Of a stretch of DNA of 45,695 nucleotides, positions 1-45,695 are shown one piece after another. The translations under genes and the position numbers were made by a program. The stretch's first letter is position 1, and each line of letters begins with the position of its first letter. This stretch comes from a phage. The notes below the pieces were generated by a model, which was given only the letters and a program-made list of their open reading frames with translations, did not search any database and was not told the origin of the DNA. The stretch lies in the NCBI GenBank assembly GCA_032325415.1, contig GCA_032325415.1_4119.2; one strand, 5' to 3'.

Positions 1-150
1 AGCATGGGTTAACAATTTAATCCCCCTGGCAATGACTCAATACGAATTTAATATGTGTACAAAGATTGTTTTAACTACTAATGATATCTCTAATACGTAC
101 TACTTCCTATTAAGAGTACTATATGGTACTTTGAAATAATAAGGTATACT

Positions 151-357
151 ATGCAGAACATAAAAAACTATAAAGAGTACTATATAAGTAAACTACCACC
201 GACTGACCAAGCATGGATTAGATCTATAATAGTACTGGCATTTAATAGATATGCATTTAACAGATGTACCGAGATTGCTATAGACCCTTATAATATTAAA
301 GAGAATGTACAGCATAATCAGTACTACTATATGTTAATGCTTATATATAGGAAGTAA
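151..357 (+). CDS. hypothetical small protein (68 aa)
   Basis: ORF from track; weak SD-like AAGG upstream; no canonical promoter cassette; lies in ORF-poor structured region. Confidence 0.3.
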   Translation: MQNIKNYKEYYISKLPPTDQAWIRSIIVLAFNRYAFNRCTEIAIDPYNIKENVQHNQYYYMLMLIYRK

Positions 358-796
358 TTCAACATATAGACAGGGGAAGCTCCGCAGGGAAAGCATTGGA
401 CAGGCTTTAACATATGTTATATATGTTAAAATTCAGCCTGGACAAATGCGATCACTAGGATTCTCCCCAGGCTAAACCCCGTAATCATATGTAGTCATAA
501 GTAATCATATATAAACATTTATATGAGCACCGTAGAATCACAGAATGATTATATATGATTCAGTACTGATTAGTATAGACAAGATTGCTCAAGAATGCTA
601 GGGAAGGATTCAGTACTGCCCCAAAAGTATTCAGTACTGAAGGTGTCGATATGCCACTAAGTAGGCAGAGGAAGTCTGCCGTACTTTGTAGTTTCCAAGC
701 TCCTTTTCCATTTTGCAAATTACATCAAATGTAATCAAAAGTAATCACGCAATGATTAGTACTGAATTATTACTTTCACCTTAATTTCAATTACCC

Positions 797-816
797 TTTT
801 ACCCTTCGGGGTAAAA
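797..816. other. stable hairpin TTTTACCC-UUCG-GGGTAAAA, flanked by direct repeats TTCAATTACCC
   Basis: 8-bp stem with UUCG tetraloop; A/T runs on both sides (possible bidirectional terminator or structural element). Confidence 0.5.
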
Positions 817-1024
817 TTCAATTACCCCTTGAGGCTCCAGCAAAAAGTTGGTTAGTACTCCATCCTAAATCTCGATCCTAAAAATTTTGGAGTACCTATG
901 AAATAAAAGTTGGATCTTCGAAAGTTGAAATTTACGTTGGGACGTTTATGATTTGTGGGATATAATGATGTTTGTAGTCGGGTAGTTCTCAAGAATATCA
1001 GTACTGAAAGATGAAAGAAAGTTA

Positions 1025-1052
1025 TTGACTTTATGATTCAGTACTGTATAAT
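1025..1052 (+). promoter_or_regulatory. sigma70-like promoter with CAGTACTG in spacer; no ORF downstream (possible ncRNA)
   Basis: -35 TTGACT 1025-1030, 16-bp spacer, -10 TATAAT 1047-1052; downstream has hairpins CTGTC-GTGA-GACAG and CCACCAGC-ACAA-GCTGGTGG but only a 20-codon ORF. Confidence 0.45.
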
Positions 1053-1382
1053 GTTCTACATAGAGAGATGAGTTGCTGCGAACAATTCATTTACTCTACC
1101 TCCTGTCGTGAGACAGTACAGAAAAGATAGTTCCTCCTGTGGTGGTACATCTTTTTGAACCTCATATGAAAATCGTAATAACAGTACTGATATTAACAGA
1201 ATGGTATCAGTACTGATTTTAATCTAAAGCATTATGCCACCAGCACAAGCTGGTGGATTCCCTCTAACAGTATTCAGTACTACATGATGGTCTTCATCCT
1301 CCTAGGGTAACATAGTGAGGGCTATGATGGCAGTACTGAATACTCCCTTTCAAAAGATAGATCTATGGTATAGTACTGACGG

Positions 1383-1556
1383 ATTTTGGGCGTAGTTACC
1401 CTGGATGGATTTTGGACGTAGATATGTCTAGCCCTCCAGAAGTCTGGAAGTAAAGATGGCTATCCATCTAGACGGCTAAACGGCTAGATTTCTGGATGGC
1501 TGGATGGCTAGACGTTTGGACGGCTAAACGTCTGGATGTATGGATGGCTAAATCAA
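1383..1556. repeat. iteron-like cluster of short direct repeats (TGGATGGCT, GACGGCTAAACG, ATTTTGGGCGTAG)
   Basis: Repeated units seen directly: GACGGCTAAACG x2, TGGATGGCT x3-4, ATTTTGG(G/A)CGTAG x2; non-coding. Confidence 0.6.
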
Positions 1557-2170
1557 AATTTTTATTTTGTTTTTTCCAATAGTTCCCCTACCGCGTGGGG
1601 ATAGTTTCCCCGCAGTATCTGGTGTTAGATTTTTCTGAATCTGGAATCATTATCTTATAAACTGGGGGCAATGTCAACGGCCTGGACGGATATTTTTAAA
1701 AATTTTTTCAGTACTGAATTTTGGGCGTAACTATGCACCCGGTGGGCTTGAGTCTTTCTCGACTTGATGGAACTATTATACAGTACTGAAAAAATAAAGC
1801 AATACCCTGGAAGCAAAAAAGTTTTAATTAATTTGCTTGCTATCCTGGGCCGGACTATGGTACTATGTTTCAGTACTGAGAAAGTGCGTTTACCTGCTAG
1901 GGTGCGGGAGTGTATCCTTTTTTTATATCTTGAATTTTGGGCGTAATTCCGCACCCTCTGGGGTTTCCGCTTTCTCGCGTCTATGTAGTAATTATACGCT
2001 TTTTCAGGATCAAGTCAATACCTAAAAACAAAATAATTGAAAATAATTTAACGCGTTTAAACGGCCTGTAAAGCCCTGGAATGATTGGAATGGTGCAAAT
2101 GTATAGCTTATGTGTATTAATGCGTTAGAATGCGTCTGAGGCCGTTTTACGGGGTATAGGGATGATTTAG

Positions 2171-2268
2171 TGGATTGATTCAGTACTGAATAATAGTACT
2201 ACTATATAGAAAGATAGTTCCCCTGGATTGATTCAGTACTGAATAATAGTACTCCTATATAGAAAGAA
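2171..2268. repeat. tandem direct repeat, 2 copies of about 44 bp separated by about 10 bp
   Basis: TGGATTGATTCAGTACTGAATAATAGTACT(A/C)CTATATAGAAAGA at 2171-2214 and 2225-2268, one mismatch. Confidence 0.8.
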
Positions 2269-2298
2269 AACTATTTTAAAAGTATTTGTAGAAAGTAC

Positions 2299-2326
2299 TT
2301 GCACCGTACTGATAAAAGCGTATAAT
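2299..2326 (+). promoter_or_regulatory. sigma70-like promoter (cassette type)
   Basis: -35 TTGCAC, 16-bp spacer, -10 TATAAT 2321-2326; followed by GTTTTACATC and hairpin GCGGGA-ACACT-TCCCGC. Confidence 0.65.
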
Positions 2327-2381
2327 GTTTTACATCGAGAGCGGGAACACTTCCCGCTACACATTAAGAGAGATTAAAACG

Positions 2382-2744
2382 ATGGCGACTCAAATCAATA
2401 AAATCATGCTTAACCTGGTAAACTTCCGCGATGAGATGAAAGGTCTTCCGGCTGAAACGGTAAAAATTCACATTGCAGCTTATCGGGAACTTATTGCAAT
2501 GTTGCCGCTTAAGCGTGAACAATACGCCGCTACTTTGATGCTGGATTCAATGATCCATATAATGATCTCAAATGATTTGACGATGGTTTATCAGTATATG
2601 GGCGAAAATTTCGCGGTGTGTAGTAAGCCAGTACCAGGGATGGCAACAACTGAGGAATTGCACGGCTTAAACTTAAAACAAGATGCATGGGATAATATGC
2701 CTCGTTTCCTGGTATGGGCTGACAGTGGCAAAATTTACAAATAA
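2382..2744 (+). CDS. hypothetical protein (120 aa)
   Basis: ATG 2382 after promoter, 5' hairpin and SD; track ORF 2325 start lies inside the -10 element and is rejected. Confidence 0.65.
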   Translation: MATQINKIMLNLVNFRDEMKGLPAETVKIHIAAYRELIAMLPLKREQYAATLMLDSMIHIMISNDLTMVYQYMGENFAVCSKPVPGMATTEELHGLNLKQDAWDNMPRFLVWADSGKIYK

Positions 2745-2758
2745 GTTTAATAAAGTAC

Positions 2759-2786
2759 TTGCAAACTATGTTTAAAAGCGTATAAT
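2759..2786 (+). promoter_or_regulatory. sigma70-like promoter (cassette type)
   Basis: -35 TTGCAA 2759-2764, 16-bp spacer, -10 TATAAT 2781-2786; hairpin GGGGAA-TAG-TTCCCC 2800-2815. Confidence 0.65.
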
Positions 2787-2837
2787 GTTTTACATCAGGT
2801 GGGGAATAGTTCCCCACTATATAAGAGGATTAAAAAA

Positions 2838-3077
2838 ATGGCTAAATCAAAAATGTTCTTAGGTCACAAAAACAAAACTCATTGGAATGTAAGCCTTTGG
2901 ATTAATAACGATGAGGGATTGTATCGGTTGGCCCAGGACTTTATTAACGATAGCACTAATCGCAATGATGCGGCCCGTCATATGATGTTATTTTTAGAAC
3001 AGACTGGACAAGATAAAACACCGGACGGATTCAAATATAGCACTACTGCGATCCGTGCGGCGATGGTTGGAATGTAA
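2838..3077 (+). CDS. hypothetical protein (79 aa), paralog of 4875..5114
   Basis: SD AAGAGGA then ATG 2838; shares GHKNKTHWNVSLW...TPDGFKYSTTAIRAAMVGM with 4875..5114. Confidence 0.7.
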   Translation: MAKSKMFLGHKNKTHWNVSLWINNDEGLYRLAQDFINDSTNRNDAARHMMLFLEQTGQDKTPDGFKYSTTAIRAAMVGM

Positions 3078-3089
3078 TAGAATTTATTT

Positions 3090-3125
3090 AAAGTACTATC
3101 ATTTTTTGCGATAGTACTTTATAAT
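3090..3125 (+). promoter_or_regulatory. inverted repeat AAAGTACTATC-N9-GATAGTACTTT overlapping a -10 TATAAT (operator-type or terminator/promoter)
   Basis: Perfect 11-bp IR 3090-3100 / 3110-3120; TATAAT 3120-3125; -35 degenerate. Confidence 0.45.
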
Positions 3126-3162
3126 AGTGTTTTATTCATACACCAACGATAAGGGCAACAGC

Positions 3163-3429
3163 ATGAATATTAAGTATTTTGCGACGCGTGAACAAGCTCG
3201 GATCGCCGCACGCCAGGACGGGGCAACGTTTAAAGATATGGGAGCGGGATCGGCAAGTGGTGAACGTTGGGCCATTGTAAAGCGTAGTACGGCCAGATCA
3301 TTACAGTACTGGTTAGCGGCCTTAAAAAGTCCCGATAGTGTATCGCGTCGAGTGGTAGAAATAAAGCTCGACCGAAAGGGCAACCGCGTGACCGTGTACC
3401 GTACTAAAAAGATTGCAGTACTTGAATAA
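3163..3429 (+). CDS. hypothetical protein (88 aa), paralog of 15901..16296
   Basis: ATG 3163 downstream of TATAAT; shares KYFATREQARIAARQDGATFKDMG and DRKGNRVTVYRTKK with 15901..16296. Confidence 0.65.
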   Translation: MNIKYFATREQARIAARQDGATFKDMGAGSASGERWAIVKRSTARSLQYWLAALKSPDSVSRRVVEIKLDRKGNRVTVYRTKKIAVLE

Positions 3430-3436
3430 AAAGTAC

Positions 3437-3464
3437 TTGCAAACTATGTTTAAAGGCGTATAAT
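3437..3464 (+). promoter_or_regulatory. sigma70-like promoter (cassette type)
   Basis: -35 TTGCAA, 16-bp spacer, -10 TATAAT 3459-3464; hairpin GCGGGAA-CTC-TTCCCGC. Confidence 0.65.
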
Positions 3465-3516
3465 GTTTTACATCGAGAGCGGGAACTCTTCCCGCCTATA
3501 ACCTGGAGTAATAAAA

Positions 3517-3747
3517 ATGACTAATATGTATATGACTGAAGTTAAAACCGTAAAAGATACTACCACGAATAAAACTACTTACTTACAGCGGATCTGTGGT
3601 GTATGGCAACGTATCAGCAAATCAAAGTACTTTAAATTAACATCATATGCAAATCGTTCGGATTCATTCAGTACTGAAATAAAAGGTAATAAAGTACACC
3701 AATACGGCACTTATTATTATTACAGCCTGGACGCGATTGTAGTATAA
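3517..3747 (+). CDS. hypothetical protein (76 aa)
   Basis: SD GGAGT then ATG 3517; track ORF. Confidence 0.65.
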   Translation: MTNMYMTEVKTVKDTTTNKTTYLQRICGVWQRISKSKYFKLTSYANRSDSFSTEIKGNKVHQYGTYYYYSLDAIVV

Positions 3748-3777
3748 GAAGTTTACAAATCTTTACAATTGCCGGTA

Positions 3778-3806
3778 TTGACTTATTTTGTCAGTACTGG
3801 CATAAT
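3778..3806 (+). promoter_or_regulatory. sigma70-like promoter with no ORF downstream
   Basis: -35 TTGACT 3778-3783, 17-bp spacer, -10 CATAAT 3801-3806. Confidence 0.5.
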
Positions 3807-3960
3807 GTATTCATTGGCAGATAAGCCGTAGCCCATAGGGTGCGGGAGTGTATCTATAGCAAAATTAGTTTAGTATAGTTACAATTGTGCACCCGGTGGG
3901 TTAGCTGTTGTCATGGGGTATATTATGCCAGTACTTGATAATGCTGTCAATACTTTTTTA
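3807..3960 (+). other. candidate structured non-coding transcript carrying GCCCATAGGGTGC and its inverted partner GCACCCGGTGGG
   Basis: No ORF; the two motif copies are about 50 nt apart in opposite orientation and could pair; ends in T-run near 3950. Confidence 0.3.
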
Positions 3961-3989
3961 CTATTCAGTACTGAAAACTATTTTTAAAA

Positions 3990-4172
3990 AGTACTTGCAA
4001 ACTATGTTTAAAGGCGTATAATGTTTTACATCAGGACGGGGAACGAAATAAGTAACTCCCCGTTAAGTAGCCCAGGAGTAAGGCACACGAAAAACTCCCC
4101 TGATAAAATAGTTTGACAAATGTTTTTAAAAGCGTATAATACTTACATCAACTACTGAATGAGGGTTACAAA
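3990..4172 (+). repeat. dual-promoter leader module, copy 1 (near-identical to 14936-15117)
   Basis: Promoter A (-35 TTGCAA 3995-4000, -10 TATAAT 4017-4022), hairpin ACGGGGA...TCCCCGT, conserved AAGTAGCCCAGGAGTAAGGCACACGAAAAACTCCCCTGATAAAATAG, promoter B (-35 TTGACA 4113-4118, -10 TATAAT 4135-4140). Confidence 0.7.
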
Positions 4173-4784
4173 ATGAAAACTATCACTACTACTACTTATG
4201 TTATGGCTTTTTCTGAATTGAACGCAGAACAACAAACGTCAGCTATCGAACTGGTTCGGGAACGTGAAAAAAACTCAAACGACAATTATTTTTCTGAAAG
4301 TGAAATTGAATACTATAAAGAAACAGTACTACCGGAATATGGCATTAATGACGCTGAAATACAATTCAGTGGTTTTTGGTCCCAGGGTGACGGTGCATCA
4401 ATCAGTACTGACAGCGTGGACGCAGTGAAGTTTTTACGCAAGATTAAAGCGTTAACGAAATATCGTTCTATCCGTCACTTGTTGAATGAAGATGATTTGG
4501 CAATGAGTGTAGAACGTTCACACTCTCGCTACGCACACGAAAACACGGTAAGCGGGTACATTGAATCGGCTTACACTGATTTAACCGCAAAACAAGAAAC
4601 GTTAGTTAATGAGCTTGAGGAACTACTCACTGAAACTATTCGTGAATTGTCCCGCAAGTTGTACCGTGATTTAGAGAATGCATATGAGGATCAATTCACT
4701 ACTGAAAACATTACGGCACTGATTGAGGGTAACGAGTATCAATTCAATGTTATTGATGGCGTAGTAGAATCAATCGAATATTAA
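4173..4784 (+). CDS. hypothetical acidic protein (203 aa)
   Basis: SD GAGGG then ATG 4173; track ORF; contains FSGFWSQGDGASI motif; function not recognised with confidence. Confidence 0.7.
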   Translation: MKTITTTTYVMAFSELNAEQQTSAIELVREREKNSNDNYFSESEIEYYKETVLPEYGINDAEIQFSGFWSQGDGASISTDSVDAVKFLRKIKALTKYRSIRHLLNEDDLAMSVERSHSRYAHENTVSGYIESAYTDLTAKQETLVNELEELLTETIRELSRKLYRDLENAYEDQFTTENITALIEGNEYQFNVIDGVVESIEY

Positions 4785-4796
4785 TTTAAAAAGTAC

Positions 4797-4824
4797 TTGC
4801 AAACTAAGTTTAAAAGCGTATAAT
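4797..4824 (+). promoter_or_regulatory. sigma70-like promoter (cassette type)
   Basis: -35 TTGCAA, 16-bp spacer, -10 TATAAT 4819-4824; hairpin GCGGGGA-GTGGT-TCCCCGC. Confidence 0.65.
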
Positions 4825-4874
4825 ACTTTATATCGAGGCGGGGAGTGGTTCCCCGCTCAAACGAGGATTTAAAA

Positions 4875-5114
4875 ATGGCTAGTACTAAAACTTACAACGG
4901 TCACAAAAACAAAACTCATTGGAATGTAAGCCTTTGGGTTAATAACGGTGAGTCATTGTATCGGCTTGCTCAAAGTTGCATCGCACAAAGTAGAACTAAA
5001 GATATTGCTGCGGAATGTATGTACCGCAGATTAAAAGCCAACGGTACTACTACAACGCCGGACGGCTTTAAGTATAGCACTACTGCGATCCGTGCTGCAA
5101 TGGTTGGAATGTAA
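4875..5114 (+). CDS. hypothetical protein (79 aa), paralog of 2838..3077
   Basis: SD ACGAGGA then ATG 4875; paralogy with 2838..3077. Confidence 0.7.
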   Translation: MASTKTYNGHKNKTHWNVSLWVNNGESLYRLAQSCIAQSRTKDIAAECMYRRLKANGTTTTPDGFKYSTTAIRAAMVGM

Positions 5115-5133
5115 TATTCAGTACTGAGATAAT
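5104..5133 (+). promoter_or_regulatory. putative promoter with CAGTACTG in spacer and downstream hairpin
   Basis: -35 TTGGAA 5104-5109, 18-bp spacer, -10 GATAAT 5128-5133; hairpin GGCGGG-N8-CCCGCC 5134-5153. Confidence 0.45.
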
Positions 5134-5171
5134 GGCGGGTAATAGTTCCCGCCTTTACTGAGGGTTATCTA

Positions 5172-5432
5172 ATGAGTAAAGTAATTGCCTATACAGTACT
5201 AAGTAAATCATTATCTATCAGTCATTGCACCGATGGTTATTGGCTATTTGATGAAACGCGTGGCATGAATTTAGCTATGCGTGCAAAAACTGCTGAGGCG
5301 GCGTATATTCAAGCACTGGAATACTACCAGGAACGTTTAAAGGAAGTAGAAGAAGATTATAAAAGCCTCAAAGCGAAAGTAGATCATTTCGTCGGTCAAT
5401 TCATCGAGGAAGACGACGACAAACAATATTGA
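5172..5432 (+). CDS. hypothetical protein (86 aa)
   Basis: SD GAGGG then ATG 5172; track ORF. Confidence 0.65.
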   Translation: MSKVIAYTVLSKSLSISHCTDGYWLFDETRGMNLAMRAKTAEAAYIQALEYYQERLKEVEEDYKSLKAKVDHFVGQFIEEDDDKQY

Positions 5433-5440
5433 AAAAGTAC

Positions 5441-5468
5441 TTGCAATTAGTTTTCAGTACTGTATAAT
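5441..5468 (+). promoter_or_regulatory. sigma70-like promoter
   Basis: -35 TTGCAA 5441-5446, 16-bp spacer containing CAGTACTG, -10 TATAAT 5463-5468. Confidence 0.6.
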
Positions 5469-5506
5469 ACTTTATATCGAGTTAACACTATCCAGGAGCT
5501 TTAATC

Positions 5507-5689
5507 ATGACAACATTATCTGAGGTTATCCGCGAGCAAGCTGCGAAAGCTGGAATGACTGTTATTGATGTAGGGATCGAGGTCGAGATCTCCCCTAACG
5601 AATTGCAAGGCATACCCATGCCTACTAGCTGGGATCGTGCGGGGCGTATGATGCGTGATCACTGGACACTAAGCAATAAAGGCGTATAA
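5507..5689 (+). CDS. hypothetical protein (60 aa)
   Basis: SD CCAGGAG then ATG 5507; stop TAA 5687-5689 lies inside the next -10 hexamer. Confidence 0.6.
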   Translation: MTTLSEVIREQAAKAGMTVIDVGIEVEISPNELQGIPMPTSWDRAGRMMRDHWTLSNKGV

Positions 5690-5690
5690 T
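5663..5690 (+). promoter_or_regulatory. sigma70-like promoter embedded in 3' end of upstream gene
   Basis: -35 TGGACA 5663-5668, 16-bp spacer, -10 TATAAT 5685-5690; leader is a duplicate of the 5469-5506 leader. Confidence 0.55.
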
Positions 5691-5728
5691 ACTTTATATC
5701 GAGTTAACACTATCCAGGAGTAACGGCA

Positions 5729-5917
5729 ATGTTTAATATTTTAATCGTTAATGAACAAGGTAACGAGATTGAAACAATTCAATCCCCAATTAATCCGATT
5801 GGTGCTCATAGTCTGGTAACAGAAAAAGCGGTTTATGATTGTATAGAGTTTTCTGCGTCCTTTAAAAATAATCAGATTGTTGTGCACGTTGAAAATGATT
5901 TTATGGAATTTAATTAA
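5729..5917 (+). CDS. hypothetical protein (62 aa)
   Basis: SD CCAGGAGT then ATG 5729; track ORF. Confidence 0.6.
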   Translation: MFNILIVNEQGNEIETIQSPINPIGAHSLVTEKAVYDCIEFSASFKNNQIVVHVENDFMEFN

Positions 5918-5923
5918 AAGTAC

Positions 5924-5951
5924 TTGCAATTAGTTTTCAGTACTGTATAAT
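5924..5951 (+). promoter_or_regulatory. sigma70-like promoter (cassette type)
   Basis: -35 TTGCAA 5924-5929, 16-bp spacer, -10 TATAAT 5946-5951; hairpin AGGGAGAA-ATGG-TTCTCCCT. Confidence 0.65.
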
Positions 5952-6001
5952 GGTTTACATCAAAGGGAGAAATGGTTCTCCCTGGTAATGAGGAAAATAC
6001 A

Positions 6002-6223
6002 ATGGCTAATATCACTACTCTTTCCCAACTGGAAGCACTGGTTAAATCTATGCGGGAACATGCTGACAAAATCGGCGTACAAGATCCAGCCGTTTGCTTC
6101 TGCGACGAATTGAATGATGATACCCTGGTAATAGCAGAAGTCCAGGACGTTTCTAACTATTCCTCGCGTTACACTGGCGGCGTAGCAAATAAAGGCGACT
6201 TCTGTTTATACCTTACAAAATAA
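6002..6223 (+). CDS. hypothetical protein (73 aa)
   Basis: SD GAGGAAA then ATG 6002, in frame with track ORF 5972 whose start lies in the leader hairpin. Confidence 0.65.
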   Translation: MANITTLSQLEALVKSMREHADKIGVQDPAVCFCDELNDDTLVIAEVQDVSNYSSRYTGGVANKGDFCLYLTK

Positions 6224-6228
6224 CAACG

Positions 6229-6258
6229 CGGGGAGATAATAACTCCCCGTTACTTTTT
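6229..6258 (+). terminator. rho-independent terminator
   Basis: CGGGGAG-ATAATAA-CTCCCCG followed by TTACTTTTT. Confidence 0.7.
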
Positions 6259-6391
6259 CAGTACTGAATCATTTAATAGACGGATCTCGGCACCCGGTGG
6301 GTTAGTGACTGTTTCGTCTTGATGTAGTAATTATGCCAGTACTGGATGCACTTGTCAACAATTATTTTTCAAATACTTTTTATTAAAATAC

Positions 6392-6419
6392 TTGCAATTA
6401 GTTTTTAAACGCGTATAAT
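6392..6419 (+). promoter_or_regulatory. sigma70-like promoter (cassette type)
   Basis: -35 TTGCAA 6392-6397, 16-bp spacer, -10 TATAAT 6414-6419; hairpin GGGGA-GCGGT-TCCCC. Confidence 0.65.
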
Positions 6420-6466
6420 GTTTTGCATAGGGGGAGCGGTTCCCCTGGTAACTAAGGAATAAGAAA

Positions 6467-6703
6467 ATGGTCGAACAAATCAAATCAACGTCTGCGAATG
6501 TAACGGGAACGGTATCCCACTTTACTAGTGATGAATCGCGTGGTGTTCCTTATTGTGCTGTACATGTAAACACTGATGGCAACTACTGGTTTACGGTTTA
6601 CGGATCATATTCATTTGGTCGGCCAGGACATCAAAAAATCCTGGATAAAGTACAACCAACGGGTAAAAATATCACTGCCGAAATGTTTTATAAAAAATCA
6701 TAA
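6467..6703 (+). CDS. hypothetical protein (78 aa)
   Basis: SD TAAGGAAT then ATG 6467; track ORF. Confidence 0.65.
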   Translation: MVEQIKSTSANVTGTVSHFTSDESRGVPYCAVHVNTDGNYWFTVYGSYSFGRPGHQKILDKVQPTGKNITAEMFYKKS

Positions 6704-6708
6704 AGTAC

Positions 6709-6736
6709 TTGATAATAGTTTTTAGTACTGTATAAT
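6709..6736 (+). promoter_or_regulatory. sigma70-like promoter (cassette type)
   Basis: -35 TTGATA 6709-6714, 16-bp spacer, -10 TATAAT 6731-6736; hairpin GGGGGAGCGGTTCCCCC. Confidence 0.6.
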
Positions 6737-6787
6737 ATTTTACATCGCAAGGGGGAGCGGTTCCCCCTGGTAACTAAGGATAATCAA

Positions 6788-7087
6788 ATGAAAATTGCAA
6801 TCATCGCCCTGGCTTTATCTGTTTCCTCTTTCGCTGTTAATGCGTCGTTAGATGTAAGTAGTGAAAAATTCATTCAGTGCACTGTTGCAATGACCGATGA
6901 AAGTACTGGCGAGATTGTATTAAAGGATTTAGAGATCCAGCCGGAAGCATTTAAAAACGGCCCGTTCCATGAAGAAGACGAAAAAGGTAGCACGACAATT
7001 TATTACGATGCAAGTACTAAACGCGGTTCGGTCACTGTAATGGATACGGAGAAAGTAACTCATACTGGCGTTATTAATTGCCGTTGA
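6788..7087 (+). CDS. predicted secreted/periplasmic protein (99 aa) with N-terminal signal peptide
   Basis: N-terminus MKIAIIALALSVSSFAVNA has a basic residue, hydrophobic core and AxA-like cleavage context; SD TAAGGAT. Confidence 0.65.
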   Translation: MKIAIIALALSVSSFAVNASLDVSSEKFIQCTVAMTDESTGEIVLKDLEIQPEAFKNGPFHEEDEKGSTTIYYDASTKRGSVTVMDTEKVTHTGVINCR

Positions 7088-7108
7088 TAGATACTACGGG
7101 GTAACATC

Positions 7109-7339
7109 ATGACTAAGCGAATTGTTTTACTTAACGAAAGCAGTACTACACAACTACTTAACGCCGTACATTATGATATTGAAACGAGTGTTAATCTTAT
7201 CAGTACTGTAGTACTATTGGACACTGGAAAGGTCGCCAATGAAAAAGCTATTGCAGGTGTACTAACTGATCTTGAGCCTGGTAGCAGTACACCCATAACG
7301 TTAAATGATAAAGTGTTTAATGTTTTAATTACTGAATAA
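7109..7339 (+). CDS. hypothetical protein (76 aa)
   Basis: Track ORF 22 nt after previous stop; likely co-transcribed; followed by terminator. Confidence 0.55.
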   Translation: MTKRIVLLNESSTTQLLNAVHYDIETSVNLISTVVLLDTGKVANEKAIAGVLTDLEPGSSTPITLNDKVFNVLITE

Positions 7340-7345
7340 GTACAT

Positions 7346-7368
7346 AGCCCACCTGGTGGGCTTTTTTG
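7346..7368 (+). terminator. rho-independent terminator
   Basis: AGCCCACC-TGGT-GGGCT hairpin followed by TTTTTTGTTTTTG. Confidence 0.75.
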
Positions 7369-7421
7369 TTTTTGTAGTATCGTAGTACTGAGATACTTTG
7401 AAAATAGTTTTAAGAAAGTAG

Positions 7422-7449
7422 TTGACATTACCGCAGAAAAGCGTAGAAT
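7422..7449 (+). promoter_or_regulatory. sigma70-like promoter; leader is a diverged variant of the dual-promoter module
   Basis: -35 TTGACA 7422-7427, 16-bp spacer, -10 TAGAAT 7444-7449; hairpin ACGGGGAG...; second putative promoter TTGATA 7523-7528 / TAAACT. Confidence 0.55.
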
Positions 7450-7572
7450 GTATTACATCAAGACGGGGAGCACTAAGTAGACCGCCAGTAAGTCGAACGA
7501 AAAACTGGACACGTCGAGAAAACTTTGATACACTAATAAACGTAAACTAAACTTTAATTGAGGATTTATAAA

Positions 7573-8055
7573 ATGGCTAATGTAAAATCATTCATCAAAG
7601 CACTGGTAGCAAATGAAACTAACGTCGCGGCTGAGATCCTGGCTGAACTGGATAACGATACCATGAAAGCGGTACGCAATAATTTTAACATCGCTTACAG
7701 TACTGCGAAAGAACTACAAGCAAATAAAGCGGCAGAAATTGAAGCGGCAAAGGCGGCCCGTGAAGCAGAACTACAAGCAACAATCGAAAGTATTCAGGCG
7801 GCAGTAGTTGGATTGGATCTGGAAGTAGTTACAGAGATGGCACAAAAAGCCCTGGCGGTTAAGTATGGGGAAGACAAGCCAGAAGTAAAAGCCAAAAAAT
7901 GGATTCAGGAACGCGTAGCGGTAGTACTGGACAACGGGGAAGAATATCTGATTCCGGTGCGTGGTAACTGCATTGCGGTAGTACTGGACGCGATTAACGC
8001 CAGCGGTATGACTCGCGAGGAATGGATCGAATCTCATCGCAAAGTTGAAGCATAA
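7573..8055 (+). CDS. hypothetical Ala/Glu-rich protein (160 aa)
   Basis: SD TGAGGAT then ATG 7573, in frame with track ORF 7558. Confidence 0.65.
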   Translation: MANVKSFIKALVANETNVAAEILAELDNDTMKAVRNNFNIAYSTAKELQANKAAEIEAAKAAREAELQATIESIQAAVVGLDLEVVTEMAQKALAVKYGEDKPEVKAKKWIQERVAVVLDNGEEYLIPVRGNCIAVVLDAINASGMTREEWIESHRKVEA

Positions 8056-8076
8056 CAATTAAAGTACTGAATCACT

Positions 8077-8104
8077 AGCCCACCTTAAACGGTGGGCTTT
8101 TTTG
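8077..8104 (+). terminator. rho-independent terminator
   Basis: GCCCACC-TTAAAC-GGTGGGC followed by TTTTTTGTG. Confidence 0.8.
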
Positions 8105-8257
8105 TGTTTATCGTTTACCAGGCCACCAGCACCGCCTAGAAACGATTCTAACGCATTAAACTGATTATCTGATGCATTGCCCTAGCTGGTGGCGTTAAGG
8201 CTGTAAGAACGCGATTGAGAGCGTTTAAAGTATTTTGCAAAAAGTAATAAAAAGTAC

Positions 8258-8285
8258 TTGCACGATTAAGAGATTAGCGTATAAT
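8258..8285 (+). promoter_or_regulatory. sigma70-like promoter (cassette type)
   Basis: -35 TTGCAC 8258-8263, 16-bp spacer, -10 TATAAT 8280-8285; GTTTTACATC then GC hairpin. Confidence 0.65.
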
Positions 8286-8340
8286 GTTTTACATCGAGAG
8301 GGGGAAACGGTTCTCCTTCCAAATCAAAGGAATCAAAACA

Positions 8341-8568
8341 ATGGCTATTATCATTACTCGCGTATCTGGTACTACTGGCAACGAACAAGTAGTTGCAGTC
8401 ATTACCAATAAGGAAGGTGCGGAATTGCAAAATGCAATGAATACCTGGGCCGTTAATGAGTTCGGTCAGTGGGCTAGTGTAGCATACATTGAAACCTATC
8501 AAGTGCCGTCGATTAGTTTAACTGATTTGGGCGTTGAGCGTATCCTTTGCCTGGATGAATTAAATTAA
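8341..8568 (+). CDS. hypothetical protein (75 aa)
   Basis: SD AAAGGAAT then ATG 8341; track ORF 8284 start lies inside the promoter. Confidence 0.65.
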   Translation: MAIIITRVSGTTGNEQVVAVITNKEGAELQNAMNTWAVNEFGQWASVAYIETYQVPSISLTDLGVERILCLDELN

Positions 8569-8576
8569 AAAAGTAC

Positions 8577-8604
8577 TTGCAAAGTAAATCGAATAAAGTA
8601 TAAT
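8577..8604 (+). promoter_or_regulatory. sigma70-like promoter (cassette type)
   Basis: -35 TTGCAA 8577-8582, 16-bp spacer, -10 TATAAT 8599-8604; hairpin GGGGAGAA-ATGG-TTCTCCCC. Confidence 0.65.
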
Positions 8605-8653
8605 ACATTACATCAAGGGGAGAAATGGTTCTCCCCACTACAAGGAAACTAAA

Positions 8654-8797
8654 ATGAAAACTTGTCAATGTGGTCAGAAATCTATTACGGGTTTAAAGCG
8701 GGGCGTTGCTCTTTGCCAGTACCATTATAATTTACAAGTATGGGGTAAAGAATGGGCCGATCAAGTGGAAGCAATCAAGAAAGCAAAAAGTAAGTAA
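8654..8797 (+). CDS. small Cys-rich protein (47 aa), not in ORF track
   Basis: Complete cassette (promoter, hairpin, SD AAGGAAA, ATG 8654) with ORF MKTCQCGQKSITGLKRGVALCQYHYNLQVWGKEWADQVEAIKKAKSK; possible metal-binding CxC...C..H. Confidence 0.55.
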   Translation: MKTCQCGQKSITGLKRGVALCQYHYNLQVWGKEWADQVEAIKKAKSK

Positions 8798-8809
8798 AAA
8801 TATTATCAC

Positions 8810-8845
8810 AGTACTATTGACATAGTTTGATAGTACTGGCATAAT
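8810..8845 (+). promoter_or_regulatory. promoter with operator-like inverted repeat AGTACTAT-N12-ATAGTACT
   Basis: AGTACTAT 8810-8817, -35 TTGACA 8817-8822, ATAGTACT 8830-8837, -10 CATAAT 8840-8845. Confidence 0.6.
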
Positions 8846-8878
8846 AGATTTTATCAAGACAACTAAGAGGAAATTAAA

Positions 8879-9223
8879 ATGGCTAACATCAACACTATCG
8901 CAGCACAAAATATCAACCTGTCTTCTGTTGAAGTTGTACATATTGCCGCTCGGCGTTGGTTCCAGGCTTCATATGGTAACACTTATTTCTCTTTAAGTGT
9001 AGACGTAGAAATTGATGGTAATTTTATTGAAGTAGTAAACGTGCCGTTCCAATATGGATACGGGGATCACTTTGACACTGTAGCAATGGAAGAATTTAGC
9101 AAGGTTATTAATATGGAAGATAAAGAGTTTTTACGCGGTTCTTATCTTTCCCGTTTTTGCCGTGACAATAATATCACTGTTTACAGTTCGGTAACTGATG
9201 TTAAACGCAAAAAAGATCTTTAA
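8879..9223 (+). CDS. hypothetical protein (114 aa), distant paralog of 15482..15805
   Basis: SD TAAGAGG then ATG 8879; shares RW..GNTY and C-terminal DVKRKKD with 15482..15805. Confidence 0.65.
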   Translation: MANINTIAAQNINLSSVEVVHIAARRWFQASYGNTYFSLSVDVEIDGNFIEVVNVPFQYGYGDHFDTVAMEEFSKVINMEDKEFLRGSYLSRFCRDNNITVYSSVTDVKRKKDL

Positions 9224-9303
9224 TTAGCTTTACTTTATGCAGATACTTTGATATAGTGTCTGCATAGGGGAAAGAAATTAAATTAACTTAAGAGGATAGT
9301 ATA

Positions 9304-9573
9304 ATGAAAAATATCAGTACTTTAATCGATGCAGGTACTCATGTTCGTCGGTCTATGGTTGCAACCAGTACTACAAAACAAGTAGCGAGCGGTTATCTTG
9401 TATTTGTGCACGATGGAAAACTCCTGGAACGTTCAATCAATTTTGATGTTAAAAACAATTGCCGTTTTATTATCTTTAAGCGTGAGCAATATAAAATTGA
9501 TTTGCCAGCGAAGCCCATTAGCGGGGCGTATAACGTCTATTCATTGTTTGAGCGTCAACCATACACCTATTAA
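9304..9573 (+). CDS. hypothetical protein (89 aa)
   Basis: SD TAAGAGGA then ATG 9304; preceded by hairpin ATGCAGA-N-TCTGCAT 9236-9266. Confidence 0.6.
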   Translation: MKNISTLIDAGTHVRRSMVATSTTKQVASGYLVFVHDGKLLERSINFDVKNNCRFIIFKREQYKIDLPAKPISGAYNVYSLFERQPYTY

Positions 9574-9624
9574 TCAAAACATCGTTAGCGGTCGATTTAG
9601 GCCGCTTATATTGGGGATTATACC

Positions 9625-9897
9625 ATGAACGTTAATCAAGTACTGAATGAAGTTGAAAGCATCATTAAACCAATGAAACGCATTGATGCTATGTTAACAC
9701 CGGAAGAATGCCGCCTTTATGAGCGTTACAGCGTCGAACAAGTCCAGGCAATGGCTATGGCTACCCCAGCCGTTAAACCGCCTGAGAATGCGTTACAGGA
9801 CGTTACAGGGGATTATATCATTAATCCAGTACTAGGGAAGATGGCTGCAATCACCGAAGATCAACAAGACTACTTAAGCCAGTACTTAAAAGGTTAA
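9625..9897 (+). CDS. hypothetical protein (90 aa)
   Basis: Track ORF; SD GGGGA upstream. Confidence 0.55.
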   Translation: MNVNQVLNEVESIIKPMKRIDAMLTPEECRLYERYSVEQVQAMAMATPAVKPPENALQDVTGDYIINPVLGKMAAITEDQQDYLSQYLKG

Positions 9898-9902
9898 TTA
9901 AT

Positions 9903-10112
9903 ATGCTTACTGTACAGGATAAGATCGACATCTTAAAGGTTAATATGTATGTGATTGATGCCGTACCTGGTAAAGTATTTGCATACGATGATAGTACTGT
10001 AAGCGATTTCTACTATAGCCAGGCCGTGGGGGATCTTTCTGTACAGTCGGTTATTGAAAATGTAGTTAATGCAGCGTATGAGCATTTACTTTCAAATAGT
10101 ACTTGCAATTAG
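9903..10112 (+). CDS. hypothetical protein (69 aa)
   Basis: Track ORF 5 nt after previous stop; its stop TAG 10110-10112 lies immediately after the next -35. Confidence 0.55.
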   Translation: MLTVQDKIDILKVNMYVIDAVPGKVFAYDDSTVSDFYYSQAVGDLSVQSVIENVVNAAYEHLLSNSTCN

Positions 10113-10130
10113 TTTTTAAACGCGTATAAT
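10103..10130 (+). promoter_or_regulatory. sigma70-like promoter (cassette type)
   Basis: -35 TTGCAA 10103-10108, 16-bp spacer, -10 TATAAT 10125-10130; hairpin GCGGGAATAGTTCCCCC. Confidence 0.65.
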
Positions 10131-10182
10131 GTTTTACATCGAGAGCGGGAATAGTTCCCCCCTCACTTTTAAGGAATATGAA

Positions 10183-10329
10183 ATGAAAGCATCAAAAAAG
10201 AGTACTAACAAGAAAGCACGTTCAACCTTAGATGGGGTATTCCCTTTACGTTTCGTTGATGAAGTGGTTTCCTACCCGCCTGGCCTTACTCCTGAGATGG
10301 TAGAAAGTTTGCGTAAATCTAAAAAATAG
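10183..10329 (+). CDS. small basic protein (48 aa)
   Basis: SD AAGGAAT then ATG 10183, in frame with track ORF 10129 whose start is in the promoter. Confidence 0.55.
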   Translation: MKASKKSTNKKARSTLDGVFPLRFVDEVVSYPPGLTPEMVESLRKSKK

Positions 10330-10332
10330 TAC

Positions 10333-10360
10333 TTGCAATTAGTTTTTAGTACTGTATAAT
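10333..10360 (+). promoter_or_regulatory. sigma70-like promoter (cassette type)
   Basis: -35 TTGCAA 10333-10338, 16-bp spacer with CAGTACTG, -10 TATAAT 10355-10360; hairpin GGGGAGAA-ATGA-TTCTCCCC. Confidence 0.65.
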
Positions 10361-10410
10361 GTTTTACATGAAGGGGAGAAATGATTCTCCCCAATAACAG
10401 GAGAAACAAA

Positions 10411-10563
10411 ATGAAACAATACAACGCTCGGTTTGATGTTACTATCGGTAACGGCAAAGGTCAATTCTCTTTCAGTACTCGCCGCAGTTATACAGAAAAC
10501 TTCCTGCGTAATTGTGCACTGACCGCCGCTCAAATTAAACATTACTTTCAGGCTAAAAAATGA
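10411..10563 (+). CDS. small protein (50 aa)
   Basis: SD CAGGAGA then ATG 10411, in frame with track ORF 10381. Confidence 0.55.
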   Translation: MKQYNARFDVTIGNGKGQFSFSTRRSYTENFLRNCALTAAQIKHYFQAKK

Positions 10564-10649
10564 GATCATTAGCTTATTACAGTTCGGCCCTGGTCGGTGC
10601 ATTGATCGCGGCGTTGTTAGTAACCTATCTATTCTTTATGGTGATTTAA
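10560..10649 (+). CDS. small hydrophobic membrane peptide (29 aa)
   Basis: ATG 10560 overlaps upstream stop (ATGA); MRSLAYYSSALVGALIAALLVTYLFFMVI is a single predicted transmembrane helix; not in track. Confidence 0.45.
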   Translation: MRSLAYYSSALVGALIAALLVTYLFFMVI

Positions 10650-10784
10650 ATGAATCCTAACGGTATAGTTTACAGTACTCCTAAAACGAAAGCAGATAAA
10701 GCTAAAGCACGTAAAGCGAAAGTAAAGGAGTACATCAAGCAAGGCATGACACGAAAGGCCGCAGTACTTAAAGCTAAAAAATAA
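10650..10784 (+). CDS. small Lys-rich basic protein (44 aa)
   Basis: ATG 10650 directly follows the previous stop (TAAATG); MNPNGIVYSTPKTKADKAKARKAKVKEYIKQGMTRKAAVLKAKK; not in track. Confidence 0.4.
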   Translation: MNPNGIVYSTPKTKADKAKARKAKVKEYIKQGMTRKAAVLKAKK

Positions 10785-10787
10785 ATG

Positions 10788-10882
10788 AAAAAAGTGGTTG
10801 ACTTCGGTCAGCCATTTTGCTATTATATATTCATTGAGAGATAGCTCACTAGCCCACAGGGTGCAGGAGTGTATCTATTATA
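10788..10882 (+). repeat. R module copy 1: terminator-like hairpin with embedded promoter plus conserved core AGCCCACAGGGTGCAGGAGTGTATCT
   Basis: Hairpin GTGGTTGAC-TTCG-GTCAGCCAT (wobble-compensated), -35 TTGACT 10798-10803, -10 TATTAT 10821-10826; homologous to 14813, 17527, 19497. Confidence 0.65.
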
Positions 10883-10920
10883 TGAGTATTGAGTACTGAA
10901 AACTATTTTTAAAAAAGTAC

Positions 10921-10948
10921 TTGCAAACTATCTCAATAAGCGTATAAT
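10921..10948 (+). promoter_or_regulatory. sigma70-like promoter (cassette type)
   Basis: -35 TTGCAA 10921-10926, 16-bp spacer, -10 TATAAT 10943-10948; hairpin AGGGGAAAC-G-GTTTCCCCT. Confidence 0.65.
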
Positions 10949-10999
10949 GTTTTACATCGAAAGGGGAAACGGTTTCCCCTGGTAATAAGGAAACAAATC

Positions 11000-11341
11000 A
11001 TGACTATCTCAATTGCTCAATCTAACTTTGAAAATGAAATCATCGCCCAGGCACTGCGTTTAAATGATGGTCGGGCCGAAATTAATTACGGTTTCAATTC
11101 AGGCGGTTGTGAAAAATATCAGTACTTTGTAACGGCTGATGGCGGTGTCCTGGGTATCAATACAGTTATTGTAAACATCCAAAAAATTAATTTCAATGAT
11201 CCAGAGGATAGCCAGTTTTACATCACTGGCGTAGACGTGAACTATGAGGATGACTCACTAACTGATGATCACACTGGTGAGCGGTTAGAAAGTGCATACG
11301 GTGAAGATGATTATCAGTCCGGTCCAGAAGATTTCGAATAA
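11000..11341 (+). CDS. hypothetical acidic protein (113 aa)
   Basis: SD TAAGGAAA then ATG 11000; track ORF. Confidence 0.65.
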   Translation: MTISIAQSNFENEIIAQALRLNDGRAEINYGFNSGGCEKYQYFVTADGGVLGINTVIVNIQKINFNDPEDSQFYITGVDVNYEDDSLTDDHTGERLESAYGEDDYQSGPEDFE

Positions 11342-11355
11342 TATAAAAAAATAGT

Positions 11356-11383
11356 TTGACAATAGATTATAGTACTGTATAAT
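11356..11383 (+). promoter_or_regulatory. sigma70-like promoter (cassette type)
   Basis: -35 TTGACA 11356-11361, 16-bp spacer with AGTACTG, -10 TATAAT 11378-11383; hairpin GGGGAGAA-TAG-TTCTCCCC. Confidence 0.65.
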
Positions 11384-11436
11384 AGTTTACATCAAGGGGA
11401 GAATAGTTCTCCCCACTAACAGAGAGAGAAAACAAA

Positions 11437-11649
11437 ATGGCTAATATCCGGTCGAAATTAAAAAATGCAAAACAAGTTTTATTTTCAGATCATGAATACT
11501 TTAATAAAGATATTACAGGAGTTACAAGTATCAAGGAAGTAAAAGAAAAAACCGGCGTTTTGTGTGATGTGCGATTAGTTGGAACATTTGGGAATAACGT
11601 GCTATATCGCTGCGGTGATTACAATTTTACACTGACTATCATTAACTAA
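11437..11649 (+). CDS. hypothetical protein (70 aa)
   Basis: ATG 11437 after AGAGAGAGAAAACAAA leader; track ORF. Confidence 0.6.
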   Translation: MANIRSKLKNAKQVLFSDHEYFNKDITGVTSIKEVKEKTGVLCDVRLVGTFGNNVLYRCGDYNFTLTIIN

Positions 11650-11661
11650 AAATATTATCAC

Positions 11662-11697
11662 AGTACTATTGACATAGTTTGATAGTACTGACATAAT
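11662..11697 (+). promoter_or_regulatory. promoter with operator-like inverted repeat AGTACTAT-N12-ATAGTACT
   Basis: AGTACTAT 11662-11669, -35 TTGACA 11669-11674, ATAGTACT 11682-11689, -10 CATAAT 11692-11697. Confidence 0.6.
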
Positions 11698-11731
11698 AAC
11701 TTTTATCAACTACACTACTAAGGAATTAAAA

Positions 11732-11911
11732 ATGGCTATCATCGCAAAAACTGAAATCATCGGCCTGGATTCTATCATCATGACGTTTGAAGATCAAAAA
11801 GGTATGTATGTGGTTTCCTATGGTGATTATGTTCGGGAGTATGAAACGGTAGACGAAGCCTTTGAAAGTTACATTCGCCAGGTGAATAAAGCATACGACG
11901 ACTACCGCTAA
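11732..11911 (+). CDS. small protein (59 aa), not in ORF track
   Basis: SD TAAGGAAT then ATG 11732; ORF MAIIAKTEIIGLDSIIMTFEDQKGMYVVSYGDYVREYETVDEAFESYIRQVNKAYDDYR; the minus-strand track ORF 11778..11978 is rejected. Confidence 0.55.
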   Translation: MAIIAKTEIIGLDSIIMTFEDQKGMYVVSYGDYVREYETVDEAFESYIRQVNKAYDDYR

Positions 11912-11922
11912 AATATATTACC

Positions 11923-11966
11923 AGTACTATTAAATCTATTGACAATGTTTGATAGTACTGTATAAT
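11923..11966 (+). promoter_or_regulatory. promoter with operator-like inverted repeat AGTACTAT-N21-ATAGTACT
   Basis: AGTACTAT 11923-11930, -35 TTGACA 11939-11944, ATAGTACT 11952-11959, -10 TATAAT 11961-11966. Confidence 0.6.
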
Positions 11967-12010
11967 AAGTTTTATCAACAGTAGTTAACTTAACCTAAGA
12001 GAGAAACAAA

Positions 12011-12154
12011 ATGATCGCACTGGATTCATTCATCGACGCAGTACTGGCAAAAACTGGCGAGGATCTGACCGCAGAACAATACGCGATGATCGAGCAATGC
12101 CAGCAAGACGGTAAATCGGTGAAAGATACTGTTAAGATTATCCGCAAGATGTAA
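12011..12154 (+). CDS. small protein (47 aa), not in ORF track
   Basis: SD TAAGAGAGA then ATG 12011; ORF MIALDSFIDAVLAKTGEDLTAEQYAMIEQCQQDGKSVKDTVKIIRKM; followed by terminator. Confidence 0.5.
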   Translation: MIALDSFIDAVLAKTGEDLTAEQYAMIEQCQQDGKSVKDTVKIIRKM

Positions 12155-12160
12155 GATTAT

Positions 12161-12190
12161 AGCCCACTGGTTAACGCTGGTGGGCTTTAA
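12161..12190 (+). terminator. probable rho-independent terminator
   Basis: AGCCCAC-TGGTTAACGC-TGGTGGGCT hairpin then TTTAATT (weak T-run). Confidence 0.55.
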
Positions 12191-12259
12191 TTCATTACCC
12201 TATACAATGCCAGTACTACACCGTTTATCTCGTTAGAATGCGTTACAGGACGTTTGACA

Positions 12260-12457
12260 ATGATTAGCATGAAATCAGTACAAAAACAAATAGAAACATT
12301 ATCAAAAATTAAACGTAAACAGTACTCCTTAGAATATACAATCAATGGTAACTATCATCTAATGAAAGAGAATAATTTTATCGTCATTGATGAATCATTG
12401 CAAATCATTAGTATAGTACTGAAAGCATTAATCAATGACAGAAAAAAATTAAAATAA
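12260..12457 (+). CDS. hypothetical AT-rich protein (65 aa)
   Basis: Track ORF; ATG 12260 with SD-like AGGACG 7 nt upstream; no cassette promoter; composition differs from neighbours. Confidence 0.4.
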   Translation: MISMKSVQKQIETLSKIKRKQYSLEYTINGNYHLMKENNFIVIDESLQIISIVLKALINDRKKLK

Positions 12458-12461
12458 ACTA

Positions 12462-12490
12462 TTGACAATATCATCAAGTACTGGCATAAT
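12462..12490 (+). promoter_or_regulatory. sigma70-like promoter
   Basis: -35 TTGACA 12462-12467, 17-bp spacer with AGTACTG, -10 CATAAT 12485-12490. Confidence 0.55.
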
Positions 12491-12541
12491 ACTTACATCA
12501 AGACGAGAACGTCACTAACCCATAGGGTGCACAAATGTAAC

Positions 12542-12625
12542 TGTATAATATTGATCAAAAAATGATCTGATCAATACTTGATCAATTTGCGTAAAGTAGT
12601 ATAATTCTGATCAATTCTTGATCAA
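12542..12625. promoter_or_regulatory. cluster of six GATC sites (five within TGATCAA palindromes) flanked by extended -10-like elements
   Basis: GATC at 12553, 12564, 12569, 12580, 12609, 12620; TGTATAAT 12542-12549 and TAGTATAAT 12597-12605. Confidence 0.55.
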
Positions 12626-12786
12626 AGGCAATAAACGCAGTTGAATTTATATAGACAATACAAAGGCGTTACTATCCGTGGTAATGCTGGTGGATATGTA
12701 GTATCATATGGTTTGAATAAGATTAGCACTAGTAGTATTATTGTAGCATTACAGTACTATAGTATTTTTATAATGAGGTTAAAATA

Positions 12787-13044
12787 ATGGCTGTTGGATT
12801 CGCGAAGGACGGGGCCGAGCAAGACGAGATTAACGCAGTGATTCAGGCCGCTGTAAACCACGCTAGAACGCAAATTAACGCACAAATAGAATCACTGATA
12901 CATTGCCTCGACTGTGGCGATAAAATCCCTGAGAATCGCCGCCAGGTCGTTAAGGGGTGTAAGTACTGTATCACTTGCCAGGAGGATCATGATAGTACTT
13001 TTAAACGTCAACCGCGTAATTGTTGGCATAGATCTATGAGATAA
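12787..13044 (+). CDS. TraR/DksA-family C4 zinc-finger protein (85 aa), likely RNA-polymerase-binding regulator
   Basis: CLDCGDKIPENRRQVVKGCKYCITCQ matches the TraR/DksA zinc-finger pattern CxxCG-x-IP-x-x-RR ... CxxCQ (compare F-plasmid TraR CEACGNPIPEARRK...CVECQ). Confidence 0.8.
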   Translation: MAVGFAKDGAEQDEINAVIQAAVNHARTQINAQIESLIHCLDCGDKIPENRRQVVKGCKYCITCQEDHDSTFKRQPRNCWHRSMR

Positions 13045-13050
13045 AAAGTA

Positions 13051-13078
13051 TTGACAGTACTGAAAGATAGTGTATAAT
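13051..13078 (+). promoter_or_regulatory. sigma70-like promoter
   Basis: -35 TTGACA 13051-13056, 16-bp spacer with AGTACTG, -10 TATAAT 13073-13078. Confidence 0.6.
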
Positions 13079-13107
13079 GTTTTATATCTTAACTGAGGAT
13101 AGAAATC

Positions 13108-13464
13108 ATGGGAATACAACATATCACGCGTACTACTGACAATGGCGAGATCACTGGCTATCAAGTACAGGGCAAAGTAGCACAATTGCAGTACTGGTTT
13201 GTTAAACGTGGAATCATTGCACCGGATCTTGATTATGACCGTGTAGCGTTTATTGATTCTCTTTATGTTGATCCTGATAGTCGGGGGAATGGTGAAGGTA
13301 ACGAATTAATGAATGCCTTTATTGATGCCGCCGATGATTCAGATTGTATCATCTTAGAATGCGATACGGGAGAAGATAACGCCTTTAATCTTAAAGAATG
13401 GTATGAAGGTTTCGGATTCGAGGTACTGATCGATAGTGAATATCCTATCATGATTTTATCATAG
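13108..13464 (+). CDS. putative GNAT-family N-acetyltransferase (118 aa)
   Basis: SLYVDPDSRGNGEGNELMNAF resembles GNAT motif A (R/Q-x-x-G-x-G/A acetyl-CoA loop) and EWYEGFGFE resembles motif B; SD TGAGGAT. Confidence 0.55.
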   Translation: MGIQHITRTTDNGEITGYQVQGKVAQLQYWFVKRGIIAPDLDYDRVAFIDSLYVDPDSRGNGEGNELMNAFIDAADDSDCIILECDTGEDNAFNLKEWYEGFGFEVLIDSEYPIMILS

Positions 13465-13467
13465 TAC

Positions 13468-13496
13468 TTGCATTTAGTTTTCAGTACTGTTATAGT
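13468..13496 (+). promoter_or_regulatory. sigma70-like promoter (cassette type)
   Basis: -35 TTGCAT 13468-13473, 17-bp spacer with CAGTACTG, -10 TATAGT 13491-13496; hairpin AGGGGAA-ACATC-TTCCCCT. Confidence 0.55.
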
Positions 13497-13542
13497 ACTT
13501 GCATCAAGGGGAAACATCTTCCCCTACTAAGAGGAAATAAAA

Positions 13543-13731
13543 ATGGAAAACTTATCAAGTATTTTAGTACAAGATGATTTCGGTAATCCTGGAAGTGCTA
13601 TCATTGTTCGGGGTAATAAAGCAACATTTGTTATTGCTGGTGGACCTGTACAGCGTAGCATTAAAAACAATGCCGTTACTATTAATAATGTACGCTATCG
13701 CTTAGATAAAGAATTGATTCATAAACTGTAA
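13543..13731 (+). CDS. hypothetical protein (62 aa)
   Basis: SD TAAGAGGA then ATG 13543; track ORF. Confidence 0.6.
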   Translation: MENLSSILVQDDFGNPGSAIIVRGNKATFVIAGGPVQRSIKNNAVTINNVRYRLDKELIHKL

Positions 13732-13758
13732 TATTAATTTAATAGAGGATAACAATAA

Positions 13759-14082
13759 ATGTACATTCATACTACTATCACAAAGGAAGTCCGTTGCCAG
13801 TTCGAAAGTATTCCGGGCGTATGTTTCATCACTGGTACGTTTTCCCCTGGTGATCGTGATAATCCAGTACTGTTACAATTACGCCATCCATCATGGGATA
13901 AAGCATTTGATCTACCGTTGAATGAATTCGCAACTACTGCTGAAAAGTACATTAAAAATATTCGCGAGAATGATCGACTATTCATTAATGCTTTTAGTGA
14001 TTCCGCGTTAAGCGAGATCCACGGCGTATTGGTTGCAATCATGGAATCAATGCAGAAAACTAAATTCAAACAAGGTGAATAA
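13759..14082 (+). CDS. hypothetical protein (107 aa)
   Basis: SD AGAGGA then ATG 13759; track ORF; overlapping minus-strand ORF 13767..14177 rejected. Confidence 0.6.
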   Translation: MYIHTTITKEVRCQFESIPGVCFITGTFSPGDRDNPVLLQLRHPSWDKAFDLPLNEFATTAEKYIKNIRENDRLFINAFSDSALSEIHGVLVAIMESMQKTKFKQGE

Positions 14083-14088
14083 AAACTA

Positions 14089-14116
14089 TTGACAATGCAA
14101 TCCAGTACTGTATAAT
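14089..14116 (+). promoter_or_regulatory. sigma70-like promoter (cassette type)
   Basis: -35 TTGACA 14089-14094, 16-bp spacer with CAGTACTG, -10 TATAAT 14111-14116; hairpin GGGGAGAA-ATGA-TTCTCCCC. Confidence 0.65.
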
Positions 14117-14165
14117 AAGTTACATGAAGGGGAGAAATGATTCTCCCCACTGAGAGGAAAGAAAA

Positions 14166-14378
14166 ATGCAAGGTCAACTAATCGTTCGTAAATGGTCTGA
14201 TACTAACGAAAAACCGTGGGATGTACAATACATCGGACCGGATGGGGTATCACGTTATCAGCCTGGCGTAACGCATAGTACTGAGCAATTCGCCAACGCT
14301 CACCGCGAACGCCTGTTAGAATCCATGAAACAGGGATACGGTGAAAAATTCATTCAAGATCATTGGCTGAAAGATTAA
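14166..14378 (+). CDS. hypothetical protein (70 aa)
   Basis: SD TGAGAGGA then ATG 14166; track ORF. Confidence 0.65.
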   Translation: MQGQLIVRKWSDTNEKPWDVQYIGPDGVSRYQPGVTHSTEQFANAHRERLLESMKQGYGEKFIQDHWLKD

Positions 14379-14395
14379 TATAAGGAGTACAGCTT

Positions 14396-14488
14396 ATGCA
14401 AATGAATCCGATGATTATTGTTTTAGCTGTACTTATGATCATTCATGCAATAGTAGAAGTATTAACGCAATCAGGAGTAATAAAATGA
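14396..14488 (+). CDS. small hydrophobic membrane peptide (30 aa)
   Basis: Strong SD TAAGGAG then ATG 14396; MQMNPMIIVLAVLMIIHAIVEVLTQSGVIK; not in track. Confidence 0.5.
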   Translation: MQMNPMIIVLAVLMIIHAIVEVLTQSGVIK

Positions 14489-14658
14489 TTCAAGTAGAAT
14501 TATCAGTACTGAAAGATCTGTTTTATCGGTTAGGTACTACTGGAGAGTATCCTAAAAGTGATACCGCAAAACTTTTTGTATCACTCGACTTATGGCAACG
14601 CGAACAATTAGTAATGTCCTGGCGTAAAGGTAAAGCAGATAGCGAGGTGAAAGCATGA
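14485..14658 (+). CDS. small protein (57 aa)
   Basis: ATG 14485 overlaps upstream stop (ATGA) with SD CAGGAG inside the upstream ORF; not in track. Confidence 0.45.
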   Translation: MIQVELSVLKDLFYRLGTTGEYPKSDTAKLFVSLDLWQREQLVMSWRKGKADSEVKA

Positions 14659-14804
14659 AAGAATTCTTATTCGAAGTAGTGTTTCAAGGTGTCGGTAGTA
14701 ACCAACTGATTCGCTCAAGTGGTTATAATGTTAACCAGGCATGGAATAACATTAAACAAATGTACCCGAACGCTATCACCTATCGCAACCCGAAAGAAGT
14801 TTAA
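14655..14804 (+). CDS. small protein (49 aa)
   Basis: ATG 14655 overlaps upstream stop (ATGA); SD GAGGTG; not in track. Confidence 0.45.
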   Translation: MKEFLFEVVFQGVGSNQLIRSSGYNVNQAWNNIKQMYPNAITYRNPKEV

Positions 14805-14812
14805 AAATATTT

Positions 14813-14900
14813 GAAAAAGGGATTGACTCCGGTCAGTCCCTTTGCTATTATATACGCATAGAAACAAATCAGCCCACAGGGTGCATAAATGTATCTATTG
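14813..14900 (+). repeat. R module copy 2 (terminator-like hairpin, embedded promoter, conserved core)
   Basis: AAAAAGGGATTGACTCCGGTCAGTCCCTTT hairpin; -35 TTGACT 14823-14828, -10 TATTAT 14846-14851; core AGCCCACAGGGTGCATAAATGTATCT. Confidence 0.65.
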
Positions 14901-14935
14901 TTTGCTGGTGGCTAGTACTGAAAACTATTTTTAAA

Positions 14936-15117
14936 AAGTACTTGCATTGTACTTAGAATCAAGTATAATGTTTTACATCAGGACGGGGAACGAAACAAGT
15001 AACCCCGTTAAGTAGTCCAGGAGTAAGACATAAGAAAACCTCCCCTGATAAAATAGTTTGACAATAGAAAGTAAAAGAGTATAATACTTACATCAACCAC
15101 TGATAAGGAAACATAAA
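14936..15117 (+). repeat. dual-promoter leader module, copy 2 (near-identical to 3990-4172)
   Basis: Promoter A (-35 TTGCAT 14942-14947, -10 TATAAT 14964-14969), hairpin ACGGGGAA...CCCCGT, conserved AAGTAGTCCAGGAGTAAGACATAAGAAAACCTCCCCTGATAAAATAG, promoter B (-35 TTGACA 15058-15063, -10 TATAAT 15080-15085). Confidence 0.7.
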
Positions 15118-15393
15118 ATGCGGATTCTACTGACAGCTAACGAAATCGAACAAGTACTGACTACTAACCTGGAAGACTGGAAACGTGAAGCAGATATCCA
15201 GGCGGTTCAACGGCTTAACGATGAGTTAACGCCGGATGACTTAAGCAAGATTGTAGATCCTCAATTCTACGAAGATATCCACGACACCGCGTTAAGCGTC
15301 GAGGATGTACTAGATAAGCACTACATTGATATTGATTTGCAGGTTTACGGTCGTAAAAACTTTATCACTATTCACGACATTTACAATAATTAA
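15118..15393 (+). CDS. hypothetical acidic protein (91 aa)
   Basis: SD TAAGGAAA then ATG 15118; track ORF. Confidence 0.65.
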   Translation: MRILLTANEIEQVLTTNLEDWKREADIQAVQRLNDELTPDDLSKIVDPQFYEDIHDTALSVEDVLDKHYIDIDLQVYGRKNFITIHDIYNN

Positions 15394-15396
15394 GTA

Positions 15397-15424
15397 TTGA
15401 CAAAGTATCTTAGTACTGTATAAT
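15397..15424 (+). promoter_or_regulatory. sigma70-like promoter (cassette type)
   Basis: -35 TTGACA 15397-15402, 16-bp spacer with AGTACTG, -10 TATAAT 15419-15424; hairpin GAGGGGAA-ACGG-TTCCCCTC. Confidence 0.65.
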
Positions 15425-15481
15425 AGTTTACATCAAGTGAGGGGAAACGGTTCCCCTCCTAACAAAGAGAGAGAAATAAAA

Positions 15482-15805
15482 ATGGCTATGATCCTTACCC
15501 AGAAAGTGGAACTGAAAATTGTAACCTCCTTTGACATTAACGTTAATCGGTGGACTGATTCACACGGCAATACTTACCACTCTTGCTACGTGTCTGCTTT
15601 AATTGGCGACCGCTGGGAAGACCTGGGACACGAAACCTTTACATACGGTTACGGTACACAAGGCGAATACACGGGCTTGGAGATCATTAAAGAAACCGTT
15701 ATAGGTTTCAACCCGAAAGAAAAAGTTATTCACCGCATCGAGGAAGAGATCAACAAAGAAATAACAGTTCGCTACCACGATGTAAAACGTAAGAAAGACA
15801 TGTAA
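15482..15805 (+). CDS. hypothetical protein (107 aa), distant paralog of 8879..9223
   Basis: ATG 15482 in frame with track ORF 15437 whose start is in the leader hairpin. Confidence 0.65.
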   Translation: MAMILTQKVELKIVTSFDINVNRWTDSHGNTYHSCYVSALIGDRWEDLGHETFTYGYGTQGEYTGLEIIKETVIGFNPKEKVIHRIEEEINKEITVRYHDVKRKKDM

Positions 15806-15819
15806 TAGAATCCATTTAA

Positions 15820-15856
15820 AGTACTATTTGACATTGCCCAGATAGTACTTTATAAT
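15820..15856 (+). promoter_or_regulatory. promoter with operator-like inverted repeat AGTACTAT-N14-ATAGTACT
   Basis: AGTACTAT 15820-15827, -35 TTGACA 15828-15833, ATAGTACT 15842-15849, -10 TATAAT 15851-15856. Confidence 0.6.
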
Positions 15857-15900
15857 AGACTCTAACTTGTAGTACTAACTCAACTAATAGGATGTATACC

Positions 15901-16296
15901 ATGATTACTAAATTCTACGCTACCCGTGAAGCTGCCCGTATTGTTGCACGCGAGGAAGGAGCAGCATTTAAAGACATGGGCAAAGATGCACCGAAAGGCC
16001 AACGCTGGGCCGTACAGTTCAAAGAGATCTCTGATATTGTGAATTCACCTGAGCCAGTACTAACAGCAGCAGAACTAAAACGAGCGGATTTACTGGCGTC
16101 AATACTTGATGCACAAGATGAGTTTATCGCTGATTCTGATATCAAAGTACAGACAAACCATACCGCTTGGACTCACGCGGATCACCTGGCAAACCTGAAG
16201 CGTCCAAGTGAACTGGTACGCAACCAGAAAGAGATCCGACACGACCGTAAGGGTAATCGTGTAACAGTATACAGTAAACGCCGCCAGGTTATCTAA
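15901..16296 (+). CDS. hypothetical protein (131 aa), paralog of 3163..3429
   Basis: ATG 15901 chosen by paralog alignment and SD AGGAT spacing; track start 15892 is an alternative. Confidence 0.6.
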   Translation: MITKFYATREAARIVAREEGAAFKDMGKDAPKGQRWAVQFKEISDIVNSPEPVLTAAELKRADLLASILDAQDEFIADSDIKVQTNHTAWTHADHLANLKRPSELVRNQKEIRHDRKGNRVTVYSKRRQVI

Positions 16297-16318
16297 TAAC
16301 TTGCAGTACTAACAACAC

Positions 16319-16344
16319 GGCGGGATCAGTTCCCGCCTTTTTTA
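16319..16344 (+). terminator. rho-independent terminator
   Basis: GGCGGGA-TCAG-TTCCCGCC followed by TTTTTTAT. Confidence 0.8.
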
Positions 16345-16357
16345 TAGGACAAACAAA

Positions 16358-16612
16358 ATGATTAAGGTTCAACTATATAAAGATAATATCTTGCGGGTAC
16401 ACTATAAAGCCCCTCAGAGAATCATCACAAAGGCCGTACAGCTTGCTAATGAGTTTATTAATGGTAACCTATTACCTAGGAAGTTAAGCAACGGGAAACT
16501 GCGTGTAATCGACGTGGACACTAACAACAGGATAGTAATCGAGAACACAGGAAAGATAAACCTTTATGAGCATCAACAATACAATAAGAAAATAAAACTA
16601 ATATCACGTTGA
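16358..16612 (+). CDS. hypothetical protein (84 aa)
   Basis: Track ORF downstream of terminator; weak SD. Confidence 0.5.
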   Translation: MIKVQLYKDNILRVHYKAPQRIITKAVQLANEFINGNLLPRKLSNGKLRVIDVDTNNRIVIENTGKINLYEHQQYNKKIKLISR

Positions 16613-16637
16613 CAGTACTCAAATGTTTTAGTACTAT
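16609..16637 (+). promoter_or_regulatory. putative sigma70-like promoter
   Basis: -35 TTGACA 16609-16614, 17-bp spacer, -10 TACTAT 16632-16637. Confidence 0.45.
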
Positions 16638-16666
16638 ATGTACATACCAACACGGGGAGAAACAAA

Positions 16667-16909
16667 ATGATTACTTTAGAAAAACGTATCAAAGAAACTA
16701 CATCGCTGGTGGAACTGTTAACAGTACTCAAATGTAAAACTACTCGGTTTAGTACACCGGACTTTATTAATATGGTTGATGTTAATGGTCGCTATCGTAT
16801 CACGGTCGAACAAGGAGCGGCGAAAGTATTCAGTACTAAAAACACTAAGGAAGTGATTCACGCTGTAAGTGTTAAAAAAGTAGTTGCCATTGATAGTAAA
16901 GTACTGTAA
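16667..16909 (+). CDS. hypothetical protein (80 aa)
   Basis: SD GGGGAGA then ATG 16667; track ORF. Confidence 0.55.
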   Translation: MITLEKRIKETTSLVELLTVLKCKTTRFSTPDFINMVDVNGRYRITVEQGAAKVFSTKNTKEVIHAVSVKKVVAIDSKVL

Positions 16910-16940
16910 GATAGTTTCATTAACTCAAGGAGAACATGCA

Positions 16941-17525
16941 ATGCGTAATTATACTAAATTCATCCGTACCCTGTCAGAAATGGAAACCAACAAAGAGATC
17001 CTTTCAGCTTGTCGGTTAGCTGGTCTGGAGATCATCGGTGCGGGTTCTTCCCGTATTGTATTCGCTTTAAATGATCGGTTAGTGATTAAGGTCGCGAATT
17101 GTGATGCGGGTGTAGAACAAAATGAAACTGAATGTAAGGTATGGAATTTTTTAGATTATGACCGCCCTCAATTGAAACAGTACTTTGCAAAGGTGCATAT
17201 GCATTTATGCGATCCTGATAATATGTTTATCGTTATGGATCGGTTGAGTACTGCAAGTAAAGGCAGTGTAAAGCACGTAAACGCGTGCAATGAATTAAAG
17301 TACAATATTAAACGTAATGCCATTGAACGCCAGCACCGCTTTGCTGATGCACTACAACACGTTGATGATACATTATCAACACTAACGATAAGAGATATCA
17401 GAAAACAGAATATCGGCCAGGATCGTAATGGCCTTATTAAAGTACTTGATTACGGTTTAACCCGCAATATCTGGAATCAGTACTATAAAAAGCGTGATGT
17501 AGAAGCAAGTAAGGTAACACGATAA
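16941..17525 (+). CDS. putative small protein-kinase-like protein (194 aa)
   Basis: SD AAGGAG then ATG 16941; motifs IGAGSSRIVF (Gly-rich loop), LVIKVA (VAIK-like Lys), IRDIRKQNIG (HRD-x-K-x-x-N-like catalytic loop), KVLDYGL (DFG-like). Confidence 0.55.
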   Translation: MRNYTKFIRTLSEMETNKEILSACRLAGLEIIGAGSSRIVFALNDRLVIKVANCDAGVEQNETECKVWNFLDYDRPQLKQYFAKVHMHLCDPDNMFIVMDRLSTASKGSVKHVNACNELKYNIKRNAIERQHRFADALQHVDDTLSTLTIRDIRKQNIGQDRNGLIKVLDYGLTRNIWNQYYKKRDVEASKVTR

Positions 17526-17526
17526 A

Positions 17527-17612
17527 AAAAGATTAAAAAAGGGATTGACTCCGGTCAGTCCCTTTGCTATTATATATTCATTGAGAGATAACTCACTGAC
17601 CCATAGGGTGCG
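17527..17612 (+). repeat. R module copy 3 (terminator-like hairpin, embedded promoter, conserved core)
   Basis: AAAAAAGGGATTGACTCCGGTCAGTCCCTTT; -35 TTGACT 17545-17550, -10 TATTAT 17568-17573; core GACCCATAGGGTGCGGAAGTGTATCT. Confidence 0.65.
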
Positions 17613-17666
17613 GAAGTGTATCTATTATATAAGTATTCAGTACTGAAAACTATTTTTAAAAAGTAC

Positions 17667-17694
17667 TTGCATTGTACTTAGAATCAAGTATAAT
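17667..17694 (+). promoter_or_regulatory. sigma70-like promoter (cassette type)
   Basis: -35 TTGCAT 17667-17672, 16-bp spacer, -10 TATAAT 17689-17694; hairpin GAGAGGGGAA-ATGG-TTCTCCCTC. Confidence 0.65.
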
Positions 17695-17747
17695 GTTTTA
17701 TATCGAGAGGGGAAATGGTTCTCCCTCAAAGAACAAGGAATAAAATC

Positions 17748-17969
17748 ATGACTACAATGACTTGCATTCACGCTTCAAACCTGCTTAATGATGCGGCCTT
17801 TAATGTTGAAACAGAATATCAATGTTATCGGGATGAAAATAAAAAAGTTTTTGTAGTTGATAATAATGGTTTCCATATTGAATTGCAATCCGGCTTCACT
17901 GGCGTTGATGGTAAATCAGTATGGGGAGTACAGGATGATAAAGGCACATATCATTTTAAACGTAATTAA
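17748..17969 (+). CDS. hypothetical protein (73 aa)
   Basis: SD AAGGAAT then ATG 17748, in frame with track ORF 17715. Confidence 0.65.
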   Translation: MTTMTCIHASNLLNDAAFNVETEYQCYRDENKKVFVVDNNGFHIELQSGFTGVDGKSVWGVQDDKGTYHFKRN

Positions 17970-17972
17970 GTA

Positions 17973-18000
17973 TTGACAAAGTATATCAGTACTGTATAAT
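17973..18000 (+). promoter_or_regulatory. sigma70-like promoter (cassette type)
   Basis: -35 TTGACA 17973-17978, 16-bp spacer with CAGTACTG, -10 TATAAT 17995-18000; hairpin GGGGAGAA-TAG-TTCTCCCC. Confidence 0.65.
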
Positions 18001-18053
18001 AGTTTACATCAAGGGGAGAATAGTTCTCCCCACCAATAAAAGGAAACAAAATT

Positions 18054-18326
18054 ATGTCCAGCTACTCCGCTACTATGATTATTAAAGATATGAACGGTAA
18101 TCCTACTTCTGCTGGTGGATCATTTGGTAACATTAACTTAGATGGGCGGTTATCAATTGAATCAGCCATCAATGCCGCGAAAGAAGTTTTTAAGAATGAA
18201 TGTACTGTAAGCAAGCTGGATTATATGGGCTTCGCTATCGAGAAAACTAATCGTTTTGTGGACTACAAAAAACCACTGATGATCGATACTAACCTGAAAG
18301 CTAACGAAGTGGAATACTTATTATGA
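18054..18326 (+). CDS. hypothetical protein (90 aa)
   Basis: SD AAAGGAAA then ATG 18054; track ORF. Confidence 0.65.
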   Translation: MSSYSATMIIKDMNGNPTSAGGSFGNINLDGRLSIESAINAAKEVFKNECTVSKLDYMGFAIEKTNRFVDYKKPLMIDTNLKANEVEYLL

Positions 18327-18514
18327 CAGTAGAAGAAGTTAAAAAAGTACTGGCAGTACTACGCTATCATAATCATTGCAAGGTGAAGAATGATCCTGAT
18401 TATGTTGATTCATCCCTGGAGGAAGACACATTAAACGCAATAAGCCATATGCAAAAAATGCTTAAGCGTATGACCGAAAAGAACAGGCCAGACTATATCG
18501 GAAATAAAATTTAA
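18323..18514 (+). CDS. hypothetical protein (63 aa)
   Basis: ATG overlaps upstream stop (ATGA), translational coupling; track ORF. Confidence 0.55.
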   Translation: MTVEEVKKVLAVLRYHNHCKVKNDPDYVDSSLEEDTLNAISHMQKMLKRMTEKNRPDYIGNKI

Positions 18515-18521
18515 AAAGTAC

Positions 18522-18549
18522 TTGCATTGTAGTTAGATTAACGTATAAT
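18522..18549 (+). promoter_or_regulatory. sigma70-like promoter (cassette type)
   Basis: -35 TTGCAT 18522-18527, 16-bp spacer, -10 TATAAT 18544-18549; hairpin GCGGGGGAA-TAG-TTCTCCCGC. Confidence 0.65.
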
Positions 18550-18600
18550 GTTTTACATAGAGCGGGGGAATAGTTCTCCCGCCAGTCCAGGAGATACACC

Positions 18601-18864
18601 ATGAACACTATCGAAATCACTATCAATGCACACGTATACGACAACGTAGTACTGCAAACTACTATGACCGCCAATGATACCAGTACTTTGCGGAATGCCG
18701 TTGTAAGTGCTGTATGTGCTGCAATCGGTGATGTAGCCCTGGAAAATGCAGAACACATCAACAACGGTTTCACTATGTGCAAACGTGATAACGCAAAACA
18801 TATCATCGTAGAAGGTTACGGCGGTGTAGAATTTAATGTTTATATGAAAAAAGTACTTGCATAA
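18601..18864 (+). CDS. hypothetical protein (87 aa)
   Basis: SD CCAGGAGA then ATG 18601; last codons overlap the next -35. Confidence 0.65.
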   Translation: MNTIEITINAHVYDNVVLQTTMTANDTSTLRNAVVSAVCAAIGDVALENAEHINNGFTMCKRDNAKHIIVEGYGGVEFNVYMKKVLA

Positions 18865-18884
18865 TAACTAAAACAAAGTATAAT
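18857..18884 (+). promoter_or_regulatory. sigma70-like promoter (cassette type)
   Basis: -35 TTGCAT 18857-18862, 16-bp spacer, -10 TATAAT 18879-18884; hairpin GGGGGAG-ATAT-CCTCCCCC. Confidence 0.65.
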
Positions 18885-18931
18885 GTTTTGCATAGGGGGA
18901 GATATCCTCCCCCACTAAAAGGAGTAATAAA

Positions 18932-19156
18932 ATGGCTAACTTTGATGAACTGATGCGGGAAGTAGCTAACCTGGCAGAAGAGAAGAAATCATTCGATTCT
19001 ATCTATAACACCGCTCACCGTGATTCAGTACTGGCATGTACTCAGGATCAAAAAGATGAACTAATCGCCACCTATCATGAAGCATGGAAGTACTACCGAC
19101 AATGGGAGAAAGAAGAAAGTGAGTCTACCATTGACGGCCTCAATAATCTAATCTAA
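18932..19156 (+). CDS. hypothetical acidic protein (74 aa)
   Basis: SD AAAGGAGT then ATG 18932; track ORF. Confidence 0.65.
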   Translation: MANFDELMREVANLAEEKKSFDSIYNTAHRDSVLACTQDQKDELIATYHEAWKYYRQWEKEESESTIDGLNNLI

Positions 19157-19168
19157 AAGTTTTATTTC

Positions 19169-19205
19169 AGTACTATTGACATAGCTTGATAGTACTGATG
19201 TAATA
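19169..19205 (+). promoter_or_regulatory. promoter with operator-like inverted repeat AGTACTAT-N12-ATAGTACT
   Basis: AGTACTAT 19169-19176, -35 TTGACA 19176-19181, ATAGTACT 19189-19196, -10-like TGTAAT about 19199-19204. Confidence 0.55.
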
Positions 19206-19232
19206 ACTTTACTAACTACAAGGGGAAACATA

Positions 19233-19490
19233 ATGGAACAGTTCACACAATATCGGGTAAATCCTCAAGCTATGGCCTACGTAGAAGACCATAAAACATT
19301 ACCAGTACTGCAACCAGTTAAAGGCCATATCTATCGTGCTATGTCGTGGAGTACGGCCCAGGATGGCTATAAAACCGTAGCCGTTGGTATGTATTGCGGG
19401 AATGGTGAATGGTTTGATCCAAATAATCCGGTAGCCATTGACAGTACTGAAAAAATGAAATGGGCCGACTACATCGAAGATATTTCATAA
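19233..19490 (+). CDS. hypothetical protein (85 aa)
   Basis: SD AAGGGGA then ATG 19233; track ORF. Confidence 0.6.
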   Translation: MEQFTQYRVNPQAMAYVEDHKTLPVLQPVKGHIYRAMSWSTAQDGYKTVAVGMYCGNGEWFDPNNPVAIDSTEKMKWADYIEDIS

Positions 19491-19496
19491 AAAGAA

Positions 19497-19585
19497 TAAA
19501 AAAGGGATTGACTCCGGTCAGTCCCTTTGCTATTATATACGCATAGACAAAAACTAGCCCACAGGGTGCATAGGTGTATCTAAAA
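19497..19585 (+). repeat. R module copy 4 (terminator-like hairpin, embedded promoter, conserved core)
   Basis: AAAAAAGGGATTGACTCCGGTCAGTCCCTTT; -35 TTGACT 19508-19513, -10 TATTAT 19531-19536; core AGCCCACAGGGTGCATAGGTGTATCT. Confidence 0.65.
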
Positions 19586-19670
19586 TATATAGTTAATAAC
19601 GGTGAGTAACTATCTGCTGGTGGATGTACTGCCAGTACTCAAGGGAACTAAAACTATTAATAAAAAAGTA

Positions 19671-19699
19671 TTGACAAAGTATATCAGTACTGCGATAAT
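19671..19699 (+). promoter_or_regulatory. sigma70-like promoter
   Basis: -35 TTGACA 19671-19676, 17-bp spacer with CAGTACTG, -10 GATAAT 19694-19699. Confidence 0.55.
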
Positions 19700-19752
19700 G
19701 TATCTCGTAGGGCGGCAATGGTGCGACGGCCCACAAAGTTAGGAGATTCAAA

Positions 19753-20085
19753 ATGAGTACTTCAATCGCTATCGTTAAAGCTTTCATCCGTACCAATGTT
19801 TCATCTGTATTCATCGACGGACTGGATCGTGAAGTAGAATACTCAATCATTATCGCACAGACTGCAAACGGTGCTCGGTATATCCTCAATGATAGTGAAG
19901 CAAATCACTACTACTTCACTAAAGCTACTGGCTTTAAACGCATCGATGCCGATGTAGTATACGCTAAGATGAATAAGCTGGTAGACAAGATTAACGCTAA
20001 AGGCACTATTGATTTACAGTACTGGACCGAAACCGATCCAGAATATGGATCTCACCGCTACCTGAATCCAGGTATCAAAATGTAA
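19753..20085 (+). CDS. hypothetical protein (110 aa)
   Basis: SD TAGGAG then ATG 19753; track ORF; overlapping minus-strand ORF 19593..19889 rejected. Confidence 0.65.
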   Translation: MSTSIAIVKAFIRTNVSSVFIDGLDREVEYSIIIAQTANGARYILNDSEANHYYFTKATGFKRIDADVVYAKMNKLVDKINAKGTIDLQYWTETDPEYGSHRYLNPGIKM

Positions 20086-20092
20086 AAAGTAC

Positions 20093-20120
20093 TTGCATAG
20101 TACTTAGATTCATGTATAAT
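20093..20120 (+). promoter_or_regulatory. sigma70-like promoter (cassette type)
   Basis: -35 TTGCAT 20093-20098, 16-bp spacer, -10 TATAAT 20115-20120; hairpin GAGGGGGAA-ATGG-TTCTCCCTC. Confidence 0.65.
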
Positions 20121-20174
20121 GTTTTACATAGAGAGGGGGAAATGGTTCTCCCTCCTAAATTAAGGAGTTTTATC

Positions 20175-20576
20175 ATGACCTTCTCAATCACTTCCTTCGC
20201 TGACGTTTTAGTACTGGCTCGGACTTTTGGTAAAGATGCACTGGAGTACGCTGTAAGTAATGGTACTATCCAACCGGAACAGTGCCGCATCATTGGAAAC
20301 TGCAAACGTTGGGCGGTATCCAATACTATTGCACTGGAAAACTTCCACGATGGCAACAATGAATATTCTGTTGATGTAGTATTCGAAGCCGTTGATCTCG
20401 GCGGTATCTATAATACTAACCTGAATGATGTGCGTATCGTTCGCACGGGGTTCGGTGCTTATGATGTATCTATTCGTGAAGCTATGAACACCGGATACAT
20501 TAGCAAGGACTTACTTGCTCACATCATGCAGCTGTGTACGGAACGTAACGAAGCACGTACTATCTTAGGGCTGTAA
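20175..20576 (+). CDS. hypothetical protein (133 aa)
   Basis: SD TAAGGAGT then ATG 20175, in frame with track ORF 20112 whose start is in the promoter. Confidence 0.65.
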   Translation: MTFSITSFADVLVLARTFGKDALEYAVSNGTIQPEQCRIIGNCKRWAVSNTIALENFHDGNNEYSVDVVFEAVDLGGIYNTNLNDVRIVRTGFGAYDVSIREAMNTGYISKDLLAHIMQLCTERNEARTILGL

Positions 20577-20600
20577 GCAATACACATCACCAAACATCAT

Positions 20601-20620
20601 AGGCCGCTCTCTAGCGGCCT
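20601..20620 (+). other. GC hairpin AGGCCGC-TCTCTA-GCGGCCT (weak terminator or RNA-stability element)
   Basis: 7-bp GC stem; no T-run follows. Confidence 0.35.
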
Positions 20621-20644
20621 TAACTATATCAGGAGTACATACAT

Positions 20645-20854
20645 ATGTTCTATACAGTATACAGCGTTCTAGGTACTATTGCAGGCGTACATGATAACGT
20701 CAATGATGCTATGCGTACAGTACTGCAACAGGTTCCACTAAAGCCTAAGACCATTAAGCAGATGACAGCACGACTAACCAGGGCGACCGATGGCGTGGAA
20801 GTATGGCAGGACTACGGGGATACACAGATAATCGTTAGCGTAACGAAGGATTAA
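20645..20854 (+). CDS. hypothetical protein (69 aa)
   Basis: SD CAGGAGT then ATG 20645; track ORF; last gene before the compositional boundary. Confidence 0.6.
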   Translation: MFYTVYSVLGTIAGVHDNVNDAMRTVLQQVPLKPKTIKQMTARLTRATDGVEVWQDYGDTQIIVSVTKD

Positions 20855-20882
20855 TGCGTAAAGGGATCTAGTACTGATTCAG

Positions 20883-20948
20883 AAAAAAGTCAAGGCGTTT
20901 TTAAAATTATGCGTTAAAAAAATGCATAGGTAATCCCTTGACTTTTTT
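20883..20948. promoter_or_regulatory. perfect 13-bp inverted repeat AAAAAAGTCAAGG / CCTTGACTTTTTT with about 40-bp spacer at module boundary
   Basis: Arms at 20883-20895 and 20936-20948; flanked by AAGGGAT / ATCCCTT; related in sequence to the R-module hairpin. Confidence 0.6.
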
Positions 20949-21045
20949 GAAATAAAAGGGATTGGACTATGGCAAAATGCGTAGGGGGCTAAAGGGCGGG
21001 TAACCTTAGCGACTTCGATAAAGGTGTATTACGAATAAAATGTTA

Positions 21046-21073
21046 TTGATTTTTTATACGAATCGTATATTAT
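21046..21073 (+). promoter_or_regulatory. putative promoter for the paralog array, with palindromic operator-like site TATACGA-A-TCGTATA
   Basis: -35 TTGATT 21046-21051, 16-bp spacer, -10 TATTAT 21068-21073; near-perfect palindrome 21055-21069. Confidence 0.45.
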
Positions 21074-21103
21074 AGGATTGATATTATTTTTAATGGAGTC
21101 CCT

Positions 21104-21301
21104 ATGCGTATTTTAACTAAAGAACAGCACCACGAAAGACTTATCAATAACATGGCTATGATAATGTATAAGTCCCATGACCGTGGTATTGCCTATAAGC
21201 GTGAATTAATTATGGCACTATTCATTGGAACTAACTTTCAGGAAAGGTATGTCAACGATTGGATTTGGTATTTAATTGAAGATATAACGAGTAAACTATG
21301 A
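21104..21301 (+). CDS. family-A small paralog (65 aa)
   Basis: Track ORF; C-terminal FIGTNFQERYVNDWIWYLIEDITSKL; SD GGAG. Confidence 0.65.
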   Translation: MRILTKEQHHERLINNMAMIMYKSHDRGIAYKRELIMALFIGTNFQERYVNDWIWYLIEDITSKL

Positions 21302-21498
21302 AAATGCGTATTTTAAATAAAGAAGAATATCAATCACTGTTACGTAAAAACTTCACAAAGATTTATAATACAGACACACACGTAGAACGAATGGAGTTAT
21401 ACCTTTTGATTACTTTGGGAACTAACTATCAGGAAAGATGGGTGATTCAATATATGGATACATTGAAAAATAAAATATTGTCCACGAGGAAACAATGA
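21298..21498 (+). CDS. family-A small paralog (66 aa)
   Basis: ATGA overlap; LGTNYQERWV motif. Confidence 0.65.
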   Translation: MKMRILNKEEYQSLLRKNFTKIYNTDTHVERMELYLLITLGTNYQERWVIQYMDTLKNKILSTRKQ

Positions 21499-21704
21499 AA
21501 ACTATAACACGAACCCAATCATACGGTCTTATCTTGAAATACATGGACTTAATGGTGGATATCAGCAAAGACCTTCCTAAAACTGAAATTGAAGTTGCAA
21601 GAGCAGAGATCCGCATGTTGGCTGTACTGAACACAAACCATCAGGAAGAGTATGTTGACGATTGGATTCGATTTTTAATAGAAGATATTAAGAGTAAACT
21701 ATGA
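21495..21704 (+). CDS. family-A small paralog (69 aa)
   Basis: ATGA overlap; LNTNHQEEYVDDWIRFLIEDIKSKL. Confidence 0.65.
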   Translation: MKTITRTQSYGLILKYMDLMVDISKDLPKTEIEVARAEIRMLAVLNTNHQEEYVDDWIRFLIEDIKSKL

Positions 21705-21916
21705 TTATTATAGAAAACTCATATCAATATACTGAACGCATCGCTGCCAGACAACTTGAAATCCTCATAATATACGAAGCGACTTCTGATTTAAACTTAG
21801 CCGAGGTATTGGAAAATGATATACTATTGGGTGCATTCTTAGGAACAGACTATCAGAAGTATTATGAGGAAAAGTATTTGTCATCTCTTGAGAAATATAT
21901 CAGGAGCAAATTATGA
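21701..21916 (+). CDS. family-A small paralog (71 aa)
   Basis: ATGA overlap; LGTDYQKYYEEKYLSSLEKYIRSKL. Confidence 0.65.
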   Translation: MIIIENSYQYTERIAARQLEILIIYEATSDLNLAEVLENDILLGAFLGTDYQKYYEEKYLSSLEKYIRSKL

Positions 21917-22125
21917 TTTTTTTAACACCAGAAGAATATAAGAAACGTTTCAATTCCGCACAGGGTGAAATCTTACTTATATACCTTTCAAATGCAGACC
22001 TTAACTTATCAAGGGCAATGGAGAAGGATTTACTTATGGGTGCATTTTTGGATACAGACTTTCAGGAGTATTATGTAGGGAAATACTTAATTGAACTTCA
22101 GAACTACATTAAGAGTAAACTATGA
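21913..22125 (+). CDS. family-A small paralog (70 aa)
   Basis: ATGA overlap; LDTDFQEYYVGKYLIELQNYIKSKL. Confidence 0.65.
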   Translation: MIFLTPEEYKKRFNSAQGEILLIYLSNADLNLSRAMEKDLLMGAFLDTDFQEYYVGKYLIELQNYIKSKL

Positions 22126-22349
22126 AACATTTAAGTAATATTGAGAAGATGAGAATTATCATTGATGCATTAAACAAATACGATACCCTTTTACAAATAA
22201 AAGGTTTAACTCGATTGGAACACAAGATAAACACCACCGATGTACGCATGTTGGCTGTACTGGGGACGAACTTTCAGGAAGAGTATGTTGTTGCACACAT
22301 AGTTGCACTCACTAATTACATAATGGACAAATGTAATGAACATCATTAA
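22122..22349 (+). CDS. family-A small paralog (75 aa)
   Basis: ATGA overlap; LGTNFQEEYVVAHIVALTNYIMDKC. Confidence 0.65.
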   Translation: MKHLSNIEKMRIIIDALNKYDTLLQIKGLTRLEHKINTTDVRMLAVLGTNFQEEYVVAHIVALTNYIMDKCNEHH

Positions 22350-22560
22350 TAACTTTGAATACGAGGCCCGTGCTAAGAGTGCCAGAAAAAAAGAGAACAC
22401 CATTTACTTCACTATGATGTACTTACAATGGACTGAAATTGAAGAAAAGGTTGCTGAAGTATGGATGTTGGAATTCATGGGGACGCAGTATCAGAATAGG
22501 TTTGCGGGTGAGTATATCAATGTTCTTATGAAACAAATAGAAAGAAAGGAAAAGAACTAA
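22336..22560 (+). CDS. family-A small paralog (74 aa)
   Basis: Overlapping start; MGTQYQNRFAGEYINVLMKQI. Confidence 0.6.
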   Translation: MNIINNFEYEARAKSARKKENTIYFTMMYLQWTEIEEKVAEVWMLEFMGTQYQNRFAGEYINVLMKQIERKEKN

Positions 22561-22718
22561 TGGTTTTCATTAACATATCTGACCAACTCGATACTAAACT
22601 AGAAGTCGAGCAGAGTGAGGGATGGATGCTGTACTTTCTTGGAACTTCTCATCAGAATTTTTATATCCATGAACACATAGTTGCACTCAAGAATTACATT
22701 ATGGACAAATGCAAATGA
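22560..22718 (+). CDS. family-A paralog, shortened copy (52 aa), not in track
   Basis: ATG 22560 overlaps upstream stop (TAATG); MVFINISDQLDTKLEVEQSEGWMLYFLGTSHQNFYIHEHIVALKNYIMDKCK carries the family motif. Confidence 0.5.
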   Translation: MVFINISDQLDTKLEVEQSEGWMLYFLGTSHQNFYIHEHIVALKNYIMDKCK

Positions 22719-22972
22719 AATACTTAACACAAGATGAATATTCACTTAGAATTCGAAAGCTCACCCCAGAAGCAAGAGTAATCTACGATGACCCCACCCT
22801 TACATGGAACCAAATGCGAGCTAAAGTTAATGAGCTATGGTTGCTGTACTTTATGGGGACTCAATATCAAGATAAGTTTTGCAAAGAATTTGTCGATCAA
22901 TTAATGAATGTTATACAGGATAAACTAGATGAATATTGGCTCGCAAAACATGAAGACTTTATCAGGAGTTGA
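22709..22972 (+). CDS. family-A small paralog (87 aa)
   Basis: Track ORF; MGTQYQDKFCKEFVDQLMNVIQDKL. Confidence 0.6.
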   Translation: MQMKYLTQDEYSLRIRKLTPEARVIYDDPTLTWNQMRAKVNELWLLYFMGTQYQDKFCKEFVDQLMNVIQDKLDEYWLAKHEDFIRS

Positions 22973-23201
22973 GTATCAAACTGCCCTCTTCTCTCTTATT
23001 AACACCCTTAGAAAAAACAATGCATTACATGGTGCACCTGAAGTGGATGTTATCAACGGTGATGTTTATCTTATGAAATTCATTGGAACAAACTATCAAG
23101 ATCTGTTCATTCAACGATACTTGGCAGCATTAAGAAACCAAATCCAATATAAAACCCAGAGAGCCAAAAAAGAATGGAATAAACAATGCGACAAAGAATG
23201 A
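22950..23201 (+). CDS. family-A small paralog (about 83 aa; start uncertain, track start 22929)
   Basis: IGTNYQDLFIQRYLAALRNQI; start set at MKTLSG by analogy to other members. Confidence 0.55.
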   Translation: MKTLSGVEYQTALFSLINTLRKNNALHGAPEVDVINGDVYLMKFIGTNYQDLFIQRYLAALRNQIQYKTQRAKKEWNKQCDKE

Positions 23202-23434
23202 ACCACAAAATGTATTGTAAACTATTGCAGACACTGGCACAGAAACACTATGACACTGTATCTGAAATATTACCCTATGATATCATGCGTTTAATTCATA
23301 GTGAGGCAGAGATGCTTGTACTGATGACAGGCACTGATAAAACAGCAATCGCCAGATCGATAGAGCAATATATTGATGCACACTGCCAACACATGAGAAC
23401 CGAAATCTGGAGGAAAGAGAATGATAATTCTTAA
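23198..23434 (+). CDS. family-A-like small paralog (78 aa; track start 23186)
   Basis: ATGA overlap at 23198; degenerate motif LMTGTDKTAIARSIEQYIDAH. Confidence 0.5.
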   Translation: MNHKMYCKLLQTLAQKHYDTVSEILPYDIMRLIHSEAEMLVLMTGTDKTAIARSIEQYIDAHCQHMRTEIWRKENDNS

Positions 23435-23636
23435 TGAGTATCAGTATCATTGGAGGTTACAAACTATCAAATCAAAAGTGTATAGTATTGTGTTAAACAA
23501 ATCTATTGCACAAGAGGACAAATGTGTTATAATAGCTGAAATGAAGTTGGGTGTATTCGTAGGGACAAACTATCAAAACATCTACACTGACGTATTATTA
23601 AGTTCCTTACGTAACAAGGTGGTATCCAAAATATGA
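23421..23636 (+). CDS. family-A small paralog (71 aa)
   Basis: Track ORF; VGTNYQNIYTDVLLSSLRNKV. Confidence 0.6.
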   Translation: MIILNEYQYHWRLQTIKSKVYSIVLNKSIAQEDKCVIIAEMKLGVFVGTNYQNIYTDVLLSSLRNKVVSKI

Positions 23637-23851
23637 GAAATTTACAAGGCTTTGAATACATCAGACTCCTGAAAACATGTGGAAGCAGAAGGAGAATGAT
23701 ATCAAGCGATAAGAGCATCCAAGCTAACCTTAAGCACGCACTAGTAACTGAACTCTATGTAGGTGCACTCTTAGGCACAAACTATCAACAAATGTATGTA
23801 GATCTATGGATTGACGCTCTACAGAAAGAGGTTAAAAGTAAATGCAAATGA
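23633..23851 (+). CDS. family-A small paralog (72 aa)
   Basis: ATGA overlap; LGTNYQQMYVDLWIDALQKEVKSK. Confidence 0.65.
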   Translation: MRNLQGFEYIRLLKTCGSRRRMISSDKSIQANLKHALVTELYVGALLGTNYQQMYVDLWIDALQKEVKSKCK

Positions 23852-24060
23852 TTAATTTAAGTAAAGACGAATTTTATGTTATACTGGCGAAAACTTATCC
23901 AGCACGTAAGGCCGTTTATGATAGTAACATTATTGAACCCTCAAAGAAGTTGATTTTAGTAAATGAGATAAAGATGCTTTCAGTCTTAGGGACAAACTAT
24001 CAAGAGAATGCTGTACTGATGTTAATTGATGCCCTCCAGCGAGAGGTTAAACGTAAATGA
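23842..24060 (+). CDS. family-A small paralog (72 aa)
   Basis: Track ORF; LGTNYQENAVLMLIDALQREV. Confidence 0.65.
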   Translation: MQMINLSKDEFYVILAKTYPARKAVYDSNIIEPSKKLILVNEIKMLSVLGTNYQENAVLMLIDALQREVKRK

Positions 24061-24287
24061 AAATGATTCATTTAACTTACCATGAATATCAAAAACGTTT
24101 AAATGCATCCAGAGATATAAGGATTCAAATATTCAATAACAAAAGATTGAAGCCTGATATCAGAAAAATCAAAATTATAGAAGCAGAGTTATGCAACTTT
24201 CTAGGGACCAACTATCAGGCAGGTAAGGTAAAAAACTATCTTAGAGAACTAAAGAATAGTATTGAAAATAAATGTGAGGGTAATTAA
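24057..24287 (+). CDS. family-A small paralog (76 aa)
   Basis: ATGA overlap; LGTNYQAGKVKNYLRELKNSIENK. Confidence 0.65.
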   Translation: MKMIHLTYHEYQKRLNASRDIRIQIFNNKRLKPDIRKIKIIEAELCNFLGTNYQAGKVKNYLRELKNSIENKCEGN

Positions 24288-24288
24288 C

Positions 24289-24528
24289 ATGAAAATGATT
24301 AAATTATCTCAAGCAAAATATAAAGAACGCCTGGTGAAAATTGCACCTGGACTTAATGAAATCCATCACGGAGAAGTCATTAAACACGGAAATAAGATGA
24401 TTATGAAACTTGAGTTAAAGGTGGGTGCATTCATAGGAACAAACTATCAGGAGTATTATGTAGATGAATACATAATCGCACTTAAGAGATACATTGGAAG
24501 AAAACTATATCTACAAACTAAAGAATAG
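24289..24528 (+). CDS. family-A small paralog (79 aa; track start 24262)
   Basis: ATG 24289 just after upstream stop; IGTNYQEYYVDEYIIALKRYI. Confidence 0.6.
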   Translation: MKMIKLSQAKYKERLVKIAPGLNEIHHGEVIKHGNKMIMKLELKVGAFIGTNYQEYYVDEYIIALKRYIGRKLYLQTKE

Positions 24529-24557
24529 TATTGAAAATAAATGTGAGGTTGATGAAC

Positions 24558-24821
24558 ATGCAAATGATCAATTTAAGTAAAGATGAATATACCGAGCGTA
24601 TGACAAAAATTACGCACAAACGTAATACAATCTATCACAACCCAGAAATTCAACACAGTAAGAAAATGATTATGATGCGTGAGTTAAAGATGGGTGTATT
24701 CTTAGGAACAAACTATCAAGATACAGAAGTAAATCGCTTAATCGCGGAGTTACTACTGGAAATCAAAGGTAAGCTGTACTTTTATCAAATGACCCAACCA
24801 CTAAGGTGTACTGATCGATGA
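24558..24821 (+). CDS. family-A small paralog (87 aa; track start 24531)
   Basis: Start MQMINLSKDEY matches N-terminus of 23842 gene; LGTNYQDTEVNRLIAELLLEI. Confidence 0.6.
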   Translation: MQMINLSKDEYTERMTKITHKRNTIYHNPEIQHSKKMIMMRELKMGVFLGTNYQDTEVNRLIAELLLEIKGKLYFYQMTQPLRCTDR

Positions 24822-25069
24822 ATACTATGAATAAAATTAATAAAATCGACTTAGCAGAAAGTTTTGCCAGAATGGGGGAAGCTCTGAAAAGATACGAAAA
24901 GGAATATGGTCATTTAAGCTTTTCTATAGAAAAGAGATATGAACTGGAAACAGAGTTTAAAATGCAGAGTCTCTTAGGAACACAATATCAAACAAGATAT
25001 GTTCAAACTTGGATTGATTGTTTAATCCAGACAATTCATGTAAGGAACATTAAATGCAAAATGAAATGA
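24818..25069 (+). CDS. family-A small paralog (83 aa)
   Basis: ATGA overlap; LGTQYQTRYVQTWIDCLIQTI. Confidence 0.65.
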   Translation: MNTMNKINKIDLAESFARMGEALKRYEKEYGHLSFSIEKRYELETEFKMQSLLGTQYQTRYVQTWIDCLIQTIHVRNIKCKMK

Positions 25070-25308
25070 TATACTTAACCTATAATGAATACGTCGAGAG
25101 ATTAGTTCGTGCCAAGAGATATACCAATAAACGTCCAATTGACCTAAACCAAACCCCAGCAGAAAGGAGTGCAGAAGTATTATTCCAATCACTACCATAT
25201 CTTCTGGGAACTGATAGACAAGAGGAATATGTTGCACGTATGATTAGATATCTTAAAATCACTATTAAGGAAAAAGTAAATGCAAATGAAATACTTAACA
25301 GACGATGA
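25054..25308 (+). CDS. family-A small paralog (84 aa; alternative start 25066)
   Basis: Track ORF; LGTDRQEEYVARMIRYLKITIKEK. Confidence 0.6.
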   Translation: MQNEMIYLTYNEYVERLVRAKRYTNKRPIDLNQTPAERSAEVLFQSLPYLLGTDRQEEYVARMIRYLKITIKEKVNANEILNRR

Positions 25309-25531
25309 GTTAAAAGAACGACTAATTAAATCCAGAAAACTTACAAATCAACTTCCAAACGACACAAACAAGTCACATGCCGAAAGGAGTGCAGAAGTTT
25401 TATACATTCAACTCATGTACTTTCTTGGAACTGACAGACAAGAGTATTACATTGAAAGTATGCTTCGATATCTTAAATTCTCTATAAAGGAAAAGATACA
25501 TGCTCAAGAATTTAAAAATCCTAACAGTTAA
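25280..25531 (+). CDS. family-A small paralog (83 aa)
   Basis: Track ORF; close paralog of 25054 (SHAERSAEVLY...LGTDRQEYYIESMLRYLKFSIKEK). Confidence 0.6.
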   Translation: MQMKYLTDDELKERLIKSRKLTNQLPNDTNKSHAERSAEVLYIQLMYFLGTDRQEYYIESMLRYLKFSIKEKIHAQEFKNPNS

Positions 25532-25742
25532 TGAATATCATACGATTGTAATGAAAACTAATAGTGCAATTTCTAAAAAATCAAACCCAAAGTACATACT
25601 GGAACACACATTTGAAGAACGTCAATTAGCTTTAGTTGAAGCAAAACTTCTTGCACTCCTAGGGACTAACTATCAAGAAGAATACATCAGAAAACTAATA
25701 TACCTTTTAACTAAACATATAAGAAAAAGAAAAAATGCATGA
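25500..25742 (+). CDS. family-A small paralog (80 aa)
   Basis: Track ORF; LGTNYQEEYIRKLIYLLTKHI. Confidence 0.6.
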   Translation: MLKNLKILTVNEYHTIVMKTNSAISKKSNPKYILEHTFEERQLALVEAKLLALLGTNYQEEYIRKLIYLLTKHIRKRKNA

Positions 25743-25969
25743 AACACTTGACAGATGATGAACATGGGCTTATAGTAATGGATGTAATCAACATCGAATA
25801 CAAAAAGTTGATACGCTACCGTTGTTATGAAGATAAGCAACTCGTTCTAGCAGAACAGAAGTTGTTTCGACTCTTAAACACAAACTTCCAAGCACAATAC
25901 GAAGAATCGTATATGTACCTTTTGGCGAGGAAAGCAAAAAGAGATTATGAAAATTTTAAGCAAAGGTGA
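25739..25969 (+). CDS. family-A small paralog (76 aa)
   Basis: ATGA overlap; LNTNFQAQYEESYMYLLARK. Confidence 0.6.
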   Translation: MKHLTDDEHGLIVMDVINIEYKKLIRYRCYEDKQLVLAEQKLFRLLNTNFQAQYEESYMYLLARKAKRDYENFKQR

Positions 25970-26162
25970 TTCAGTAATATTACTTATAGAGAGTTCAAGT
26001 AAATTCTTAAACATAACACTGTCTGATATAGATGAAGATGACAAAGAAGTACTGAGAGCAGATTTAAGAGTACTGTTACATATCGGAACAAACCTACAAG
26101 AAGAATATGTAGAGTGCTACATCAATGAACTTAAAGAATCCGTATTGAGAAAATGCAAATGA
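25947..26162 (+). CDS. family-A small paralog (71 aa)
   Basis: Track ORF; IGTNLQEEYVECYINELKESV. Confidence 0.6.
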   Translation: MKILSKGDSVILLIESSSKFLNITLSDIDEDDKEVLRADLRVLLHIGTNLQEEYVECYINELKESVLRKCK

Positions 26163-26401
26163 AAATGAAAATCATTTCACCCACAGAATACAACCAACTA
26201 TTAAGTAGTTTAATTCTAAAGTTGTTTATAACAAAAAGCATGAAATTACCAGATGATGAAATAAGTATTCTAGTAAGTGAAATCTATGTTCAAGCTACAC
26301 TAGGGACTAACTACCAAGAATGCAATATTAATGATTACATCAAAGAACTAAAAAGGTTTATCCAATGCAAATGCGAATCATTACCGACGAAGAATACCTA
26401 A
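26153..26401 (+). CDS. family-A small paralog (82 aa)
   Basis: Track ORF; LGTNYQECNINDYIKELKRFI. Confidence 0.6.
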   Translation: MQMKMKIISPTEYNQLLSSLILKLFITKSMKLPDDEISILVSEIYVQATLGTNYQECNINDYIKELKRFIQCKCESLPTKNT

Positions 26402-26607
26402 CAATCTTAAATGGACTGTTTTTGAAGTTATTTGCCATTAACACATCAAAACTACCAGATACTGATAAAATTATTAAGTTAAATGAAATCTATGTTCAAG
26501 CTACTCTAGGAACTAACTATCAAGAAGCCAATGTGTATAATTACATTAATACACTCAAAAGGGTAATAAAATTAAAATGCACAGACAACACACACACAAA
26601 CCCCTAG
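26365..26607 (+). CDS. family-A small paralog (80 aa)
   Basis: Track ORF; close paralog of 26153 (KLPD...EIYVQATLGTNYQEANVYNYINTLKRVI). Confidence 0.6.
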   Translation: MQMRIITDEEYLTILNGLFLKLFAINTSKLPDTDKIIKLNEIYVQATLGTNYQEANVYNYINTLKRVIKLKCTDNTHTNP

Positions 26608-26807
26608 GAACAGCAGAATACATTGAACTAATGGCATTACACTTCTCATCCTTTCAGAAACTTAGGCGAGAATCAAAGAATGATTTAGAATATACCATCA
26701 GAGGTTCCGATTTAAGAATGCTTCTCACCCTAGACACAGATTCCCAAGAGCGATTTGTCAATGAGCATATTAGAGCACTTTTAATGGAAATTCAAAGTAA
26801 ACTATGA
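26577..26807 (+). CDS. family-A small paralog (76 aa)
   Basis: Track ORF; LDTDSQERFVNEHIRALLMEIQSKL. Confidence 0.6.
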   Translation: MHRQHTHKPLGTAEYIELMALHFSSFQKLRRESKNDLEYTIRGSDLRMLLTLDTDSQERFVNEHIRALLMEIQSKL

Positions 26808-27019
26808 AGATAATATCAAACCAAGAGTACTTGGCACTATTCAGGAAGAATAATCACAAATATATGGCACTTGATTCAAGAACTGATATAAGTGAACTTG
26901 AAAAAAATCTTTTGCGTTCAGATATGATAGTACTGACACTCTTAGGAACACAGCATCAAGAGAGAACTGTTAATTCACACATAGGTATTCTTATACAGAT
27001 TGTACAGGAAAAGATATGA
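26804..27019 (+). CDS. family-A small paralog (71 aa)
   Basis: ATGA overlap; LGTQHQERTVNSHIGILIQIV. Confidence 0.65.
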   Translation: MKIISNQEYLALFRKNNHKYMALDSRTDISELEKNLLRSDMIVLTLLGTQHQERTVNSHIGILIQIVQEKI

Positions 27020-27237
27020 GAATCATAACACAACAAGATATTCTTAAGTTCACAAGGGTTCATGCATCTGAATTTGATGCTATATTATCAAAAAGTTACA
27101 ACAACCCTTATACACAAGATGTACATTACAGTGAATTATGGATGTATATACTTTTAGGTACAAATAAGCAAGAGCAAGCCGTACAGAAGTATTTGACAGC
27201 TTTACGTGATGCTACAGCTAATGGAGTATGTGTTTAA
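27016..27237 (+). CDS. family-A small paralog (73 aa)
   Basis: ATGA overlap; LGTNKQEQAVQKYLTALRDA. Confidence 0.65.
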   Translation: MRIITQQDILKFTRVHASEFDAILSKSYNNPYTQDVHYSELWMYILLGTNKQEQAVQKYLTALRDATANGVCV

Positions 27238-27238
27238 T

Positions 27239-27481
27239 ATGAAAGTACTGACAGAACTAGAAATGTATCATAGATTTAATAAGTACTATCATTTACTTAA
27301 GCCTATACAGAGGATTAAATGTCCATTTGAAGAGAAACAGGTTTTAATCTATGAGCACAAGTTCTTTGTATCATTAGGTACAGATCAACAAGAGTACTAT
27401 TTGACGTTGTACTTGATTACATTAATAGATTTAATTCACTATAAAACCAAACAAGCTAATAAAGAGAAATATGAAAACTAA
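27239..27481 (+). CDS. family-A small paralog (80 aa; track start 27206)
   Basis: ATG 27239 right after upstream stop; LGTDQQEYYLTLYLITLIDLI. Confidence 0.6.
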   Translation: MKVLTELEMYHRFNKYYHLLKPIQRIKCPFEEKQVLIYEHKFFVSLGTDQQEYYLTLYLITLIDLIHYKTKQANKEKYEN

Positions 27482-27815
27482 TATACAACTCAAGGTATAT
27501 AAATCATTTGAACATACATATATCAAAAGTAGTCTATGTAGAGATGTAATGGATTACAAGGGTAAGCCATTCACAATTACCTATGATTCTTATGTTAGTG
27601 ATTTATATATATCATTTGTTAATTACGAAAATAAAATATACAAGCACGTTGATATTAAAGATTTAAGTACTTTATCACCAGAGGAATACTTTCAGGAATC
27701 ATTAGTATGGGATTTAGAGTTTCCTATGCCATTAGTACATAAGATGATAGTACTAATGAAAGAATCTAAACAGGAGCCTAATGGTGATTATGAAGAACAC
27801 ACAGTTGAGTATTAA
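27471..27815 (+). CDS. family-B paralog (114 aa)
   Basis: Track ORF; motif LSPEEYFQESLVWDLEFP. Confidence 0.6.
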   Translation: MKTNIQLKVYKSFEHTYIKSSLCRDVMDYKGKPFTITYDSYVSDLYISFVNYENKIYKHVDIKDLSTLSPEEYFQESLVWDLEFPMPLVHKMIVLMKESKQEPNGDYEEHTVEY

Positions 27816-28185
27816 AAGTACTGATAATATTAAGAGTTATACAAGCTCAAGTACTGTGACAATCGAAGTGAATTCTATTAATGCTGGTAATGCAGTAGAT
27901 AAGTTCTTTATTGCTCAAGGGTACAGGAAAGATATTCATCAATATTGTTCAGTATATGGGGAGTACAATAGTACTGAAGATATAATTTATTGGTCAACAC
28001 ATCAAGATTATCTAACTAAAATTGGAGTCCCAGATGTTAGTACTTTATCTGAAGAAGAATACTTTCAGTACAGCTTAATATGTGATGTACCTATACCTTT
28101 AGGGTTAATCAAGGGTATACAGGAAGAGGTTCATAAGCTTAAATCCATGAGTAAAGGTACTTTCATTAGAACAGTGCAATACTAG
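27781..28185 (+). CDS. family-B paralog (134 aa)
   Basis: Track ORF; motif LSEEEYFQYSLICDVPIP. Confidence 0.6.
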   Translation: MVIMKNTQLSIKSTDNIKSYTSSSTVTIEVNSINAGNAVDKFFIAQGYRKDIHQYCSVYGEYNSTEDIIYWSTHQDYLTKIGVPDVSTLSEEEYFQYSLICDVPIPLGLIKGIQEEVHKLKSMSKGTFIRTVQY

Positions 28186-28186
28186 C

Positions 28187-28215
28187 TTGACAGTACTTTT
28201 CATTACTGATATAGT
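28187..28215 (+). promoter_or_regulatory. internal sigma70-like promoter within array
   Basis: -35 TTGACA 28187-28192, 17-bp spacer, -10 TATAGT 28210-28215. Confidence 0.5.
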
Positions 28216-28244
28216 ACACTAACGTTAATCATAGGGTAAAAATT

Positions 28245-28490
28245 ATGTTAAATTTTTTAAATTTCCTTATCGTTTTGTGTATTGTTCTTGGGATTGCACC
28301 ATTTGTATTGTATTTCATGGATTCAGATGAAATGCAGAAGATGAATTGTACAAGGACAGGACAGAGTAGAGAAGAGACGATTCTTATGCCTGTTACGGTT
28401 ATTGTTAACAACATGCCCATTACAAACATGGTCCCTACCCTAACGACAACGTACCAGTACTCTTGTGCTGACGGAGAGAGGTGGAGATGA
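28245..28490 (+). CDS. small membrane protein (81 aa) with N-terminal transmembrane helix
   Basis: MLNFLNFLIVLCIVLGIAPFVLYF hydrophobic N-terminus; own promoter; track ORF. Confidence 0.55.
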   Translation: MLNFLNFLIVLCIVLGIAPFVLYFMDSDEMQKMNCTRTGQSREETILMPVTVIVNNMPITNMVPTLTTTYQYSCADGERWR

Positions 28491-28807
28491 AATTTAATAT
28501 TGCAAAAACATCGAGTATATGTATTTTTGGTTATGCTGATGAGTTAGGTGATATTGACATTCTTTTGTACAAAAAGGATGGTGTTATGCATTTCAAGTAC
28601 CAGGATGAAGAGGCAGACAATTATCTTTTACCTAATTTAGTACAAATGCAGGAAGAGGAATTATTCCAGTACAGCTTAGTATACGACATTGATATTTGCA
28701 CGATGCCAGTACTAATTAGTATTCAAAAAGTGATGCTCGATATGTATGATAAGCTAATACAAGGTATGTCAGGGAGAATCATTGAAATCGATATACAAGA
28801 CAATTAA
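28487..28807 (+). CDS. family-B paralog (106 aa; track start 28481 is GTG)
   Basis: ATGA overlap; motif QEEELFQYSLVYDIDI. Confidence 0.6.
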   Translation: MKFNIAKTSSICIFGYADELGDIDILLYKKDGVMHFKYQDEEADNYLLPNLVQMQEEELFQYSLVYDIDICTMPVLISIQKVMLDMYDKLIQGMSGRIIEIDIQDN

Positions 28808-29000
28808 TCAAGAATGGAAGACCCAAAAGTACAGGGAATTCAACAGGAATTTTACAAAAGATGCATTGAATTTAAAAACAACAGAGTTTGATATGTTTAT
28901 TTTTCTTGGAACACGTTCACAAGAACAATTTGTTCATTATTATATAAATTCGTTGCGAACGGAGATAGTATGCAAAACACAGGGTATTATAAAAAGGTAA
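28782..29000 (+). CDS. family-A-like small paralog (72 aa)
   Basis: Track ORF; LGTRSQEQFVHYYINSLRTEI. Confidence 0.55.
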   Translation: MKSIYKTINQEWKTQKYREFNRNFTKDALNLKTTEFDMFIFLGTRSQEQFVHYYINSLRTEIVCKTQGIIKR

Positions 29001-29236
29001 ACCAATATTTGTACGCTACAAAGTACAGGGATTTTTGTTTAAAGGGTGGTGATGAAGATTTTTCTTTGCGATTATCAGAATTTAATCTGTTATTTTATCT
29101 TGGTACAAAAGAACAAGAAGAAATGGCACAGAAATTTATCAAGCACCTTGTACAAAAAATTAATATGCAAATTTTGATGCTTAAGATACAGAATGAGATA
29201 AATGAATATGAATCCAGAAATAGTTCAGGATCTTAA
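28970..29236 (+). CDS. family-A-like small paralog (88 aa)
   Basis: Track ORF; LGTKEQEEMAQKFIKHLVQKI. Confidence 0.55.
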   Translation: MQNTGYYKKVNQYLYATKYRDFCLKGGDEDFSLRLSEFNLLFYLGTKEQEEMAQKFIKHLVQKINMQILMLKIQNEINEYESRNSSGS

Positions 29237-29594
29237 AAAAGTAATATTTCTTTTGAATACCAGAAGTGAATTGTATACAGAGTTAAAAGAGATTAATGCA
29301 TTTTATCAGAATTTTGTAATCCAAGAGTTCAGTGATTTAATTACAGATGCATTATTTGAATTCTCGGAGAAATACAAAGGTTCAGAGTTCAGTGTTAAGA
29401 ATGTTATTCGTCCAAGTACAAGGAAAATTATATTATCACATTTTACATTTGACAATAAAGATTTATTCAGTCATAATCCAAGTACAGCTTTATATTTTAT
29501 TCCTGATTCAGACAAAAATCATCCTATTCATTACGGATGGATTTTGTCATATATAGTACAAGGAAAGGAGTATCCTATTAAATGGAAAGATTAG
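29202..29594 (+). CDS. hypothetical protein (130 aa), no family motif recognised
   Basis: Track ORF within array. Confidence 0.5.
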   Translation: MNMNPEIVQDLKKVIFLLNTRSELYTELKEINAFYQNFVIQEFSDLITDALFEFSEKYKGSEFSVKNVIRPSTRKIILSHFTFDNKDLFSHNPSTALYFIPDSDKNHPIHYGWILSYIVQGKEYPIKWKD

Positions 29595-29743
29595 GGCGAT
29601 TAGATTATTACACAATTAATACAAATTATTTGTTGCGTAATATAAAATCCGATTACAAAATATGGATAAAGAACAGAGATAGCATGTGTTATGAATTTTA
29701 TTTAGATTATGCTATCAAACGATTTTTAAGAGAAGAACATTAA
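29582..29743 (+). CDS. possible small protein (53 aa), not in track
   Basis: ATG 29582 to TAA 29741-29743, which overlaps the next ATG (TAATG); fills an otherwise empty gap. Confidence 0.35.
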   Translation: MERLGRLDYYTINTNYLLRNIKSDYKIWIKNRDSMCYEFYLDYAIKRFLREEH

Positions 29744-29946
29744 TGCAAAAGATTAATACGATAACATTAAATGCATTACAGGATTCATTATTAGATAGTA
29801 TTAAGATGTATTACAATATACATTTGAAGGGTGGTATTGATAATTACGATTATTATTTGAGTTTAATTACATTTGAGCACCTTTCAGTACAGGACAGGAT
29901 TTTACATCCTACAAATCCTAGGTATCCATCGATAGGTAAATTATGA
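29743..29946 (+). CDS. hypothetical protein (67 aa)
   Basis: Track ORF; start overlaps the 29582..29743 stop; next gene joins by ATGA. Confidence 0.5.
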   Translation: MQKINTITLNALQDSLLDSIKMYYNIHLKGGIDNYDYYLSLITFEHLSVQDRILHPTNPRYPSIGKL

Positions 29947-30491
29947 ATGAGATAGAGTTATTAGCACACAAGATAAGTACAATAATGCTTATCCTCAATA
30001 ACAACCATCCTATATCGCATATAGATGGAATCCTGAGTCAGAGGACAGGTGGTAGTTTATATTTGTCCATAAACGCAGATATCGCAAGGAAATACATTGA
30101 TATCGATGTTGAAATCGAATATGATACAACGGGGATTGTTGATGTAGGTGCATTAATCAGTTCAAATCCAGTATCAGCATCCCCATTGACCAAAGATGTT
30201 AGTACAGGATTCGAAGGATATTTGTGGTACAATACCAATGATGATTATTTTATATATCAGCATTCCAATACAAATTATGATGAAGACAAATTTCAGTTCA
30301 TAGACCCTTATGATGAAGCTGGCGTATTCCAACAATCATTAATCACAAAACCGCATGAGATGATGTATCTAATGTTATTCAGTACAATGCATTTGAATTC
30401 ATTAATTAAAGGTTTAAAATTTTATATTCAATTAAATTTAGTCCATGTAGTTTATGATTTATTAATGCAAGGATATAGTTATGAAGTATAA
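29943..30491 (+). CDS. family-B-like paralog (182 aa), degenerate motif
   Basis: Track ORF; DEAGVFQQSLITKPHEMMYLML. Confidence 0.55.
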   Translation: MNEIELLAHKISTIMLILNNNHPISHIDGILSQRTGGSLYLSINADIARKYIDIDVEIEYDTTGIVDVGALISSNPVSASPLTKDVSTGFEGYLWYNTNDDYFIYQHSNTNYDEDKFQFIDPYDEAGVFQQSLITKPHEMMYLMLFSTMHLNSLIKGLKFYIQLNLVHVVYDLLMQGYSYEV

Positions 30492-30792
30492 AATGATGTA
30501 TACCCCAGATATGATTTATGTTGAATTAGAAGATGATGACGATGGGTGGAATTTGATTTATTCAAGAAGTTCAGGTTGGTACATGGCACATTTAAATGAT
30601 TCGATAGTTACAGATTATTTTGTAGATTTCAATACATTATCCGATGAAGAATTGTTCCAACAGCAATTAGTGATTGACACGGGTGGTTATGATGTCTTAT
30701 TATTAAAAAAGATACAGAAAGCTGTTATTGATTTTAAGCCCATGATATGGCAAAGGAAATATTATGACCTCGAAGTACCGTACCAGCAATGA
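30481..30792 (+). CDS. family-B paralog (103 aa)
   Basis: Track ORF; LSDEELFQQQLVIDTGGYDVLLLKKIQ. Confidence 0.6.
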   Translation: MKYKMMYTPDMIYVELEDDDDGWNLIYSRSSGWYMAHLNDSIVTDYFVDFNTLSDEELFQQQLVIDTGGYDVLLLKKIQKAVIDFKPMIWQRKYYDLEVPYQQ

Positions 30793-31330
30793 AATTCAGT
30801 ACACCTACGCTAATGCAATCCTTATGGGACAAAAGTTAGCTTGTATTGTTGCAGCCTTATATAATGCCCAGAAATATCACAAGCGTCATTTCCACAAATG
30901 TATTGGTATTATTCCATCGAAGTACAATACATATATTGTGTGCACGAGTCATTTTGATAAACGATTCAATACACCTGATACCCCAAATTCCCGTAGTGTT
31001 ATTGGTCTTTTAGATTTCGCCCCTGGTGCTGTTATTGGAAAGAATGATTTAGAGTACGCATGGTATAATAAAAATTCCCCATTAGTAATGGTAACATATG
31101 ATAAAGAAACGAACAAAACAATAGAGTACAATACATATAAATCAGAGGAAGAATTTTTCCAAGGTTCATTGCTTGTACCAGTGCGTTTATTGTTTTATAA
31201 TGTCATAATGAGTACAGTACACAATAGTCCATTACACAAGAATCACAAAATTAATTTCAATTTTTGTGCTTATGCGATTGATGGTGTATATGAGTGTTTA
31301 ATGGAGGTATTGAGTTATGAAGCTGAATAA
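30764..31330 (+). CDS. family-B paralog (188 aa)
   Basis: Track ORF; SEEEFFQGSLLVPVRLL. Confidence 0.6.
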   Translation: MTSKYRTSNEIQYTYANAILMGQKLACIVAALYNAQKYHKRHFHKCIGIIPSKYNTYIVCTSHFDKRFNTPDTPNSRSVIGLLDFAPGAVIGKNDLEYAWYNKNSPLVMVTYDKETNKTIEYNTYKSEEEFFQGSLLVPVRLLFYNVIMSTVHNSPLHKNHKINFNFCAYAIDGVYECLMEVLSYEAE

Positions 31331-31658
31331 TACATTTGATATTAATAAGTTAAGAGAATGGTTTTATAGTATTGAAATTGAAGCCATCCCGTATCATAGA
31401 TATGAACAATATAATTTAACCAGTATTGATATCAGTGAGTTGTACGCGTATTATCAAAGTGCATTAGAGATGCATAAGTTATTTTTGAGTACAGATTTTG
31501 TTCTAAATTACAATTTTGAGGAATTTAATAATTATAATTTAGTACAGAAATATGTAGTAGCAAAGTACATGTACCTTCAAGGAATTACAAGTATAGTGGA
31601 ATTCAATACAGTCCTTGCTTTAGTTGAGGTAATTTTATGCAGTACATGTATGATTTAG
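31317..31658 (+). CDS. family-B-like paralog (113 aa), degenerate motif
   Basis: Track ORF; SELYAYYQSALEMHKLF. Confidence 0.5.
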   Translation: MKLNNTFDINKLREWFYSIEIEAIPYHRYEQYNLTSIDISELYAYYQSALEMHKLFLSTDFVLNYNFEEFNNYNLVQKYVVAKYMYLQGITSIVEFNTVLALVEVILCSTCMI

Positions 31659-32143
31659 AGTTCAGCTTAGATGCTGCATTTAAATATGTTCACAAGATAG
31701 AAACAATATACAGTACATTATGTGCAATAAAATCAGTAACAGAAGAGCTTGATGTTGGTGAAAGGTATCAGGTGTGGAATAATTCATTTTTTAATAAAGA
31801 ACATTCTGCGACGGTATTTTATATTTTAGCATTTAATCCCAGCAATTGTTACCCAGAGAAGCATGAACGTTATCCAAATGACGACATGTGGTTTGAGTAC
31901 AAAGAAGATGCTGATATGTCGTCAATTGAAGTTCCTGATGATTTTAATGCACAAGATTTAACAGAAGAGTGGTGGTTCCAGCAGAATTTAGTACATGATG
32001 ATATTGATTTATTTTTCTATATTGCATTTAAAATGCTTTATCACAACAATATAGTTAAAGAAAGTGTATCGTTTTCATGTCTATATATTGATGATTTGTA
32101 CAATGAAATTCAAATAAACATGCCCAGAACGCCTGTATCGTAA
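31637..32143 (+). CDS. family-B paralog (168 aa)
   Basis: Track ORF; LTEEWWFQQNLVHDDIDLFF. Confidence 0.6.
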   Translation: MQYMYDLEFSLDAAFKYVHKIETIYSTLCAIKSVTEELDVGERYQVWNNSFFNKEHSATVFYILAFNPSNCYPEKHERYPNDDMWFEYKEDADMSSIEVPDDFNAQDLTEEWWFQQNLVHDDIDLFFYIAFKMLYHNNIVKESVSFSCLYIDDLYNEIQINMPRTPVS

Positions 32144-32169
32144 GATATGGGCTTTTTTTCGTTTTGGTA

Positions 32170-32198
32170 TTGACATAGAAGACCAAAGCTGTTATCAT
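32170..32198 (+). promoter_or_regulatory. internal sigma70-like promoter within array
   Basis: -35 TTGACA 32170-32175, 17-bp spacer, -10 TATCAT 32193-32198; preceded by GCCCA...TGGGC hairpin plus T7 run (terminator-like). Confidence 0.45.
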
Positions 32199-32226
32199 GT
32201 GTATTCATTTTAAAGGAGAACATATA

Positions 32227-32739
32227 GTGAGTTTCATAATCCCAAGTACATACGAAGATGCATCAAGTGCAGTTCATAAGATTCATTATATTTTTAATTT
32301 AATTATTAGATCTGCAAAAATTAAAATGTATGCACCTCTTGTGACAAATAATCGAAATGAAGAAATTTTTATTAGCACAGACAAAATTATTTTTCCATAT
32401 TTCAATGAAGATAGATTGTGGTTCATACATTTAGCTGCATTACAAAAATATAAGATGTCAATTCGTAATAATTTGGTTATACCGTTATATCATCCAGATA
32501 TTGGAGAGGATGAGTATTTTCAGTACAGTACAGTACATCGCCATGAAGATATCTTTGTTGCTATGCTTATTGCTAAATTGAACACCGTTGATTTGGAGTA
32601 CCACAAATACAATAATAAATCATGTAAGATCATAATCCCTGCATTCATAGCTCTTTATGATTATGTGGTGCATAACAAAAAAGATGATACATATGCTTTC
32701 AATGAAGAGTATTTGGATTTTTTTAAGGATAACATATGA
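32227..32739 (+). CDS. family-B paralog (about 170 aa; GTG start, track start 32197)
   Basis: SD AAAGGAGAA precedes GTG 32227; motif IGEDEYFQYSTVHRHEDIFV. Confidence 0.55.
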   Translation: MSFIIPSTYEDASSAVHKIHYIFNLIIRSAKIKMYAPLVTNNRNEEIFISTDKIIFPYFNEDRLWFIHLAALQKYKMSIRNNLVIPLYHPDIGEDEYFQYSTVHRHEDIFVAMLIAKLNTVDLEYHKYNNKSCKIIIPAFIALYDYVVHNKKDDTYAFNEEYLDFFKDNI

Positions 32740-33275
32740 GCAGTACAACAGTATCAAAAGTACAGAAAGCAATGTCATTCAATGAAATTGGTACATTTAA
32801 AGATAAGATCATTGATTGCCTTGAATACATGATTTGTAGTAATATCGAAAGTATCGAGATATTTAACAAGACAAATCGCTCTTACCATATGATGTACATT
32901 GCAAACAATAATGGTATCATTCCATTTATTTCGGATAGTACAATATGGTACGCATGTGATACGAAAAAAACCACAATAGGTTTACATTTATTTGAGACAC
33001 ATTATGATCTAATTATTCCTGAACATTGTATGCAAGAAGAAGAATATTTTCAAATGCAATGTATACATTCACCATTAGTGTTGTTTAGTTTATATATTAT
33101 ACCTTATATCACCAAATGTGTTCATGACAATAAAGCTCCGTGGAATCATGAATTTGTATCGTTGAAGTTATTGTATAATGTATTAGTAGAATATTATGAT
33201 TACAGGCACAATGGTACAATCAGTGATGTATGGGATTTTGAATCGCTAAGGGTGAAAACATACACAGGTGAATGA
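32736..33275 (+). CDS. family-B paralog (179 aa)
   Basis: ATGA overlap; CMQEEEYFQMQCIHSPLVLF. Confidence 0.6.
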   Translation: MSSTTVSKVQKAMSFNEIGTFKDKIIDCLEYMICSNIESIEIFNKTNRSYHMMYIANNNGIIPFISDSTIWYACDTKKTTIGLHLFETHYDLIIPEHCMQEEEYFQMQCIHSPLVLFSLYIIPYITKCVHDNKAPWNHEFVSLKLLYNVLVEYYDYRHNGTISDVWDFESLRVKTYTGE

Positions 33276-33891
33276 TATGACCAGAATTAAAATGTATGAT
33301 TTGATGCAGTACAGTAAAATTGCCATTCCAGTGCTTAATAAAGTGCTGGATGCATTCATTGCCAAATACCCTGAGAATTCAGTGTTATGTATTCCATTTA
33401 GTGTTCCAGATAAAGATGATATATTCCAAGTGAATGTCAGTACACGTGGTATTACATTACAGCAGAAATACATGGATACGGAATATTATGGAATAAAGTT
33501 GGATTCAGTACAGGGTTCAAAATCAGCCTATGATTTTTTTGTTCCTAATAATATAGAGTCATGGGAAACAAACATTTCAAAGAAAGATGAAAATGATGTT
33601 CCTATTAGTGGTGTGTTCAACAATAAAGTTTTTTATTATTACGAAACCGACAAATTCCCTGAAGAGTTATATTACAATTCAGAAATGAATGAAGATGTAG
33701 ATGCATTCATGTTTCAATTATCTTTAGTACATGATATCATTGATGTTAAAGAGTTAAGAGCAGAAATCAATTTAGCTAAAGAGTTATCGGACATGCTGCC
33801 ACCGTTTAGTATGCTTTTTTGTGAAGGTGGTTATTTTTCAAAAGAAGTGTTTGAACATTTCGTAGATGTTGTAAAAGGGTTGGATATATAG
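33268..33891 (+). CDS. family-B paralog (207 aa)
   Basis: Track ORF; DVDAFMFQLSLVHDIIDVKELRAEI. Confidence 0.6.
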   Translation: MNDMTRIKMYDLMQYSKIAIPVLNKVLDAFIAKYPENSVLCIPFSVPDKDDIFQVNVSTRGITLQQKYMDTEYYGIKLDSVQGSKSAYDFFVPNNIESWETNISKKDENDVPISGVFNNKVFYYYETDKFPEELYYNSEMNEDVDAFMFQLSLVHDIIDVKELRAEINLAKELSDMLPPFSMLFCEGGYFSKEVFEHFVDVVKGLDI

Positions 33892-33892
33892 T

Positions 33893-34087
33893 ATGCTTAC
33901 AGTTGATGTTAAACAAAAATACCGTAAGTTTGATTGGTTCACCGACAGTTTCCAGCTTGAATTATTACATTTGAATATCTGTGAAACATTATGTGCAGAA
34001 ACACAAGATGAATTTGATGATAGAGTGATGAACATAGTAATGCTTTCTTGCTTTAAACATTTTGGTTATTTTTTCGGACAGAATTGA
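33893..34087 (+). CDS. hypothetical protein (64 aa)
   Basis: Track ORF within array. Confidence 0.45.
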   Translation: MLTVDVKQKYRKFDWFTDSFQLELLHLNICETLCAETQDEFDDRVMNIVMLSCFKHFGYFFGQN

Positions 34088-34095
34088 GGTAAAAA

Positions 34096-34611
34096 ATGCA
34101 TCAACACAAGCATCATTCATATGATTTTGCAATTAACATTATGAAGTTCATTCGAGCGTTGGAGGATGGGAAGCTTAGTCATAAGTACACCAAAGTGGGT
34201 GACAATTGGTTCAGAAATGATGATGAGTTCAGAAGTCATAAGATTGTTTACAGCAATAATTACAGTGCCAATTACCTACAAGATGTAGTGATGTGTTTTG
34301 AATACGTGTTGCAGTTCAGGGGTTCAATCCAGGATGAGTTGATGGAGCACATGTACATCAGATACCTTCCAATGCTCAAAGATGAAAATGTATTATTAAA
34401 TTCAATATACCAACGAGTTCGTGAAATTGAGTGCAGGGATATATTAGATACAGAAGAATCGTATTTCCAGCAATCCCTGATTTATGCACCTGATTTATTA
34501 CAGGTACATAATTTGTTTAATACATTACGTCAAAACATCAGTACAGACATATTTTTGTCATTATCGGATTATGATACATTTGTCAAAGATTTAGAGGAAA
34601 TAGGTTTATGA
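34096..34611 (+). CDS. family-B paralog (171 aa)
   Basis: SD GAGG then ATG 34096; LDTEESYFQQSLIYAPDLLQVHNLF. Confidence 0.6.
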   Translation: MHQHKHHSYDFAINIMKFIRALEDGKLSHKYTKVGDNWFRNDDEFRSHKIVYSNNYSANYLQDVVMCFEYVLQFRGSIQDELMEHMYIRYLPMLKDENVLLNSIYQRVREIECRDILDTEESYFQQSLIYAPDLLQVHNLFNTLRQNISTDIFLSLSDYDTFVKDLEEIGL

Positions 34612-34952
34612 GTCGATTTTCGGTTTATATAGTAAACGTCAGTAAAGATGGTAGTTTAATTGAATTTGATGTAGTTGATAACAATGATAATTCATATGGT
34701 ATTAAGGTACAGGACAATGATGTACAGTTCAGTACAAGGACAAATTTTGAGAATCCAGTCCAAGTTCCGAATTTCATAGAAGATGAAGCTGCACGATTCC
34801 AATACGAAACGGCATATGACAATGTACATATGCATATTATTATGCAACAGAGTTTAGTTCAATTAGTTCCTTTGTTCAGACAAAATATATATGTACATGA
34901 AGTGTCGATTAATGGCATTCAAAGTTCCGTTTTGTTCGGTACAAATATGTAA
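34608..34952 (+). CDS. family-B paralog (114 aa)
   Basis: ATGA overlap; EDEAARFQYETAYDNVHMHII. Confidence 0.55.
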   Translation: MSRFSVYIVNVSKDGSLIEFDVVDNNDNSYGIKVQDNDVQFSTRTNFENPVQVPNFIEDEAARFQYETAYDNVHMHIIMQQSLVQLVPLFRQNIYVHEVSINGIQSSVLFGTNM

Positions 34953-34962
34953 GGAAAGTACA

Positions 34963-35505
34963 ATGAGTTTATTAGATACATTAGAAAAAGACAGAAGTGC
35001 AATTAAGCGTTTAAAAGAGCAAGTACAAAAGATTGTATACAACGTTGATAAGTTTGAAGTCCCAGGAAGATTTGGTGATATTTCCCATACGGAGATCAAA
35101 TCCCTTAAGTCAGATTTGTTGATTAAAAATAAAAATGGGTTGATTTTAGTTTTGAGTTCAGATATGATGGGGGCAACACATAGTTATAATGCAGTATCGG
35201 TGCGTTCAGAGTGTGAAGGTATATATCTATCACAGGGTTTCAATAGCGAGACACAGGTTTGTTTTTGTGATGCAGTACATGACCCTATGAAGTTCACGAG
35301 AAGTGAAGCCCAAGCGTTATTAGAGCTATCAGACGAGAGTTTGTTTCAGTACAGTACAATGTATGACAATGATAAGCTTCGTTGTATGTACGCTGTAAAG
35401 CATTATACACAGGAGTTTTCTGGATTTGCATACCTTTTAGTTAGAACCAATACCAGATATATTGATATGTTAGAAGATTACATCGATAAAGTTGTTAATG
35501 TATGA
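34963..35505 (+). CDS. family-B paralog (180 aa; track start 34891)
   Basis: SD AAGGAAAG then ATG 34963; LSDESLFQYSTMYDNDKLRCMY. Confidence 0.6.
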   Translation: MSLLDTLEKDRSAIKRLKEQVQKIVYNVDKFEVPGRFGDISHTEIKSLKSDLLIKNKNGLILVLSSDMMGATHSYNAVSVRSECEGIYLSQGFNSETQVCFCDAVHDPMKFTRSEAQALLELSDESLFQYSTMYDNDKLRCMYAVKHYTQEFSGFAYLLVRTNTRYIDMLEDYIDKVVNV

Positions 35506-35687
35506 TGTATGATTATGTGATGGTATAATGCTGATGAAAGAGTTATTTGAAGATCAGTTCAATACATATGTGGATAATATTCTTTATTCCAGCCGTGCTA
35601 GTCAACGAGGAAATCGTGCTTACAATATAGATTACCTATTAGTGGTGCTGAGTTCACAGTACACCTACGCTGTACAGAGGACATATT

Positions 35688-35891
35688 ATGAATAATTTTA
35701 GAGATGTTGCTAAGGAGAAGTTCAAGTGCAGTTTAGATTTTGGGTTAAATGATTTTCTGACATGCACAATGTACAGGAATGATGATTATGAGCAATCCGT
35801 AATTTCGTTGCACAGATATTTCGAAATAATTTACGCAAGATATCTTAGAAGGTTAGAGGGAATAGGGGATTGGAATTATGATTACGTTTGA
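35688..35891 (+). CDS. hypothetical protein (67 aa)
   Basis: Track ORF; upstream gap holds a possible 56-aa ORF (35528..35698) sharing QYTYA with the 30764 gene. Confidence 0.45.
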   Translation: MNNFRDVAKEKFKCSLDFGLNDFLTCTMYRNDDYEQSVISLHRYFEIIYARYLRRLEGIGDWNYDYV

Positions 35892-36102
35892 AGAGCCGGA
35901 AGTGGCATATTGCTTTAGTGTGAAAGGTTTTGAATTCATGATGGATTCTATTTTGAAGGATACATATTTGGTTCAGATTGCAGTTGCAGATAATACAGAT
36001 AATGCATTACAGCGAGTATTGAATATATACGAGAGGACGAGTCGAAGGCTTTGTGCGATGAAAAGGATTGAAGAAATCAAGGTTTCTAGGCTGAATAAAT
36101 AG
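35878..36102 (+). CDS. hypothetical protein (74 aa)
   Basis: Track ORF, overlapping start. Confidence 0.45.
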   Translation: MITFEEPEVAYCFSVKGFEFMMDSILKDTYLVQIAVADNTDNALQRVLNIYERTSRRLCAMKRIEEIKVSRLNK

Positions 36103-36111
36103 AGACGTTTC

Positions 36112-36250
36112 ATTTTGACAGGCCGCAGGGGGGTCAAAAAAATTTCCGCTGAAAAACATGCTAAGGTATATGTTTAATATAAAGTTTTATATTGTGTTTT
36201 TCAGAGTACAGGGCATGTTTCCTGAAACAAAAAATACCCCGCCGCCGCAA
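36112..36250. repeat. imperfect inverted repeat with GC-rich arms flanking an AT-rich core, inside the AT-rich array
   Basis: GGCCGCAGGGGGGTCAAAAAAATTTCCGCTGAAAAACATGC versus GCATGTTTCCTGAAACAAAAAATACCCCGCCGCCGC (reverse-complement related); non-coding. Confidence 0.45.
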
Positions 36251-36299
36251 CGTGCTCCTTATATTGGAGTTTACCTTATTAATTATAGTAGAGATTAAG

Positions 36300-36677
36300 A
36301 TGGAAATAAAATATAATGAATTTTGTGCAAGGACATGGATGTACACTGGTGAGTTAGTTACGCACTCTAACTTATACAAGGGTGATTTAAACTACGCTAG
36401 GGACAAGATTTTAAAGTACTGGAATGCTGACTTTTATTTGATGGATTTTAGTACTGGGTTTAGGGGTAAAGCAACCGAGATGTTGGACTATACAGTACTT
36501 GATGATGCTGCACTGTTTCAGGAGGCATTAGTATTTGATAAGAAGTACATCTGTACATTAGAAGAGATGATTGAAATCCAGCGTAGAATTAAATGTATTC
36601 ACAGAGAATGTATAGACATCTGGTGCAGTACTGGTGAAGATGATTTTTGTAATCATTTCAATCTAGGGGAAGAGTGA
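36300..36677 (+). CDS. family-B paralog, B1 subgroup (125 aa; track start 36192)
   Basis: ATG 36300; LDDAALFQEALVFDKKYICTLEEMIEIQ; upstream part of the track ORF crosses the inverted-repeat region. Confidence 0.55.
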   Translation: MEIKYNEFCARTWMYTGELVTHSNLYKGDLNYARDKILKYWNADFYLMDFSTGFRGKATEMLDYTVLDDAALFQEALVFDKKYICTLEEMIEIQRRIKCIHRECIDIWCSTGEDDFCNHFNLGEE

Positions 36678-36838
36678 TGGAATTTGATTTTTTAATATCA
36701 GTACATTCTTTTAAGCACAGTTATCAGTACTTTTGTAATTTAAACAAAGGTGATTTGATTATGGATACAGATACAGAGGCTGTATACAGTTCTAATATTC
36801 TGTACAAATTCAGTACTAATCTGAAGGAGATTTTATGA
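36677..36838 (+). pseudogene. truncated duplicate of the N-terminus of the 37206 gene (53-aa ORF)
   Basis: MEFDFLISVHSFKHSYQYFCNLNKGDL is near-identical to the first 27 aa of 37206..37562, then diverges and stops; lacks the family-B motif. Confidence 0.45.
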
Positions 36839-37206
36839 AAAAAGAAATTAGAATTCAATTCGGTATGAGGAAAAAAGAGGTCATCTGTACACTGAATCAT
36901 GCGGTCGTGGAAAGCCTTGGTGGTGCATTACAAAAATTCTCCCATTTTGTTCTTGTACTATATGAAAATGGGTCTTTTAAAATCTTCACATATGATGATT
37001 CAAAAAATTACCGTAATGATTTTGTAAATCTGACAGTACTGTCAGAAGAGGAATTCTTTCAGGAAAGTACTGTCTGGAATTTACCAGGAGCACCAATTGA
37101 ATACGTCCGTGCTACACAGGCAGAAATGATCAAAGTAATGCAGAACTATCCAGAAGATTATATGACTAAGTTTCCTGAATCTATTTATGTAGAGGTTGAG
37201 TACTGA
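36835..37206 (+). CDS. family-B paralog (123 aa)
   Basis: SD GAAGGAGA then ATG 36835; LSEEEFFQESTVWNLPGAPIEYV. Confidence 0.6.
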   Translation: MKKEIRIQFGMRKKEVICTLNHAVVESLGGALQKFSHFVLVLYENGSFKIFTYDDSKNYRNDFVNLTVLSEEEFFQESTVWNLPGAPIEYVRATQAEMIKVMQNYPEDYMTKFPESIYVEVEY

Positions 37207-37562
37207 TGGAATTTGATTTTTTAATATCAGTACATACTTTCAAGCACAGTTATCAGTACTTTTGTAATTTAAACAAAGGTGATTTAATGCACAGTGCAAA
37301 TGAGTATATTCATTACACTCAGGGTAAATTTACATTCATTGATTACAGTTCATTACAGTATCCACACCAAGATATGCCGGACTATACATTAATGGATACC
37401 GCAGAACTATTCCAAGAATCATTAGTATTTGATAAGAAGTACTTGTGTACATTTGAAGAAGTTATTGCAATACAAAATGAAATGAAAGAGTATGCTGCTT
37501 TGCATAAACCCAATGCAAGTATTAATCAAGAATACAAATTCAATTTAGGAATTCAAGAATGA
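37206..37562 (+). CDS. family-B paralog, B1 subgroup (118 aa)
   Basis: Overlapping start; MDTAELFQESLVFDKKYLCTFEEVIAIQNEMK. Confidence 0.6.
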   Translation: MEFDFLISVHTFKHSYQYFCNLNKGDLMHSANEYIHYTQGKFTFIDYSSLQYPHQDMPDYTLMDTAELFQESLVFDKKYLCTFEEVIAIQNEMKEYAALHKPNASINQEYKFNLGIQE

Positions 37563-37918
37563 CATATGATTATTCTATGTACTATTATAAGTTACCTAAA
37601 GGATGGGACTTGTGCTGTAATCTTATTAAGGGCGACTCGGAACATGAGTTGAGTTTATATATGCATTACAAAGATTCTTGTTTTAAATTTATTCATGTAT
37701 CACATGACGACTATGACTATGAATCTGAGAGTCTTATAGATTATACAGTACTGGACGATGGTGAACTATTTCAGGCTGCATTAGTGTTTGATAAGAATAA
37801 GTACTCCTGTACATTTGAAGAAATGGTTTCTTTGCAAAATGAAATGAAGAGATTTGAAAAAGAAAACGTATTTAATCCATCCCCATCAAGAACGAATAAT
37901 TATTATTTCAATATATGA
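37559..37918 (+). CDS. family-B paralog, B1 subgroup (119 aa)
   Basis: ATGA overlap; LDDGELFQAALVFDKNKYSCTFEEMVSLQNEMK. Confidence 0.6.
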   Translation: MTYDYSMYYYKLPKGWDLCCNLIKGDSEHELSLYMHYKDSCFKFIHVSHDDYDYESESLIDYTVLDDGELFQAALVFDKNKYSCTFEEMVSLQNEMKRFEKENVFNPSPSRTNNYYFNI

Positions 37919-37927
37919 GATTATAAA

Positions 37928-38419
37928 ATGACATTACAGAGTGCATTGAAAGAAGCAAAGAAGATTCATGAGTACATGATTATGGCAAAAGAAGGTTCAG
38001 TTTACGGTGTTTTCAAAGACACAAGTACTCAATATTATGTACCGGATAACCTCCTTTATAATGACTGCTCAGATACAGAAACGTGTGTACTGGATACAGA
38101 AACGTGCATACTAGATACCGACCCTAATGATTATGAATGCTTCATTAATATGCATAATGAGTACATGGTCTATATTAATGATACAGATACCATCAACAGT
38201 ACTGACAGCGATTCCAATGACATTATAATTCCGAGTGAAGTACTGGAAGGTCCGTGGGATAGTGAAGAGTATTACTTCCAACAGAGTACTGTATATGATA
38301 ATGAAGTACTTGATGTTATTATAATTATGTGGTACTTTAAAAGTATTGGTTCTGGGAACTTCTATTTCGATTACAAATACGTAAAGAAAACTGTAGATAA
38401 CGGTATTAACAGGGGTTGA
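37928..38419 (+). CDS. family-B paralog, B2 subgroup (163 aa)
   Basis: N-terminus MTLQSALKEAKKIHEYMIM; C-terminus LEGPWDSEEYYFQQSTVYDNEVLDVIIIMWYFK; internal tandem repeat DTETCVLDTETCILDTD. Confidence 0.65.
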   Translation: MTLQSALKEAKKIHEYMIMAKEGSVYGVFKDTSTQYYVPDNLLYNDCSDTETCVLDTETCILDTDPNDYECFINMHNEYMVYINDTDTINSTDSDSNDIIIPSEVLEGPWDSEEYYFQQSTVYDNEVLDVIIIMWYFKSIGSGNFYFDYKYVKKTVDNGINRG

Positions 38420-38420
38420 A

Positions 38421-38891
38421 ATGAGTTTAGAAAGAGCATTAGAGATTGCGAAGTTAATTGATTTATGCAGCAAAGAAATTGTAGCAAATTGTCTTAATGG
38501 ATATCTATTCAAGGAAGGTAAATCATATTGTCGAATGAGATACGATGACAGTAGTGAGTACATTCACATGTATGAAGAAAACTTAGATTCTTCTGAAACA
38601 ACACTCAATGGGTGTGATGTTAATTTGGAAGATAATTACATGTACTTCTGTCGTGATGCTGATATTTTAATACAAGATTCTGACATTATATCTGGTGCAG
38701 CAGAGAAACATCTTCCGTATTCAGTACTGGATAATGACTGGGGAAGTGAAGAGTACTACTTCCAGCAGAATACTATCTACGAGGAAGATGTACTTGACAA
38801 GCTTGTCATTCTGTGGTACTTTAATAATACAGATTGTCCTAGCTTCTATTTGGACTTGGATCTACTACGAGTTATTAAAGAGGATATATGA
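38421..38891 (+). CDS. family-B paralog, B2 subgroup (156 aa)
   Basis: MSLERALEIAKLI ... LDNDWGSEEYYFQQNTIYEEDVLDKLVILWYF. Confidence 0.65.
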   Translation: MSLERALEIAKLIDLCSKEIVANCLNGYLFKEGKSYCRMRYDDSSEYIHMYEENLDSSETTLNGCDVNLEDNYMYFCRDADILIQDSDIISGAAEKHLPYSVLDNDWGSEEYYFQQNTIYEEDVLDKLVILWYFNNTDCPSFYLDLDLLRVIKEDI

Positions 38892-39331
38892 GTTTAGCAA
38901 GTGCACTTGAACTAGCACACAGAATACATCACTTCCACGATAACATAAAAAGTGGGTTCTATGGTGATAAAGTAAGTGCATTTGGTGATGAGTATTATCT
39001 ATCAGGTATAAAGACATACTCTGATGATATTTTACTTATGGGACAGGATAAAGACAATACTATACAGTACTCTTCATGTAGTCAATATACTAGTTTTTTT
39101 GTATATATTCCAGGTACTAAGATTACGTTTGACACATCAAATGCACCTGTTGACTTCGGGGTACTTGATGGCCCGTGGGGTACTGAAGAGTATTACTTCC
39201 AACAGAGTTTCATTTTTAACCAAGAAATGCTTGATTCCTTGGTTGTGTTGTGGTACTTTAAGGAATTGAATTTTGAACCATTCTTTCTTGACTGGGGAGC
39301 ATGTGAATATTTAAGTACAGGGGATTTGTAA
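38888..39331 (+). CDS. family-B paralog, B2 subgroup (147 aa)
   Basis: MSLASALELAHRIHH ... LDGPWGTEEYYFQQSFIFNQEMLDSLVVLWYFK. Confidence 0.65.
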   Translation: MSLASALELAHRIHHFHDNIKSGFYGDKVSAFGDEYYLSGIKTYSDDILLMGQDKDNTIQYSSCSQYTSFFVYIPGTKITFDTSNAPVDFGVLDGPWGTEEYYFQQSFIFNQEMLDSLVVLWYFKELNFEPFFLDWGACEYLSTGDL

Positions 39332-39819
39332 TGTCATTACAAAGTGCATTGAAAGAAGCAAAGAAGATTCATGAGTACATGATTATGGTACAGGAAGGTT
39401 CAGTACCAGGTGTATATAAAACATCTGATACTGAATTTTTTGTAAAAGACCGTGACGATTATGACGAGTCCGAGATATGTGCAGAAACATTAGTACTGCA
39501 CACTGATACTGGTGACAGTGATAACTGTGAATATCATATGTACAATCAGTACATTAGTTATTGCCGTAATGAAGATATTACCATCTACAACACAGATAGT
39601 GATGCTGATGACACTATCATTCCTTATTCAGTACTGGAAGGTCCGTGGGATAGTGAAGAGTATTACTTCCAGAATACTACGTTGTACAATGAAGAAGAAT
39701 TAGATGTTATTGTAATTATGTGGTATTTCAAAAGTATTGACTCCAGTAGTTTCTATTTTGATTATGAATATGTAGAGAATACTGTAGGAGAAGGTAATGT
39801 CATTACAAAGTGCTCTTGA
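39331..39819 (+). CDS. family-B paralog, B2 subgroup (162 aa)
   Basis: MSLQSALKEAKKIHEYMIM ... LEGPWDSEEYYFQNTTLYNEEELDVIVIMWYFK. Confidence 0.65.
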   Translation: MSLQSALKEAKKIHEYMIMVQEGSVPGVYKTSDTEFFVKDRDDYDESEICAETLVLHTDTGDSDNCEYHMYNQYISYCRNEDITIYNTDSDADDTIIPYSVLEGPWDSEEYYFQNTTLYNEEELDVIVIMWYFKSIDSSSFYFDYEYVENTVGEGNVITKCS

Positions 39820-40249
39820 AAAAGCAAAAGAACTACATGGATACTTTGACGATATAAAGGCAGGAAAGTTCAAAGAAGTGTACAAAGCCGAGAACGGCAA
39901 CTACTACAAGGATGAAATGTATAATAACTCCGTTGGTGTAAGGGTTATTCTTGGGTTGAATTCCAATAGTCCTATATCGTTTTCTGAATACAATAGAGAT
40001 GCAGAATTTATTAGTTATGTTGAAAATGGTAGCATTCGTTTTATTAATCGCAAAAAACCATTAATTTTGAATTATGAAGTACTGGAAGGTCCGTGGGATA
40101 GTGAAGAGTATTACTTCCAAAACAGTACTGTTTACGATGATGAAGTACTTGAAGCATTAGTTATTATGTGGTACTTAAAGAGTGTTAACTGTCCTCGATT
40201 TTATTTGGATTTCGAAGAACTTCGTAAAGATCCAGAAGGTATAGAATGA
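39797..40249 (+). CDS. family-B paralog, B2 subgroup (150 aa)
   Basis: MSLQSALEKAKELHGYF ... LEGPWDSEEYYFQNSTVYDDEVLEALVIMWYLK. Confidence 0.65.
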   Translation: MSLQSALEKAKELHGYFDDIKAGKFKEVYKAENGNYYKDEMYNNSVGVRVILGLNSNSPISFSEYNRDAEFISYVENGSIRFINRKKPLILNYEVLEGPWDSEEYYFQNSTVYDDEVLEALVIMWYLKSVNCPRFYLDFEELRKDPEGIE

Positions 40250-40560
40250 AAAACTTATTCAGTGTTCAGTACGTCCCTGGTGAAATTAGTTTATTGTATC
40301 TGTTTGATCATGATAATTCATTATTACTAGTAGTAAAGAAATGCCAAGCTAGTTCATTTGTTGAATACATTCACGATAGTGAATATATACCTGATTTTTT
40401 AGAGTGTGATTATTACGATGAACATGAATCATTTATTTTCCAGGAATCGCTCGTGTGGGATAAATCGATCAACTTCTTTACGTTAATTGAATTACAAAAG
40501 CAGGTGAAGTATCATTGGAATTACTTAATCACACAGGATTACATTGAGATAGAAATATAA
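40246..40560 (+). CDS. family-B paralog (104 aa)
   Basis: ATGA overlap; DEHESFIFQESLVWDKSINFFTLIELQ. Confidence 0.6.
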   Translation: MKNLFSVQYVPGEISLLYLFDHDNSLLLVVKKCQASSFVEYIHDSEYIPDFLECDYYDEHESFIFQESLVWDKSINFFTLIELQKQVKYHWNYLITQDYIEIEI

Positions 40561-40868
40561 TGACTAAAAATGAATTTGATTCACTTTGTACGGTTTATAA
40601 TTCATTGACAGAAATACCTGACTTTATTAATTACATTTCAGCTTTAAATCAAATTATGCATAGTTTTGAACAATCGTTTGAAGAGAAATATGCTGGTAGA
40701 AAAGTTCTATGTCATATGTCAATGTACTTAGGAGATGGTGAGCCTTACACTACAAGTACTACATGTGAAATAAAAAAATATAATATATTATTGGGGACAA
40801 TAGAATTCACAGTATCCAATGGTGGTAGTTATATGTACTTTAGAGATGGAGTGGTTGAATTATTATGA
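40560..40868 (+). CDS. hypothetical protein (102 aa), no family motif recognised
   Basis: Track ORF joined to neighbours by overlapping start/stop. Confidence 0.5.
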   Translation: MTKNEFDSLCTVYNSLTEIPDFINYISALNQIMHSFEQSFEEKYAGRKVLCHMSMYLGDGEPYTTSTTCEIKKYNILLGTIEFTVSNGGSYMYFRDGVVELL

Positions 40869-41314
40869 GTTACGAAAGTGCAATCAAGAAAGCAAATGAT
40901 ATTCTACGCGTCGTTAAATTCTTCAAAGAAAATCCTGAATACTTAGCTGATGAAAACCATGATCACGATGAGAGATTGAGACGAAAAATTGTCGCTTTAT
41001 TTGACACTAATGCGGATAATTATAGTCTAATTGAGTTAGCATACGATTATATTTCATTGAACCGAAACGGCAATATAGTTAATATAGAAAGACATGCAAC
41101 TGAAGAATCTTTTAAAATTTCAGATATTTTATCCCTGAGTACTGAAGAAGGGTACTTCCAGGGTAGTACTGTTTATGAACAAGGGACACTTGACAATCTA
41201 TGCACATTCAGTGTAATATATCAGAAATCTGTACTAGATGTATTTTATCTTGACACTGCTGAACTGGATACACTAACCAATTTTGTTACTACTGAAGAGG
41301 CTACATTCGAGTGA
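40865..41314 (+). CDS. family-B paralog, B2-like (149 aa)
   Basis: MSYESAIKKANDILRVV ... LSTEEGYFQGSTVYEQGTLDNL. Confidence 0.6.
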   Translation: MSYESAIKKANDILRVVKFFKENPEYLADENHDHDERLRRKIVALFDTNADNYSLIELAYDYISLNRNGNIVNIERHATEESFKISDILSLSTEEGYFQGSTVYEQGTLDNLCTFSVIYQKSVLDVFYLDTAELDTLTNFVTTEEATFE

Positions 41315-41847
41315 TGAAAGTTAACATCAATGACTTTGATGCATTACAAGATTTATCAAAAAAGATTCGCACCATTGTACCAGTACTCAAAAAATGCAGT
41401 ACTGGTTTAATCGATCCTAGTACTGTTGTTAATGAGAAGTACAATTTTCATTATGTATTACAGGGTACTGGGGCATTCCAGAAGTGTGAGGTGCGTGAGA
41501 CACACGTAATTGATACATCATTGTTTTCTATTGGTGCACCTGTGTCGAATAATACTATTTTCCTAGACAACGCTGGAAATATTCAACAATTAACATTTAA
41601 GAAAAGGAAAAAGAACAATAACATTGGTGTGTATGCGATGAAGTGGGGTCAACCTGATTTGAAGCGTGAAATTCACATCCCTAAGTACAATTACAATGCA
41701 TTTGACGAACAGTGTTTTCAACTATCGTGTACTGACCCTGACTATGCTATCATTCAGTTCTATATGGAATTGCAGATAGCATTTAACAGTAATTTGTATA
41801 TTAACTTATTGGCGATTAACATTGATGAAGTATTCAAAAACATTTAA
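41311..41847 (+). CDS. family-B-like paralog (178 aa), degenerate motif
   Basis: ATGA overlap; FDEQCFQLSCTDPDYAIIQFYMELQ. Confidence 0.55.
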   Translation: MMKVNINDFDALQDLSKKIRTIVPVLKKCSTGLIDPSTVVNEKYNFHYVLQGTGAFQKCEVRETHVIDTSLFSIGAPVSNNTIFLDNAGNIQQLTFKKRKKNNNIGVYAMKWGQPDLKREIHIPKYNYNAFDEQCFQLSCTDPDYAIIQFYMELQIAFNSNLYINLLAINIDEVFKNI

Positions 41848-42043
41848 TCGAATTGAATACATGAGAACTGTGAGTGCAGTGTGGGACATATGGTTCACTA
41901 CTAAACCAAAAATGGATTACCATGACTTTAAGCTCTTGTTCTTCGTTGGCTCTAACAAACAGGATGTTGCAATGAAGGGTTATATTCAGCACTTACAGGA
42001 ACTAATCCAGAAGAGAATATATGAAAATAATAGACCAAAATGA
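41822..42043 (+). CDS. family-A-like small paralog (73 aa)
   Basis: Track ORF; VGSNKQDVAMKGYIQHLQELI. Confidence 0.55.
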   Translation: MMKYSKTFNRIEYMRTVSAVWDIWFTTKPKMDYHDFKLLFFVGSNKQDVAMKGYIQHLQELIQKRIYENNRPK

Positions 42044-42212
42044 CATTGCTAAACTATTCAATATATATTCTACTAGAATGATGCAAACAGACTCATATAG
42101 TACTGAATTCAAAGAGTTGAAAGTCCTGATGTACTTGGGAACCCAATATCAGGAACAAGTTATTTTGGAATATATTAATTCGCTGAAGAAGGATATCCGT
42201 TATGTACGATGA
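42021..42212 (+). CDS. family-A small paralog (63 aa)
   Basis: Track ORF; LGTQYQEQVILEYINSLKKDI. Confidence 0.6.
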   Translation: MKIIDQNDIAKLFNIYSTRMMQTDSYSTEFKELKVLMYLGTQYQEQVILEYINSLKKDIRYVR

Positions 42213-42762
42213 TTTAGATATTGCGTTTGAACGTATGGTAATTTTAATGCAATGTGCAGAAATGCATGAAACAATCCGTCGCACCAAAGGGATTGAATAT
42301 ACAAGTAAACTATTCTCATACGAAAGTCGTCGAGGGATGGATCATTTTTACTGCACTGATTGTTCAAAGTTTTCAGTACTGAAATATTATCATCCTACTG
42401 TTTCCAATAATAGTTTAATATCCACATATGACGGTGTTCTGTTTAGTGTAATGTATGACACATTACATCCATCAATTTCAATCTATAAAGATTGCGATAG
42501 TAGTTTATCGTATATAATTGAAGATTACTTATCTCCTAATACTGAAGAGAATATTTTTCAGAACAGTGTGTTGCATGATGAATTAAGCATAAAATGCATC
42601 TATATGTTCAATAAGTTAAAAGAGTACGCCGATAATAATTACTTAATTGATAAGTTAGCAGTATTGTCTGTTTCCGTTTTTAATACAAATGACATTGATA
42701 TGAAATACTATAATGAGATTTGTAAAGTACATCATATGTATAAGGAACTATTATGTCAATAA
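42202..42762 (+). CDS. family-B paralog (186 aa)
   Basis: Track ORF; LSPNTEENIFQNSVLHDELSIKCIYMF. Confidence 0.6.
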   Translation: MYDDLDIAFERMVILMQCAEMHETIRRTKGIEYTSKLFSYESRRGMDHFYCTDCSKFSVLKYYHPTVSNNSLISTYDGVLFSVMYDTLHPSISIYKDCDSSLSYIIEDYLSPNTEENIFQNSVLHDELSIKCIYMFNKLKEYADNNYLIDKLAVLSVSVFNTNDIDMKYYNEICKVHHMYKELLCQ

Positions 42763-43355
42763 ATGCAAATAAATGTTGTAGTGCAGATGTGCATTTGTTT
42801 TTTAAGAAATTAGCAAATGATATTATATATATGCAGGAAATGATTTATCACAAACGAGCGGATTTAGAAAAAGCATTAGTACAGTTCTCATTTATGCTTG
42901 ATGGTGATATATTTCTAGAGAGTGATGCATTGCGAATAGTATTAGACAAAAATGCTAAAAGATTTTTATTTCATATAGATAATAAATTATGTTCCTCCGT
43001 ATGTCGTACTTTTTATAATCGTGATTCGGACTTATATCAATTCCTTTATTCTAAAGGTGCAGTAGAAGCATCATATGGTGATGGTTATGCCCTAGGAAAG
43101 AGTATTCCATTTATGAAATCATTTAAAATAGAACACATCAGTACTGATGAAGATGCAATGTTCACAAATGATATAACTATGGGACGTGAAGATGCAATGC
43201 GATATATTACAAATTCTATGCATACATTCTTTCAACGAACAGAATTTGATAATGTATATATATCAAATGTAAATATTTTCAATGACCTGTGTCAGTACTT
43301 GAGAAGTGTTTGTGATTTTGATGAAAGCTATTGTAAGCTTTATACTGAGGTATAA
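42753..43355 (+). CDS. hypothetical protein (200 aa), family-B motif not clear
   Basis: Track ORF in array. Confidence 0.5.
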   Translation: MSINANKCCSADVHLFFKKLANDIIYMQEMIYHKRADLEKALVQFSFMLDGDIFLESDALRIVLDKNAKRFLFHIDNKLCSSVCRTFYNRDSDLYQFLYSKGAVEASYGDGYALGKSIPFMKSFKIEHISTDEDAMFTNDITMGREDAMRYITNSMHTFFQRTEFDNVYISNVNIFNDLCQYLRSVCDFDESYCKLYTEV

Positions 43356-43360
43356 AACAA

Positions 43361-43723
43361 ATGAACACATTAAGTATTACATACTATACAACTAAAAAAT
43401 TAGTTACTTGTTTAATATCATTGAAGACAAACCATGATGATATGTTTGATATGGCTGCATATGAATTAGAATTATCAGAAGATGGCTTCAAGAGCTATGA
43501 AGTATATAGCTATGTTCGTGAAGATGTAATTGACACTACACTAATGCAAGAGGATGAGTTATTCCAAGAAAGTTTAGTATGGGATAATAAGTACGATTGT
43601 AACTTTGATTTCTTATGTTTAATCCAGAAAGAAATGAAAAGAATCTTTGATAATTATCCAGTGAAGAGATTGAGTACTGGACCGGAGCAGTACAGGAGAA
43701 TTTTATTCCGTTATGAAGACTGA
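43361..43723 (+). CDS. family-B paralog, B1 subgroup (120 aa)
   Basis: LMQEDELFQESLVWDNKYDCNFDFLCLIQKEMK. Confidence 0.6.
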   Translation: MNTLSITYYTTKKLVTCLISLKTNHDDMFDMAAYELELSEDGFKSYEVYSYVREDVIDTTLMQEDELFQESLVWDNKYDCNFDFLCLIQKEMKRIFDNYPVKRLSTGPEQYRRILFRYED

Positions 43724-44048
43724 ATTAGTGAAAGTAATGTACGCTACTCATATTAAACTACTACTTGTGAAATTTGATTATAATAAAAAACATAATGATT
43801 TCTATACTTTAATTCGTGATGAAAATACATTCTCCTTGCGATGCAACAATATACCGTTGAAGATAAATGATTTTACTTCACTTGACGAGGGTGAATTATT
43901 TCAAGAATCATTAGTTTTTAATAGTAATATAAAAATTGATATAGAAGTTATTAAAAAATACCAGATTTTATTGAACAAAATTATGAATTGTTATCCATGT
44001 GAAATAGGTGGTCATATGCAGTTCAAATCAAAAATGTATGAATTATGA
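43713..44048 (+). CDS. family-B paralog, B1-like (111 aa)
   Basis: LDEGELFQESLVFNSNIKIDIEVIKK. Confidence 0.6.
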   Translation: MKTELVKVMYATHIKLLLVKFDYNKKHNDFYTLIRDENTFSLRCNNIPLKINDFTSLDEGELFQESLVFNSNIKIDIEVIKKYQILLNKIMNCYPCEIGGHMQFKSKMYEL

Positions 44049-44055
44049 GGTTTAT

Positions 44056-44592
44056 ATGTTAGATAAAAAAATGAACTCTGGAACCCAATATAATCATCTT
44101 AAGTTGGATACATTCGAATCAGCTATCAGTACAGCACAAGATATAATTGATATTATCAAGTTCATTAAAGAAGATAAGTTCAAATGTTTGAAAATACTAA
44201 ATCGTTCAATGTACCGTGATAAAAATATTCATGTATCAGTACGTAGACCGAAAGAACAAGAAAGTGGGAGAGATTTCTATAACAACAGTGAGCAGTTCGA
44301 ATGTGAATATGATCCAGAATTTAGAGGTGGTTTCATGTGTTACTGTATGAAGGATACCTCACACATTGAGATACGTTCATCGAAAGGTGGCATACGTACA
44401 TTAGAGTTTATTGATATAGTTTTAAATCAGGAATACTACTTTCAACTATCATTATTGTTTCCTGCATACGATTTAGGAGTTCTATTCATGTATAAGTACT
44501 TTCATGAGCACTGGAATGAAGACTTCTATCTGGACTTAGAAGATTACCACTTAGTTTGGAAAGAAATGGTAAAACTTCGCAACCCATCTTGA
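44056..44592 (+). CDS. family-B paralog, B2-like (178 aa; track start 44008)
   Basis: SD GAGG then ATG 44056; FESAISTAQDIIDIIKFI ... NQEYYFQLSLLFPAYDLGVLFMYKYF. Confidence 0.6.
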   Translation: MLDKKMNSGTQYNHLKLDTFESAISTAQDIIDIIKFIKEDKFKCLKILNRSMYRDKNIHVSVRRPKEQESGRDFYNNSEQFECEYDPEFRGGFMCYCMKDTSHIEIRSSKGGIRTLEFIDIVLNQEYYFQLSLLFPAYDLGVLFMYKYFHEHWNEDFYLDLEDYHLVWKEMVKLRNPS

Positions 44593-44618
44593 CACCCTCC
44601 GATTCTTTGTGATATAAT
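44589..44618 (+). promoter_or_regulatory. internal sigma70-like promoter within array
   Basis: -35 TTGACA 44589-44594 overlapping the upstream stop, 18-bp spacer, -10 TATAAT 44613-44618. Confidence 0.5.
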
Positions 44619-44651
44619 CTCTTTATATTAATTGTAAAGGGTTATATCACA

Positions 44652-45128
44652 ATGTCCAAAGACCTATCATTTAGCAATGCACAAAAAATAGCAAAAGACA
44701 TTATCAGGGTTTATAAATTCCTTACAAATGTTACTGAAGATTTTTCCGTGGGCAAACATACAGTCAAAAAAAGAAATGGATACCTTTCCTTTATGGATGG
44801 GTTACTCTATAGTTCAGATGAATCAACTTGTAGTATTAGAGTGCTTGATGAAGTACCAAGTGGTGATTTTATTTCATACCATTTCCCAAGTTCAGATAAT
44901 TTCAAATACTACAATCATCATCTTATAAATGAAGGATTTGATACGGCTGAAATTAACACTGAAGAAGAGTTCTTCCAGTACAGTACTGTGTATCCAGAGA
45001 GGATTGTTTTCAGTTCAGTGATTTACACTGCCCTTAAAAATGAACTAAATTCAGATAGTGATCATTTCTACTTGGACCTGAACAATCTCGATTGTATTAT
45101 TGAGTACCTGGAGAAAAATGGTTTATGA
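44652..45128 (+). CDS. family-B paralog, B2-like (158 aa)
   Basis: SD AAAGGG then ATG 44652; FSNAQKIAKDIIRVYKFL ... NTEEEFFQYSTVYPERIVFSSV ... FYLDLNNL. Confidence 0.65.
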   Translation: MSKDLSFSNAQKIAKDIIRVYKFLTNVTEDFSVGKHTVKKRNGYLSFMDGLLYSSDESTCSIRVLDEVPSGDFISYHFPSSDNFKYYNHHLINEGFDTAEINTEEEFFQYSTVYPERIVFSSVIYTALKNELNSDSDHFYLDLNNLDCIIEYLEKNGL

Positions 45129-45619
45129 TTACTACAGAATATGATTACGATGGTGTTTTAGAATTTGCAGAAAATATCTATCGCATTGCAAAGGAGTTCA
45201 GAAGTCCTGACCCATTTGGTGGTATGTTCGAATACGATGAGTTTAGTTCATCCAAAGGAAGACTTGCGTTTACTAATGAAAGAGGTAATCAAATCTATGC
45301 CGAGTACTTTGATGACAATGACTTTCATTACAAAGCCGGATACATTTCATATTGCCCTGGGTCTGATTTGAAGATTAATATTGACAATTATAGAGAAGCA
45401 GTATTTGTTAAGTATGATGATTTAGTGCTCATGTCAGAGGAAATGTACTTTCAGGGTTCTTGTATTCATGATGTAAAAGTACTTAATGCTATGTTATTTT
45501 ATGGTGCACTACTTCATCATTACAAATACAAACAACGATTCTTTTTAGATTTAGTAGTATACTATAAATGCGTGGATTATTTGAATGCAAAATACGACAA
45601 CAATTCAGTACATGACTGA
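45125..45619 (+). CDS. family-B paralog (164 aa)
   Basis: ATGA overlap; LMSEEMYFQGSCIHDVKVLNAMLFYG ... FFLDLVVY. Confidence 0.65.
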   Translation: MITTEYDYDGVLEFAENIYRIAKEFRSPDPFGGMFEYDEFSSSKGRLAFTNERGNQIYAEYFDDNDFHYKAGYISYCPGSDLKINIDNYREAVFVKYDDLVLMSEEMYFQGSCIHDVKVLNAMLFYGALLHHYKYKQRFFLDLVVYYKCVDYLNAKYDNNSVHD

Positions 45620-45695
45620 TGGTACTGAATACTTTGTTTCAAGATATGTAATCAACCACAACCATTATGTGACCTATATTCCAGAATACAATCAA

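Follow-up and report, generated by a model that had tools for sequence, protein, structure and literature searches.

The family-A array and its variation among isolates

The window, a phage contig of 45,695 nucleotides (GCA_032325415.1_4119.2), belongs to Asteriusvirus, the PBECO4/121Q-like jumbo coliphages whose host is E. coli, with 84–96% nucleotide identity to the best-covered records; 36 Asteriusvirus records match it in all. It contains a main array of 31 family-A units on one strand (Table 1), where three suffice to speak of tandem paralogues. The typical protein of about 70 aa carries a central LGTNYQ motif and matches the profile phrog_4148 (E 1e-18 to 1e-27; 1e-23 to 1e-27 for A15–A17), and neighbouring genes mostly overlap by their stop and start codons. 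Adjacent copies are only 20–75% identical, the closest neighbours reach 75–77% at the nucleotide level and the mean protein column identity is 26%; neither the repeat search nor the protein alignment revealed identical tandem copies in the array. The accessible text on Sharanji gives a direct terminal repeat of roughly 20.7 kb (PMC11895373), and the family-A array begins just past the position equivalent to this repeat.

Pfam searches with both gene families, A and B, and with the gene inserted at the family-B site gave no above-threshold match, and their PHROGs matches are to unknown-function families only. The AF2 model of A14 consists of four helices (pLDDT 97). A Foldseek search with this model returned nothing from the PDB at E <= 1e-3, and the top nine matches in BFVD (E 1.2e-3 to 0.5), as far as they bear a name, are proteins of Asteriusvirus. 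By tblastn with A14, family A was confined to the 36 Asteriusvirus-like records. The accessible portions of the literature on PBECO4/121Q-like phages (CBB, Sharanji, fEgEco12 and a jumbo-phage overview) do not describe the arrays or their variation.

Table 1. Positions of the array, the variable genes and the repeats in the window
Feature	Coordinates	Strand	Remarks
Main family-A array	21104..29236	+	31 tandem same-strand genes, about 65–90 aa; from ORFs, HMM units and alignment
A06 tail, left copy of 58-nt repeat	22292..22349	+	Holds the CACATAGTTGCACTCA block used as crossover site
Gene A07	22336..22560	+	Part of 378-bp variable unit
Gene A08, 52 aa	22560..22718	+	Shortened family-A copy with mosaic tail
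A08 tail, right copy of 58-nt repeat	22670..22727	+	Period 378
Gene A15	24057..24287	+	Last 11 codons (ELKNSIENKCE) encoded by 33-nt repeat copy 1
33-nt repeat copy 1	24247..24279	+	A15 C-terminal coding sequence and GAGG ribosome-binding site of A16
Gene A16	24289..24528	+	Variable 269-bp unit
Joint zone	24496..24516	+	Out of register and out of frame
33-nt repeat copy 2	24516..24548	+	A15-type tail relic; ribosome-binding site of A17
Gene A17	24558..24821	+	Closest to A16 among the paralogues in the window; 75% nucleotide identity over 226 nt
85-nt repeat copy 1	36675..36759	+	5′ end of fragment ORF 36674–36838
444-bp segment	36760..37203	+	Rest of fragment ORF and gene 36835–37206 (phrog_13866)
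85-nt repeat copy 2	37204..37288	+	5′ end of intact family-B gene 37206–37562 (phrog_15629)

Compared gene by gene, the isolates form a patchwork with identities of 70–100%. Switches of identity between isolates occur at 59 of 312 gene boundaries and at 32 of 336 central cores, counts that are non-independent because the isolates share ancestry; since boundary switches are about twice as frequent as those within genes, the gene seems to be the commoner unit of exchange. Haplotypes at the three sites considered below (A16, A07+A08 and family B) were counted from BLAST spans, and 14 loci of the A array and only five of the family-B site were inspected at the sequence level. The public genomes were assembled from short reads and vary in quality, with many frameshifts in CMSTMSU and UE-S1. 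All indels inspected in this way have their boundaries in direct repeats of 24–85 nt that are made of gene ends. The haplotypes at A16 and at the family-B site are found in all four combinations, as are those at A07+A08 and the family-B site. Presence of A24, A14 and an additional A19-like unit likewise varies among the relatives.

The repeated junction of A15, A16 and A17

The original prediction placed a repeated segment of roughly 30 bp at about 24232 and 24512, each time just before a gene start. This repeat is real, the coordinates being off by 5–16 nt: the 32-mer quoted occurs exactly twice, at 24248–24279 and 24517–24548 (shuffles expect 0), and belongs to an exact identity of 33 nt, the longest exact repeat within the family-A array. 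The 33-mer is nested in a direct repeat of 226 nt with a period of 269 (24227–24452 and 24496–24721), which is 75% identical as a whole and 70% identical outside the 33-mer. Under uniform divergence, a perfect run of 33 nt would have a probability of about 5e-4.

The sequence of A16 is of native type until about 24507–24516, after which the gene runs out of frame into a relic of an A15-type tail and ends at TAG (24526–24528). A native A16-type tail is present in WPEC3, where the gene is located between A13 and A14 and is flanked by a repeat of 24–26 nt; the gene is missing from WPEC5, with flanks 97–98% identical. Within the joint zone, the likeness to the WPEC3 tail stops after GGAAGAAAACTA, and the likeness to the A15 tail (AAAACTAT ... 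AACTAAAG) starts where the WPEC3-type similarity ends, the exact joint being ambiguous within the zone because KLYLQ also resembles KLYFYQ of A17. On its 3′ side, A16 is joined to a relic of an A15-type tail that measures no less than 33 nt and no more than about 50 nt. This relic, which includes copy 2, supplies the last codons and the stop of A16 in a frame different from that in which copy 1 encodes A15, and its 3′ flank is the A15-to-A17 junction found in A16-less genomes of the beta type described below. Lying out of register relative to the family alignment, and out of frame as well, the joint is an illegitimate or microhomology join; a classical crossover would have been in register. 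A programmed frameshift leading into the relic frame was also considered and dropped, for want of a slippery site or of an argument from conservation.

About 20 records in the BLAST-span survey carry the 269-bp A16 unit and 12 lack it. In the genomes inspected, the number of junction copies usually follows the presence of A16: six genomes with A16 have two copies, and UB, 121Q and CMSTMSU have one each; the exception is UE-S1, which has A16 and a single junction copy within 5 mismatches, copy 1 having diverged. In four A16-less genomes, the A15 tail is too diverged for a junction match, and those with a detectable junction have one copy that is a hybrid of the two. The junction types among the A16-less genomes include beta, which reads A15-ttgatgaac-A17, and alpha, which consists of gtaattaac and A17 (UB and 121Q). 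Compared with PBECO4, UB has 1 mismatch over 580 bp on the left, and over about 290 bp on the right it has 7, 2 of them within the first 6 nt of the repeat. The crossover falls within a 38-bp perfect repeat, UB combining the copy-1 left flank of PBECO4 with its copy-2 right flank, and UB resembles a PBECO4 genome that has undergone a precise deletion within this repeat.

The two junction copies differ from each other in most relatives. Over 947 bp (23819–24765), the window and CRJP21 show only two differences, at 24253 and 24276. As both lie inside copy 1 and both have the state of copy 2, they indicate a short patch of gene conversion from copy 2 into copy 1 of the window, of at least 24 bp. 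The patch in PBECO4 is opposite in direction: its copy 2 carries the junction gtaattaac of copy 1, which creates the 38-bp perfect repeat. The perfect identity of the two copies, which the original prediction pointed out, is itself due to a later gene-conversion patch.

Shortened genes at the A07+A08 and family-B sites

The two truncated genes predicted at the outset, a family-A copy of 52 aa and a family-B fragment at 36677..36838, are both present as ORFs. A08 begins with a family-like N-terminus (MVFINISD), followed by a gap of about 23 residues, the core and the C-terminal helix, and matches only positions 27–72 of the 74 of phrog_4148 (E 8e-11). The gap covers helices 1–2 of the four-helix AF2 model; with these helices missing, A08 most likely cannot form the fold of the family. 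Its tail and that of A06 constitute the 58-nt repeat, with 81% identity in the repeat search and 88% over the first 50 nt in BLAST. The BLAST-span survey yielded 11 long haplotypes, 12 short ones that lack A07+A08 and 8 intermediate ones. In the short form, as aligned in ELP-22 and UB, the A06 head is followed by an A08-type tail and then by A09, the join lying in a common block of 16–19 nt. The A08 tail of the window has itself been exchanged at the same block shared by A06 and A08, being 94% identical to the A06 tails of G17 and PBECO4 as against 82% to their own A08 tails. A further approximately 57 bp of A08 are missing from UE-S1.

At the family-B site, the fragment ORF (36674–36838, with ATG at 36677) matches only positions 1–39 of the 121 of phrog_15629 (E 1e-9), as compared with E 1e-56 to 1e-58 for the family-B genes. 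The two 85-nt copies, which are 96.5% identical, enclose a 444-bp segment that is unique in the window at the nucleotide level and that, together with one 85-mer, forms a variable unit of 529 bp. This unit gave 12 long and 20 short records in the BLAST-span survey. The short form keeps one 85-mer, of the copy-1 variant in PBECO4 and TH47 and of the copy-2 variant in ELP-22 and UB, which points to two crossover positions or two source alleles. The inserted gene is a distant relative of the neighbouring family. The fragment brackets a unit whose gene falls in another PHROG, phrog_13866, and is not the product of a simple crossover between two family-B genes.

Origin of the scars and comparison with known systems

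We consider the three features to be recombination scars in tandem arrays of small early Asteriusvirus genes, with a probability of roughly 0.85. The arrays exhibit what is typical of birth-and-death evolution, namely copy-number polymorphism, boundaries in paralogous repeats, hybrid junctions and conversion tracts, together with decayed or truncated members in A08 and the family-B fragment, in the sense of sequence truncation only. The original prediction was staked on copy-number or junction variation among isolates, and the public genomes vary at all three sites, so that its interpretation is supported. Its appeal to unequal crossing-over agrees with the copy-number variants at repeats and needs qualifying for the out-of-register joint of A16 and for the family-B fragment. 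Recombination may well be ongoing, as we infer from events that separate near-identical genomes, the differences being between isolates. Units would be deleted by homologous recombination between short repeats and added by illegitimate joins, in which the partners were probably misaligned genomes, either co-replicating or co-infecting, and alleles of single genes would be swapped through exchange between related phages. The likely order at the A16 site would be a beta-type junction, addition of A16, homogenisation of the junctions and deletion to the alpha type of UB and 121Q. At each site, the ancestral state may have been the short form, and each event could be a gain or a loss.

The A16 unit may have arisen by an old in-place tandem duplication of the A15 tail, the junction and an A17-like gene, after which the bodies diverged to 75% and the junctions were kept alike by repeated conversion. 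The unit is exactly tandem, no paralogue in the window is closer to A16 than A17, and the junction copies give direct evidence of conversion between them; in addition, the most distant species, 121Q, carries an alpha-type junction with the look of a deletion derivative, which suggests that A16 is old. However, an A16-type gene with another, native tail occupies the slot between A13 and A14 in WPEC3 and CMSTMSU, which implies that A16 and A17 behave as distinct lineages and not as a young pair, and 25% divergence of the bodies beside 94–100% identity of the junctions requires sustained conversion within about 40 nt. We regard this history as plausible at somewhat under even odds. Alternatively, A16 and A17 may be divergent alleles of one slot, stacked during co-infection by a single out-of-register join between a donor A15–A16 and a recipient A15 tail–A17. 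Alleles of one slot do differ by up to 25–30% between isolates, which matches the distance between A16 and A17, and where the relic passes into A17 the sequence is the same as at the native A15-to-A17 junction of beta-type genomes; one step would then account for both the diverged bodies and the near-identical junctions. None of the 14 genomes inspected has an A16-type gene alone in the slot after A15, however, and the 12 A16-less survey records still align across the A17 start. The present data would accommodate both histories, and we rate the second only slightly below the first.

Readings that dispense with recombination between array members fare far worse. The 33-mer might be maintained by selection as a functional element, such as a translation-coupling or ribosome-binding region, a promoter or a protein-binding site, without being a recombination scar. 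Each copy indeed ends in GAGG, 9 nt 5′ of an ATG (24289 and 24558), and there is a weak 9/12 promoter-like match at 24262–24290. Yet promoter-like matches in the array are at chance (42 found, 44.5 expected), and only two copies exist in the window within 3 mismatches despite about 30 junctions; one is A15 coding sequence and the other is read in another frame, and the divergence of the copies in most relatives means that perfect identity is not conserved. Such a role is very improbable, and the regulatory reading was rejected on a promoter/terminator scan of 20500–29600 that remained at chance level. It is scarcely credible that the indels stem from a mobile element or homing endonuclease, or from faulty assembly. 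The 529-bp unit, a whole gene between direct repeats, superficially resembles an insertion with its target-site duplication. Nevertheless, the pairing of a transposase or nuclease with a short target-site duplication was not found: the inserted gene has neither a Pfam match nor a nuclease signature, the flanking repeats of 33–85 nt are gene ends, and the target duplications of transposons are far shorter than 85 bp. As for artefacts, the same structures recur in many isolates sequenced independently in different countries. Assembly collapse is not expected, since typical reads exceed the 33–85-nt repeats in length and identity between the gene bodies is just 75%.

Recombination scarring of the arrays is a mechanism of a known kind, and the present case is an ordinary but well-documented one of tandem gene family evolution that reveals neither a new mechanism nor a role for the proteins. 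Its value lies in a base-level, multi-genome record of the turnover of small 'hypothetical' genes in jumbo phages, comprising microhomology joins, short conversion patches, deletion between repeats of 24–85 nt and the swapping of gene-sized alleles. Annotators of such arrays should reckon with relic tails and with hybrid genes. The 269-bp size polymorphism, amplified by PCR over 24200–24600, could serve as a simple recombination marker for Asteriusvirus stocks, several of which are under consideration for phage therapy.

In the accessible text on Bacillus phage G, a lineage-specific expansion of about 35 small Zn-ribbon genes is described (Iyer et al. 2021, PMC7824862). Family A resembles it in being a single family of small proteins that a jumbo phage carries in some tens of copies, and differs in fold and family; that text reports no junction-level or between-isolate analysis. 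The Staphylococcus aureus lpl cluster likewise consists of tandem paralogues in which recombination adds, removes and shuffles units (Tsuru & Kobayashi 2008, PMC2568036). Both systems have same-strand paralogues with a conserved central block, compared over many genomes of one species group, and the 269-bp unit 24227–24495, as repeated units of lpl can do, runs from the 3′ part of a gene across the junction into the 5′ part of the following gene. Family A is unlike lpl in encoding phage proteins of about 70 aa and no lipoproteins, in having one joint out of register and in its identity switches, which are commoner at gene boundaries than in the central core; in the lpl pattern, breakpoints are concentrated in the central conserved block and the halves of one gene have incongruent histories. 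Mid-gene switches do exist in family A, but as boundary switches outnumber them in these non-independent counts, the lpl-type exchange unit would probably not be the dominant pattern.

Deletions in T4 rII, as reportedly found by Singer and Westlye in 1988, have their endpoints in short direct repeats and keep one hybrid repeat. UB compared with PBECO4 at the 38-bp repeat corresponds to this, as do the repeats of 24–26, 58 and 85 nt elsewhere. The T4 cases were selected in the laboratory within one gene, whereas here natural polymorphisms affect multigene arrays whose repeats were born of earlier duplication.

The multigene families of African swine fever virus are paralogous arrays near the genome end with a copy number that varies by isolate, and poxvirus 'gene accordions', described in 2012 by Elde and colleagues, are said to be transient amplifications of near-identical copies under selection. 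Family A shares with these viruses paralogous, non-essential-looking genes near a genome end and an isolate-dependent copy number. Unlike in an accordion, near-identical copies are not amplified here (nearest neighbours are 75–77% identical at the nucleotide level), and a link of family A to host defence is hypothetical only. One may speculate, although we think it rather unlikely, that the arrays are a recombination-driven reservoir of orphan four-helix early proteins, in which divergent alleles of co-infecting relatives would be stacked by out-of-register joins, junction repeats homogenised by conversion would act as built-in deletion sites, and genes would turn over one by one under host pressure, for example from defence systems. 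If this is true, such reservoir arrays would be to phages what multigene families are to large eukaryotic DNA viruses.

The repeated junction around gene A16

The 33-nt exact repeat found at the end of A15 and again after A16, two neighbouring members of the tandem family-A genes, is a genuine recombination scar, as the original prediction of a copied gene junction had held. A 32-mer from it occurs exactly twice in the window (24248–24279 and 24517–24548), with none expected by chance, and the 33-nt run exceeds every other exact repeat within the family-A array. The run sits in a 226-nt direct repeat with a period of 269, the rest of which is only 70% identical. Copy 1 encodes the C-terminus of A15 (ELKNSIENKCE); copy 2, the relic, follows A16 in another reading frame and supplies the last three codons of A16 and its TAG stop. 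Each copy ends in GAGG, 9 nt ahead of the next ATG.

The nature of copy 2 may be read from phage WPEC3, in which an A16-type gene ending in a tail of its own (...YIGSKLSKRARNAND, then a stop) is located elsewhere, in the slot between A13 and A14. The window A16 matches this tail as far as GGAAGAAAACTA (24496–24507); the sequence beyond, read in the A15 frame, gives ENYIYKLKNSIENKCE and is an A15-type tail. The joint can be placed only within 24496–24516, because KLYLQ also resembles KLYFYQ of A17, and wherever it is placed there it is shifted by about 36 nt plus 1 from the register of the family alignment. It is illegitimate, of the microhomology type, as opposed to a crossover in register. 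CMSTMSU, WPEC3 and WPEC5 have, as their native A15-to-A17 junction, the very sequence that links the relic to A17 in the window (GTGAGGttgatgaacATGCAA).

The perfect identity of the two copies points to a further process. Over 947 bp (23819–24765) the window differs from CRJP21 at two positions only, 24253 and 24276, both within copy 1 and both carrying the copy-2 base in the window; by calculation, sites so placed and so directed would arise by chance with a probability of about 4.5e-4. The claim of a copied junction is refined: the repeat is real, and its perfection stems from a short gene-conversion patch, 24 bp or longer, copied from the relic into the end of A15, whose C-terminus it alters from ..ELMNSIENKCKGN to ..ELKNSIENKCEGN. 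The transfer ran in the opposite direction (copy 1 to copy 2) in PBECO4 and EC22.5-2, where copy 2 has the copy-1 junction gtaattaac. Comparison with CRJP21 over 23000–24765 also reveals a mosaic with an abrupt edge: the two diverge by about 23% as far as 23818. The breakpoint maps to the tail of A13, close to a conserved AAAAGTAAATGCAAATGATTAATTTAAG gene junction.

Units that vary among isolates

That unequal crossing-over expands and contracts the arrays, as originally proposed, is supported by indels among isolates, although the A16 joint itself is illegitimate and not in register. The 269-bp A16 unit is present in about 20 records of a phage-collection survey and absent from 12; the A07+A08 and family-B units are likewise variable. 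We infer the direction of each event, and also the present-day rate. Two junction copies accompany A16 in the fetched genomes (the window, CRJP21, G17, PBECO4, EC22.5-2 and ELP-22), the exception being UE-S1, where A16 and the relic are present and copy 1 has diverged; A16-less UB, 121Q and CMSTMSU have one copy. In PBECO4 the perfect stretch common to both copies is 38 bp, and UB combines the PBECO4 copy-1 left flank (1 mismatch in 580 bp) with the copy-2 right flank (7 mismatches in about 290 bp, 2 of these within the repeat). Three junction types occur among A16-less genomes (table). As the alpha-type junction is elsewhere always found ahead of A16, alpha looks like a deletion derivative.

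Features of the window and junction types of A16-less genomes
Feature	Position	Strand	Description	Genomes
Family-A main array	21104–29236	+	31 tandem genes	
Two further family-A genes	41813–42206		12 kb downstream of main array, amid other gene families	
A07	22336–22560	+	family A	
A08	22560–22718	+	family A	
A15	24057–24287	+	family A	
A16	24289–24528	+	family A	
A17	24558–24821	+	family A	
phrog_13866 gene	36835–37206		in the 444-bp segment	
Alpha junction			gtaattaac	UB, 121Q
Beta junction			ttgatgaac	CMSTMSU, WPEC3, WPEC5
Gamma junction				TH47, ph0011, Turkey3

WPEC3 and WPEC5 differ by a 235-bp A16-type unit, bordered in WPEC3 by a 24–26-nt repeat built of gene starts, with flanks 97–98% identical. 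Other units that vary are A24, A14 and an extra one resembling A19. A24 and A25 (26153–26607) form a tandem pair 77% identical, with a 132-nt repeat of period 206, and A24 is missing from TH47, EC22.5-2, G17 and 121Q. The extra unit lies between A18 and A19 in UB, G17, EC22.5-2, WPEC3/5, TH47 and 121Q and is absent from the window (24818–25308, compared with L003 23172–23858, L011, L005 and L008); PBECO4, G17, EC22.5-2 and TH47 have an unrelated allele in the A18 slot. Two of three site pairs among the surveyed indels show all four combinations of forms with (long) and without (short) the unit, for example G17 long/long, PBECO4 long/short, EC22.5-2 short/long and UB short/short, so that either the events have recurred or lineages have exchanged sequence. 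Identity of isolates to the window shifts gene by gene, from 70% to 100%. A significant switch was detected at 59 of the 312 boundaries between genes and across 32 of the 336 cores, counts that are not independent.

The shortened gene A08 and the family-B fragment

The 52-aa A08 is indeed a shortened family-A copy, its match to the family profile being limited to positions 27–72. MAFFT aligns its first eight residues (MVFINISD; MNIINNFE in A07) with the family N-terminus and opens a 23-column gap after them, so that an internal in-frame deletion spanning helices 1–2 is as likely as truncation at the 5′ end. The A08 head in the window shares 99% identity with that of G17 and PBECO4. Its tail reaches only 82% against the A08 tails of those two phages and matches A06 tails at 94% (G17/PBECO4) and 93% (TH47), the switch being located at the shared block CACATAGTTGCACTCA. 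In the short form as aligned in ELP-22 and UB, the A06 head runs into an A08 tail of the G17 type, followed by A09, the joint falling within this same block. In a span survey of the site, 12 records lack the 378 bp and 11 are long; in six, A08 is absent and the A07 slot is filled by a different gene. A08 is also missing from the two 121Q records, where a gene resembling A07 is present, and A08 of UE-S1 lacks a further ~57 bp.

The truncated family-B (phrog_15629) fragment, previously regarded as a crossover product, is also a real scar: 36675–36759 is 96.5% identical over 85 bp to 37204–37288, the start of the intact gene 37206–37562. The refinement is that the repeats bracket a gene of another PHROG, phrog_13866, for which Pfam gave no match; the 444 bp between them have no nucleotide paralogue in the window. 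By alignment spans, exactly 529 bp are missing from 20 records (long form, n=12), and one 85-mer is retained in all four short forms inspected, with copy-1 variants in PBECO4 and TH47 and copy-2 variants in ELP-22 and UB. This implies either that crossing-over took place at two positions or that there were two source alleles. Genes with the phrog_13866 motif EE(E/Y)FQES-V-D also occur at 27471–28807 and 43361–43723; since they cross-match phrog_15629, the two families seem to be distant relatives dispersed across the region.

Setting of the array and known counterparts

Bases 21000–28000 have matches in 36 phage records, every one of them a jumbo coliphage of the PBECO4/121Q type (Asteriusvirus); identity is 84–96% for those with the best coverage, and none is identical. 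For Sharanji, of the same group, PMC11895373 gives a direct terminal repeat of 20,668 bp, which places the family-A array, starting at 21104, just inside the unique region. Family-A genes match phrog_4148, a PHROG of unknown function, and no Pfam family; they have a central LGTNYQ motif in common, identity per alignment column averages 26%, and by tblastn they are confined to Asteriusvirus. AF2, run on A14 (23842–24060) with only the 31 window paralogues, returned a very confident four-helix model (pLDDT 97, pTM 0.82), to which Foldseek found no PDB match at E <= 1e-3; the top BFVD matches were relatives in the same phage group.

Elsewhere, the phrog_9317 array (37928–40249) has 42–46-nt exact repeats between non-adjacent copies (38236–38281 = 40075–40120; 37940–37985 = 39343–39388), which could mark tracts of conversion in a third array. 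Many long exact repeats (30–62 nt) in 1–20000, such as 14914–14975 = 17639–17700, 14814–14862 = 19499–19547 and 3427–3474 = 3985–4032, resemble promoter cassettes in reiterated form (AAAAAGTACTTGCA ... GTATAATGTTTTACATC) together with terminator hairpins (AAAAAGGGATTGACTCCGGTCAGTCCCTTT), probably located in the direct terminal repeat region.

The passages searched in Asteriusvirus papers hold no account of this case. Array recombination of this kind is an already known phenomenon, its closest described analogue being the lpl cluster of S. aureus (PMC2568036).

Follow-up and report, generated by a model that had tools for sequence, protein, structure and literature searches.

The MGF360, MGF505 and MGF110 families of ASFV and the terminal host-range families of poxviruses consist of tens of divergent paralogs, arranged in tandem and in the same direction beside the terminal repeats of large linear dsDNA genomes. 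They are non-structural and their gene content differs between isolates. At phage genome ends, the pre-early genes in the terminal repeat of T5 and the host-takeover module of SPO1 form early takeover clusters whose genes are mutually unrelated and have individual promoters. In Bacillus phage G, zinc-ribbon proteins have undergone a lineage-specific expansion to about 35 copies, a number described as 'unprecedented' (Iyer et al. 2021, PMC7824862). Here we describe a tandem array of one small-protein family, termed family B, in an E. coli jumbo phage.

The family B array and its products

The window, the whole 45,695-nucleotide stretch analysed, covers the left end of a 121Q/PBECO4-type Asteriusvirus genome; it shares 98.6% identity with Escherichia phage G17, and 36 Asteriusvirus records match it. 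The array begins about 6.5 kb inward of a direct terminal repeat of about 21 kb (window about 0.7-20.9 kb), directly downstream of the main array of a second family, A, in an AT-rich region (GC 0.29-0.35). The first-pass annotation placed it correctly at 27471-45619 as a run of same-strand, overlapping genes: this segment is 97.7% coding and holds 47 genes, all on the + strand, and neighbours overlap at 36 of the 46 junctions, 11 of them sharing 4 nt in the ATGA form and 4 sharing 1 nt. Family B accounts for 31 of these genes (27 robust, three weaker and one doubtful, 41314-41847) and not for nearly every product, as had been stated; the others are four family A genes, which are unrelated to family B by hhalign, and 12 unrelated small ORFs. 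A 32nd member is truncated at the window end. The earlier figure of 35-40 paralogs is therefore too high for the window and applies only to complete genomes, in which the array continues for about 10 kb beyond the window end and totals 38-44 copies. Protein sizes in the window, previously given as 100-200 aa, are 103-207 aa; over whole genomes they span 100-210 aa.

Table 1. Features of the family B array and adjoining genes, all on the + strand. E, E-value with the iterated HMM unless stated; LCO, E-value with the leave-cluster-out HMM.
Feature	Position	Evidence
Main family A array, 28 tandem genes, ~52-96 aa	21104..27481	directly upstream of B array
B, short form, 114 aa, EEYFQESLVWD	27471..27815	E 2.8e-18; LCO 1.5e-7
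B, 134 aa, EEEYFQYSLICD	27781..28185	E 3.4e-18; LCO 9e-8
Sigma-70-like promoter, TTGACA-17-TATAGT + TG	28187..28215 (gap 28186-28244)	11/12 match
B, short form; ORF opens 28481	28487..28807	E 2.1e-18; LCO 2.6e-11
Two family A genes (LGTxxQE motif)	28782..29236	family A HMM E 2.6e-19, 1.3e-16; phrog_4148
B, long form, 182 aa	29943..30491	E 3.4e-24; LCO 7.9e-8
B, short form, 103 aa	30481..30792	E 3.7e-13; LCO 2.7e-8
B, long form, 188 aa	30764..31330	E 4.2e-25; phrog_19795
B, 168 aa	31637..32143	E 3.5e-27; LCO 6.1e-8
Intrinsic-terminator-like hairpin, then T run	32131..32152	G17 terminator annotated at same place
Sigma-70-like promoter, TTGACA-17-TATCAT + TG	32170..32198	11/12 match
B; GTG start as at equivalent G17 position	32227..32739	E 2.2e-15; LCO 6.5e-5
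B, 179 aa	32736..33275	E 8e-16; LCO 9.9e-6
B, weaker, ~204 aa	33277..33891	E 1.6e-14; LCO 0.016
B, 171 aa	34096..34611	E 3.1e-25; LCO 2.9e-6
B, weaker, degenerate motif EDEAARFQYETAYD	34608..34952	first-pass E 0.02; iterated 9.6e-11; LCO 0.0016
B; likely ATG 34963 as in G17 (ORF from 34891)	34963..35505	E 3.4e-19; LCO 1.7e-6
Sigma-70-like promoter, TTGACA-17-AAAAAT	36115..36143 (gap 36103-36299)	10/12 match
B, short form, 125 aa	36300..36677	E 1.7e-17; LCO 0.0022; G17 annotation
B, short form, 123 aa	36835..37206	E 2.5e-16; LCO 2.1e-6
B, short form, 118 aa	37206..37562	E 8e-21; AF2 pLDDT 89.8, pTM 0.85
B, short form, 119 aa	37559..37918	non-seed match E 3e-9; iterated 9.7e-19
B, long form, 163 aa, PWDSEEYYFQ subgroup	37928..38419	E 9.5e-32; AF2 pLDDT 78, pTM 0.74
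B, PWDSEEYYFQ subgroup	38421..38891	E 4.6e-32
B, PWDSEEYYFQ subgroup	38888..39331	E 5.1e-30
B, PWDSEEYYFQ subgroup	39331..39819	E 1.4e-33
B, PWDSEEYYFQ subgroup	39797..40249	E 1.9e-35; LCO 1.3e-10
B, short form, 104 aa	40246..40560	E 1.4e-10; LCO 3.7e-5
B, 149 aa, EEGYFQGS	40865..41314	E 9.7e-24; phrog_12674
B, doubtful, DEQCFQLSCTD	41314..41847	E 5.1e-18 only with own orthologs in profile; LCO 4.3
Two family A genes	41822..42212	family A HMM E 2.8e-18, 1.3e-17
B, 186 aa	42202..42762	E 7e-18; LCO 1.2e-4
B, short form, 120 aa	43361..43723	E 4.3e-16
B, short form, 111 aa	43713..44048	E 1.9e-14; ortholog group 34
B; likely start 44056 (ORF from 44008)	44056..44592	E 3.9e-32; LCO 3.7e-10
Perfect sigma-70 promoter, TTGACA-18-TATAAT + TG	44589..44618 (gap 44593-44651)	12/12 match
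B, 158 aa	44652..45128	E 4.3e-31; phrog_12674
B, 164 aa, EEMYFQGS	45125..45619	E 6.3e-28; LCO 3.8e-11
N-terminus of 32nd B member, cut by window end	45585..45695	36 of 37 residues as in G17 L001:33492-33854

The ORF of the member at 32227 opens at ATG 32197, but a promoter overlaps that ATG. A longer ORF from 36192 for the member at 36300 was rejected as an over-extension, following the G17 annotation. G17 and 121Q carry one additional member just before the equivalent of 43713, and G17 L001:33492-33854, the counterpart of the 32nd member, carries SEEELFQQSTIS.

All 31 genes contain the block [ST]-E-E-x-[YF]-F-Q-x-S-[LT]-[VI]-[YWH]-D, the F and Q of which are invariant in a 30-sequence alignment and in a 37-sequence alignment of short forms. 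In an AT-rich region such a motif might be a low-complexity artefact, or the ORFs might be non-functional duplicates. Both are extremely improbable. The family B HMM, run on six frames of the whole window, matched 30-31 ORFs, all within 27471-45619, and no further ORF in any frame (next-best E-value 0.05). In a control, the BLAST cluster to which a member belongs was left out of the HMM used to score it: 27 of 31 were still recovered at E<1e-3, whereas neither the 31 shuffled nor the 31 reversed sequences gave any such match. The block is conserved across 124 clusters at 50% identity, AF2 modelled two members with confidence (pLDDT 78 and 90), and the ortholog dN/dS (median 0.23, IQR 0.18-0.31, n=34) indicates coding genes under selection. 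The shared block thus survives the alignment and HMM that the first-pass annotation had proposed as a check, and the artefact it had named as a refutation is excluded. Of its 'at least three subgroups', BLAST recovers two clusters of seven members each; the remaining 17 members are singletons joined through the profile only.

The AF2 models predict a common alpha/beta domain comprising a five-stranded antiparallel sheet, the motif helix, a second helix and a closing strand, with the EE-x-[YF]-FQ-x-S motif on the first helix; long forms are predicted to have extra N- and C-terminal helices. The proteins lack a cysteine pattern and have no predicted transmembrane segments. They are mostly acidic (median pI 4.74, median net charge -10), and could be nucleic-acid regulators, either acidic DNA mimics and anti-restriction proteins or RNA polymerase modulators. 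We consider this improbable. Structure comparison with the PDB linked the family to no such mimic (Ocr, ArdA, Arn or others), the pI of several proteins is neutral to basic (7.6-8.2), and a single target class poorly explains forty non-redundant copies.

The first-pass annotation did not recognise the family, and profile searches likewise gave no known, well-characterised one and no confidently matching fold: none of 30 members had a Pfam match, searches of NCBIfam, PADLOC and PDB came back empty, and the literature collection searched contains no description of it. PHROGs 12674, 9317, 13866, 15629, 19795, 30978 and 28680 match members in the window and cross-match each other; they are pieces of a single family. 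All are of 'unknown function'; PHROGs split the family into many unannotated groups and provide no unifying name, function or description.

Age, selection and gene content

BLAST detects just 18 of the 465 paralog pairs, and the highest identity is 58%. The orthologs fall into 49 groups, most of them present in every genome that covers the relevant part of the array, and presence varies in 13 groups among five genomes, some genes having been gained or lost. Since purifying selection preserves every paralog as an ortholog, the copies are taken to be non-redundant. Orthologs diverge evenly over their length; neither a hypervariable surface patch nor positive selection is apparent, and the purifying selection resembles that on neighbouring genes. 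The dS of neighbouring array genes ranges from 0.05 to 2.9, which implies gene-wise mosaic exchange.

RaK2 has 19 members (E<1e-3) in a 24-kb stretch with at least nine family A genes in the same order, and the distal part of the array is collinear with it. In fENko-Kae01, a Klebsiella phage, 20 members (E<1e-3) were found and the array begins 86 bp after a 19,736-bp terminal repeat. The same arrays are present on metagenome contigs. The family is specific to enterobacterial RaK2-like jumbo phages (Asteriusvirus, Alcyoneusvirus and the fENko-Kae01 group).

The array is an ancient multigene family whose amplification is neither recent nor ongoing. The proposed comparison of copy number among related genomes gave 38-44 copies per genome with the variable groups above, and the notion of a 'diversifying' amplification is not upheld, since the paralogs are old, the orthologs are under purifying selection and their divergence is uniform. 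The array is better seen as a long-maintained repertoire than as a diversifying accordion.

Mosaic exchange and presence/absence variation among co-circulating relatives, together with an early position, would suit proteins that compete with other phages or exclude superinfecting ones, the 'immunity-like' function. This is more doubtful than a regulatory role, as classical exclusion proteins mostly reside in the membrane and family B has no membrane segments.

Promoters, expression and the virus particle

Sigma-70-like + strand sites lie in all four array gaps longer than 40 nt (Table 1), and the hairpin at 32131..32152 is the sole intrinsic-terminator-like site within the array. Consensus matches are not enriched region-wide (99 found against 110 expected), so only the placement in gaps is telling. 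The adjacent terminal repeat holds 18 sigma-70 sites scoring at least 11/12; the repeat of fEgEco12 has been confirmed by experiment (PMC13070987), and in PA5oct, a related phage reliant on host RNA polymerase, the terminal repeat genes are early (PMC7318152). The gap sites, the strong repeat promoters and the PA5oct pattern together suggest early transcription by the host polymerase, and the family B proteins are probably early products of the infection.

Jumbo phages package many proteins, and family B members might be internal virion proteins injected with the DNA. This reading is largely refuted and very improbable: none of the 62 proteins of the phAPEC6 virion comes from gp424c-gp466c, the 43 genes covering the array (PMC7247149). 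In the permissive proteome of fENko-Kae01, LC-MS/MS detected one of 27 array genes, the marginal member ENKO_077, in a >300-kDa lysate fraction that was ultrafiltered only, and by the authors' own caution a protein detected in it need not belong to the virion. Family B is probably absent from the virus particle.

The same fraction bears on the possibility that the paralogs build a single intracellular assembly, such as a replication- or packaging-associated scaffold, with the FQ module as subunit interface and coupling to balance amounts. The overlapping junctions suggest coupled co-expression, a single conserved module is joined to variable remainders, and every paralog is retained. Even so, such an assembly is unlikely, if somewhat less so than nucleic-acid regulators: a fixed assembly would poorly tolerate variation in 13 of 49 groups, the fraction held only one array protein, and copy numbers are unequal between genera.

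Proposed role and comparison with known systems

The best explanation as a whole, which we advance tentatively, is that family B is an old family supplying, early in infection, a repertoire of cytoplasmic proteins that interact with the host. Host RNA polymerase would read the array early from the sigma-70 promoters, and gene overlaps may couple translation so that many paralogs appear together. They would act in the cytoplasm, either in taking over the host or in countering its defences; the conserved core with the FQ helix may be a common scaffold or shared docking element, and the highly divergent remainder may give each paralog a separate target. The accessory, host-directed role proposed earlier fits the position beside the promoter-rich terminal repeat, the gap promoters, the absence from the virion proteome and the variable groups; its diversifying character does not stand. 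Uniform divergence with no positive selection is weaker than an arms race would lead one to expect, purifying selection like that of neighbours is compatible with any conserved function, and the AF2 models carry no ligand or interface information; all three count against a host-interaction role.

Like the T5 and SPO1 clusters, this genome end carries small genes of obscure function with strong host-type promoters, but that pattern fits the terminal repeat; the B array, by contrast, consists of a single family organised into long multi-gene units. The array resembles the ASFV and poxvirus families in its tandem divergent paralogs beside terminal repeats, non-structural nature and variable content. 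It differs in its bacterial host, small single-domain proteins and overlapping genes, and has no known sequence or fold relationship to them. With the phage G expansion it shares a very large single family of small proteins, of obscure role, in one jumbo phage. The phage G family is a cysteine-based zinc ribbon from another phage group, whereas family B has no such pattern, reaches 38-44 copies against about 35, and also adjoins family A with its total of about 32 copies.

Composition of the family B array

The region 27471-45619 carries 47 genes, all on the + strand, and is 97.7% coding; neighbouring genes overlap at 36 of its 46 junctions, 11 of them by 4 nt. A hidden Markov model (HMM) seeded with the [ST]EE-x-[YF]FQ-x-S block that characterises family B matched 30 ORFs at E<1e-8, including 2 from outside the seed, and a 31st at E 0.02; across all six frames of the window, no further ORF fell below E 0.05. 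Iterated with orthologs from four other genomes, the model matched 31 window ORFs, and a 32nd member, starting at 45585, is cut by the window end. The F and Q of the block are invariant in both family B alignments. Each member was also scored against a profile that excluded its own BLAST cluster; 27 of the 31 were recovered at E<1e-3, three at 0.0016-0.016, and one (41314-41847) failed, while none of the shuffled and reversed controls reached E<1e-3. The other-frame search and this leave-cluster-out test, with its controls, establish that the conserved block described in the first-pass annotation is real; they rule out a low-complexity artefact, and the reading of the motif as an artefact is effectively excluded.

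The first-pass annotation had counted 35-40 paralogs and found the motif in nearly every product. That count is too high for the window and fits only whole arrays, which hold 38-44 members per genome: in the relative vB_EcoM_G17 the array runs about 10 kb past the window end, and the iterated counts are 41 in G17, 44 in fEgEco12, 40 in 121Q and 38 in ph0011. Motif carriers make up two thirds of the genes (31/47), the others being four family A genes and 12 unrelated small ORFs. One of the latter lies immediately downstream of the array's first internal promoter and encodes the sole membrane-type protein of the region (see Table). Beyond the window, the distal array of G17 (L001, 41434-41847) and ph0011 (L008, 32360-32773) shares a 137-aa non-member gene, annotated as a 'putative ADP-ribosyl transferase' in ph0011 only.

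Family A, the second set of tandem small genes, has 32 members in the window (about 52-96 aa) with a LGT[ND]YQE motif in which Q is invariant. Most are basic proteins (median pI 8.1), and the family is assigned to phrog_4148 (unknown function). Some 100 bp separate the terminal repeat from the main family A array, and another four copies lie inside the B array (28782-29236, 41822-42212). The likeness of NYQE to YFQE might suggest that family A is a fragment or relative of family B, but hhalign gave this a probability of 0.2%.

Genome setting, promoters and expression

The array aligns over its full length with Escherichia phage vB_EcoM_G17 at 98.6% identity and matches 36 records, all of them 121Q/PBECO4-type jumbo phages (genus Asteriusvirus) of Escherichia or Salmonella, in which every gene under the match is annotated as 'hypothetical protein'. 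The direct terminal repeat (DTR) of fEgEco12 is 20,993 bp long, as confirmed by experiment (PMC13070987); in that genome the family A array starts at 21,091 and the first matching family B gene at 27,623. Comparison of alignment coordinates with fEgEco12 would place the window start about 0.7 kb ahead of the DTR and the end of the repeat at about 20.9 kb, followed by family A (21104-27481) and then family B.

The DTR-equivalent stretch (~700-20900) contains small genes separated by spacers of 60-250 nt, and 18 near-perfect sigma-70-like promoters (at least 11/12). Recurring spacer sequence there shows in translation as spurious peptides that occur repeatedly (MFYIE.G and CKTLY.NL.TMQVLF, for example). 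Apart from several paralog pairs, the stretch encodes a DksA/TraR zinc-finger protein, a GNAT acetyltransferase and a protein with a weak kinase-like match, functions typical of host takeover; the counterpart of the kinase-like protein in the Klebsiella jumbo phage fENko-Kae01 is annotated as 'putative protein kinase'. The arrays (27000-45695) are more AT-rich than the terminal repeat (1-21000), with a GC content of 0.29-0.35 versus 0.36-0.40. GC skew is positive along the whole window, consistent with the placement of all genes on one strand, and a tRNA scan of the window found none.

Table. Features of the terminal repeat and the family B array, in order of position
Feature	Position	Strand	Location	Details
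Paralog pair	2799-3077 / 4845-5114		terminal repeat	matches DUF7249
Paralog pair	3127-3429 / 15892-16296		terminal repeat	
Paralog pair	8879-9223 / 15437-15805		terminal repeat	common ending DVKRKKD[LM]
DksA/TraR C4 zinc-finger protein	12787-13044		terminal repeat	Pfam E 2e-11
GNAT acetyltransferase	13108-13464		terminal repeat	Pfam E 4e-9
213-aa protein, weak protein-kinase match	16884-17525		terminal repeat	Pfam E 3e-3, below cut-off
Sigma-70-like site	28187-28215	+	B array	11/12, TG
81-aa ORF, N-terminal hydrophobic segment	28245-28490		B array	phrog_8826 (unknown function); one of the 12 unrelated ORFs
Terminator-like hairpin	32131-32152		B array	only one in the array
Sigma-70-like site	32170-32198	+	B array	11/12, TG; directly after the hairpin
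Sigma-70-like site	36115-36143	+	B array	10/12
Sigma-70-like site	44589-44618	+	B array	12/12, TG

Only four gaps in the B array exceed 40 nt, and each holds a sigma-70-like site on the + strand. Matches of this kind are not enriched across the region as a whole, so it is their placement in the gaps that matters. The related phage PA5oct, whose repeat genes are early, depends on the RNA polymerase of its host (PMC7318152), and we infer that the array would also be transcribed early by the host polymerase. The array corresponds to gp424c-gp466c of phAPEC6, none of which is among the 62 virion proteins of that phage (PMC7247149), and the permissive proteome of fENko-Kae01 contains one marginal member from its 27 array genes. 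A role as structural or internal virion proteins is thus effectively excluded. No member has a transmembrane segment, and family B consists of small, acidic, soluble proteins that are undetected in published virion proteomes. That the paralogs form the subunits of an assembly inside the cell is an unlikely explanation.

Divergence, maintenance and distribution

The paralogs are highly diverged. Only 18 of the 465 pairs in the window are detectable by BLAST over half their length, with a maximum identity of 58%, and the members fall into two BLAST clusters of seven plus 17 singletons. Across five Asteriusvirus genomes there are 49 ortholog groups, most of which occur in every genome covering that part of the array. 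Copy number in the related genomes does vary, as 13 of the 49 groups are variably present. Both G17 and 121Q have an additional gene of the 121Q_384 type (EEEMFQYSTVF) between 43361-43723 and 43713-44048, which is missing from the window; genomes that share ~98% identity thus differ cleanly by the presence of a single gene.

Orthologs of G17 and fEgEco12 have a median dN/dS of 0.23 (IQR 0.18-0.31, n=34), similar to family A (0.35) and to the other genes of the region (0.26). By the pairwise Nei-Gojobori method omega exceeds 1 in one of 36 ortholog pairs, at a very low dS of 0.05, and positive or diversifying selection between orthologs was not seen. Identity between orthologs is even along the protein (68-81%), the exception being FQ (97%), and no hypervariable segment was found. 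Adjacent genes differ widely in dS (0.05 to 2.9), which points to mosaic exchange gene by gene. With paralogs mostly beyond BLAST detection and orthologs conserved, a recent amplification or 'accordion' is rejected, and the diversifying system suggested in the first-pass annotation is not supported. Because the paralogs are so diverged, their orthologs retained and selection purifying, family B is a non-redundant repertoire that is old and maintained, though some of its genes have turned over.

When 1.84 billion representatives were searched exhaustively with the profile, only 124 clusters were returned, all of 65-205 aa and nearly all with the motif; a further indexed search, with a profile of 104 sequences, yielded no more. 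The distant clusters come from metagenome contigs in which the genes are likewise arranged in tandem, and no isolate phage was found when two distant members served as tblastn queries. The Klebsiella phage RaK2 (Alcyoneusvirus) has at least nine family A and 19 family B genes (E<1e-3) within 24 kb in conserved order, its distal members being collinear with those of G17. Family A occurs upstream of or within the B array in RaK2, and upstream of it in one metagenome contig (L003). In fENko-Kae01, which belongs to another genus cluster, an array of 27 overlapping genes begins 86 bp past a 19,736-bp repeat; of the ORFs in the 35-kb stretch examined, 20 reach E<1e-3 with the profile, including one from a small second cluster downstream, and family A is absent from that stretch. 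The position beside the terminal repeat is conserved in at least three genera, so that the array is a hallmark of the RaK2-like clade as a whole. Foldseek matches in BFVD (GAP32, Serratia BF and a Yersinia phage) point to members in the rest of the clade as well.

Predicted fold, identity and possible role

Family B proteins are 103-207 aa long and mostly acidic (median pI 4.74, median net charge -10), with a pI above 7.5 in three of the 31. Structural models were judged by their confidence values and secondary structure. The short form (37206-37562) is predicted confidently (pLDDT 89.8, pTM 0.85) as five beta strands, a helix at residues 65-74 bearing ELFQESLVFD, a second helix at residues 83-99 and a last strand. 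The long form (37928-38419; pLDDT 78, pTM 0.74) is modelled with three additions, namely a helix at each terminus and an acidic insert that is poorly predicted, and its motif region has a pLDDT of 93-97.

The first-pass annotation did not recognise the family, and profile searches bear this out. None of 30 members matched Pfam at E<=0.01, NCBIfam and PADLOC gave isolated single-member matches at E ~1e-3 (chance level for 30 queries), and sequence-profile searches of PDB chains with three family B profiles gave best E values of 0.24, 0.15 and 0.053. PHROGs 12674, 9317, 13866, 15629 and others match, with E down to 1e-121 within their own group and 1e-6 to 1e-13 across groups, but all have unknown function. 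A description of either family was not found in the papers searched on 121Q, PBECO4, phAPEC6, Sharanji, fEgEco12 and CBB or in jumbo-phage overviews. Family B is therefore real, very large, clade-specific, unannotated and without a known relative.

Two short-motif readings found no support. The bacterial beta-clamp-binding motif (QL[SD]LF or QLxLxL) has L at positions 2 and 4 and lies in a disordered segment, whereas in family B any of E, Q, Y, G, N, L and M occurs at position 2, about half of the members have T at position 4 and the block is in a confidently predicted helix. TEV/NIa-type proteases cleave at ExxYxQ(G/S), given an accessible linker and a cognate protease. Only two members fit the strict consensus (40865-41314, EEGYFQG; 45125-45619, EEMYFQG); no cognate protease was seen, and since the site is inside a confident helix the fit is probably a coincidence. 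It is nevertheless a practical warning against TEV-cleavable tags on these two proteins.

The products would act on host components, and family B is most likely a repertoire of takeover or counter-defence binders on a common scaffold. Strong acidity is expected of DNA-mimic anti-restriction proteins (Ocr, ArdA, Arn) and is present here, but no structural resemblance to these mimics was found, and a role as DNA mimics or transcription modulators seems distinctly improbable. Exclusion of other phages is less probable still. A bolder reading, speculative and unlikely, takes the family for a set of adaptors with a new fold. All paralogs would bind one hub through the invariant FQ helix, either a host machine (RNA polymerase, protease) or a phage partner, and through its divergent sheet each would seize a different host protein, such as a component of a defence system. 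One array would then neutralise or redirect dozens of targets together and set which enterobacterial strains support phage growth; among bacterial viruses it would be the counterpart of the terminal multigene families that African swine fever virus (ASFV) and poxviruses carry.

Families A and B together comprise about 70 genes, roughly one eighth of those in a 350-kb phage, and such phages are repeatedly isolated as candidates for the therapy of E. coli, Salmonella and Klebsiella. Should the proteins be effectors of host interaction, they would offer many small binders or inhibitors of bacterial proteins that are as yet untapped, and their fold has no confident PDB match; if not, a jumbo phage keeps 40 non-redundant copies of one domain for some unguessed reason. 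The defined genes, promoters and profile make their role testable.

The nearest analogues of family B are functional and architectural, not homologous. Like it, the ASFV and poxvirus families consist of tandem paralogs beside a terminal repeat, with a copy content that varies among isolates, and the early host-takeover clusters of T5 and SPO1 are further analogues. Another is the expansion of zinc ribbons in phage G to about 35 copies, described as 'unprecedented' by Iyer et al. (PMC7824862), which family B matches or exceeds in copy number. Family B is a lineage-specific multigene expansion in a large virus, of a type already known, built on an uncharacterised domain.

Follow-up and report, generated by a model that had tools for sequence, protein, structure and literature searches.

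Phase-variable promoters with a homopolymer between the −35 and the −10 element are known from Neisseria meningitidis, where porA carries a poly-G and opc a poly-C run at this position, and transcription-activated replication origins are known from phages T4 (oriF and oriG) and T7 (the primary origin). In T4-type phages, so-called promoter-early stem-loops (PeSLs), which are multi-copy elements with a common promoter and a short stem-loop, were reportedly proposed by Arbiol and colleagues in 2010 as recombination linkers in hyperplastic regions. Rak2-like phages have host-type promoters on their early genes as well as sigma factors of their own, and in CBB and GAP32 a class of "divergent RpoD-like" promoters has the form TGAAAC(G)-N17-TATAAT with a TGn extension (PMC5259590). 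Direct terminal repeats of about 21 kb have been described for fEgEco12 and Sharanji (PMC13070987, PMC11895373).

The locus discussed here lies in a window of 45,695 nucleotides (the whole stretch of DNA that was analysed), which was assigned by megablast to the genus Asteriusvirus and there to the group of PBECO4, 121Q and phAPEC6, with about 99% identity to phAPEC6 (99.3% over 3 kb). Members of this group are jumbo coliphages of about 350 kb that infect E. coli. Where a record begins at the physical left end, its homologous island is found at 34–38 kb, which places the start of the window near the left genome end. The window is the left 45.7 kb of an Asteriusvirus genome and positions 1 to ~21,000 are the terminal repeat, in which strong host-type promoters are abundant, each with a GGGGA...TCCCC hairpin downstream of it. 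Between 21 and 45.7 kb the list of open reading frames consists of densely packed small plus-strand genes. A single gap of more than 60 nt interrupts the array within 32.2–44.6 kb, where every gene is on the plus strand, and it is the only sizeable one in ~15 kb: it extends over 197 nt (36103–36299), from the TAG stop codon at 36100–36102 to the ATG at 36300. The original prediction of a GC-rich island at a boundary within a gene array is correct with regard to its position. The region contains the following features:

35878–36102, plus strand: upstream gene, 74 aa, with its final ~60 nt within the locally conserved zone
36103–36299, no strand assigned: intergenic block, non-coding, one copy per genome, Asteriusvirus only
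36115–36143, plus strand: candidate sigma-70-like promoter with the −35 hexamer TTGACA (36115–36120) and the −10 hexamer AAAAAT (36138–36143)
36121–36134, no strand assigned: G-rich tract GGCCGCAGGGGGGT, 86% GC, with a poly-G run at 36128–36133
36135–36189, no strand assigned: core CAAAAAAATTTCCGCTGAAAAACATGCTAAGGTATATGTTTAATATAAAGTTTTA, 55 nt, almost invariant
36149–36204, no strand assigned: imperfect palindrome or hairpin of 56 nt, outer arms 10/10, inner arms 8/8
36154–36161 and 36213–36220, no strand assigned: inner arms of the original prediction, AAACATGC and GCATGTTT, matching 8/8 in the window
36237–36248, no strand assigned: C-rich tract CCCCGCCGCCGC, 92% GC, with 5–10 bulged pairs possible with the G tract
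36250–36299, plus strand: conserved proximal leader of the downstream gene with its translation-initiation region, 10 of 50 columns variable
36254–36270, plus strand: small hairpin GCTCC-N7-GGAGT of 4–5 pairs inside the proximal leader
36300–36677, plus strand: downstream gene, 125 aa, first of three paralogues

As predicted, this stretch of about 200 bp is non-coding, since the only ORF within the 197-nt gap (36158–36298, 46 aa) is thrown out of frame by indels in relatives and stops after 10 codons in one clade. It was therefore rejected as a gene; some records annotate it nevertheless (121Q gp364, WPEC3 CDS620, G17_00561). The upstream gene has homologues in Asteriusvirus only, with 58–100% amino acid identity, and its product matches phrog_401 only marginally (E 0.0076) and nothing in Pfam. 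The downstream gene belongs to phrog_15629, a PHROG without assigned function, and shares the motif LFQ(E/A)(A/S)LVFDK with its two paralogues at 37206–37562 and 37559–37918. Its label "amidohydrolase 3" in phAPEC6 is unsupported, as the Pfam search remained empty. The block was also considered as a terminal-repeat boundary or packaging site and rejected, because the repeats measure ~21 kb and the block lies ~15 kb further in.

The claim that GC-rich tracts stand out from their AT-rich surroundings was confirmed. All four strings that had been singled out were recovered (GGCCGCAGGGGGGTC at 36121–36135, AAACATGC at 36154–36161, GCATGTTT at 36213–36220 and CCCCGCCGCCGC at 36237–36248), and within 21.2–45.7 kb no 14-nt window other than the G and the C tract reaches 12 G/C, i.e. 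no other tract of this density is present in the 24.5 kb past the terminal repeat. In addition, of all runs made up of G and C only, CCCCGCCGCCGC is the longest in the window of 45.7 kb, with a runner-up of 9, and a further 50 kb of phAPEC6 contain two 14-nt windows with at least 12 G/C, both of which are coding. The sequence between the tracts had been described as an AT-rich core, which is true in so far as its GC content is 27.5%, but the local genome average of 32.5% is merely about 5 points higher. In an alignment of 22 relatives the poly-G run varies from 4 to 10 G, and the 3′ half of the C tract differs among relatives as well, with 4 of 13 columns variable. We infer that both tracts are slippage-prone. 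Some of the differences in poly-G length could be homopolymer sequencing errors.

The comparison of the block among relatives comprises 22 aligned versions, all from close relatives. Within this set the core has 5 variable columns out of 55 (9%) compared to 65 of 199 third-codon positions (33%) in the flanking genes (Fisher p = 3e-4), and over the whole block 38 of 197 columns are variable, versus 23–33% in the flanking genes. Variation is higher at 36115–36134, where the −35-like hexamer and the G tract have 8 variable columns out of 20, and in the right arm of the 10-bp repeat that closes the 56-nt hairpin (6 of 15 columns), and it climbs again past 36190, a pattern that is expected if a DNA signal and not an RNA fold is constrained. 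Judged from these alignments, the short non-coding core appears to be under constraint.

Our preferred reading, which we put forward tentatively, is that the block may be a dispensable, genus-specific intergenic control region, composed of promoter or regulatory DNA and a leader, that heads the paralogous early-gene cluster. Most likely, such a region would work as DNA, providing a promoter or a site for a regulator, with a leader behind it that is not translated. The best candidate in the window, TTGACA-17-AAAAAT, agrees with the sigma-70 consensus at 10 of 12 positions; its 17-nt spacer is within the range of 16–18 nt, is GC-rich and contains the poly-G run. In a position-weight scan it reaches 11.1 bits and ranks 73rd among 639,170 sites of the window (top 0.011%), and from the same scan we estimate that an equally strong site would occur by chance in about 1 in 8 regions of 200 nt. 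A consensus scan revealed no excess of promoter-like sites in the region (30 versus 35.8 expected from shuffles). The candidate scores at least 9.7 bits in 8 of the 22 relatives. In 10 of them the G of the −35 element is replaced by T or C (TTTACA or TTCACA), phage A4 is without a −35 element, and changes in the poly-G run shift the spacer from ~14–15 nt to ~21–22 nt. Neither the hexamers nor their spacing are conserved in the relatives, and no other sigma-70 candidate is common to all. The other two gaps in the same stretch of genes have clear sigma-70 promoters at 32170 and 44589.

Like the sigma-70 early promoters with leaders in T4, T5 and Rak2-like phages, the candidate lies on the coding strand, heads a group of small early genes and combines TTGACA, 17 nt and an A+T-rich −10 element. 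Unlike these, its −10 element is weak (AAAAAT), its GC-rich spacer contains a poly-G run of variable length and its −35 element is not conserved across the genus. The inferred transcription start at ~36150 coincides with the start of the 56-nt hairpin, and this order of promoter and hairpin echoes the layout in the phage's own terminal repeat, where 33 early promoter cassettes likewise have a hairpin at the 5′ end of the transcript. A copy of the cassette itself (AAAAAGTACTTGCAA-N16-TATAATGTTTTACATC-hairpin) was rejected, as the profile built from the 33 cassettes found no match in 36103–36299 at E values up to 100; with this profile search empty, a degenerate copy was discarded as well, although GGTATATGTTTAATAT resembles CGTATAATGTTTTACAT by eye.

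As the TTGACA candidate is not conserved, a functional core must act by another route. It could be a non-canonical promoter, perhaps for a phage RpoD-like sigma factor, or a protein-binding site, and phAPEC6 encodes an RpoD-like sigma factor of its own (gp066c). A comparison of the core with the recognisable promoter classes of the phage gave no match. Similar to the CBB/GAP32 class, the core contains TGAAAAAC (36150–36157) followed by the −10-like hexamers TTTAAT and TAATAT, and the phage has an RpoD-like sigma factor of its own. In contrast to this class, TGAAAA is separated by 17 nt from TTTAAT, whose second position is not the key A, and by 19 nt from TAATAT, and the TG of the block is out of register with the CBB table. 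A pattern scan for the TGAAAC-type promoter returned only TGAAAA-N19-TAATAT at 36150, so that this assignment was rejected; a clean member of the class was not found in the window. A T4-type late promoter was rejected too, because TATAAATA occurs nowhere in the window and the block carries TATAAAGT; true late genes of phAPEC6 have (T)ATAAATA upstream. The operator-like palindromes AATATAAAGTTTTATATT and GTTTCCTGAAAC were dismissed as conserved sites, since each of them is broken in some relatives.

In the lineage of the window, host RNA polymerase with sigma-70 would initiate near 36150 from TTGACA-17-AAAAAT and produce a transcript with a leader of ~150 nt, which would open with the 56-nt hairpin and continue into the paralogues at 36300–37918. 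In lineages with a spoiled −35 element or spacing, expression would depend on read-through from upstream promoters, e.g. the one at 32170, and the conserved core possibly belongs to a promoter of non-canonical type or to a binding site of a factor that the phage encodes. In read-through RNA the G and C tracts could clamp the core in a long-range helix, of whose selection we see no sign. A literature search found no transcript data for Asteriusvirus. A more specific proposal is that the poly-G run in the spacer (4–10 G) works as a slippage-driven switch or tuner of the downstream paralogous early cluster. This arrangement resembles porA and opc in that a poly-G run within a sigma-70-like spacer differs among isolates and crosses the optimum of 16–18 nt; it differs from them in that the host of the element is a virulent phage and that half of the relatives show a decayed −35 element too, which argues for relaxed constraint rather than a tuned switch. 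We regard such a tuner as very unlikely. If it existed, it would represent a promoter of the contingency-locus type in a virulent jumbo phage and the phages of one population would differ in their expression of accessory genes, possibly with roles in host takeover or anti-defence.

The inverted repeat from which the original prediction started requires a closer look at folding. Its reverse-complement arms are perfect as far as the 8-bp inner arms are concerned, but inverted repeats that are perfect over 8 bp or more occur in ~22% of the 200-nt windows in 21–45 kb, i.e. at chance level, and in most relatives the outermost pair C36161–G36213 is a wobble or a mismatch. Complementarity between the G and C tracts is partial, with GGGG/CCCC and a few bulged GC pairs, and they are not true reverse complements. 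A 10/10 repeat that had not been mentioned, CTGAAAAACA (36149–36158) and TGTTTTTCAG (36195–36204), encloses the inner arms AATATAAA and TTTATATT (36176–36183 and 36186–36193, 8/8); repeats of at least 10 bp are found in only ~3% of 200-nt windows. The resulting 56-nt hairpin folds better than shuffles with z = −3.0 on the plus and −4.1 on the minus strand, values that are inflated because its boundaries were chosen after the repeat had been seen. This hairpin is one argument for an RNA element in a polycistronic early transcript, in which the tracts would form a G/C clamp and the AU-rich hairpin would act as RNase III/RNase E site or stabiliser, separating upstream from downstream mRNA segments. 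It is in line with this idea that the G tract pairs with the C tract in the minimum-energy fold of 22 of 22 relatives (duplex −10 to −20 kcal/mol) despite variation in both tracts, that both remain nearly pure G/C amid 32.5% GC, and that the early promoters of the terminal repeat also carry 5′ hairpins, so that hairpins fit the expression style of the phage. However, pairing of a G-run with a C-run is nearly automatic and hence no evidence for selection. The entire 201-nt region folds no better than shuffles (z = −0.45 plus, −1.47 minus), and for the originally proposed span, 36119–36252, the values are −1.56 and −1.99. In the 22 sequences none of 43 predicted pairs is altered on both sides, a count of low power as most pairs are invariant, and all changes observed in predicted pairs are one-sided or pair-breaking. 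In one clade (WPEC3, Turkey3, fEgEco12, J) the right arm of the 10-bp repeat is changed to TGTGTTCACAG or TGTGTTTTCAG without compensation, which weakens the hairpin from −11.6 to ~−7 kcal/mol. Conservation of the inverted repeat in relatives, as the original prediction would have it, is therefore not what we observe: the arms and GC tracts vary, the 10-bp repeat is broken in this clade and the conserved part is the primary-sequence core, so that the idea of the repeat as the functional feature finds no support. An RNA element seems rather unlikely to us. Searches against Rfam gave nothing at gathering score in the whole window and only chance-level matches (E ≥0.5) in 35900–36500 with E values up to 10, and a tRNA/tmRNA scan of the sequence found none.

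The two other functions that had been proposed for the repeat, a transcription terminator and a secondary origin, fare worse. A Rho-independent terminator of the upstream gene block would be suitably placed directly after the stop codon and next to GC-rich tracts, but these are ~100 nt apart, and the plus strand of 36103–36299 contains no GC hairpin with a short loop (3–8 nt) followed by a T-run. The C tract continues into AACGTGCTCC, and the only plus-strand hairpin near T residues (36254–36270) has just 4–5 pairs and is followed by TTACCTTATT. A single terminator-like match was obtained at 36252–36240 on the minus strand, where a weak stem of five pairs includes a G-T pair and no gene is present. 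Genuine terminators of the same genome look different, e.g. AGCCCACC...GGTGGGCTTTTTT, and we consider a terminator at this position extremely unlikely. A replication origin or DNA-unwinding element, possibly transcription-activated, would make use of the easily melted core between the GC clamps; the promoter-like site ahead of the core and the T-tracts at 36173, 36185 and 36197, phased by ~12 nt, would fit this picture. Against it speak the missing DnaA-like box (≤2 mismatches allowed), tandem iterons and GC-skew inflection, with a cumulative GC skew that rises steadily across the region, the small difference between core and local GC content, and the loss of the block from viable relatives. 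An origin is highly unlikely, and the GC-rich "inverted repeat" is neither a terminator, nor a recognisable origin, nor a conserved RNA structure.

The distribution of the block bears on the question of whether it has a dedicated function at all. It is present as a single copy in ~31 GenBank phages, all Asteriusvirus, and in three metagenome contigs; the latter are the true homologues (96–97.5% identity) among 49 loci of a metagenome scan. A search of IMG/VR for wider homologues retrieved only 121Q itself, and no homologues were found outside the genus among other phages, plasmids (chance matches only) and E. coli genomes. In UE-S1 the block is absent and the leader at 36250–36299 partly kept, in ph0011 positions 36115–36249 are exchanged for unrelated AT-rich sequence with the proximal 50 nt kept, and SD-1_S14 has lost ~35980 to 36228, mainly by a deletion between TTCAGA direct repeats, with an extra deletion of ~21 nt adjoining it. 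Any function of the block is therefore non-essential. Phage A4 retains the block from the poly-G run onward next to a much diverged left flank; the gene at 36300 is absent there and the block lies directly upstream of a different paralogue. These breakpoints at or in the block in four phages, together with an upstream gene whose divergence in 121Q and PBECO4 far exceeds that of the block, lend some indirect support to the part of the original prediction that proposed a recombination site separating array segments. In detail, the block of 121Q is 97.5% identical to that of the window, compared to 78.8% nucleotide and 65% protein identity for the upstream gene. Like the PeSLs, the block is a conserved non-coding element between variable modules of small genes with breakpoints at or in it; unlike them, it occurs only once and shows no sequence relationship to the multi-copy promoter/stem-loop cassette of the phage.

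The same observations could be explained by a mosaic junction or relic that has no dedicated function and persists between exchanged modules, its low diversity being due to recent genealogy. Across relatives the upstream gene is a mosaic with 65–100% amino acid identity versus 96–98% identity of the block, the block is dispensable in three lineages, and low diversity runs into 36040–36102, with 6 of 60 columns variable in 36040–36099. As low diversity includes the terminal 60 nt of the upstream gene, part of the conservation may stem from recent common ancestry of this segment in a mosaic genome, and thus from local genealogy instead of constraint. Nevertheless, the core is less variable than the third-codon positions of the downstream gene, which is expected to share this genealogy, and a neutral relic is unlikely to retain GC tracts of a kind that is otherwise absent from the non-coding DNA of this genome. 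A mere relic is thus in our view a doubtful explanation. An insertion of mobile DNA, i.e. a MITE-like remnant in which imperfect, GC-rich terminal inverted repeats flank an AT-rich core, would account for the variable presence of the block, for GC-rich ends of opposite polarity and for the ACGT on both flanks (36105, 36250). But each genome has a single copy, no copies were found in other phages, plasmids or E. coli genomes, the "terminal repeats" are only partly complementary, a clear target-site duplication was not seen, and the diverged AT-rich sequence of ph0011 at the same place suggests divergence in place rather than insertion. Such a remnant has the lowest probability of all the origins and functions considered here.

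Most likely, the block is an intergenic control region, a familiar type of non-coding element that is in this case specific to the genus, and marks a probable transcription-unit boundary in the early region of Asteriusvirus. If the promoter or the poly-G reading is true, it would provide a handle on the control of the paralogous early-gene cluster; beyond annotation the importance of the block is little. In the WPEC3 record BLAST placed the block at two positions, and within ±20 kb the other match is only a 23-nt stretch resembling an RBS.

The same repeat of about 21 kb that forms the left end of the genome holds all 11 Chi sites (GCTGGTGG; 1237-19623), with the plus strand carrying nine. This number compares with a chance expectation of 0.39 and was attained in no shuffle, and the arrangement looks like RecBCD protection for the ends of the linear genome. 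The features of the repeat and of the region beyond it are as follows.

Features in window coordinates, with counterparts in related phages
~1000-20200: 33 near-identical early promoter cassettes, AAAAAGTACTTGCAA/TTGACA-N16-17-TATAAT-GTTTTACATC
10785-10900, 14814-14897, 17536-17619 and 19499-19582: repeated element with the -35 sequence TTGACT within a hairpin (GGGATTGACTCCGGTCAGTCCC)
20855-21103: non-coding stretch of 249 nt at the terminal repeat's inner edge
~35980-36228 (equivalent position): natural deletion in Salmonella phage SD-1_S14 (L073, 380-400)
36300-36677: counterpart of phAPEC6 gp447c, 125 aa (L001, 1800-2177)

Each early promoter cassette is followed by a gene of ~60-110 aa, and in most cases a hairpin (GGGGAG...CTCCCC) and then a ribosome-binding site are located downstream of the promoter, which makes these cassettes similar to the promoter-early stem-loops of the T4 type. 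In the second type of element, of which the terminal repeat holds three or four copies, the hairpin that includes the -35 sequence precedes TATTAT and a conserved AGCCCACAGGGTGCA motif; similar promoters were also found in phAPEC6 (1-50 kb). Across the whole window, AGTACT and CAGTACTG motifs are highly frequent both near the promoters of the terminal repeat and within genes further along.

The stretch at the inner edge contains a G-rich segment (GTAGGGGGCTAAAGGGCGGG) as well as a promoter-like TTGATT-N16-TATTAT, and marks the switch from the promoter-dense organization to tightly packed genes. Between 27500 and 40000, many of these small genes are paralogous and have a short acidic/aromatic motif in common (EEYYFQQS, EEYFQESL, LFQEALVFDKKY), with their products spread over several phage protein families of unknown function (PHROGs 15629, 13866, 9317, 12674 and 30243). 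The GenBank name of gp447c, “amidohydrolase 3,” is unsupported, as a Pfam search with E-values up to 0.1 gave no match for this protein and PHROGs of unknown function were its sole matches.

In SD-1_S14, the natural deletion joins the 5′ third of the gene upstream of the intergenic block to the A-run and C tract of the block. This main deletion is flanked by TTCAGA direct repeats and adjoined by another one of ~21 nt. As the record of this phage comprises only 310 kb, it may carry many deletions of this kind.

Follow-up and report, generated by a model that had tools for sequence, protein, structure and literature searches.

The divergence of the central regions among the five consecutive related genes at positions 37928-40249 of the DNA analysed here (the window, a stretch of 45,695 nucleotides from phage assembly GCA_032325415.1, contig GCA_032325415.1_4119.2) is old paralog divergence under purifying selection, and the centre is not a hypervariable binding site. 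For the five-gene finding this negative result is the useful one. The window covers the left part of the genome of an Asteriusvirus jumbo coliphage and shares 99.3% identity with phage BF17. All five genes are on the plus strand: g1 (37928-38419, 163 aa, pI 4.05, net charge -20), g2 (38421-38891, 156 aa, pI 4.10), which carries a 12-residue insertion following the N-terminal helix, g3 (38888-39331, 147 aa, pI 4.25), g4 (39331-39819, 162 aa, pI 4.05, net charge -26), and g5 (39797-40249, 150 aa, pI 4.67). They are tightly packed, with a spacing of -23 to +9 nt between neighbours (the start of g5 overlaps the end of g4 by 23 nt), which implies co-transcription, and the purine-rich ribosome-binding stretch of each next gene sits in the 3' tail of the preceding one. 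The same open reading frames are annotated coding sequences in BF17, 121Q, and other phages. The encoded proteins are small and acidic (pI 4.05-4.67) and have no signal peptide, N-terminal signal-like hydrophobic stretch, or transmembrane segment. The C-terminal block (C block) is acidic in all five, and the charge of the centre differs from paralog to paralog, from -17 to +2.

The original prediction of five related genes proved real. All five matched the phrog_9317 profile (PHROGs v4, function unassigned), g2 and g3 included, with E-values of 5e-55 to 7e-65 (2e-63 for g1) and a coverage from profile position 1 to ~155-158 of 160. Given that these matches are far beyond chance, g1-g5 are, as judged from their sequences, genuine paralogs. 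Residues M1, L3, A6, L7, and A10 are invariant in the five-gene alignment. A shared N-terminal helix had been proposed; the first ~13 residues are indeed common to all five, but the 19-residue segment MSLQSALKEAKKIHEYMIM is found only in g4 and, with one change, in g1. The proposed C-terminal block is present in the alignment over ~45 residues (VL[ED]G.W.[ST]EEYYFQ...L...W[YF]...F.[LF]D), and a nucleotide-level repeat search picked it up in every one of the five genes. The centres, said to differ almost completely, do share only 9-26% identity between paralogs, except for those of g1 and g4 at 48%; g4 is the closest paralog of g1 (about 57-60% identity). The dS between paralogs ranged from 1.5 to infinity in the centre (pS ~0.64-0.9) and from 0.5 to 1.0 in the C block, below the centre dS for most pairs. 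Because synonymous sites are saturated and the centres align unreliably, dN/dS at the paralog level is uninterpretable.

Selection was assessed among orthologs. Each of g1-g5 has 1:1 orthologs in 10-13 phages (13 for g2), with 79-100% identity in most phages sampled, whose origins span several countries; the lowest values belong to the g4 allele of phage A4 (56%) and to a g5 allele (68%). An elevated dN/dS in the centre had been proposed as a check, and it was not found. Tree-based counting across the 10-13 phages gave pooled omegas of 0.26 (N-terminus), 0.32 (centre), and 0.23 (C block), and the difference between the centre and the C block was not significant (Fisher p=0.15). All three regions were far below neutrality (each p<1e-7; centre, p=9e-33), and the centre omega was 0.25-0.46 gene by gene (0.35 for g2, 0.25 for g4). 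The centre is thus hypervariable between paralogs only and is conserved between orthologs. Collectively, these data show that each paralog persists as a 1:1 ortholog, with purifying selection acting on it from end to end. Only the ~15-codon loop directly before the C block came near neutrality, with a pooled omega of 0.61 (0.84 for g1 and 1.23 for g2, the latter not distinguishable from 1), which is statistically indistinguishable from neutral drift; in sliding windows its omega reached 2.1-2.5, resting on very few changes. Purifying selection of this kind suits any conserved function and is not specific to binding or anti-defence.

A repeat search of 37500-40700 found no template/variable repeat pair of the diversity-generating retroelement (DGR) kind over the centre; the repeats there were diverged paralog blocks and a 21-nt repeat only. 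Considering the low centre omega and the lack of a near-identical repeat pair over the centre, DGR activity or hypermutation was rejected. The internal repeats that the original prediction had named exist in only one of the five genes. In g1, a 21-nt (7-aa) unit encoding DTETCVL/DTETCIL is repeated 2.3 times at 38071-38118 (plus strand), as detected both by TRF and by the repeat search, and the g1 orthologs of phages UE-S1 and A4 have one copy of the unit. In addition, g1 has at its 5' end a 46-nt stretch (37940-37985, plus strand) identical to positions 39343-39388 in g4, within which the g1 of BF17 and 121Q differs from g4 at 4 positions. The g1-g4 dS rose from 0.16 (N-terminus) through 0.86 (C block) to 1.98 (centre). 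This tract looks like a gene-conversion tract.

Orthologs of g1 were present in 10 of the 13 phages examined and missing from fEgEco12, ph0011, and WPEC5. A 61-aa gene 5' of g2 in fEgEco12 was considered as a remnant of g1, but it is unrelated and also occurs upstream of g1 in phage A4. Two allele classes of g5 were found (92-100% and ~69% amino acid identity), and they are exchanged among phages that are otherwise near-identical; between phAPEC6 and SP27, an identity of 96-100% gives way to 70-75% where g4 meets g5. Recent copy-number amplification is not apparent, and dS between paralogs is saturated. These comparisons show that the strain differences consist of whole-gene gain and loss, g5 allele swapping by recombination, short g1/g4 conversion, and repeat slippage, and that point hypervariation of the centre is not the source of strain-to-strain change.

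AlphaFold2 models were built on a shallow alignment of 27 sequences. The models of g5 (pLDDT 88.9, pTM 0.84) and g1 (pLDDT 87.2, pTM 0.84) have the same order of secondary-structure elements, and each is a single compact domain in which an amphipathic N-terminal helix is followed by a seven-strand beta-sheet, corresponding to the centre, then by helices with SEEYYFQ and VL..LVIMWYFK, and then by a short FYLD strand. The proposed structure-prediction check therefore came out in favour of a folded centre and not of a disordered linker. In the g1 model, the first copy of the 21-nt repeat unit (residues 46-54) has a pLDDT below 50, and the second copy forms the strand 58-63. Foldseek placed an independent BFVD model, that of the g3 ortholog in 121Q (A0A097EXS5), on the g5 model with a TM of 0.85, both structures being predicted, and weaker BFVD matches (E up to about 0.03) were predicted models of SP27, RaK2, Serratia phage BF, and GAP32 proteins. 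In the PDB, no structure with a similar fold turned up. Residues L3, A6, L7, and A10, common to g1-g5, line one face of the N-terminal helix, and it appears from the models that this helix and the C-terminal helices pack together, with the sheet exposed. The two ends would be conserved because together they build the helical core of the fold; the topology of the sheet would be kept, and its sequence, loop lengths, and charge would be specific to each paralog.

Related copies had also been predicted at 40865, 44056, and 44652, and these turned out to be real relatives, most of them phrog_12674 members. The long-form paralog at 40865-41314 (plus strand) matched phrog_12674 (E 1.5e-53) and phrog_9317 (E 3.5e-12), two profiles that cross-match. 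That at 44008-44592 (plus strand) was matched by the five-gene HMM at E 1.3e-8, and at 3.8e-35 once the search was iterated; its start is likely the internal ATG at 44038 or 44056. Two more long forms, 44652-45128 and 45125-45619 (plus strand), both belong to phrog_12674, and the one at 45125 was missing from the original list. By iterative HMM, the superfamily extends from 27471 to 45619 on the plus strand; the window holds at least 28 of its members, comprising long forms of ~150-200 aa and short forms of ~105-135 aa. We define it by the motif [ST]EE.[YF]FQ.S with an invariant F-Q: among 27 aligned members, F and Q do not vary at all and EE hardly varies. After the motif come an amphipathic helix and then a hydrophobic strand, and the long forms also have an N-terminal helix. 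The invariant Gln and the acidic pair could point to a catalytic site or ligand site common to all members.

Two other readings of the motif were considered and not adopted. As a TEV/3C-like cleavage site (E-x-x-Y-x-Q before S/G, or L-F-Q before G-P), the stretch SEEYYFQ before N fits E-x-x-Y-x-Q by letters only; a cleavable site would be extended, accessible, and small at P1', but in the g5 model the motif is a short helix (pLDDT ~96-97) buried in the core, and most members have a large residue at P1' (N, Q, E, Y, L, or another). The beta-clamp-binding consensus is QL[SD]LF. Read against it, the segment Q-x-S-L-x-[FY] is ordered within the core, and g1-g5 have T at position 4.

The array continues past the window end in BF17 and fEgEco12; fEgEco12 has at least 41 members over 29 kb, amounting to 41 of its 670 genes. 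PHROGs divides the superfamily among many families (9317, 12674, 28680, 13866, 15629, and others), none with a function, and its records mention neither the shared fold nor the FQ motif nor how large the expansion is. Only 111 cluster representatives among 1.84 billion proteins matched the family. Twenty sampled clusters were mostly from Asteriusvirus phages or ~350-kb contigs in E. coli assemblies; one contained the Klebsiella phages RaK2, K64-1, and KP13-7, and a few were metagenome contigs. Tandem arrays of 13 and 18 members, with the motif, are present in a RaK2-sized contig (L011) and a metagenome contig (L010), respectively. At the DNA level, the five-gene array matched only Asteriusvirus-type phages of Escherichia and Salmonella. 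The distribution of these sequences identifies a multigene superfamily specific to the lineage of RaK2-like jumbo phages. NCBIfam and PADLOC profile searches gave no match at E up to 0.1, the Pfam search gave isolated chance-level matches only (E 0.05 or weaker), and the g1-g5 family matched no enzyme family. A description of the family was not found in the literature on Asteriusvirus, PBECO4, 121Q, and jumbo-phage paralogs; the RaK2 paper only remarks that ~10% of RaK2 proteins are paralogs.

The phAPEC6 orthologs of the five genes are gp438c-gp442c. None of these, and no gene numbered gp347 to gp549, is among the 62 phAPEC6 virion proteins identified by mass spectrometry in a published dataset (PMC7247149). 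A perfect match to the sigma-70 consensus promoter (TTGACA, 18 nt, TG-extended TATAAT) lies in the intergenic gap at 44589-44618 (plus strand), and similar 11/12 sites lie in the gaps at 28187-28215 and 32170-32198. Three of the six best plus-strand matches are intergenic, and the gaps, estimated by eye, make up well under 10% of the region; the total number of promoter-like sites equals the shuffled expectation and is not above it. In fEgEco12, the array begins a few kb inside the ~21-kb left terminal repeat and lies about 18 kb within it; the repeat has a verified length of 20,993 bp (PMC13070987). In the related phage PA5oct, small genes in the long terminal repeat are early and transcription depends on host RNA polymerase (PMC7318152). 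No Asteriusvirus transcriptome or time-resolved expression data were found in the literature. The promoter-like matches and the analogy with PA5oct, a distant relative, suggest that the array may be expressed early from host sigma-70 promoters.

What, then, do these proteins do? Our best guess, which we consider about evenly poised between right and wrong, is that these old tandem paralogs, with their predicted helical core and paralog-specific sheet, act as early intracellular binders of host factors. The g1-g5 proteins would be made early, from host sigma-70 promoters, and would act inside the cell, each paralog binding a different host or phage target through its own sheet surface. The array would then be a set of host-takeover or anti-defence factors, and the role of the invariant EE..FQ.S helix would be structural or that of a common interaction site. 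The original phrase "diversified binding proteins" holds as far as the layout of scaffold and variable centre goes, but there is no sign of ongoing diversification, and the phrase amounts to a conjecture on old paralog divergence.

A doubtful alternative is that all paralogs are isoforms with one function, the motif helix and the C block forming a single partner, ligand, or catalytic site and the divergent sheet merely tuning stability, dosage, or timing. The invariance of F and Q and near-invariance of EE across the 27 aligned members, the recurrence of the motif in L011 and L010, and the acidic C block in all five genes speak for it, and an invariant polar Gln is unusual at a purely structural position. 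Against this, the motif is modelled as a short, confidently predicted helix whose preceding S/T is a possible helix cap, which suits a structural role; no enzyme family or solved fold was matched; and more than 40 diverged copies with purifying selection on the centre are hard to explain by the C block alone. It is rather unlikely that concerted evolution and drift account for the pattern, with the ends kept similar by gene conversion or unequal crossing-over across the junctions and also by translational-coupling signals, and the centres being weakly constrained remnants of gene-number expansion with largely redundant function. The 46-nt tract, identical between g1 and g4 in the window and not in BF17, would fit such a process, as would the lower dS of the C block, its detectability at the nucleotide level in all five genes, the ribosome-binding stretches held in the 3' tails, and the gain, loss, and swapping of genes among phages. 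However, the centre is far from neutrality and confidently predicted to be folded, and the protein-level blocks persist in RaK2 and a metagenomic phage, although nucleotide matches are confined to Asteriusvirus-type phages; the conserved blocks therefore point to protein selection and not to homogenisation.

Active diversification of binding proteins, by positive selection on the centre or by targeted hypermutation (DGR, antigenic variation), is very improbable and has been largely refuted. The scaffold and variable-centre layout is genuine, the loop before the C block is near neutrality in g2 and g1 and higher still in sliding windows, and repeat and indel polymorphisms occur. However, centre omega is low in every gene and not significantly above that of the C block, orthologs are 79-100% identical in most phages, no template/variable repeat pair was found, and the hot loop cannot be told from neutral drift. 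We hold it highly improbable that the proteins are structural or packaged, whether in hair-like fibres, in the capsid inner body, or ejected, with centres that contact host surfaces. Asteriusviruses do have unusual hair-like fibres and a many-protein inner body whose proteins are unassigned (PMC7247149), but the five orthologs and their numbered neighbours are missing from the phAPEC6 virion list, the genes lie in a small-gene block distant from the structural modules, and the proteins lack signal peptides and transmembrane segments.

Over 80% of Asteriusvirus genes lack a known function, and the phages themselves are in development for therapy. Placing 28 genes of the window (41 of 670 in fEgEco12) in one structural superfamily, with a defined hallmark motif and no relative detected among solved structures, simplifies this uncharacterised fraction and provides a concrete target for host-takeover or anti-defence experiments. 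A bolder reading, which we regard as unlikely, is that in RaK2-like phages the ~30 kb adjoining the left terminal repeat would encode a repertoire of more than 40 early inhibitors, diversified beforehand and shuffled by recombination, with a fold not seen before. If true, each inhibitor would neutralise a different host defence or housekeeping target, and the array would be a phage counterpart to the terminal multigene families of African swine fever virus (ASFV) and poxviruses.

Several known systems resemble the array in part. Like the variable proteins of DGRs (C-type-lectin-fold Mtd type), g1-g5 combine a conserved scaffold with a localised variable surface; unlike them, they have no template/variable repeat pair over the centre and conserved orthologs, and their divergence covers 60-80 residues with indels, whereas DGR change is confined to adenine-templated sites. 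Bacterial polymorphic-toxin loci carry tandem immunity-gene arrays, which likewise consist of small acidic paralogs that share a scaffold, diverge in their specificity surfaces, and are reshuffled by recombination. The present array differs in having no adjacent toxin genes and in lying in a phage and not a bacterial chromosome, and searches of Pfam, NCBIfam, and PADLOC linked it to none of the known immunity families. T7 Ocr, the T5 pre-early genes, and the SPO1 host-takeover module are early host-takeover or anti-restriction genes that are small, often acidic, non-virion, and near a genome end, as in the array, and they are read from strong host-type promoters, as the array, with its putative early timing, may be. 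Those sets comprise unrelated genes as opposed to a family of more than 40 paralogs, and no homology or fold similarity was found. ASFV MGF110/360/505 and the poxvirus host-range families are terminal multigene families of large eukaryotic DNA viruses. They are unrelated to the array in sequence and fold, the host here is bacterial, and, unlike the poxvirus gene "accordions", the array shows no visible recent copy-number amplification. Like the array, these families are made of tandem diverged paralogs near a genome end, vary in copy number and alleles between strains, are non-structural, and have a presumed role against the host.

Five consecutive plus-strand ORFs, g1 (37928-38419), g2 (38421-38891), g3 (38888-39331), g4 (39331-39819) and g5 (39797-40249), together span 37928-40249; their junctions measure -23 to +9 nt, and a purine-rich Shine-Dalgarno-like stretch lies 5' of each. 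All five match the PHROG family phrog_9317 (E-values of 5e-55 to 7e-65). The original prediction assigned them a shared N-terminal helix, a conserved C-terminal block and almost completely different centres. Alignment of the proteins bore out the C-terminal block, VL[ED]G.W.[ST]EEYYFQ..[ST].[YF]...L...[VI][IV].WY[FL]......F[YF][FL]D, in the five consecutive genes. An N-terminal block is likewise conserved in all five (M[ST]L..[AS]L..A..[IL], with M1, L3, A6, L7 and A10 invariant), but only about 13 residues are common to every N-terminus, and the 19-residue helix string quoted as shared is specific to g4 and g1. The centres of the paralogs are 9-26% identical and carry many indels, as expected from the prediction, except for the g1/g4 pair (48%). 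The tandem repeat reported in one centre is real and lies in g1 (38071-38118, plus strand; 21 nt x 2.3 copies); its 7-residue unit is present as one copy in the UE-S1 and A4 orthologs. The related copies at 40865, 44056 and 44652 were confirmed as relatives, and an additional one was found at 45125.

The five genes have clear 1:1 orthologs in other phages, mostly with 79-100% identity; the most divergent alleles are g4 of A4 (56%) and g5 of fEgEco12 and ph0011 (68%). Since synonymous sites are saturated at the paralog level, dN/dS (omega) between paralogs is unreadable. Between orthologs, the pairwise Nei-Gojobori ratios were 0.20-0.59 for the centre and 0.17-0.27 for the C-terminal block. Pooled omega was obtained from parsimony substitution counts on a neighbour-joining tree of 10-13 genomes per gene, and was 0.26 for the N-terminal 20 codons, 0.32 for the centre and 0.23 for the C-terminal block plus tail. 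All three values lie well under the neutral expectation (p below 1e-7 for each), and centre and C-terminal block did not differ significantly in these 10-13 genomes per gene (Fisher p=0.15). Fast evolution is confined to a loop of ~15 codons directly before the C-terminal block (pooled omega 0.61); in g2 this loop reached an omega of 1.23, indistinguishable from neutral. With orthologs this conserved and a centre omega this low, the hypervariable binding centre of the original prediction was not borne out, and active diversification is poorly supported. Collectively, g1-g5 are shown to belong to a tandem multigene family that is old and has a conserved fold, and in which each copy is under purifying selection along its full length.

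AlphaFold2 models of g5 and g1, built on a 27-sequence alignment, are confident single-domain predictions (g5, pLDDT 88.9 and pTM 0.84; g1, pLDDT 87.2 and pTM 0.84). The g5 model comprises a helix (residues 3-21), seven beta-strands within residues 30-91, a short helix (93-97), the helices 103-109 (EEYYFQN) and 115-129 (DEVLEALVIMWYLKS), a strand (135-138, FYLD) and a last helix (140-144); the g1 model has the same order of elements. The centre is thus predicted to be folded and not a disordered linker. In g1, confidence is low only over residues 46-54, which are the first tandem-repeat copy; the second copy forms a strand, so that the duplication looks like a loop insertion. Superposition of the BFVD model for the g3 ortholog of 121Q on the g5 model gave a TM score of 0.85-0.87 at an overall identity of only 34%; therefore, the sheet topology appears to be conserved and the sequence not. 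The invariant residues of the N-terminus line up on a single face of the helix (i, i+3, i+4, i+7), so this helix would pack against the C-terminal helices, which would account for the conservation of both ends. The structural neighbours were only uncharacterised proteins of RaK2-like phages (121Q, SP27, RaK2, Serratia phage BF and GAP32), with no structural relative in the PDB.

The FQ family, to which g1-g5 contribute only a small part, is very large and has the hallmark [ST]EE.[YF]FQ.S. An iterative profile search seeded with g1-g5 gathered 28 ORFs between 27471 and 45619 of the window, in which long forms of 150-200 aa are interleaved with short forms of 105-135 aa. Invariance among 27 aligned long-form members is confined to the F and Q, with the two Glu before them nearly invariant. 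The identical search found 41 members in fEgEco12 (27.3-56.3 kb), and many other members came from ~350-kb contigs labelled E. coli. When 1.84 billion representative proteins were searched with a profile, only 111 representatives matched. Judged from 20 sampled clusters, they are mostly from Asteriusvirus phages or E. coli assemblies with ~350-kb contigs; one cluster contains the Klebsiella phages RaK2, K64-1 and KP13-7, and a few are metagenome contigs. A scan of IMG/VR revealed 18 tandem members in the uncultivated IMGVR_UViG_3300007747_000009 (108.9-kb contig, 826-11983) and 13 in IMGVR_UViG_2595698293_000001 (345,809 bp, as large as RaK2; 3002-10112). These arrays, with 13-18 members within 12 kb, keep the hallmark motif and a similar N-terminal helix; therefore, the expansion is older than the divergence of Asteriusvirus from the Klebsiella RaK2 group. 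Written as E-E-[YF]-[YF]-F-Q-x-S, the hallmark of the 27471-45619 array is also a letter match to the TEV (E-x-x-Y-x-Q/S) and 3C (L-F-Q/G) protease sites. Reading SEEYYFQ/N as a protease site most likely reflects coincidence, as the model places the motif in a buried helix and few members have a small residue at P1'.

At the nucleotide level, the 2.3-kb g1-g5 region shares 99.3% identity with Escherichia phage BF17 and 93-99% with G17, PBECO4, phAPEC6, 121Q and other members of Asteriusvirus, which are RaK2-like jumbo myoviruses of ~350 kb. All genes of the region are annotated as "hypothetical protein" in every record inspected. The physical genome ends of fEgEco12 and its 20,993-bp direct terminal repeat were verified with restriction digests (PMC13070987), and the counterparts of the region lie at 38.8-40.7 kb in that phage, which places the array ~18 kb inside the left terminal repeat. 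The GC content of the window falls from 0.37-0.43 to 0.28-0.35 at ~21 kb, and this drop, from base composition, may roughly match the inner boundary of the fEgEco12 20,993-bp repeat. A second, unrelated tandem family of ~30 consecutive ORFs (70-96 aa; 21701-27481, 28782-29236 and 41822-42212), with the common C-terminal motif [LF][LM]GT[NQ][YF]Q[EQ], begins at the GC drop, and a few of its copies are scattered within the FQ family array.

The array is reshuffled between phages through recombination. The g1 gene is absent from fEgEco12, ph0011 and the WPEC phages, and g5 occurs in two allele classes, with 92-100% and ~69% identity to the window copy. The phages phAPEC6 and SP27, reported to be 99.77% identical genome-wide, are 96-100% identical through g1-g4 and then 70-75% identical exactly from g5, which indicates a recombination breakpoint and an exchange of the whole g5 allele. 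In addition, a 46-nt tract is identical in the 5' end of g1 (37940-37985) and in g4 (39343-39388) of the window, whereas BF17 and 121Q carry four differences within it; the g1-g4 dS is 0.16 in the tract versus 0.86 and 1.98 elsewhere. This indicates a short and recent gene conversion between g1 and g4. Upstream, a 54-aa ORF (36674-36838) has its first ~27 residues (MEFDFLISVH.FKHSYQYFCNLNKGDL) in common with the short-form gene at 37206-37562 and then diverges; by this resemblance it is probably a truncated duplicate from unequal recombination.

The array has very few intergenic gaps, and these carry consensus or near-consensus sigma-70 promoters with an extended -10, one matching 12/12 positions (44589-44618) and two matching 11/12 (28187-28215 and 32170-32198), although, taken overall, promoter-like sites are no more numerous than in shuffled sequence. 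Directly upstream of the match at 32170-32198 is a hairpin resembling a terminator, with a T-run (32131-32152), and it looks as if two early transcription units met here. The related phage PA5oct expresses small genes of its long terminal repeat early and depends on host RNA polymerase for transcription (PMC7318152), and the phage CBB paper makes the same proposal for its terminus-proximal small-gene block; no Asteriusvirus transcriptome was found in the literature.

The g1-g5 proteins are acidic (pI 4.05-4.67, net charge -10 to -26) and lack an N-terminal hydrophobic stretch; the C-terminal block is acidic in all five, and the centre charge ranges from -17 (g1) to +2 (g5). A virion role is poorly supported, as mass spectrometry detected 62 virion proteins of phAPEC6 and the orthologs in this phage (gp438c-gp442c) were not among them (PMC7247149). 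The proteins would instead be early, intracellular and non-structural, with a helical core common to all and a beta-sheet surface specific to each paralog. That more than 40 diverged copies are retained suggests sub-functionalised binders of different host or phage targets, which may serve host takeover or anti-defence; confidence in this reading is moderate only. There are two competing explanations: the members may share one activity that is centred on the invariant EE..FQ.S helix, or concerted evolution may have acted together with drift, leaving copies that would be largely redundant.

Jumbo phages are in general known to carry multigene families. No published function, structure or description of the FQ family was found in the literature; it is of moderate interest to phage biologists for how far it has expanded, for its invariant motif and for having no structural relative in the PDB. 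The family is already catalogued in PHROGs, where it is divided among several families, and according to the RaK2 paper ~10% of RaK2 proteins are paralogs.
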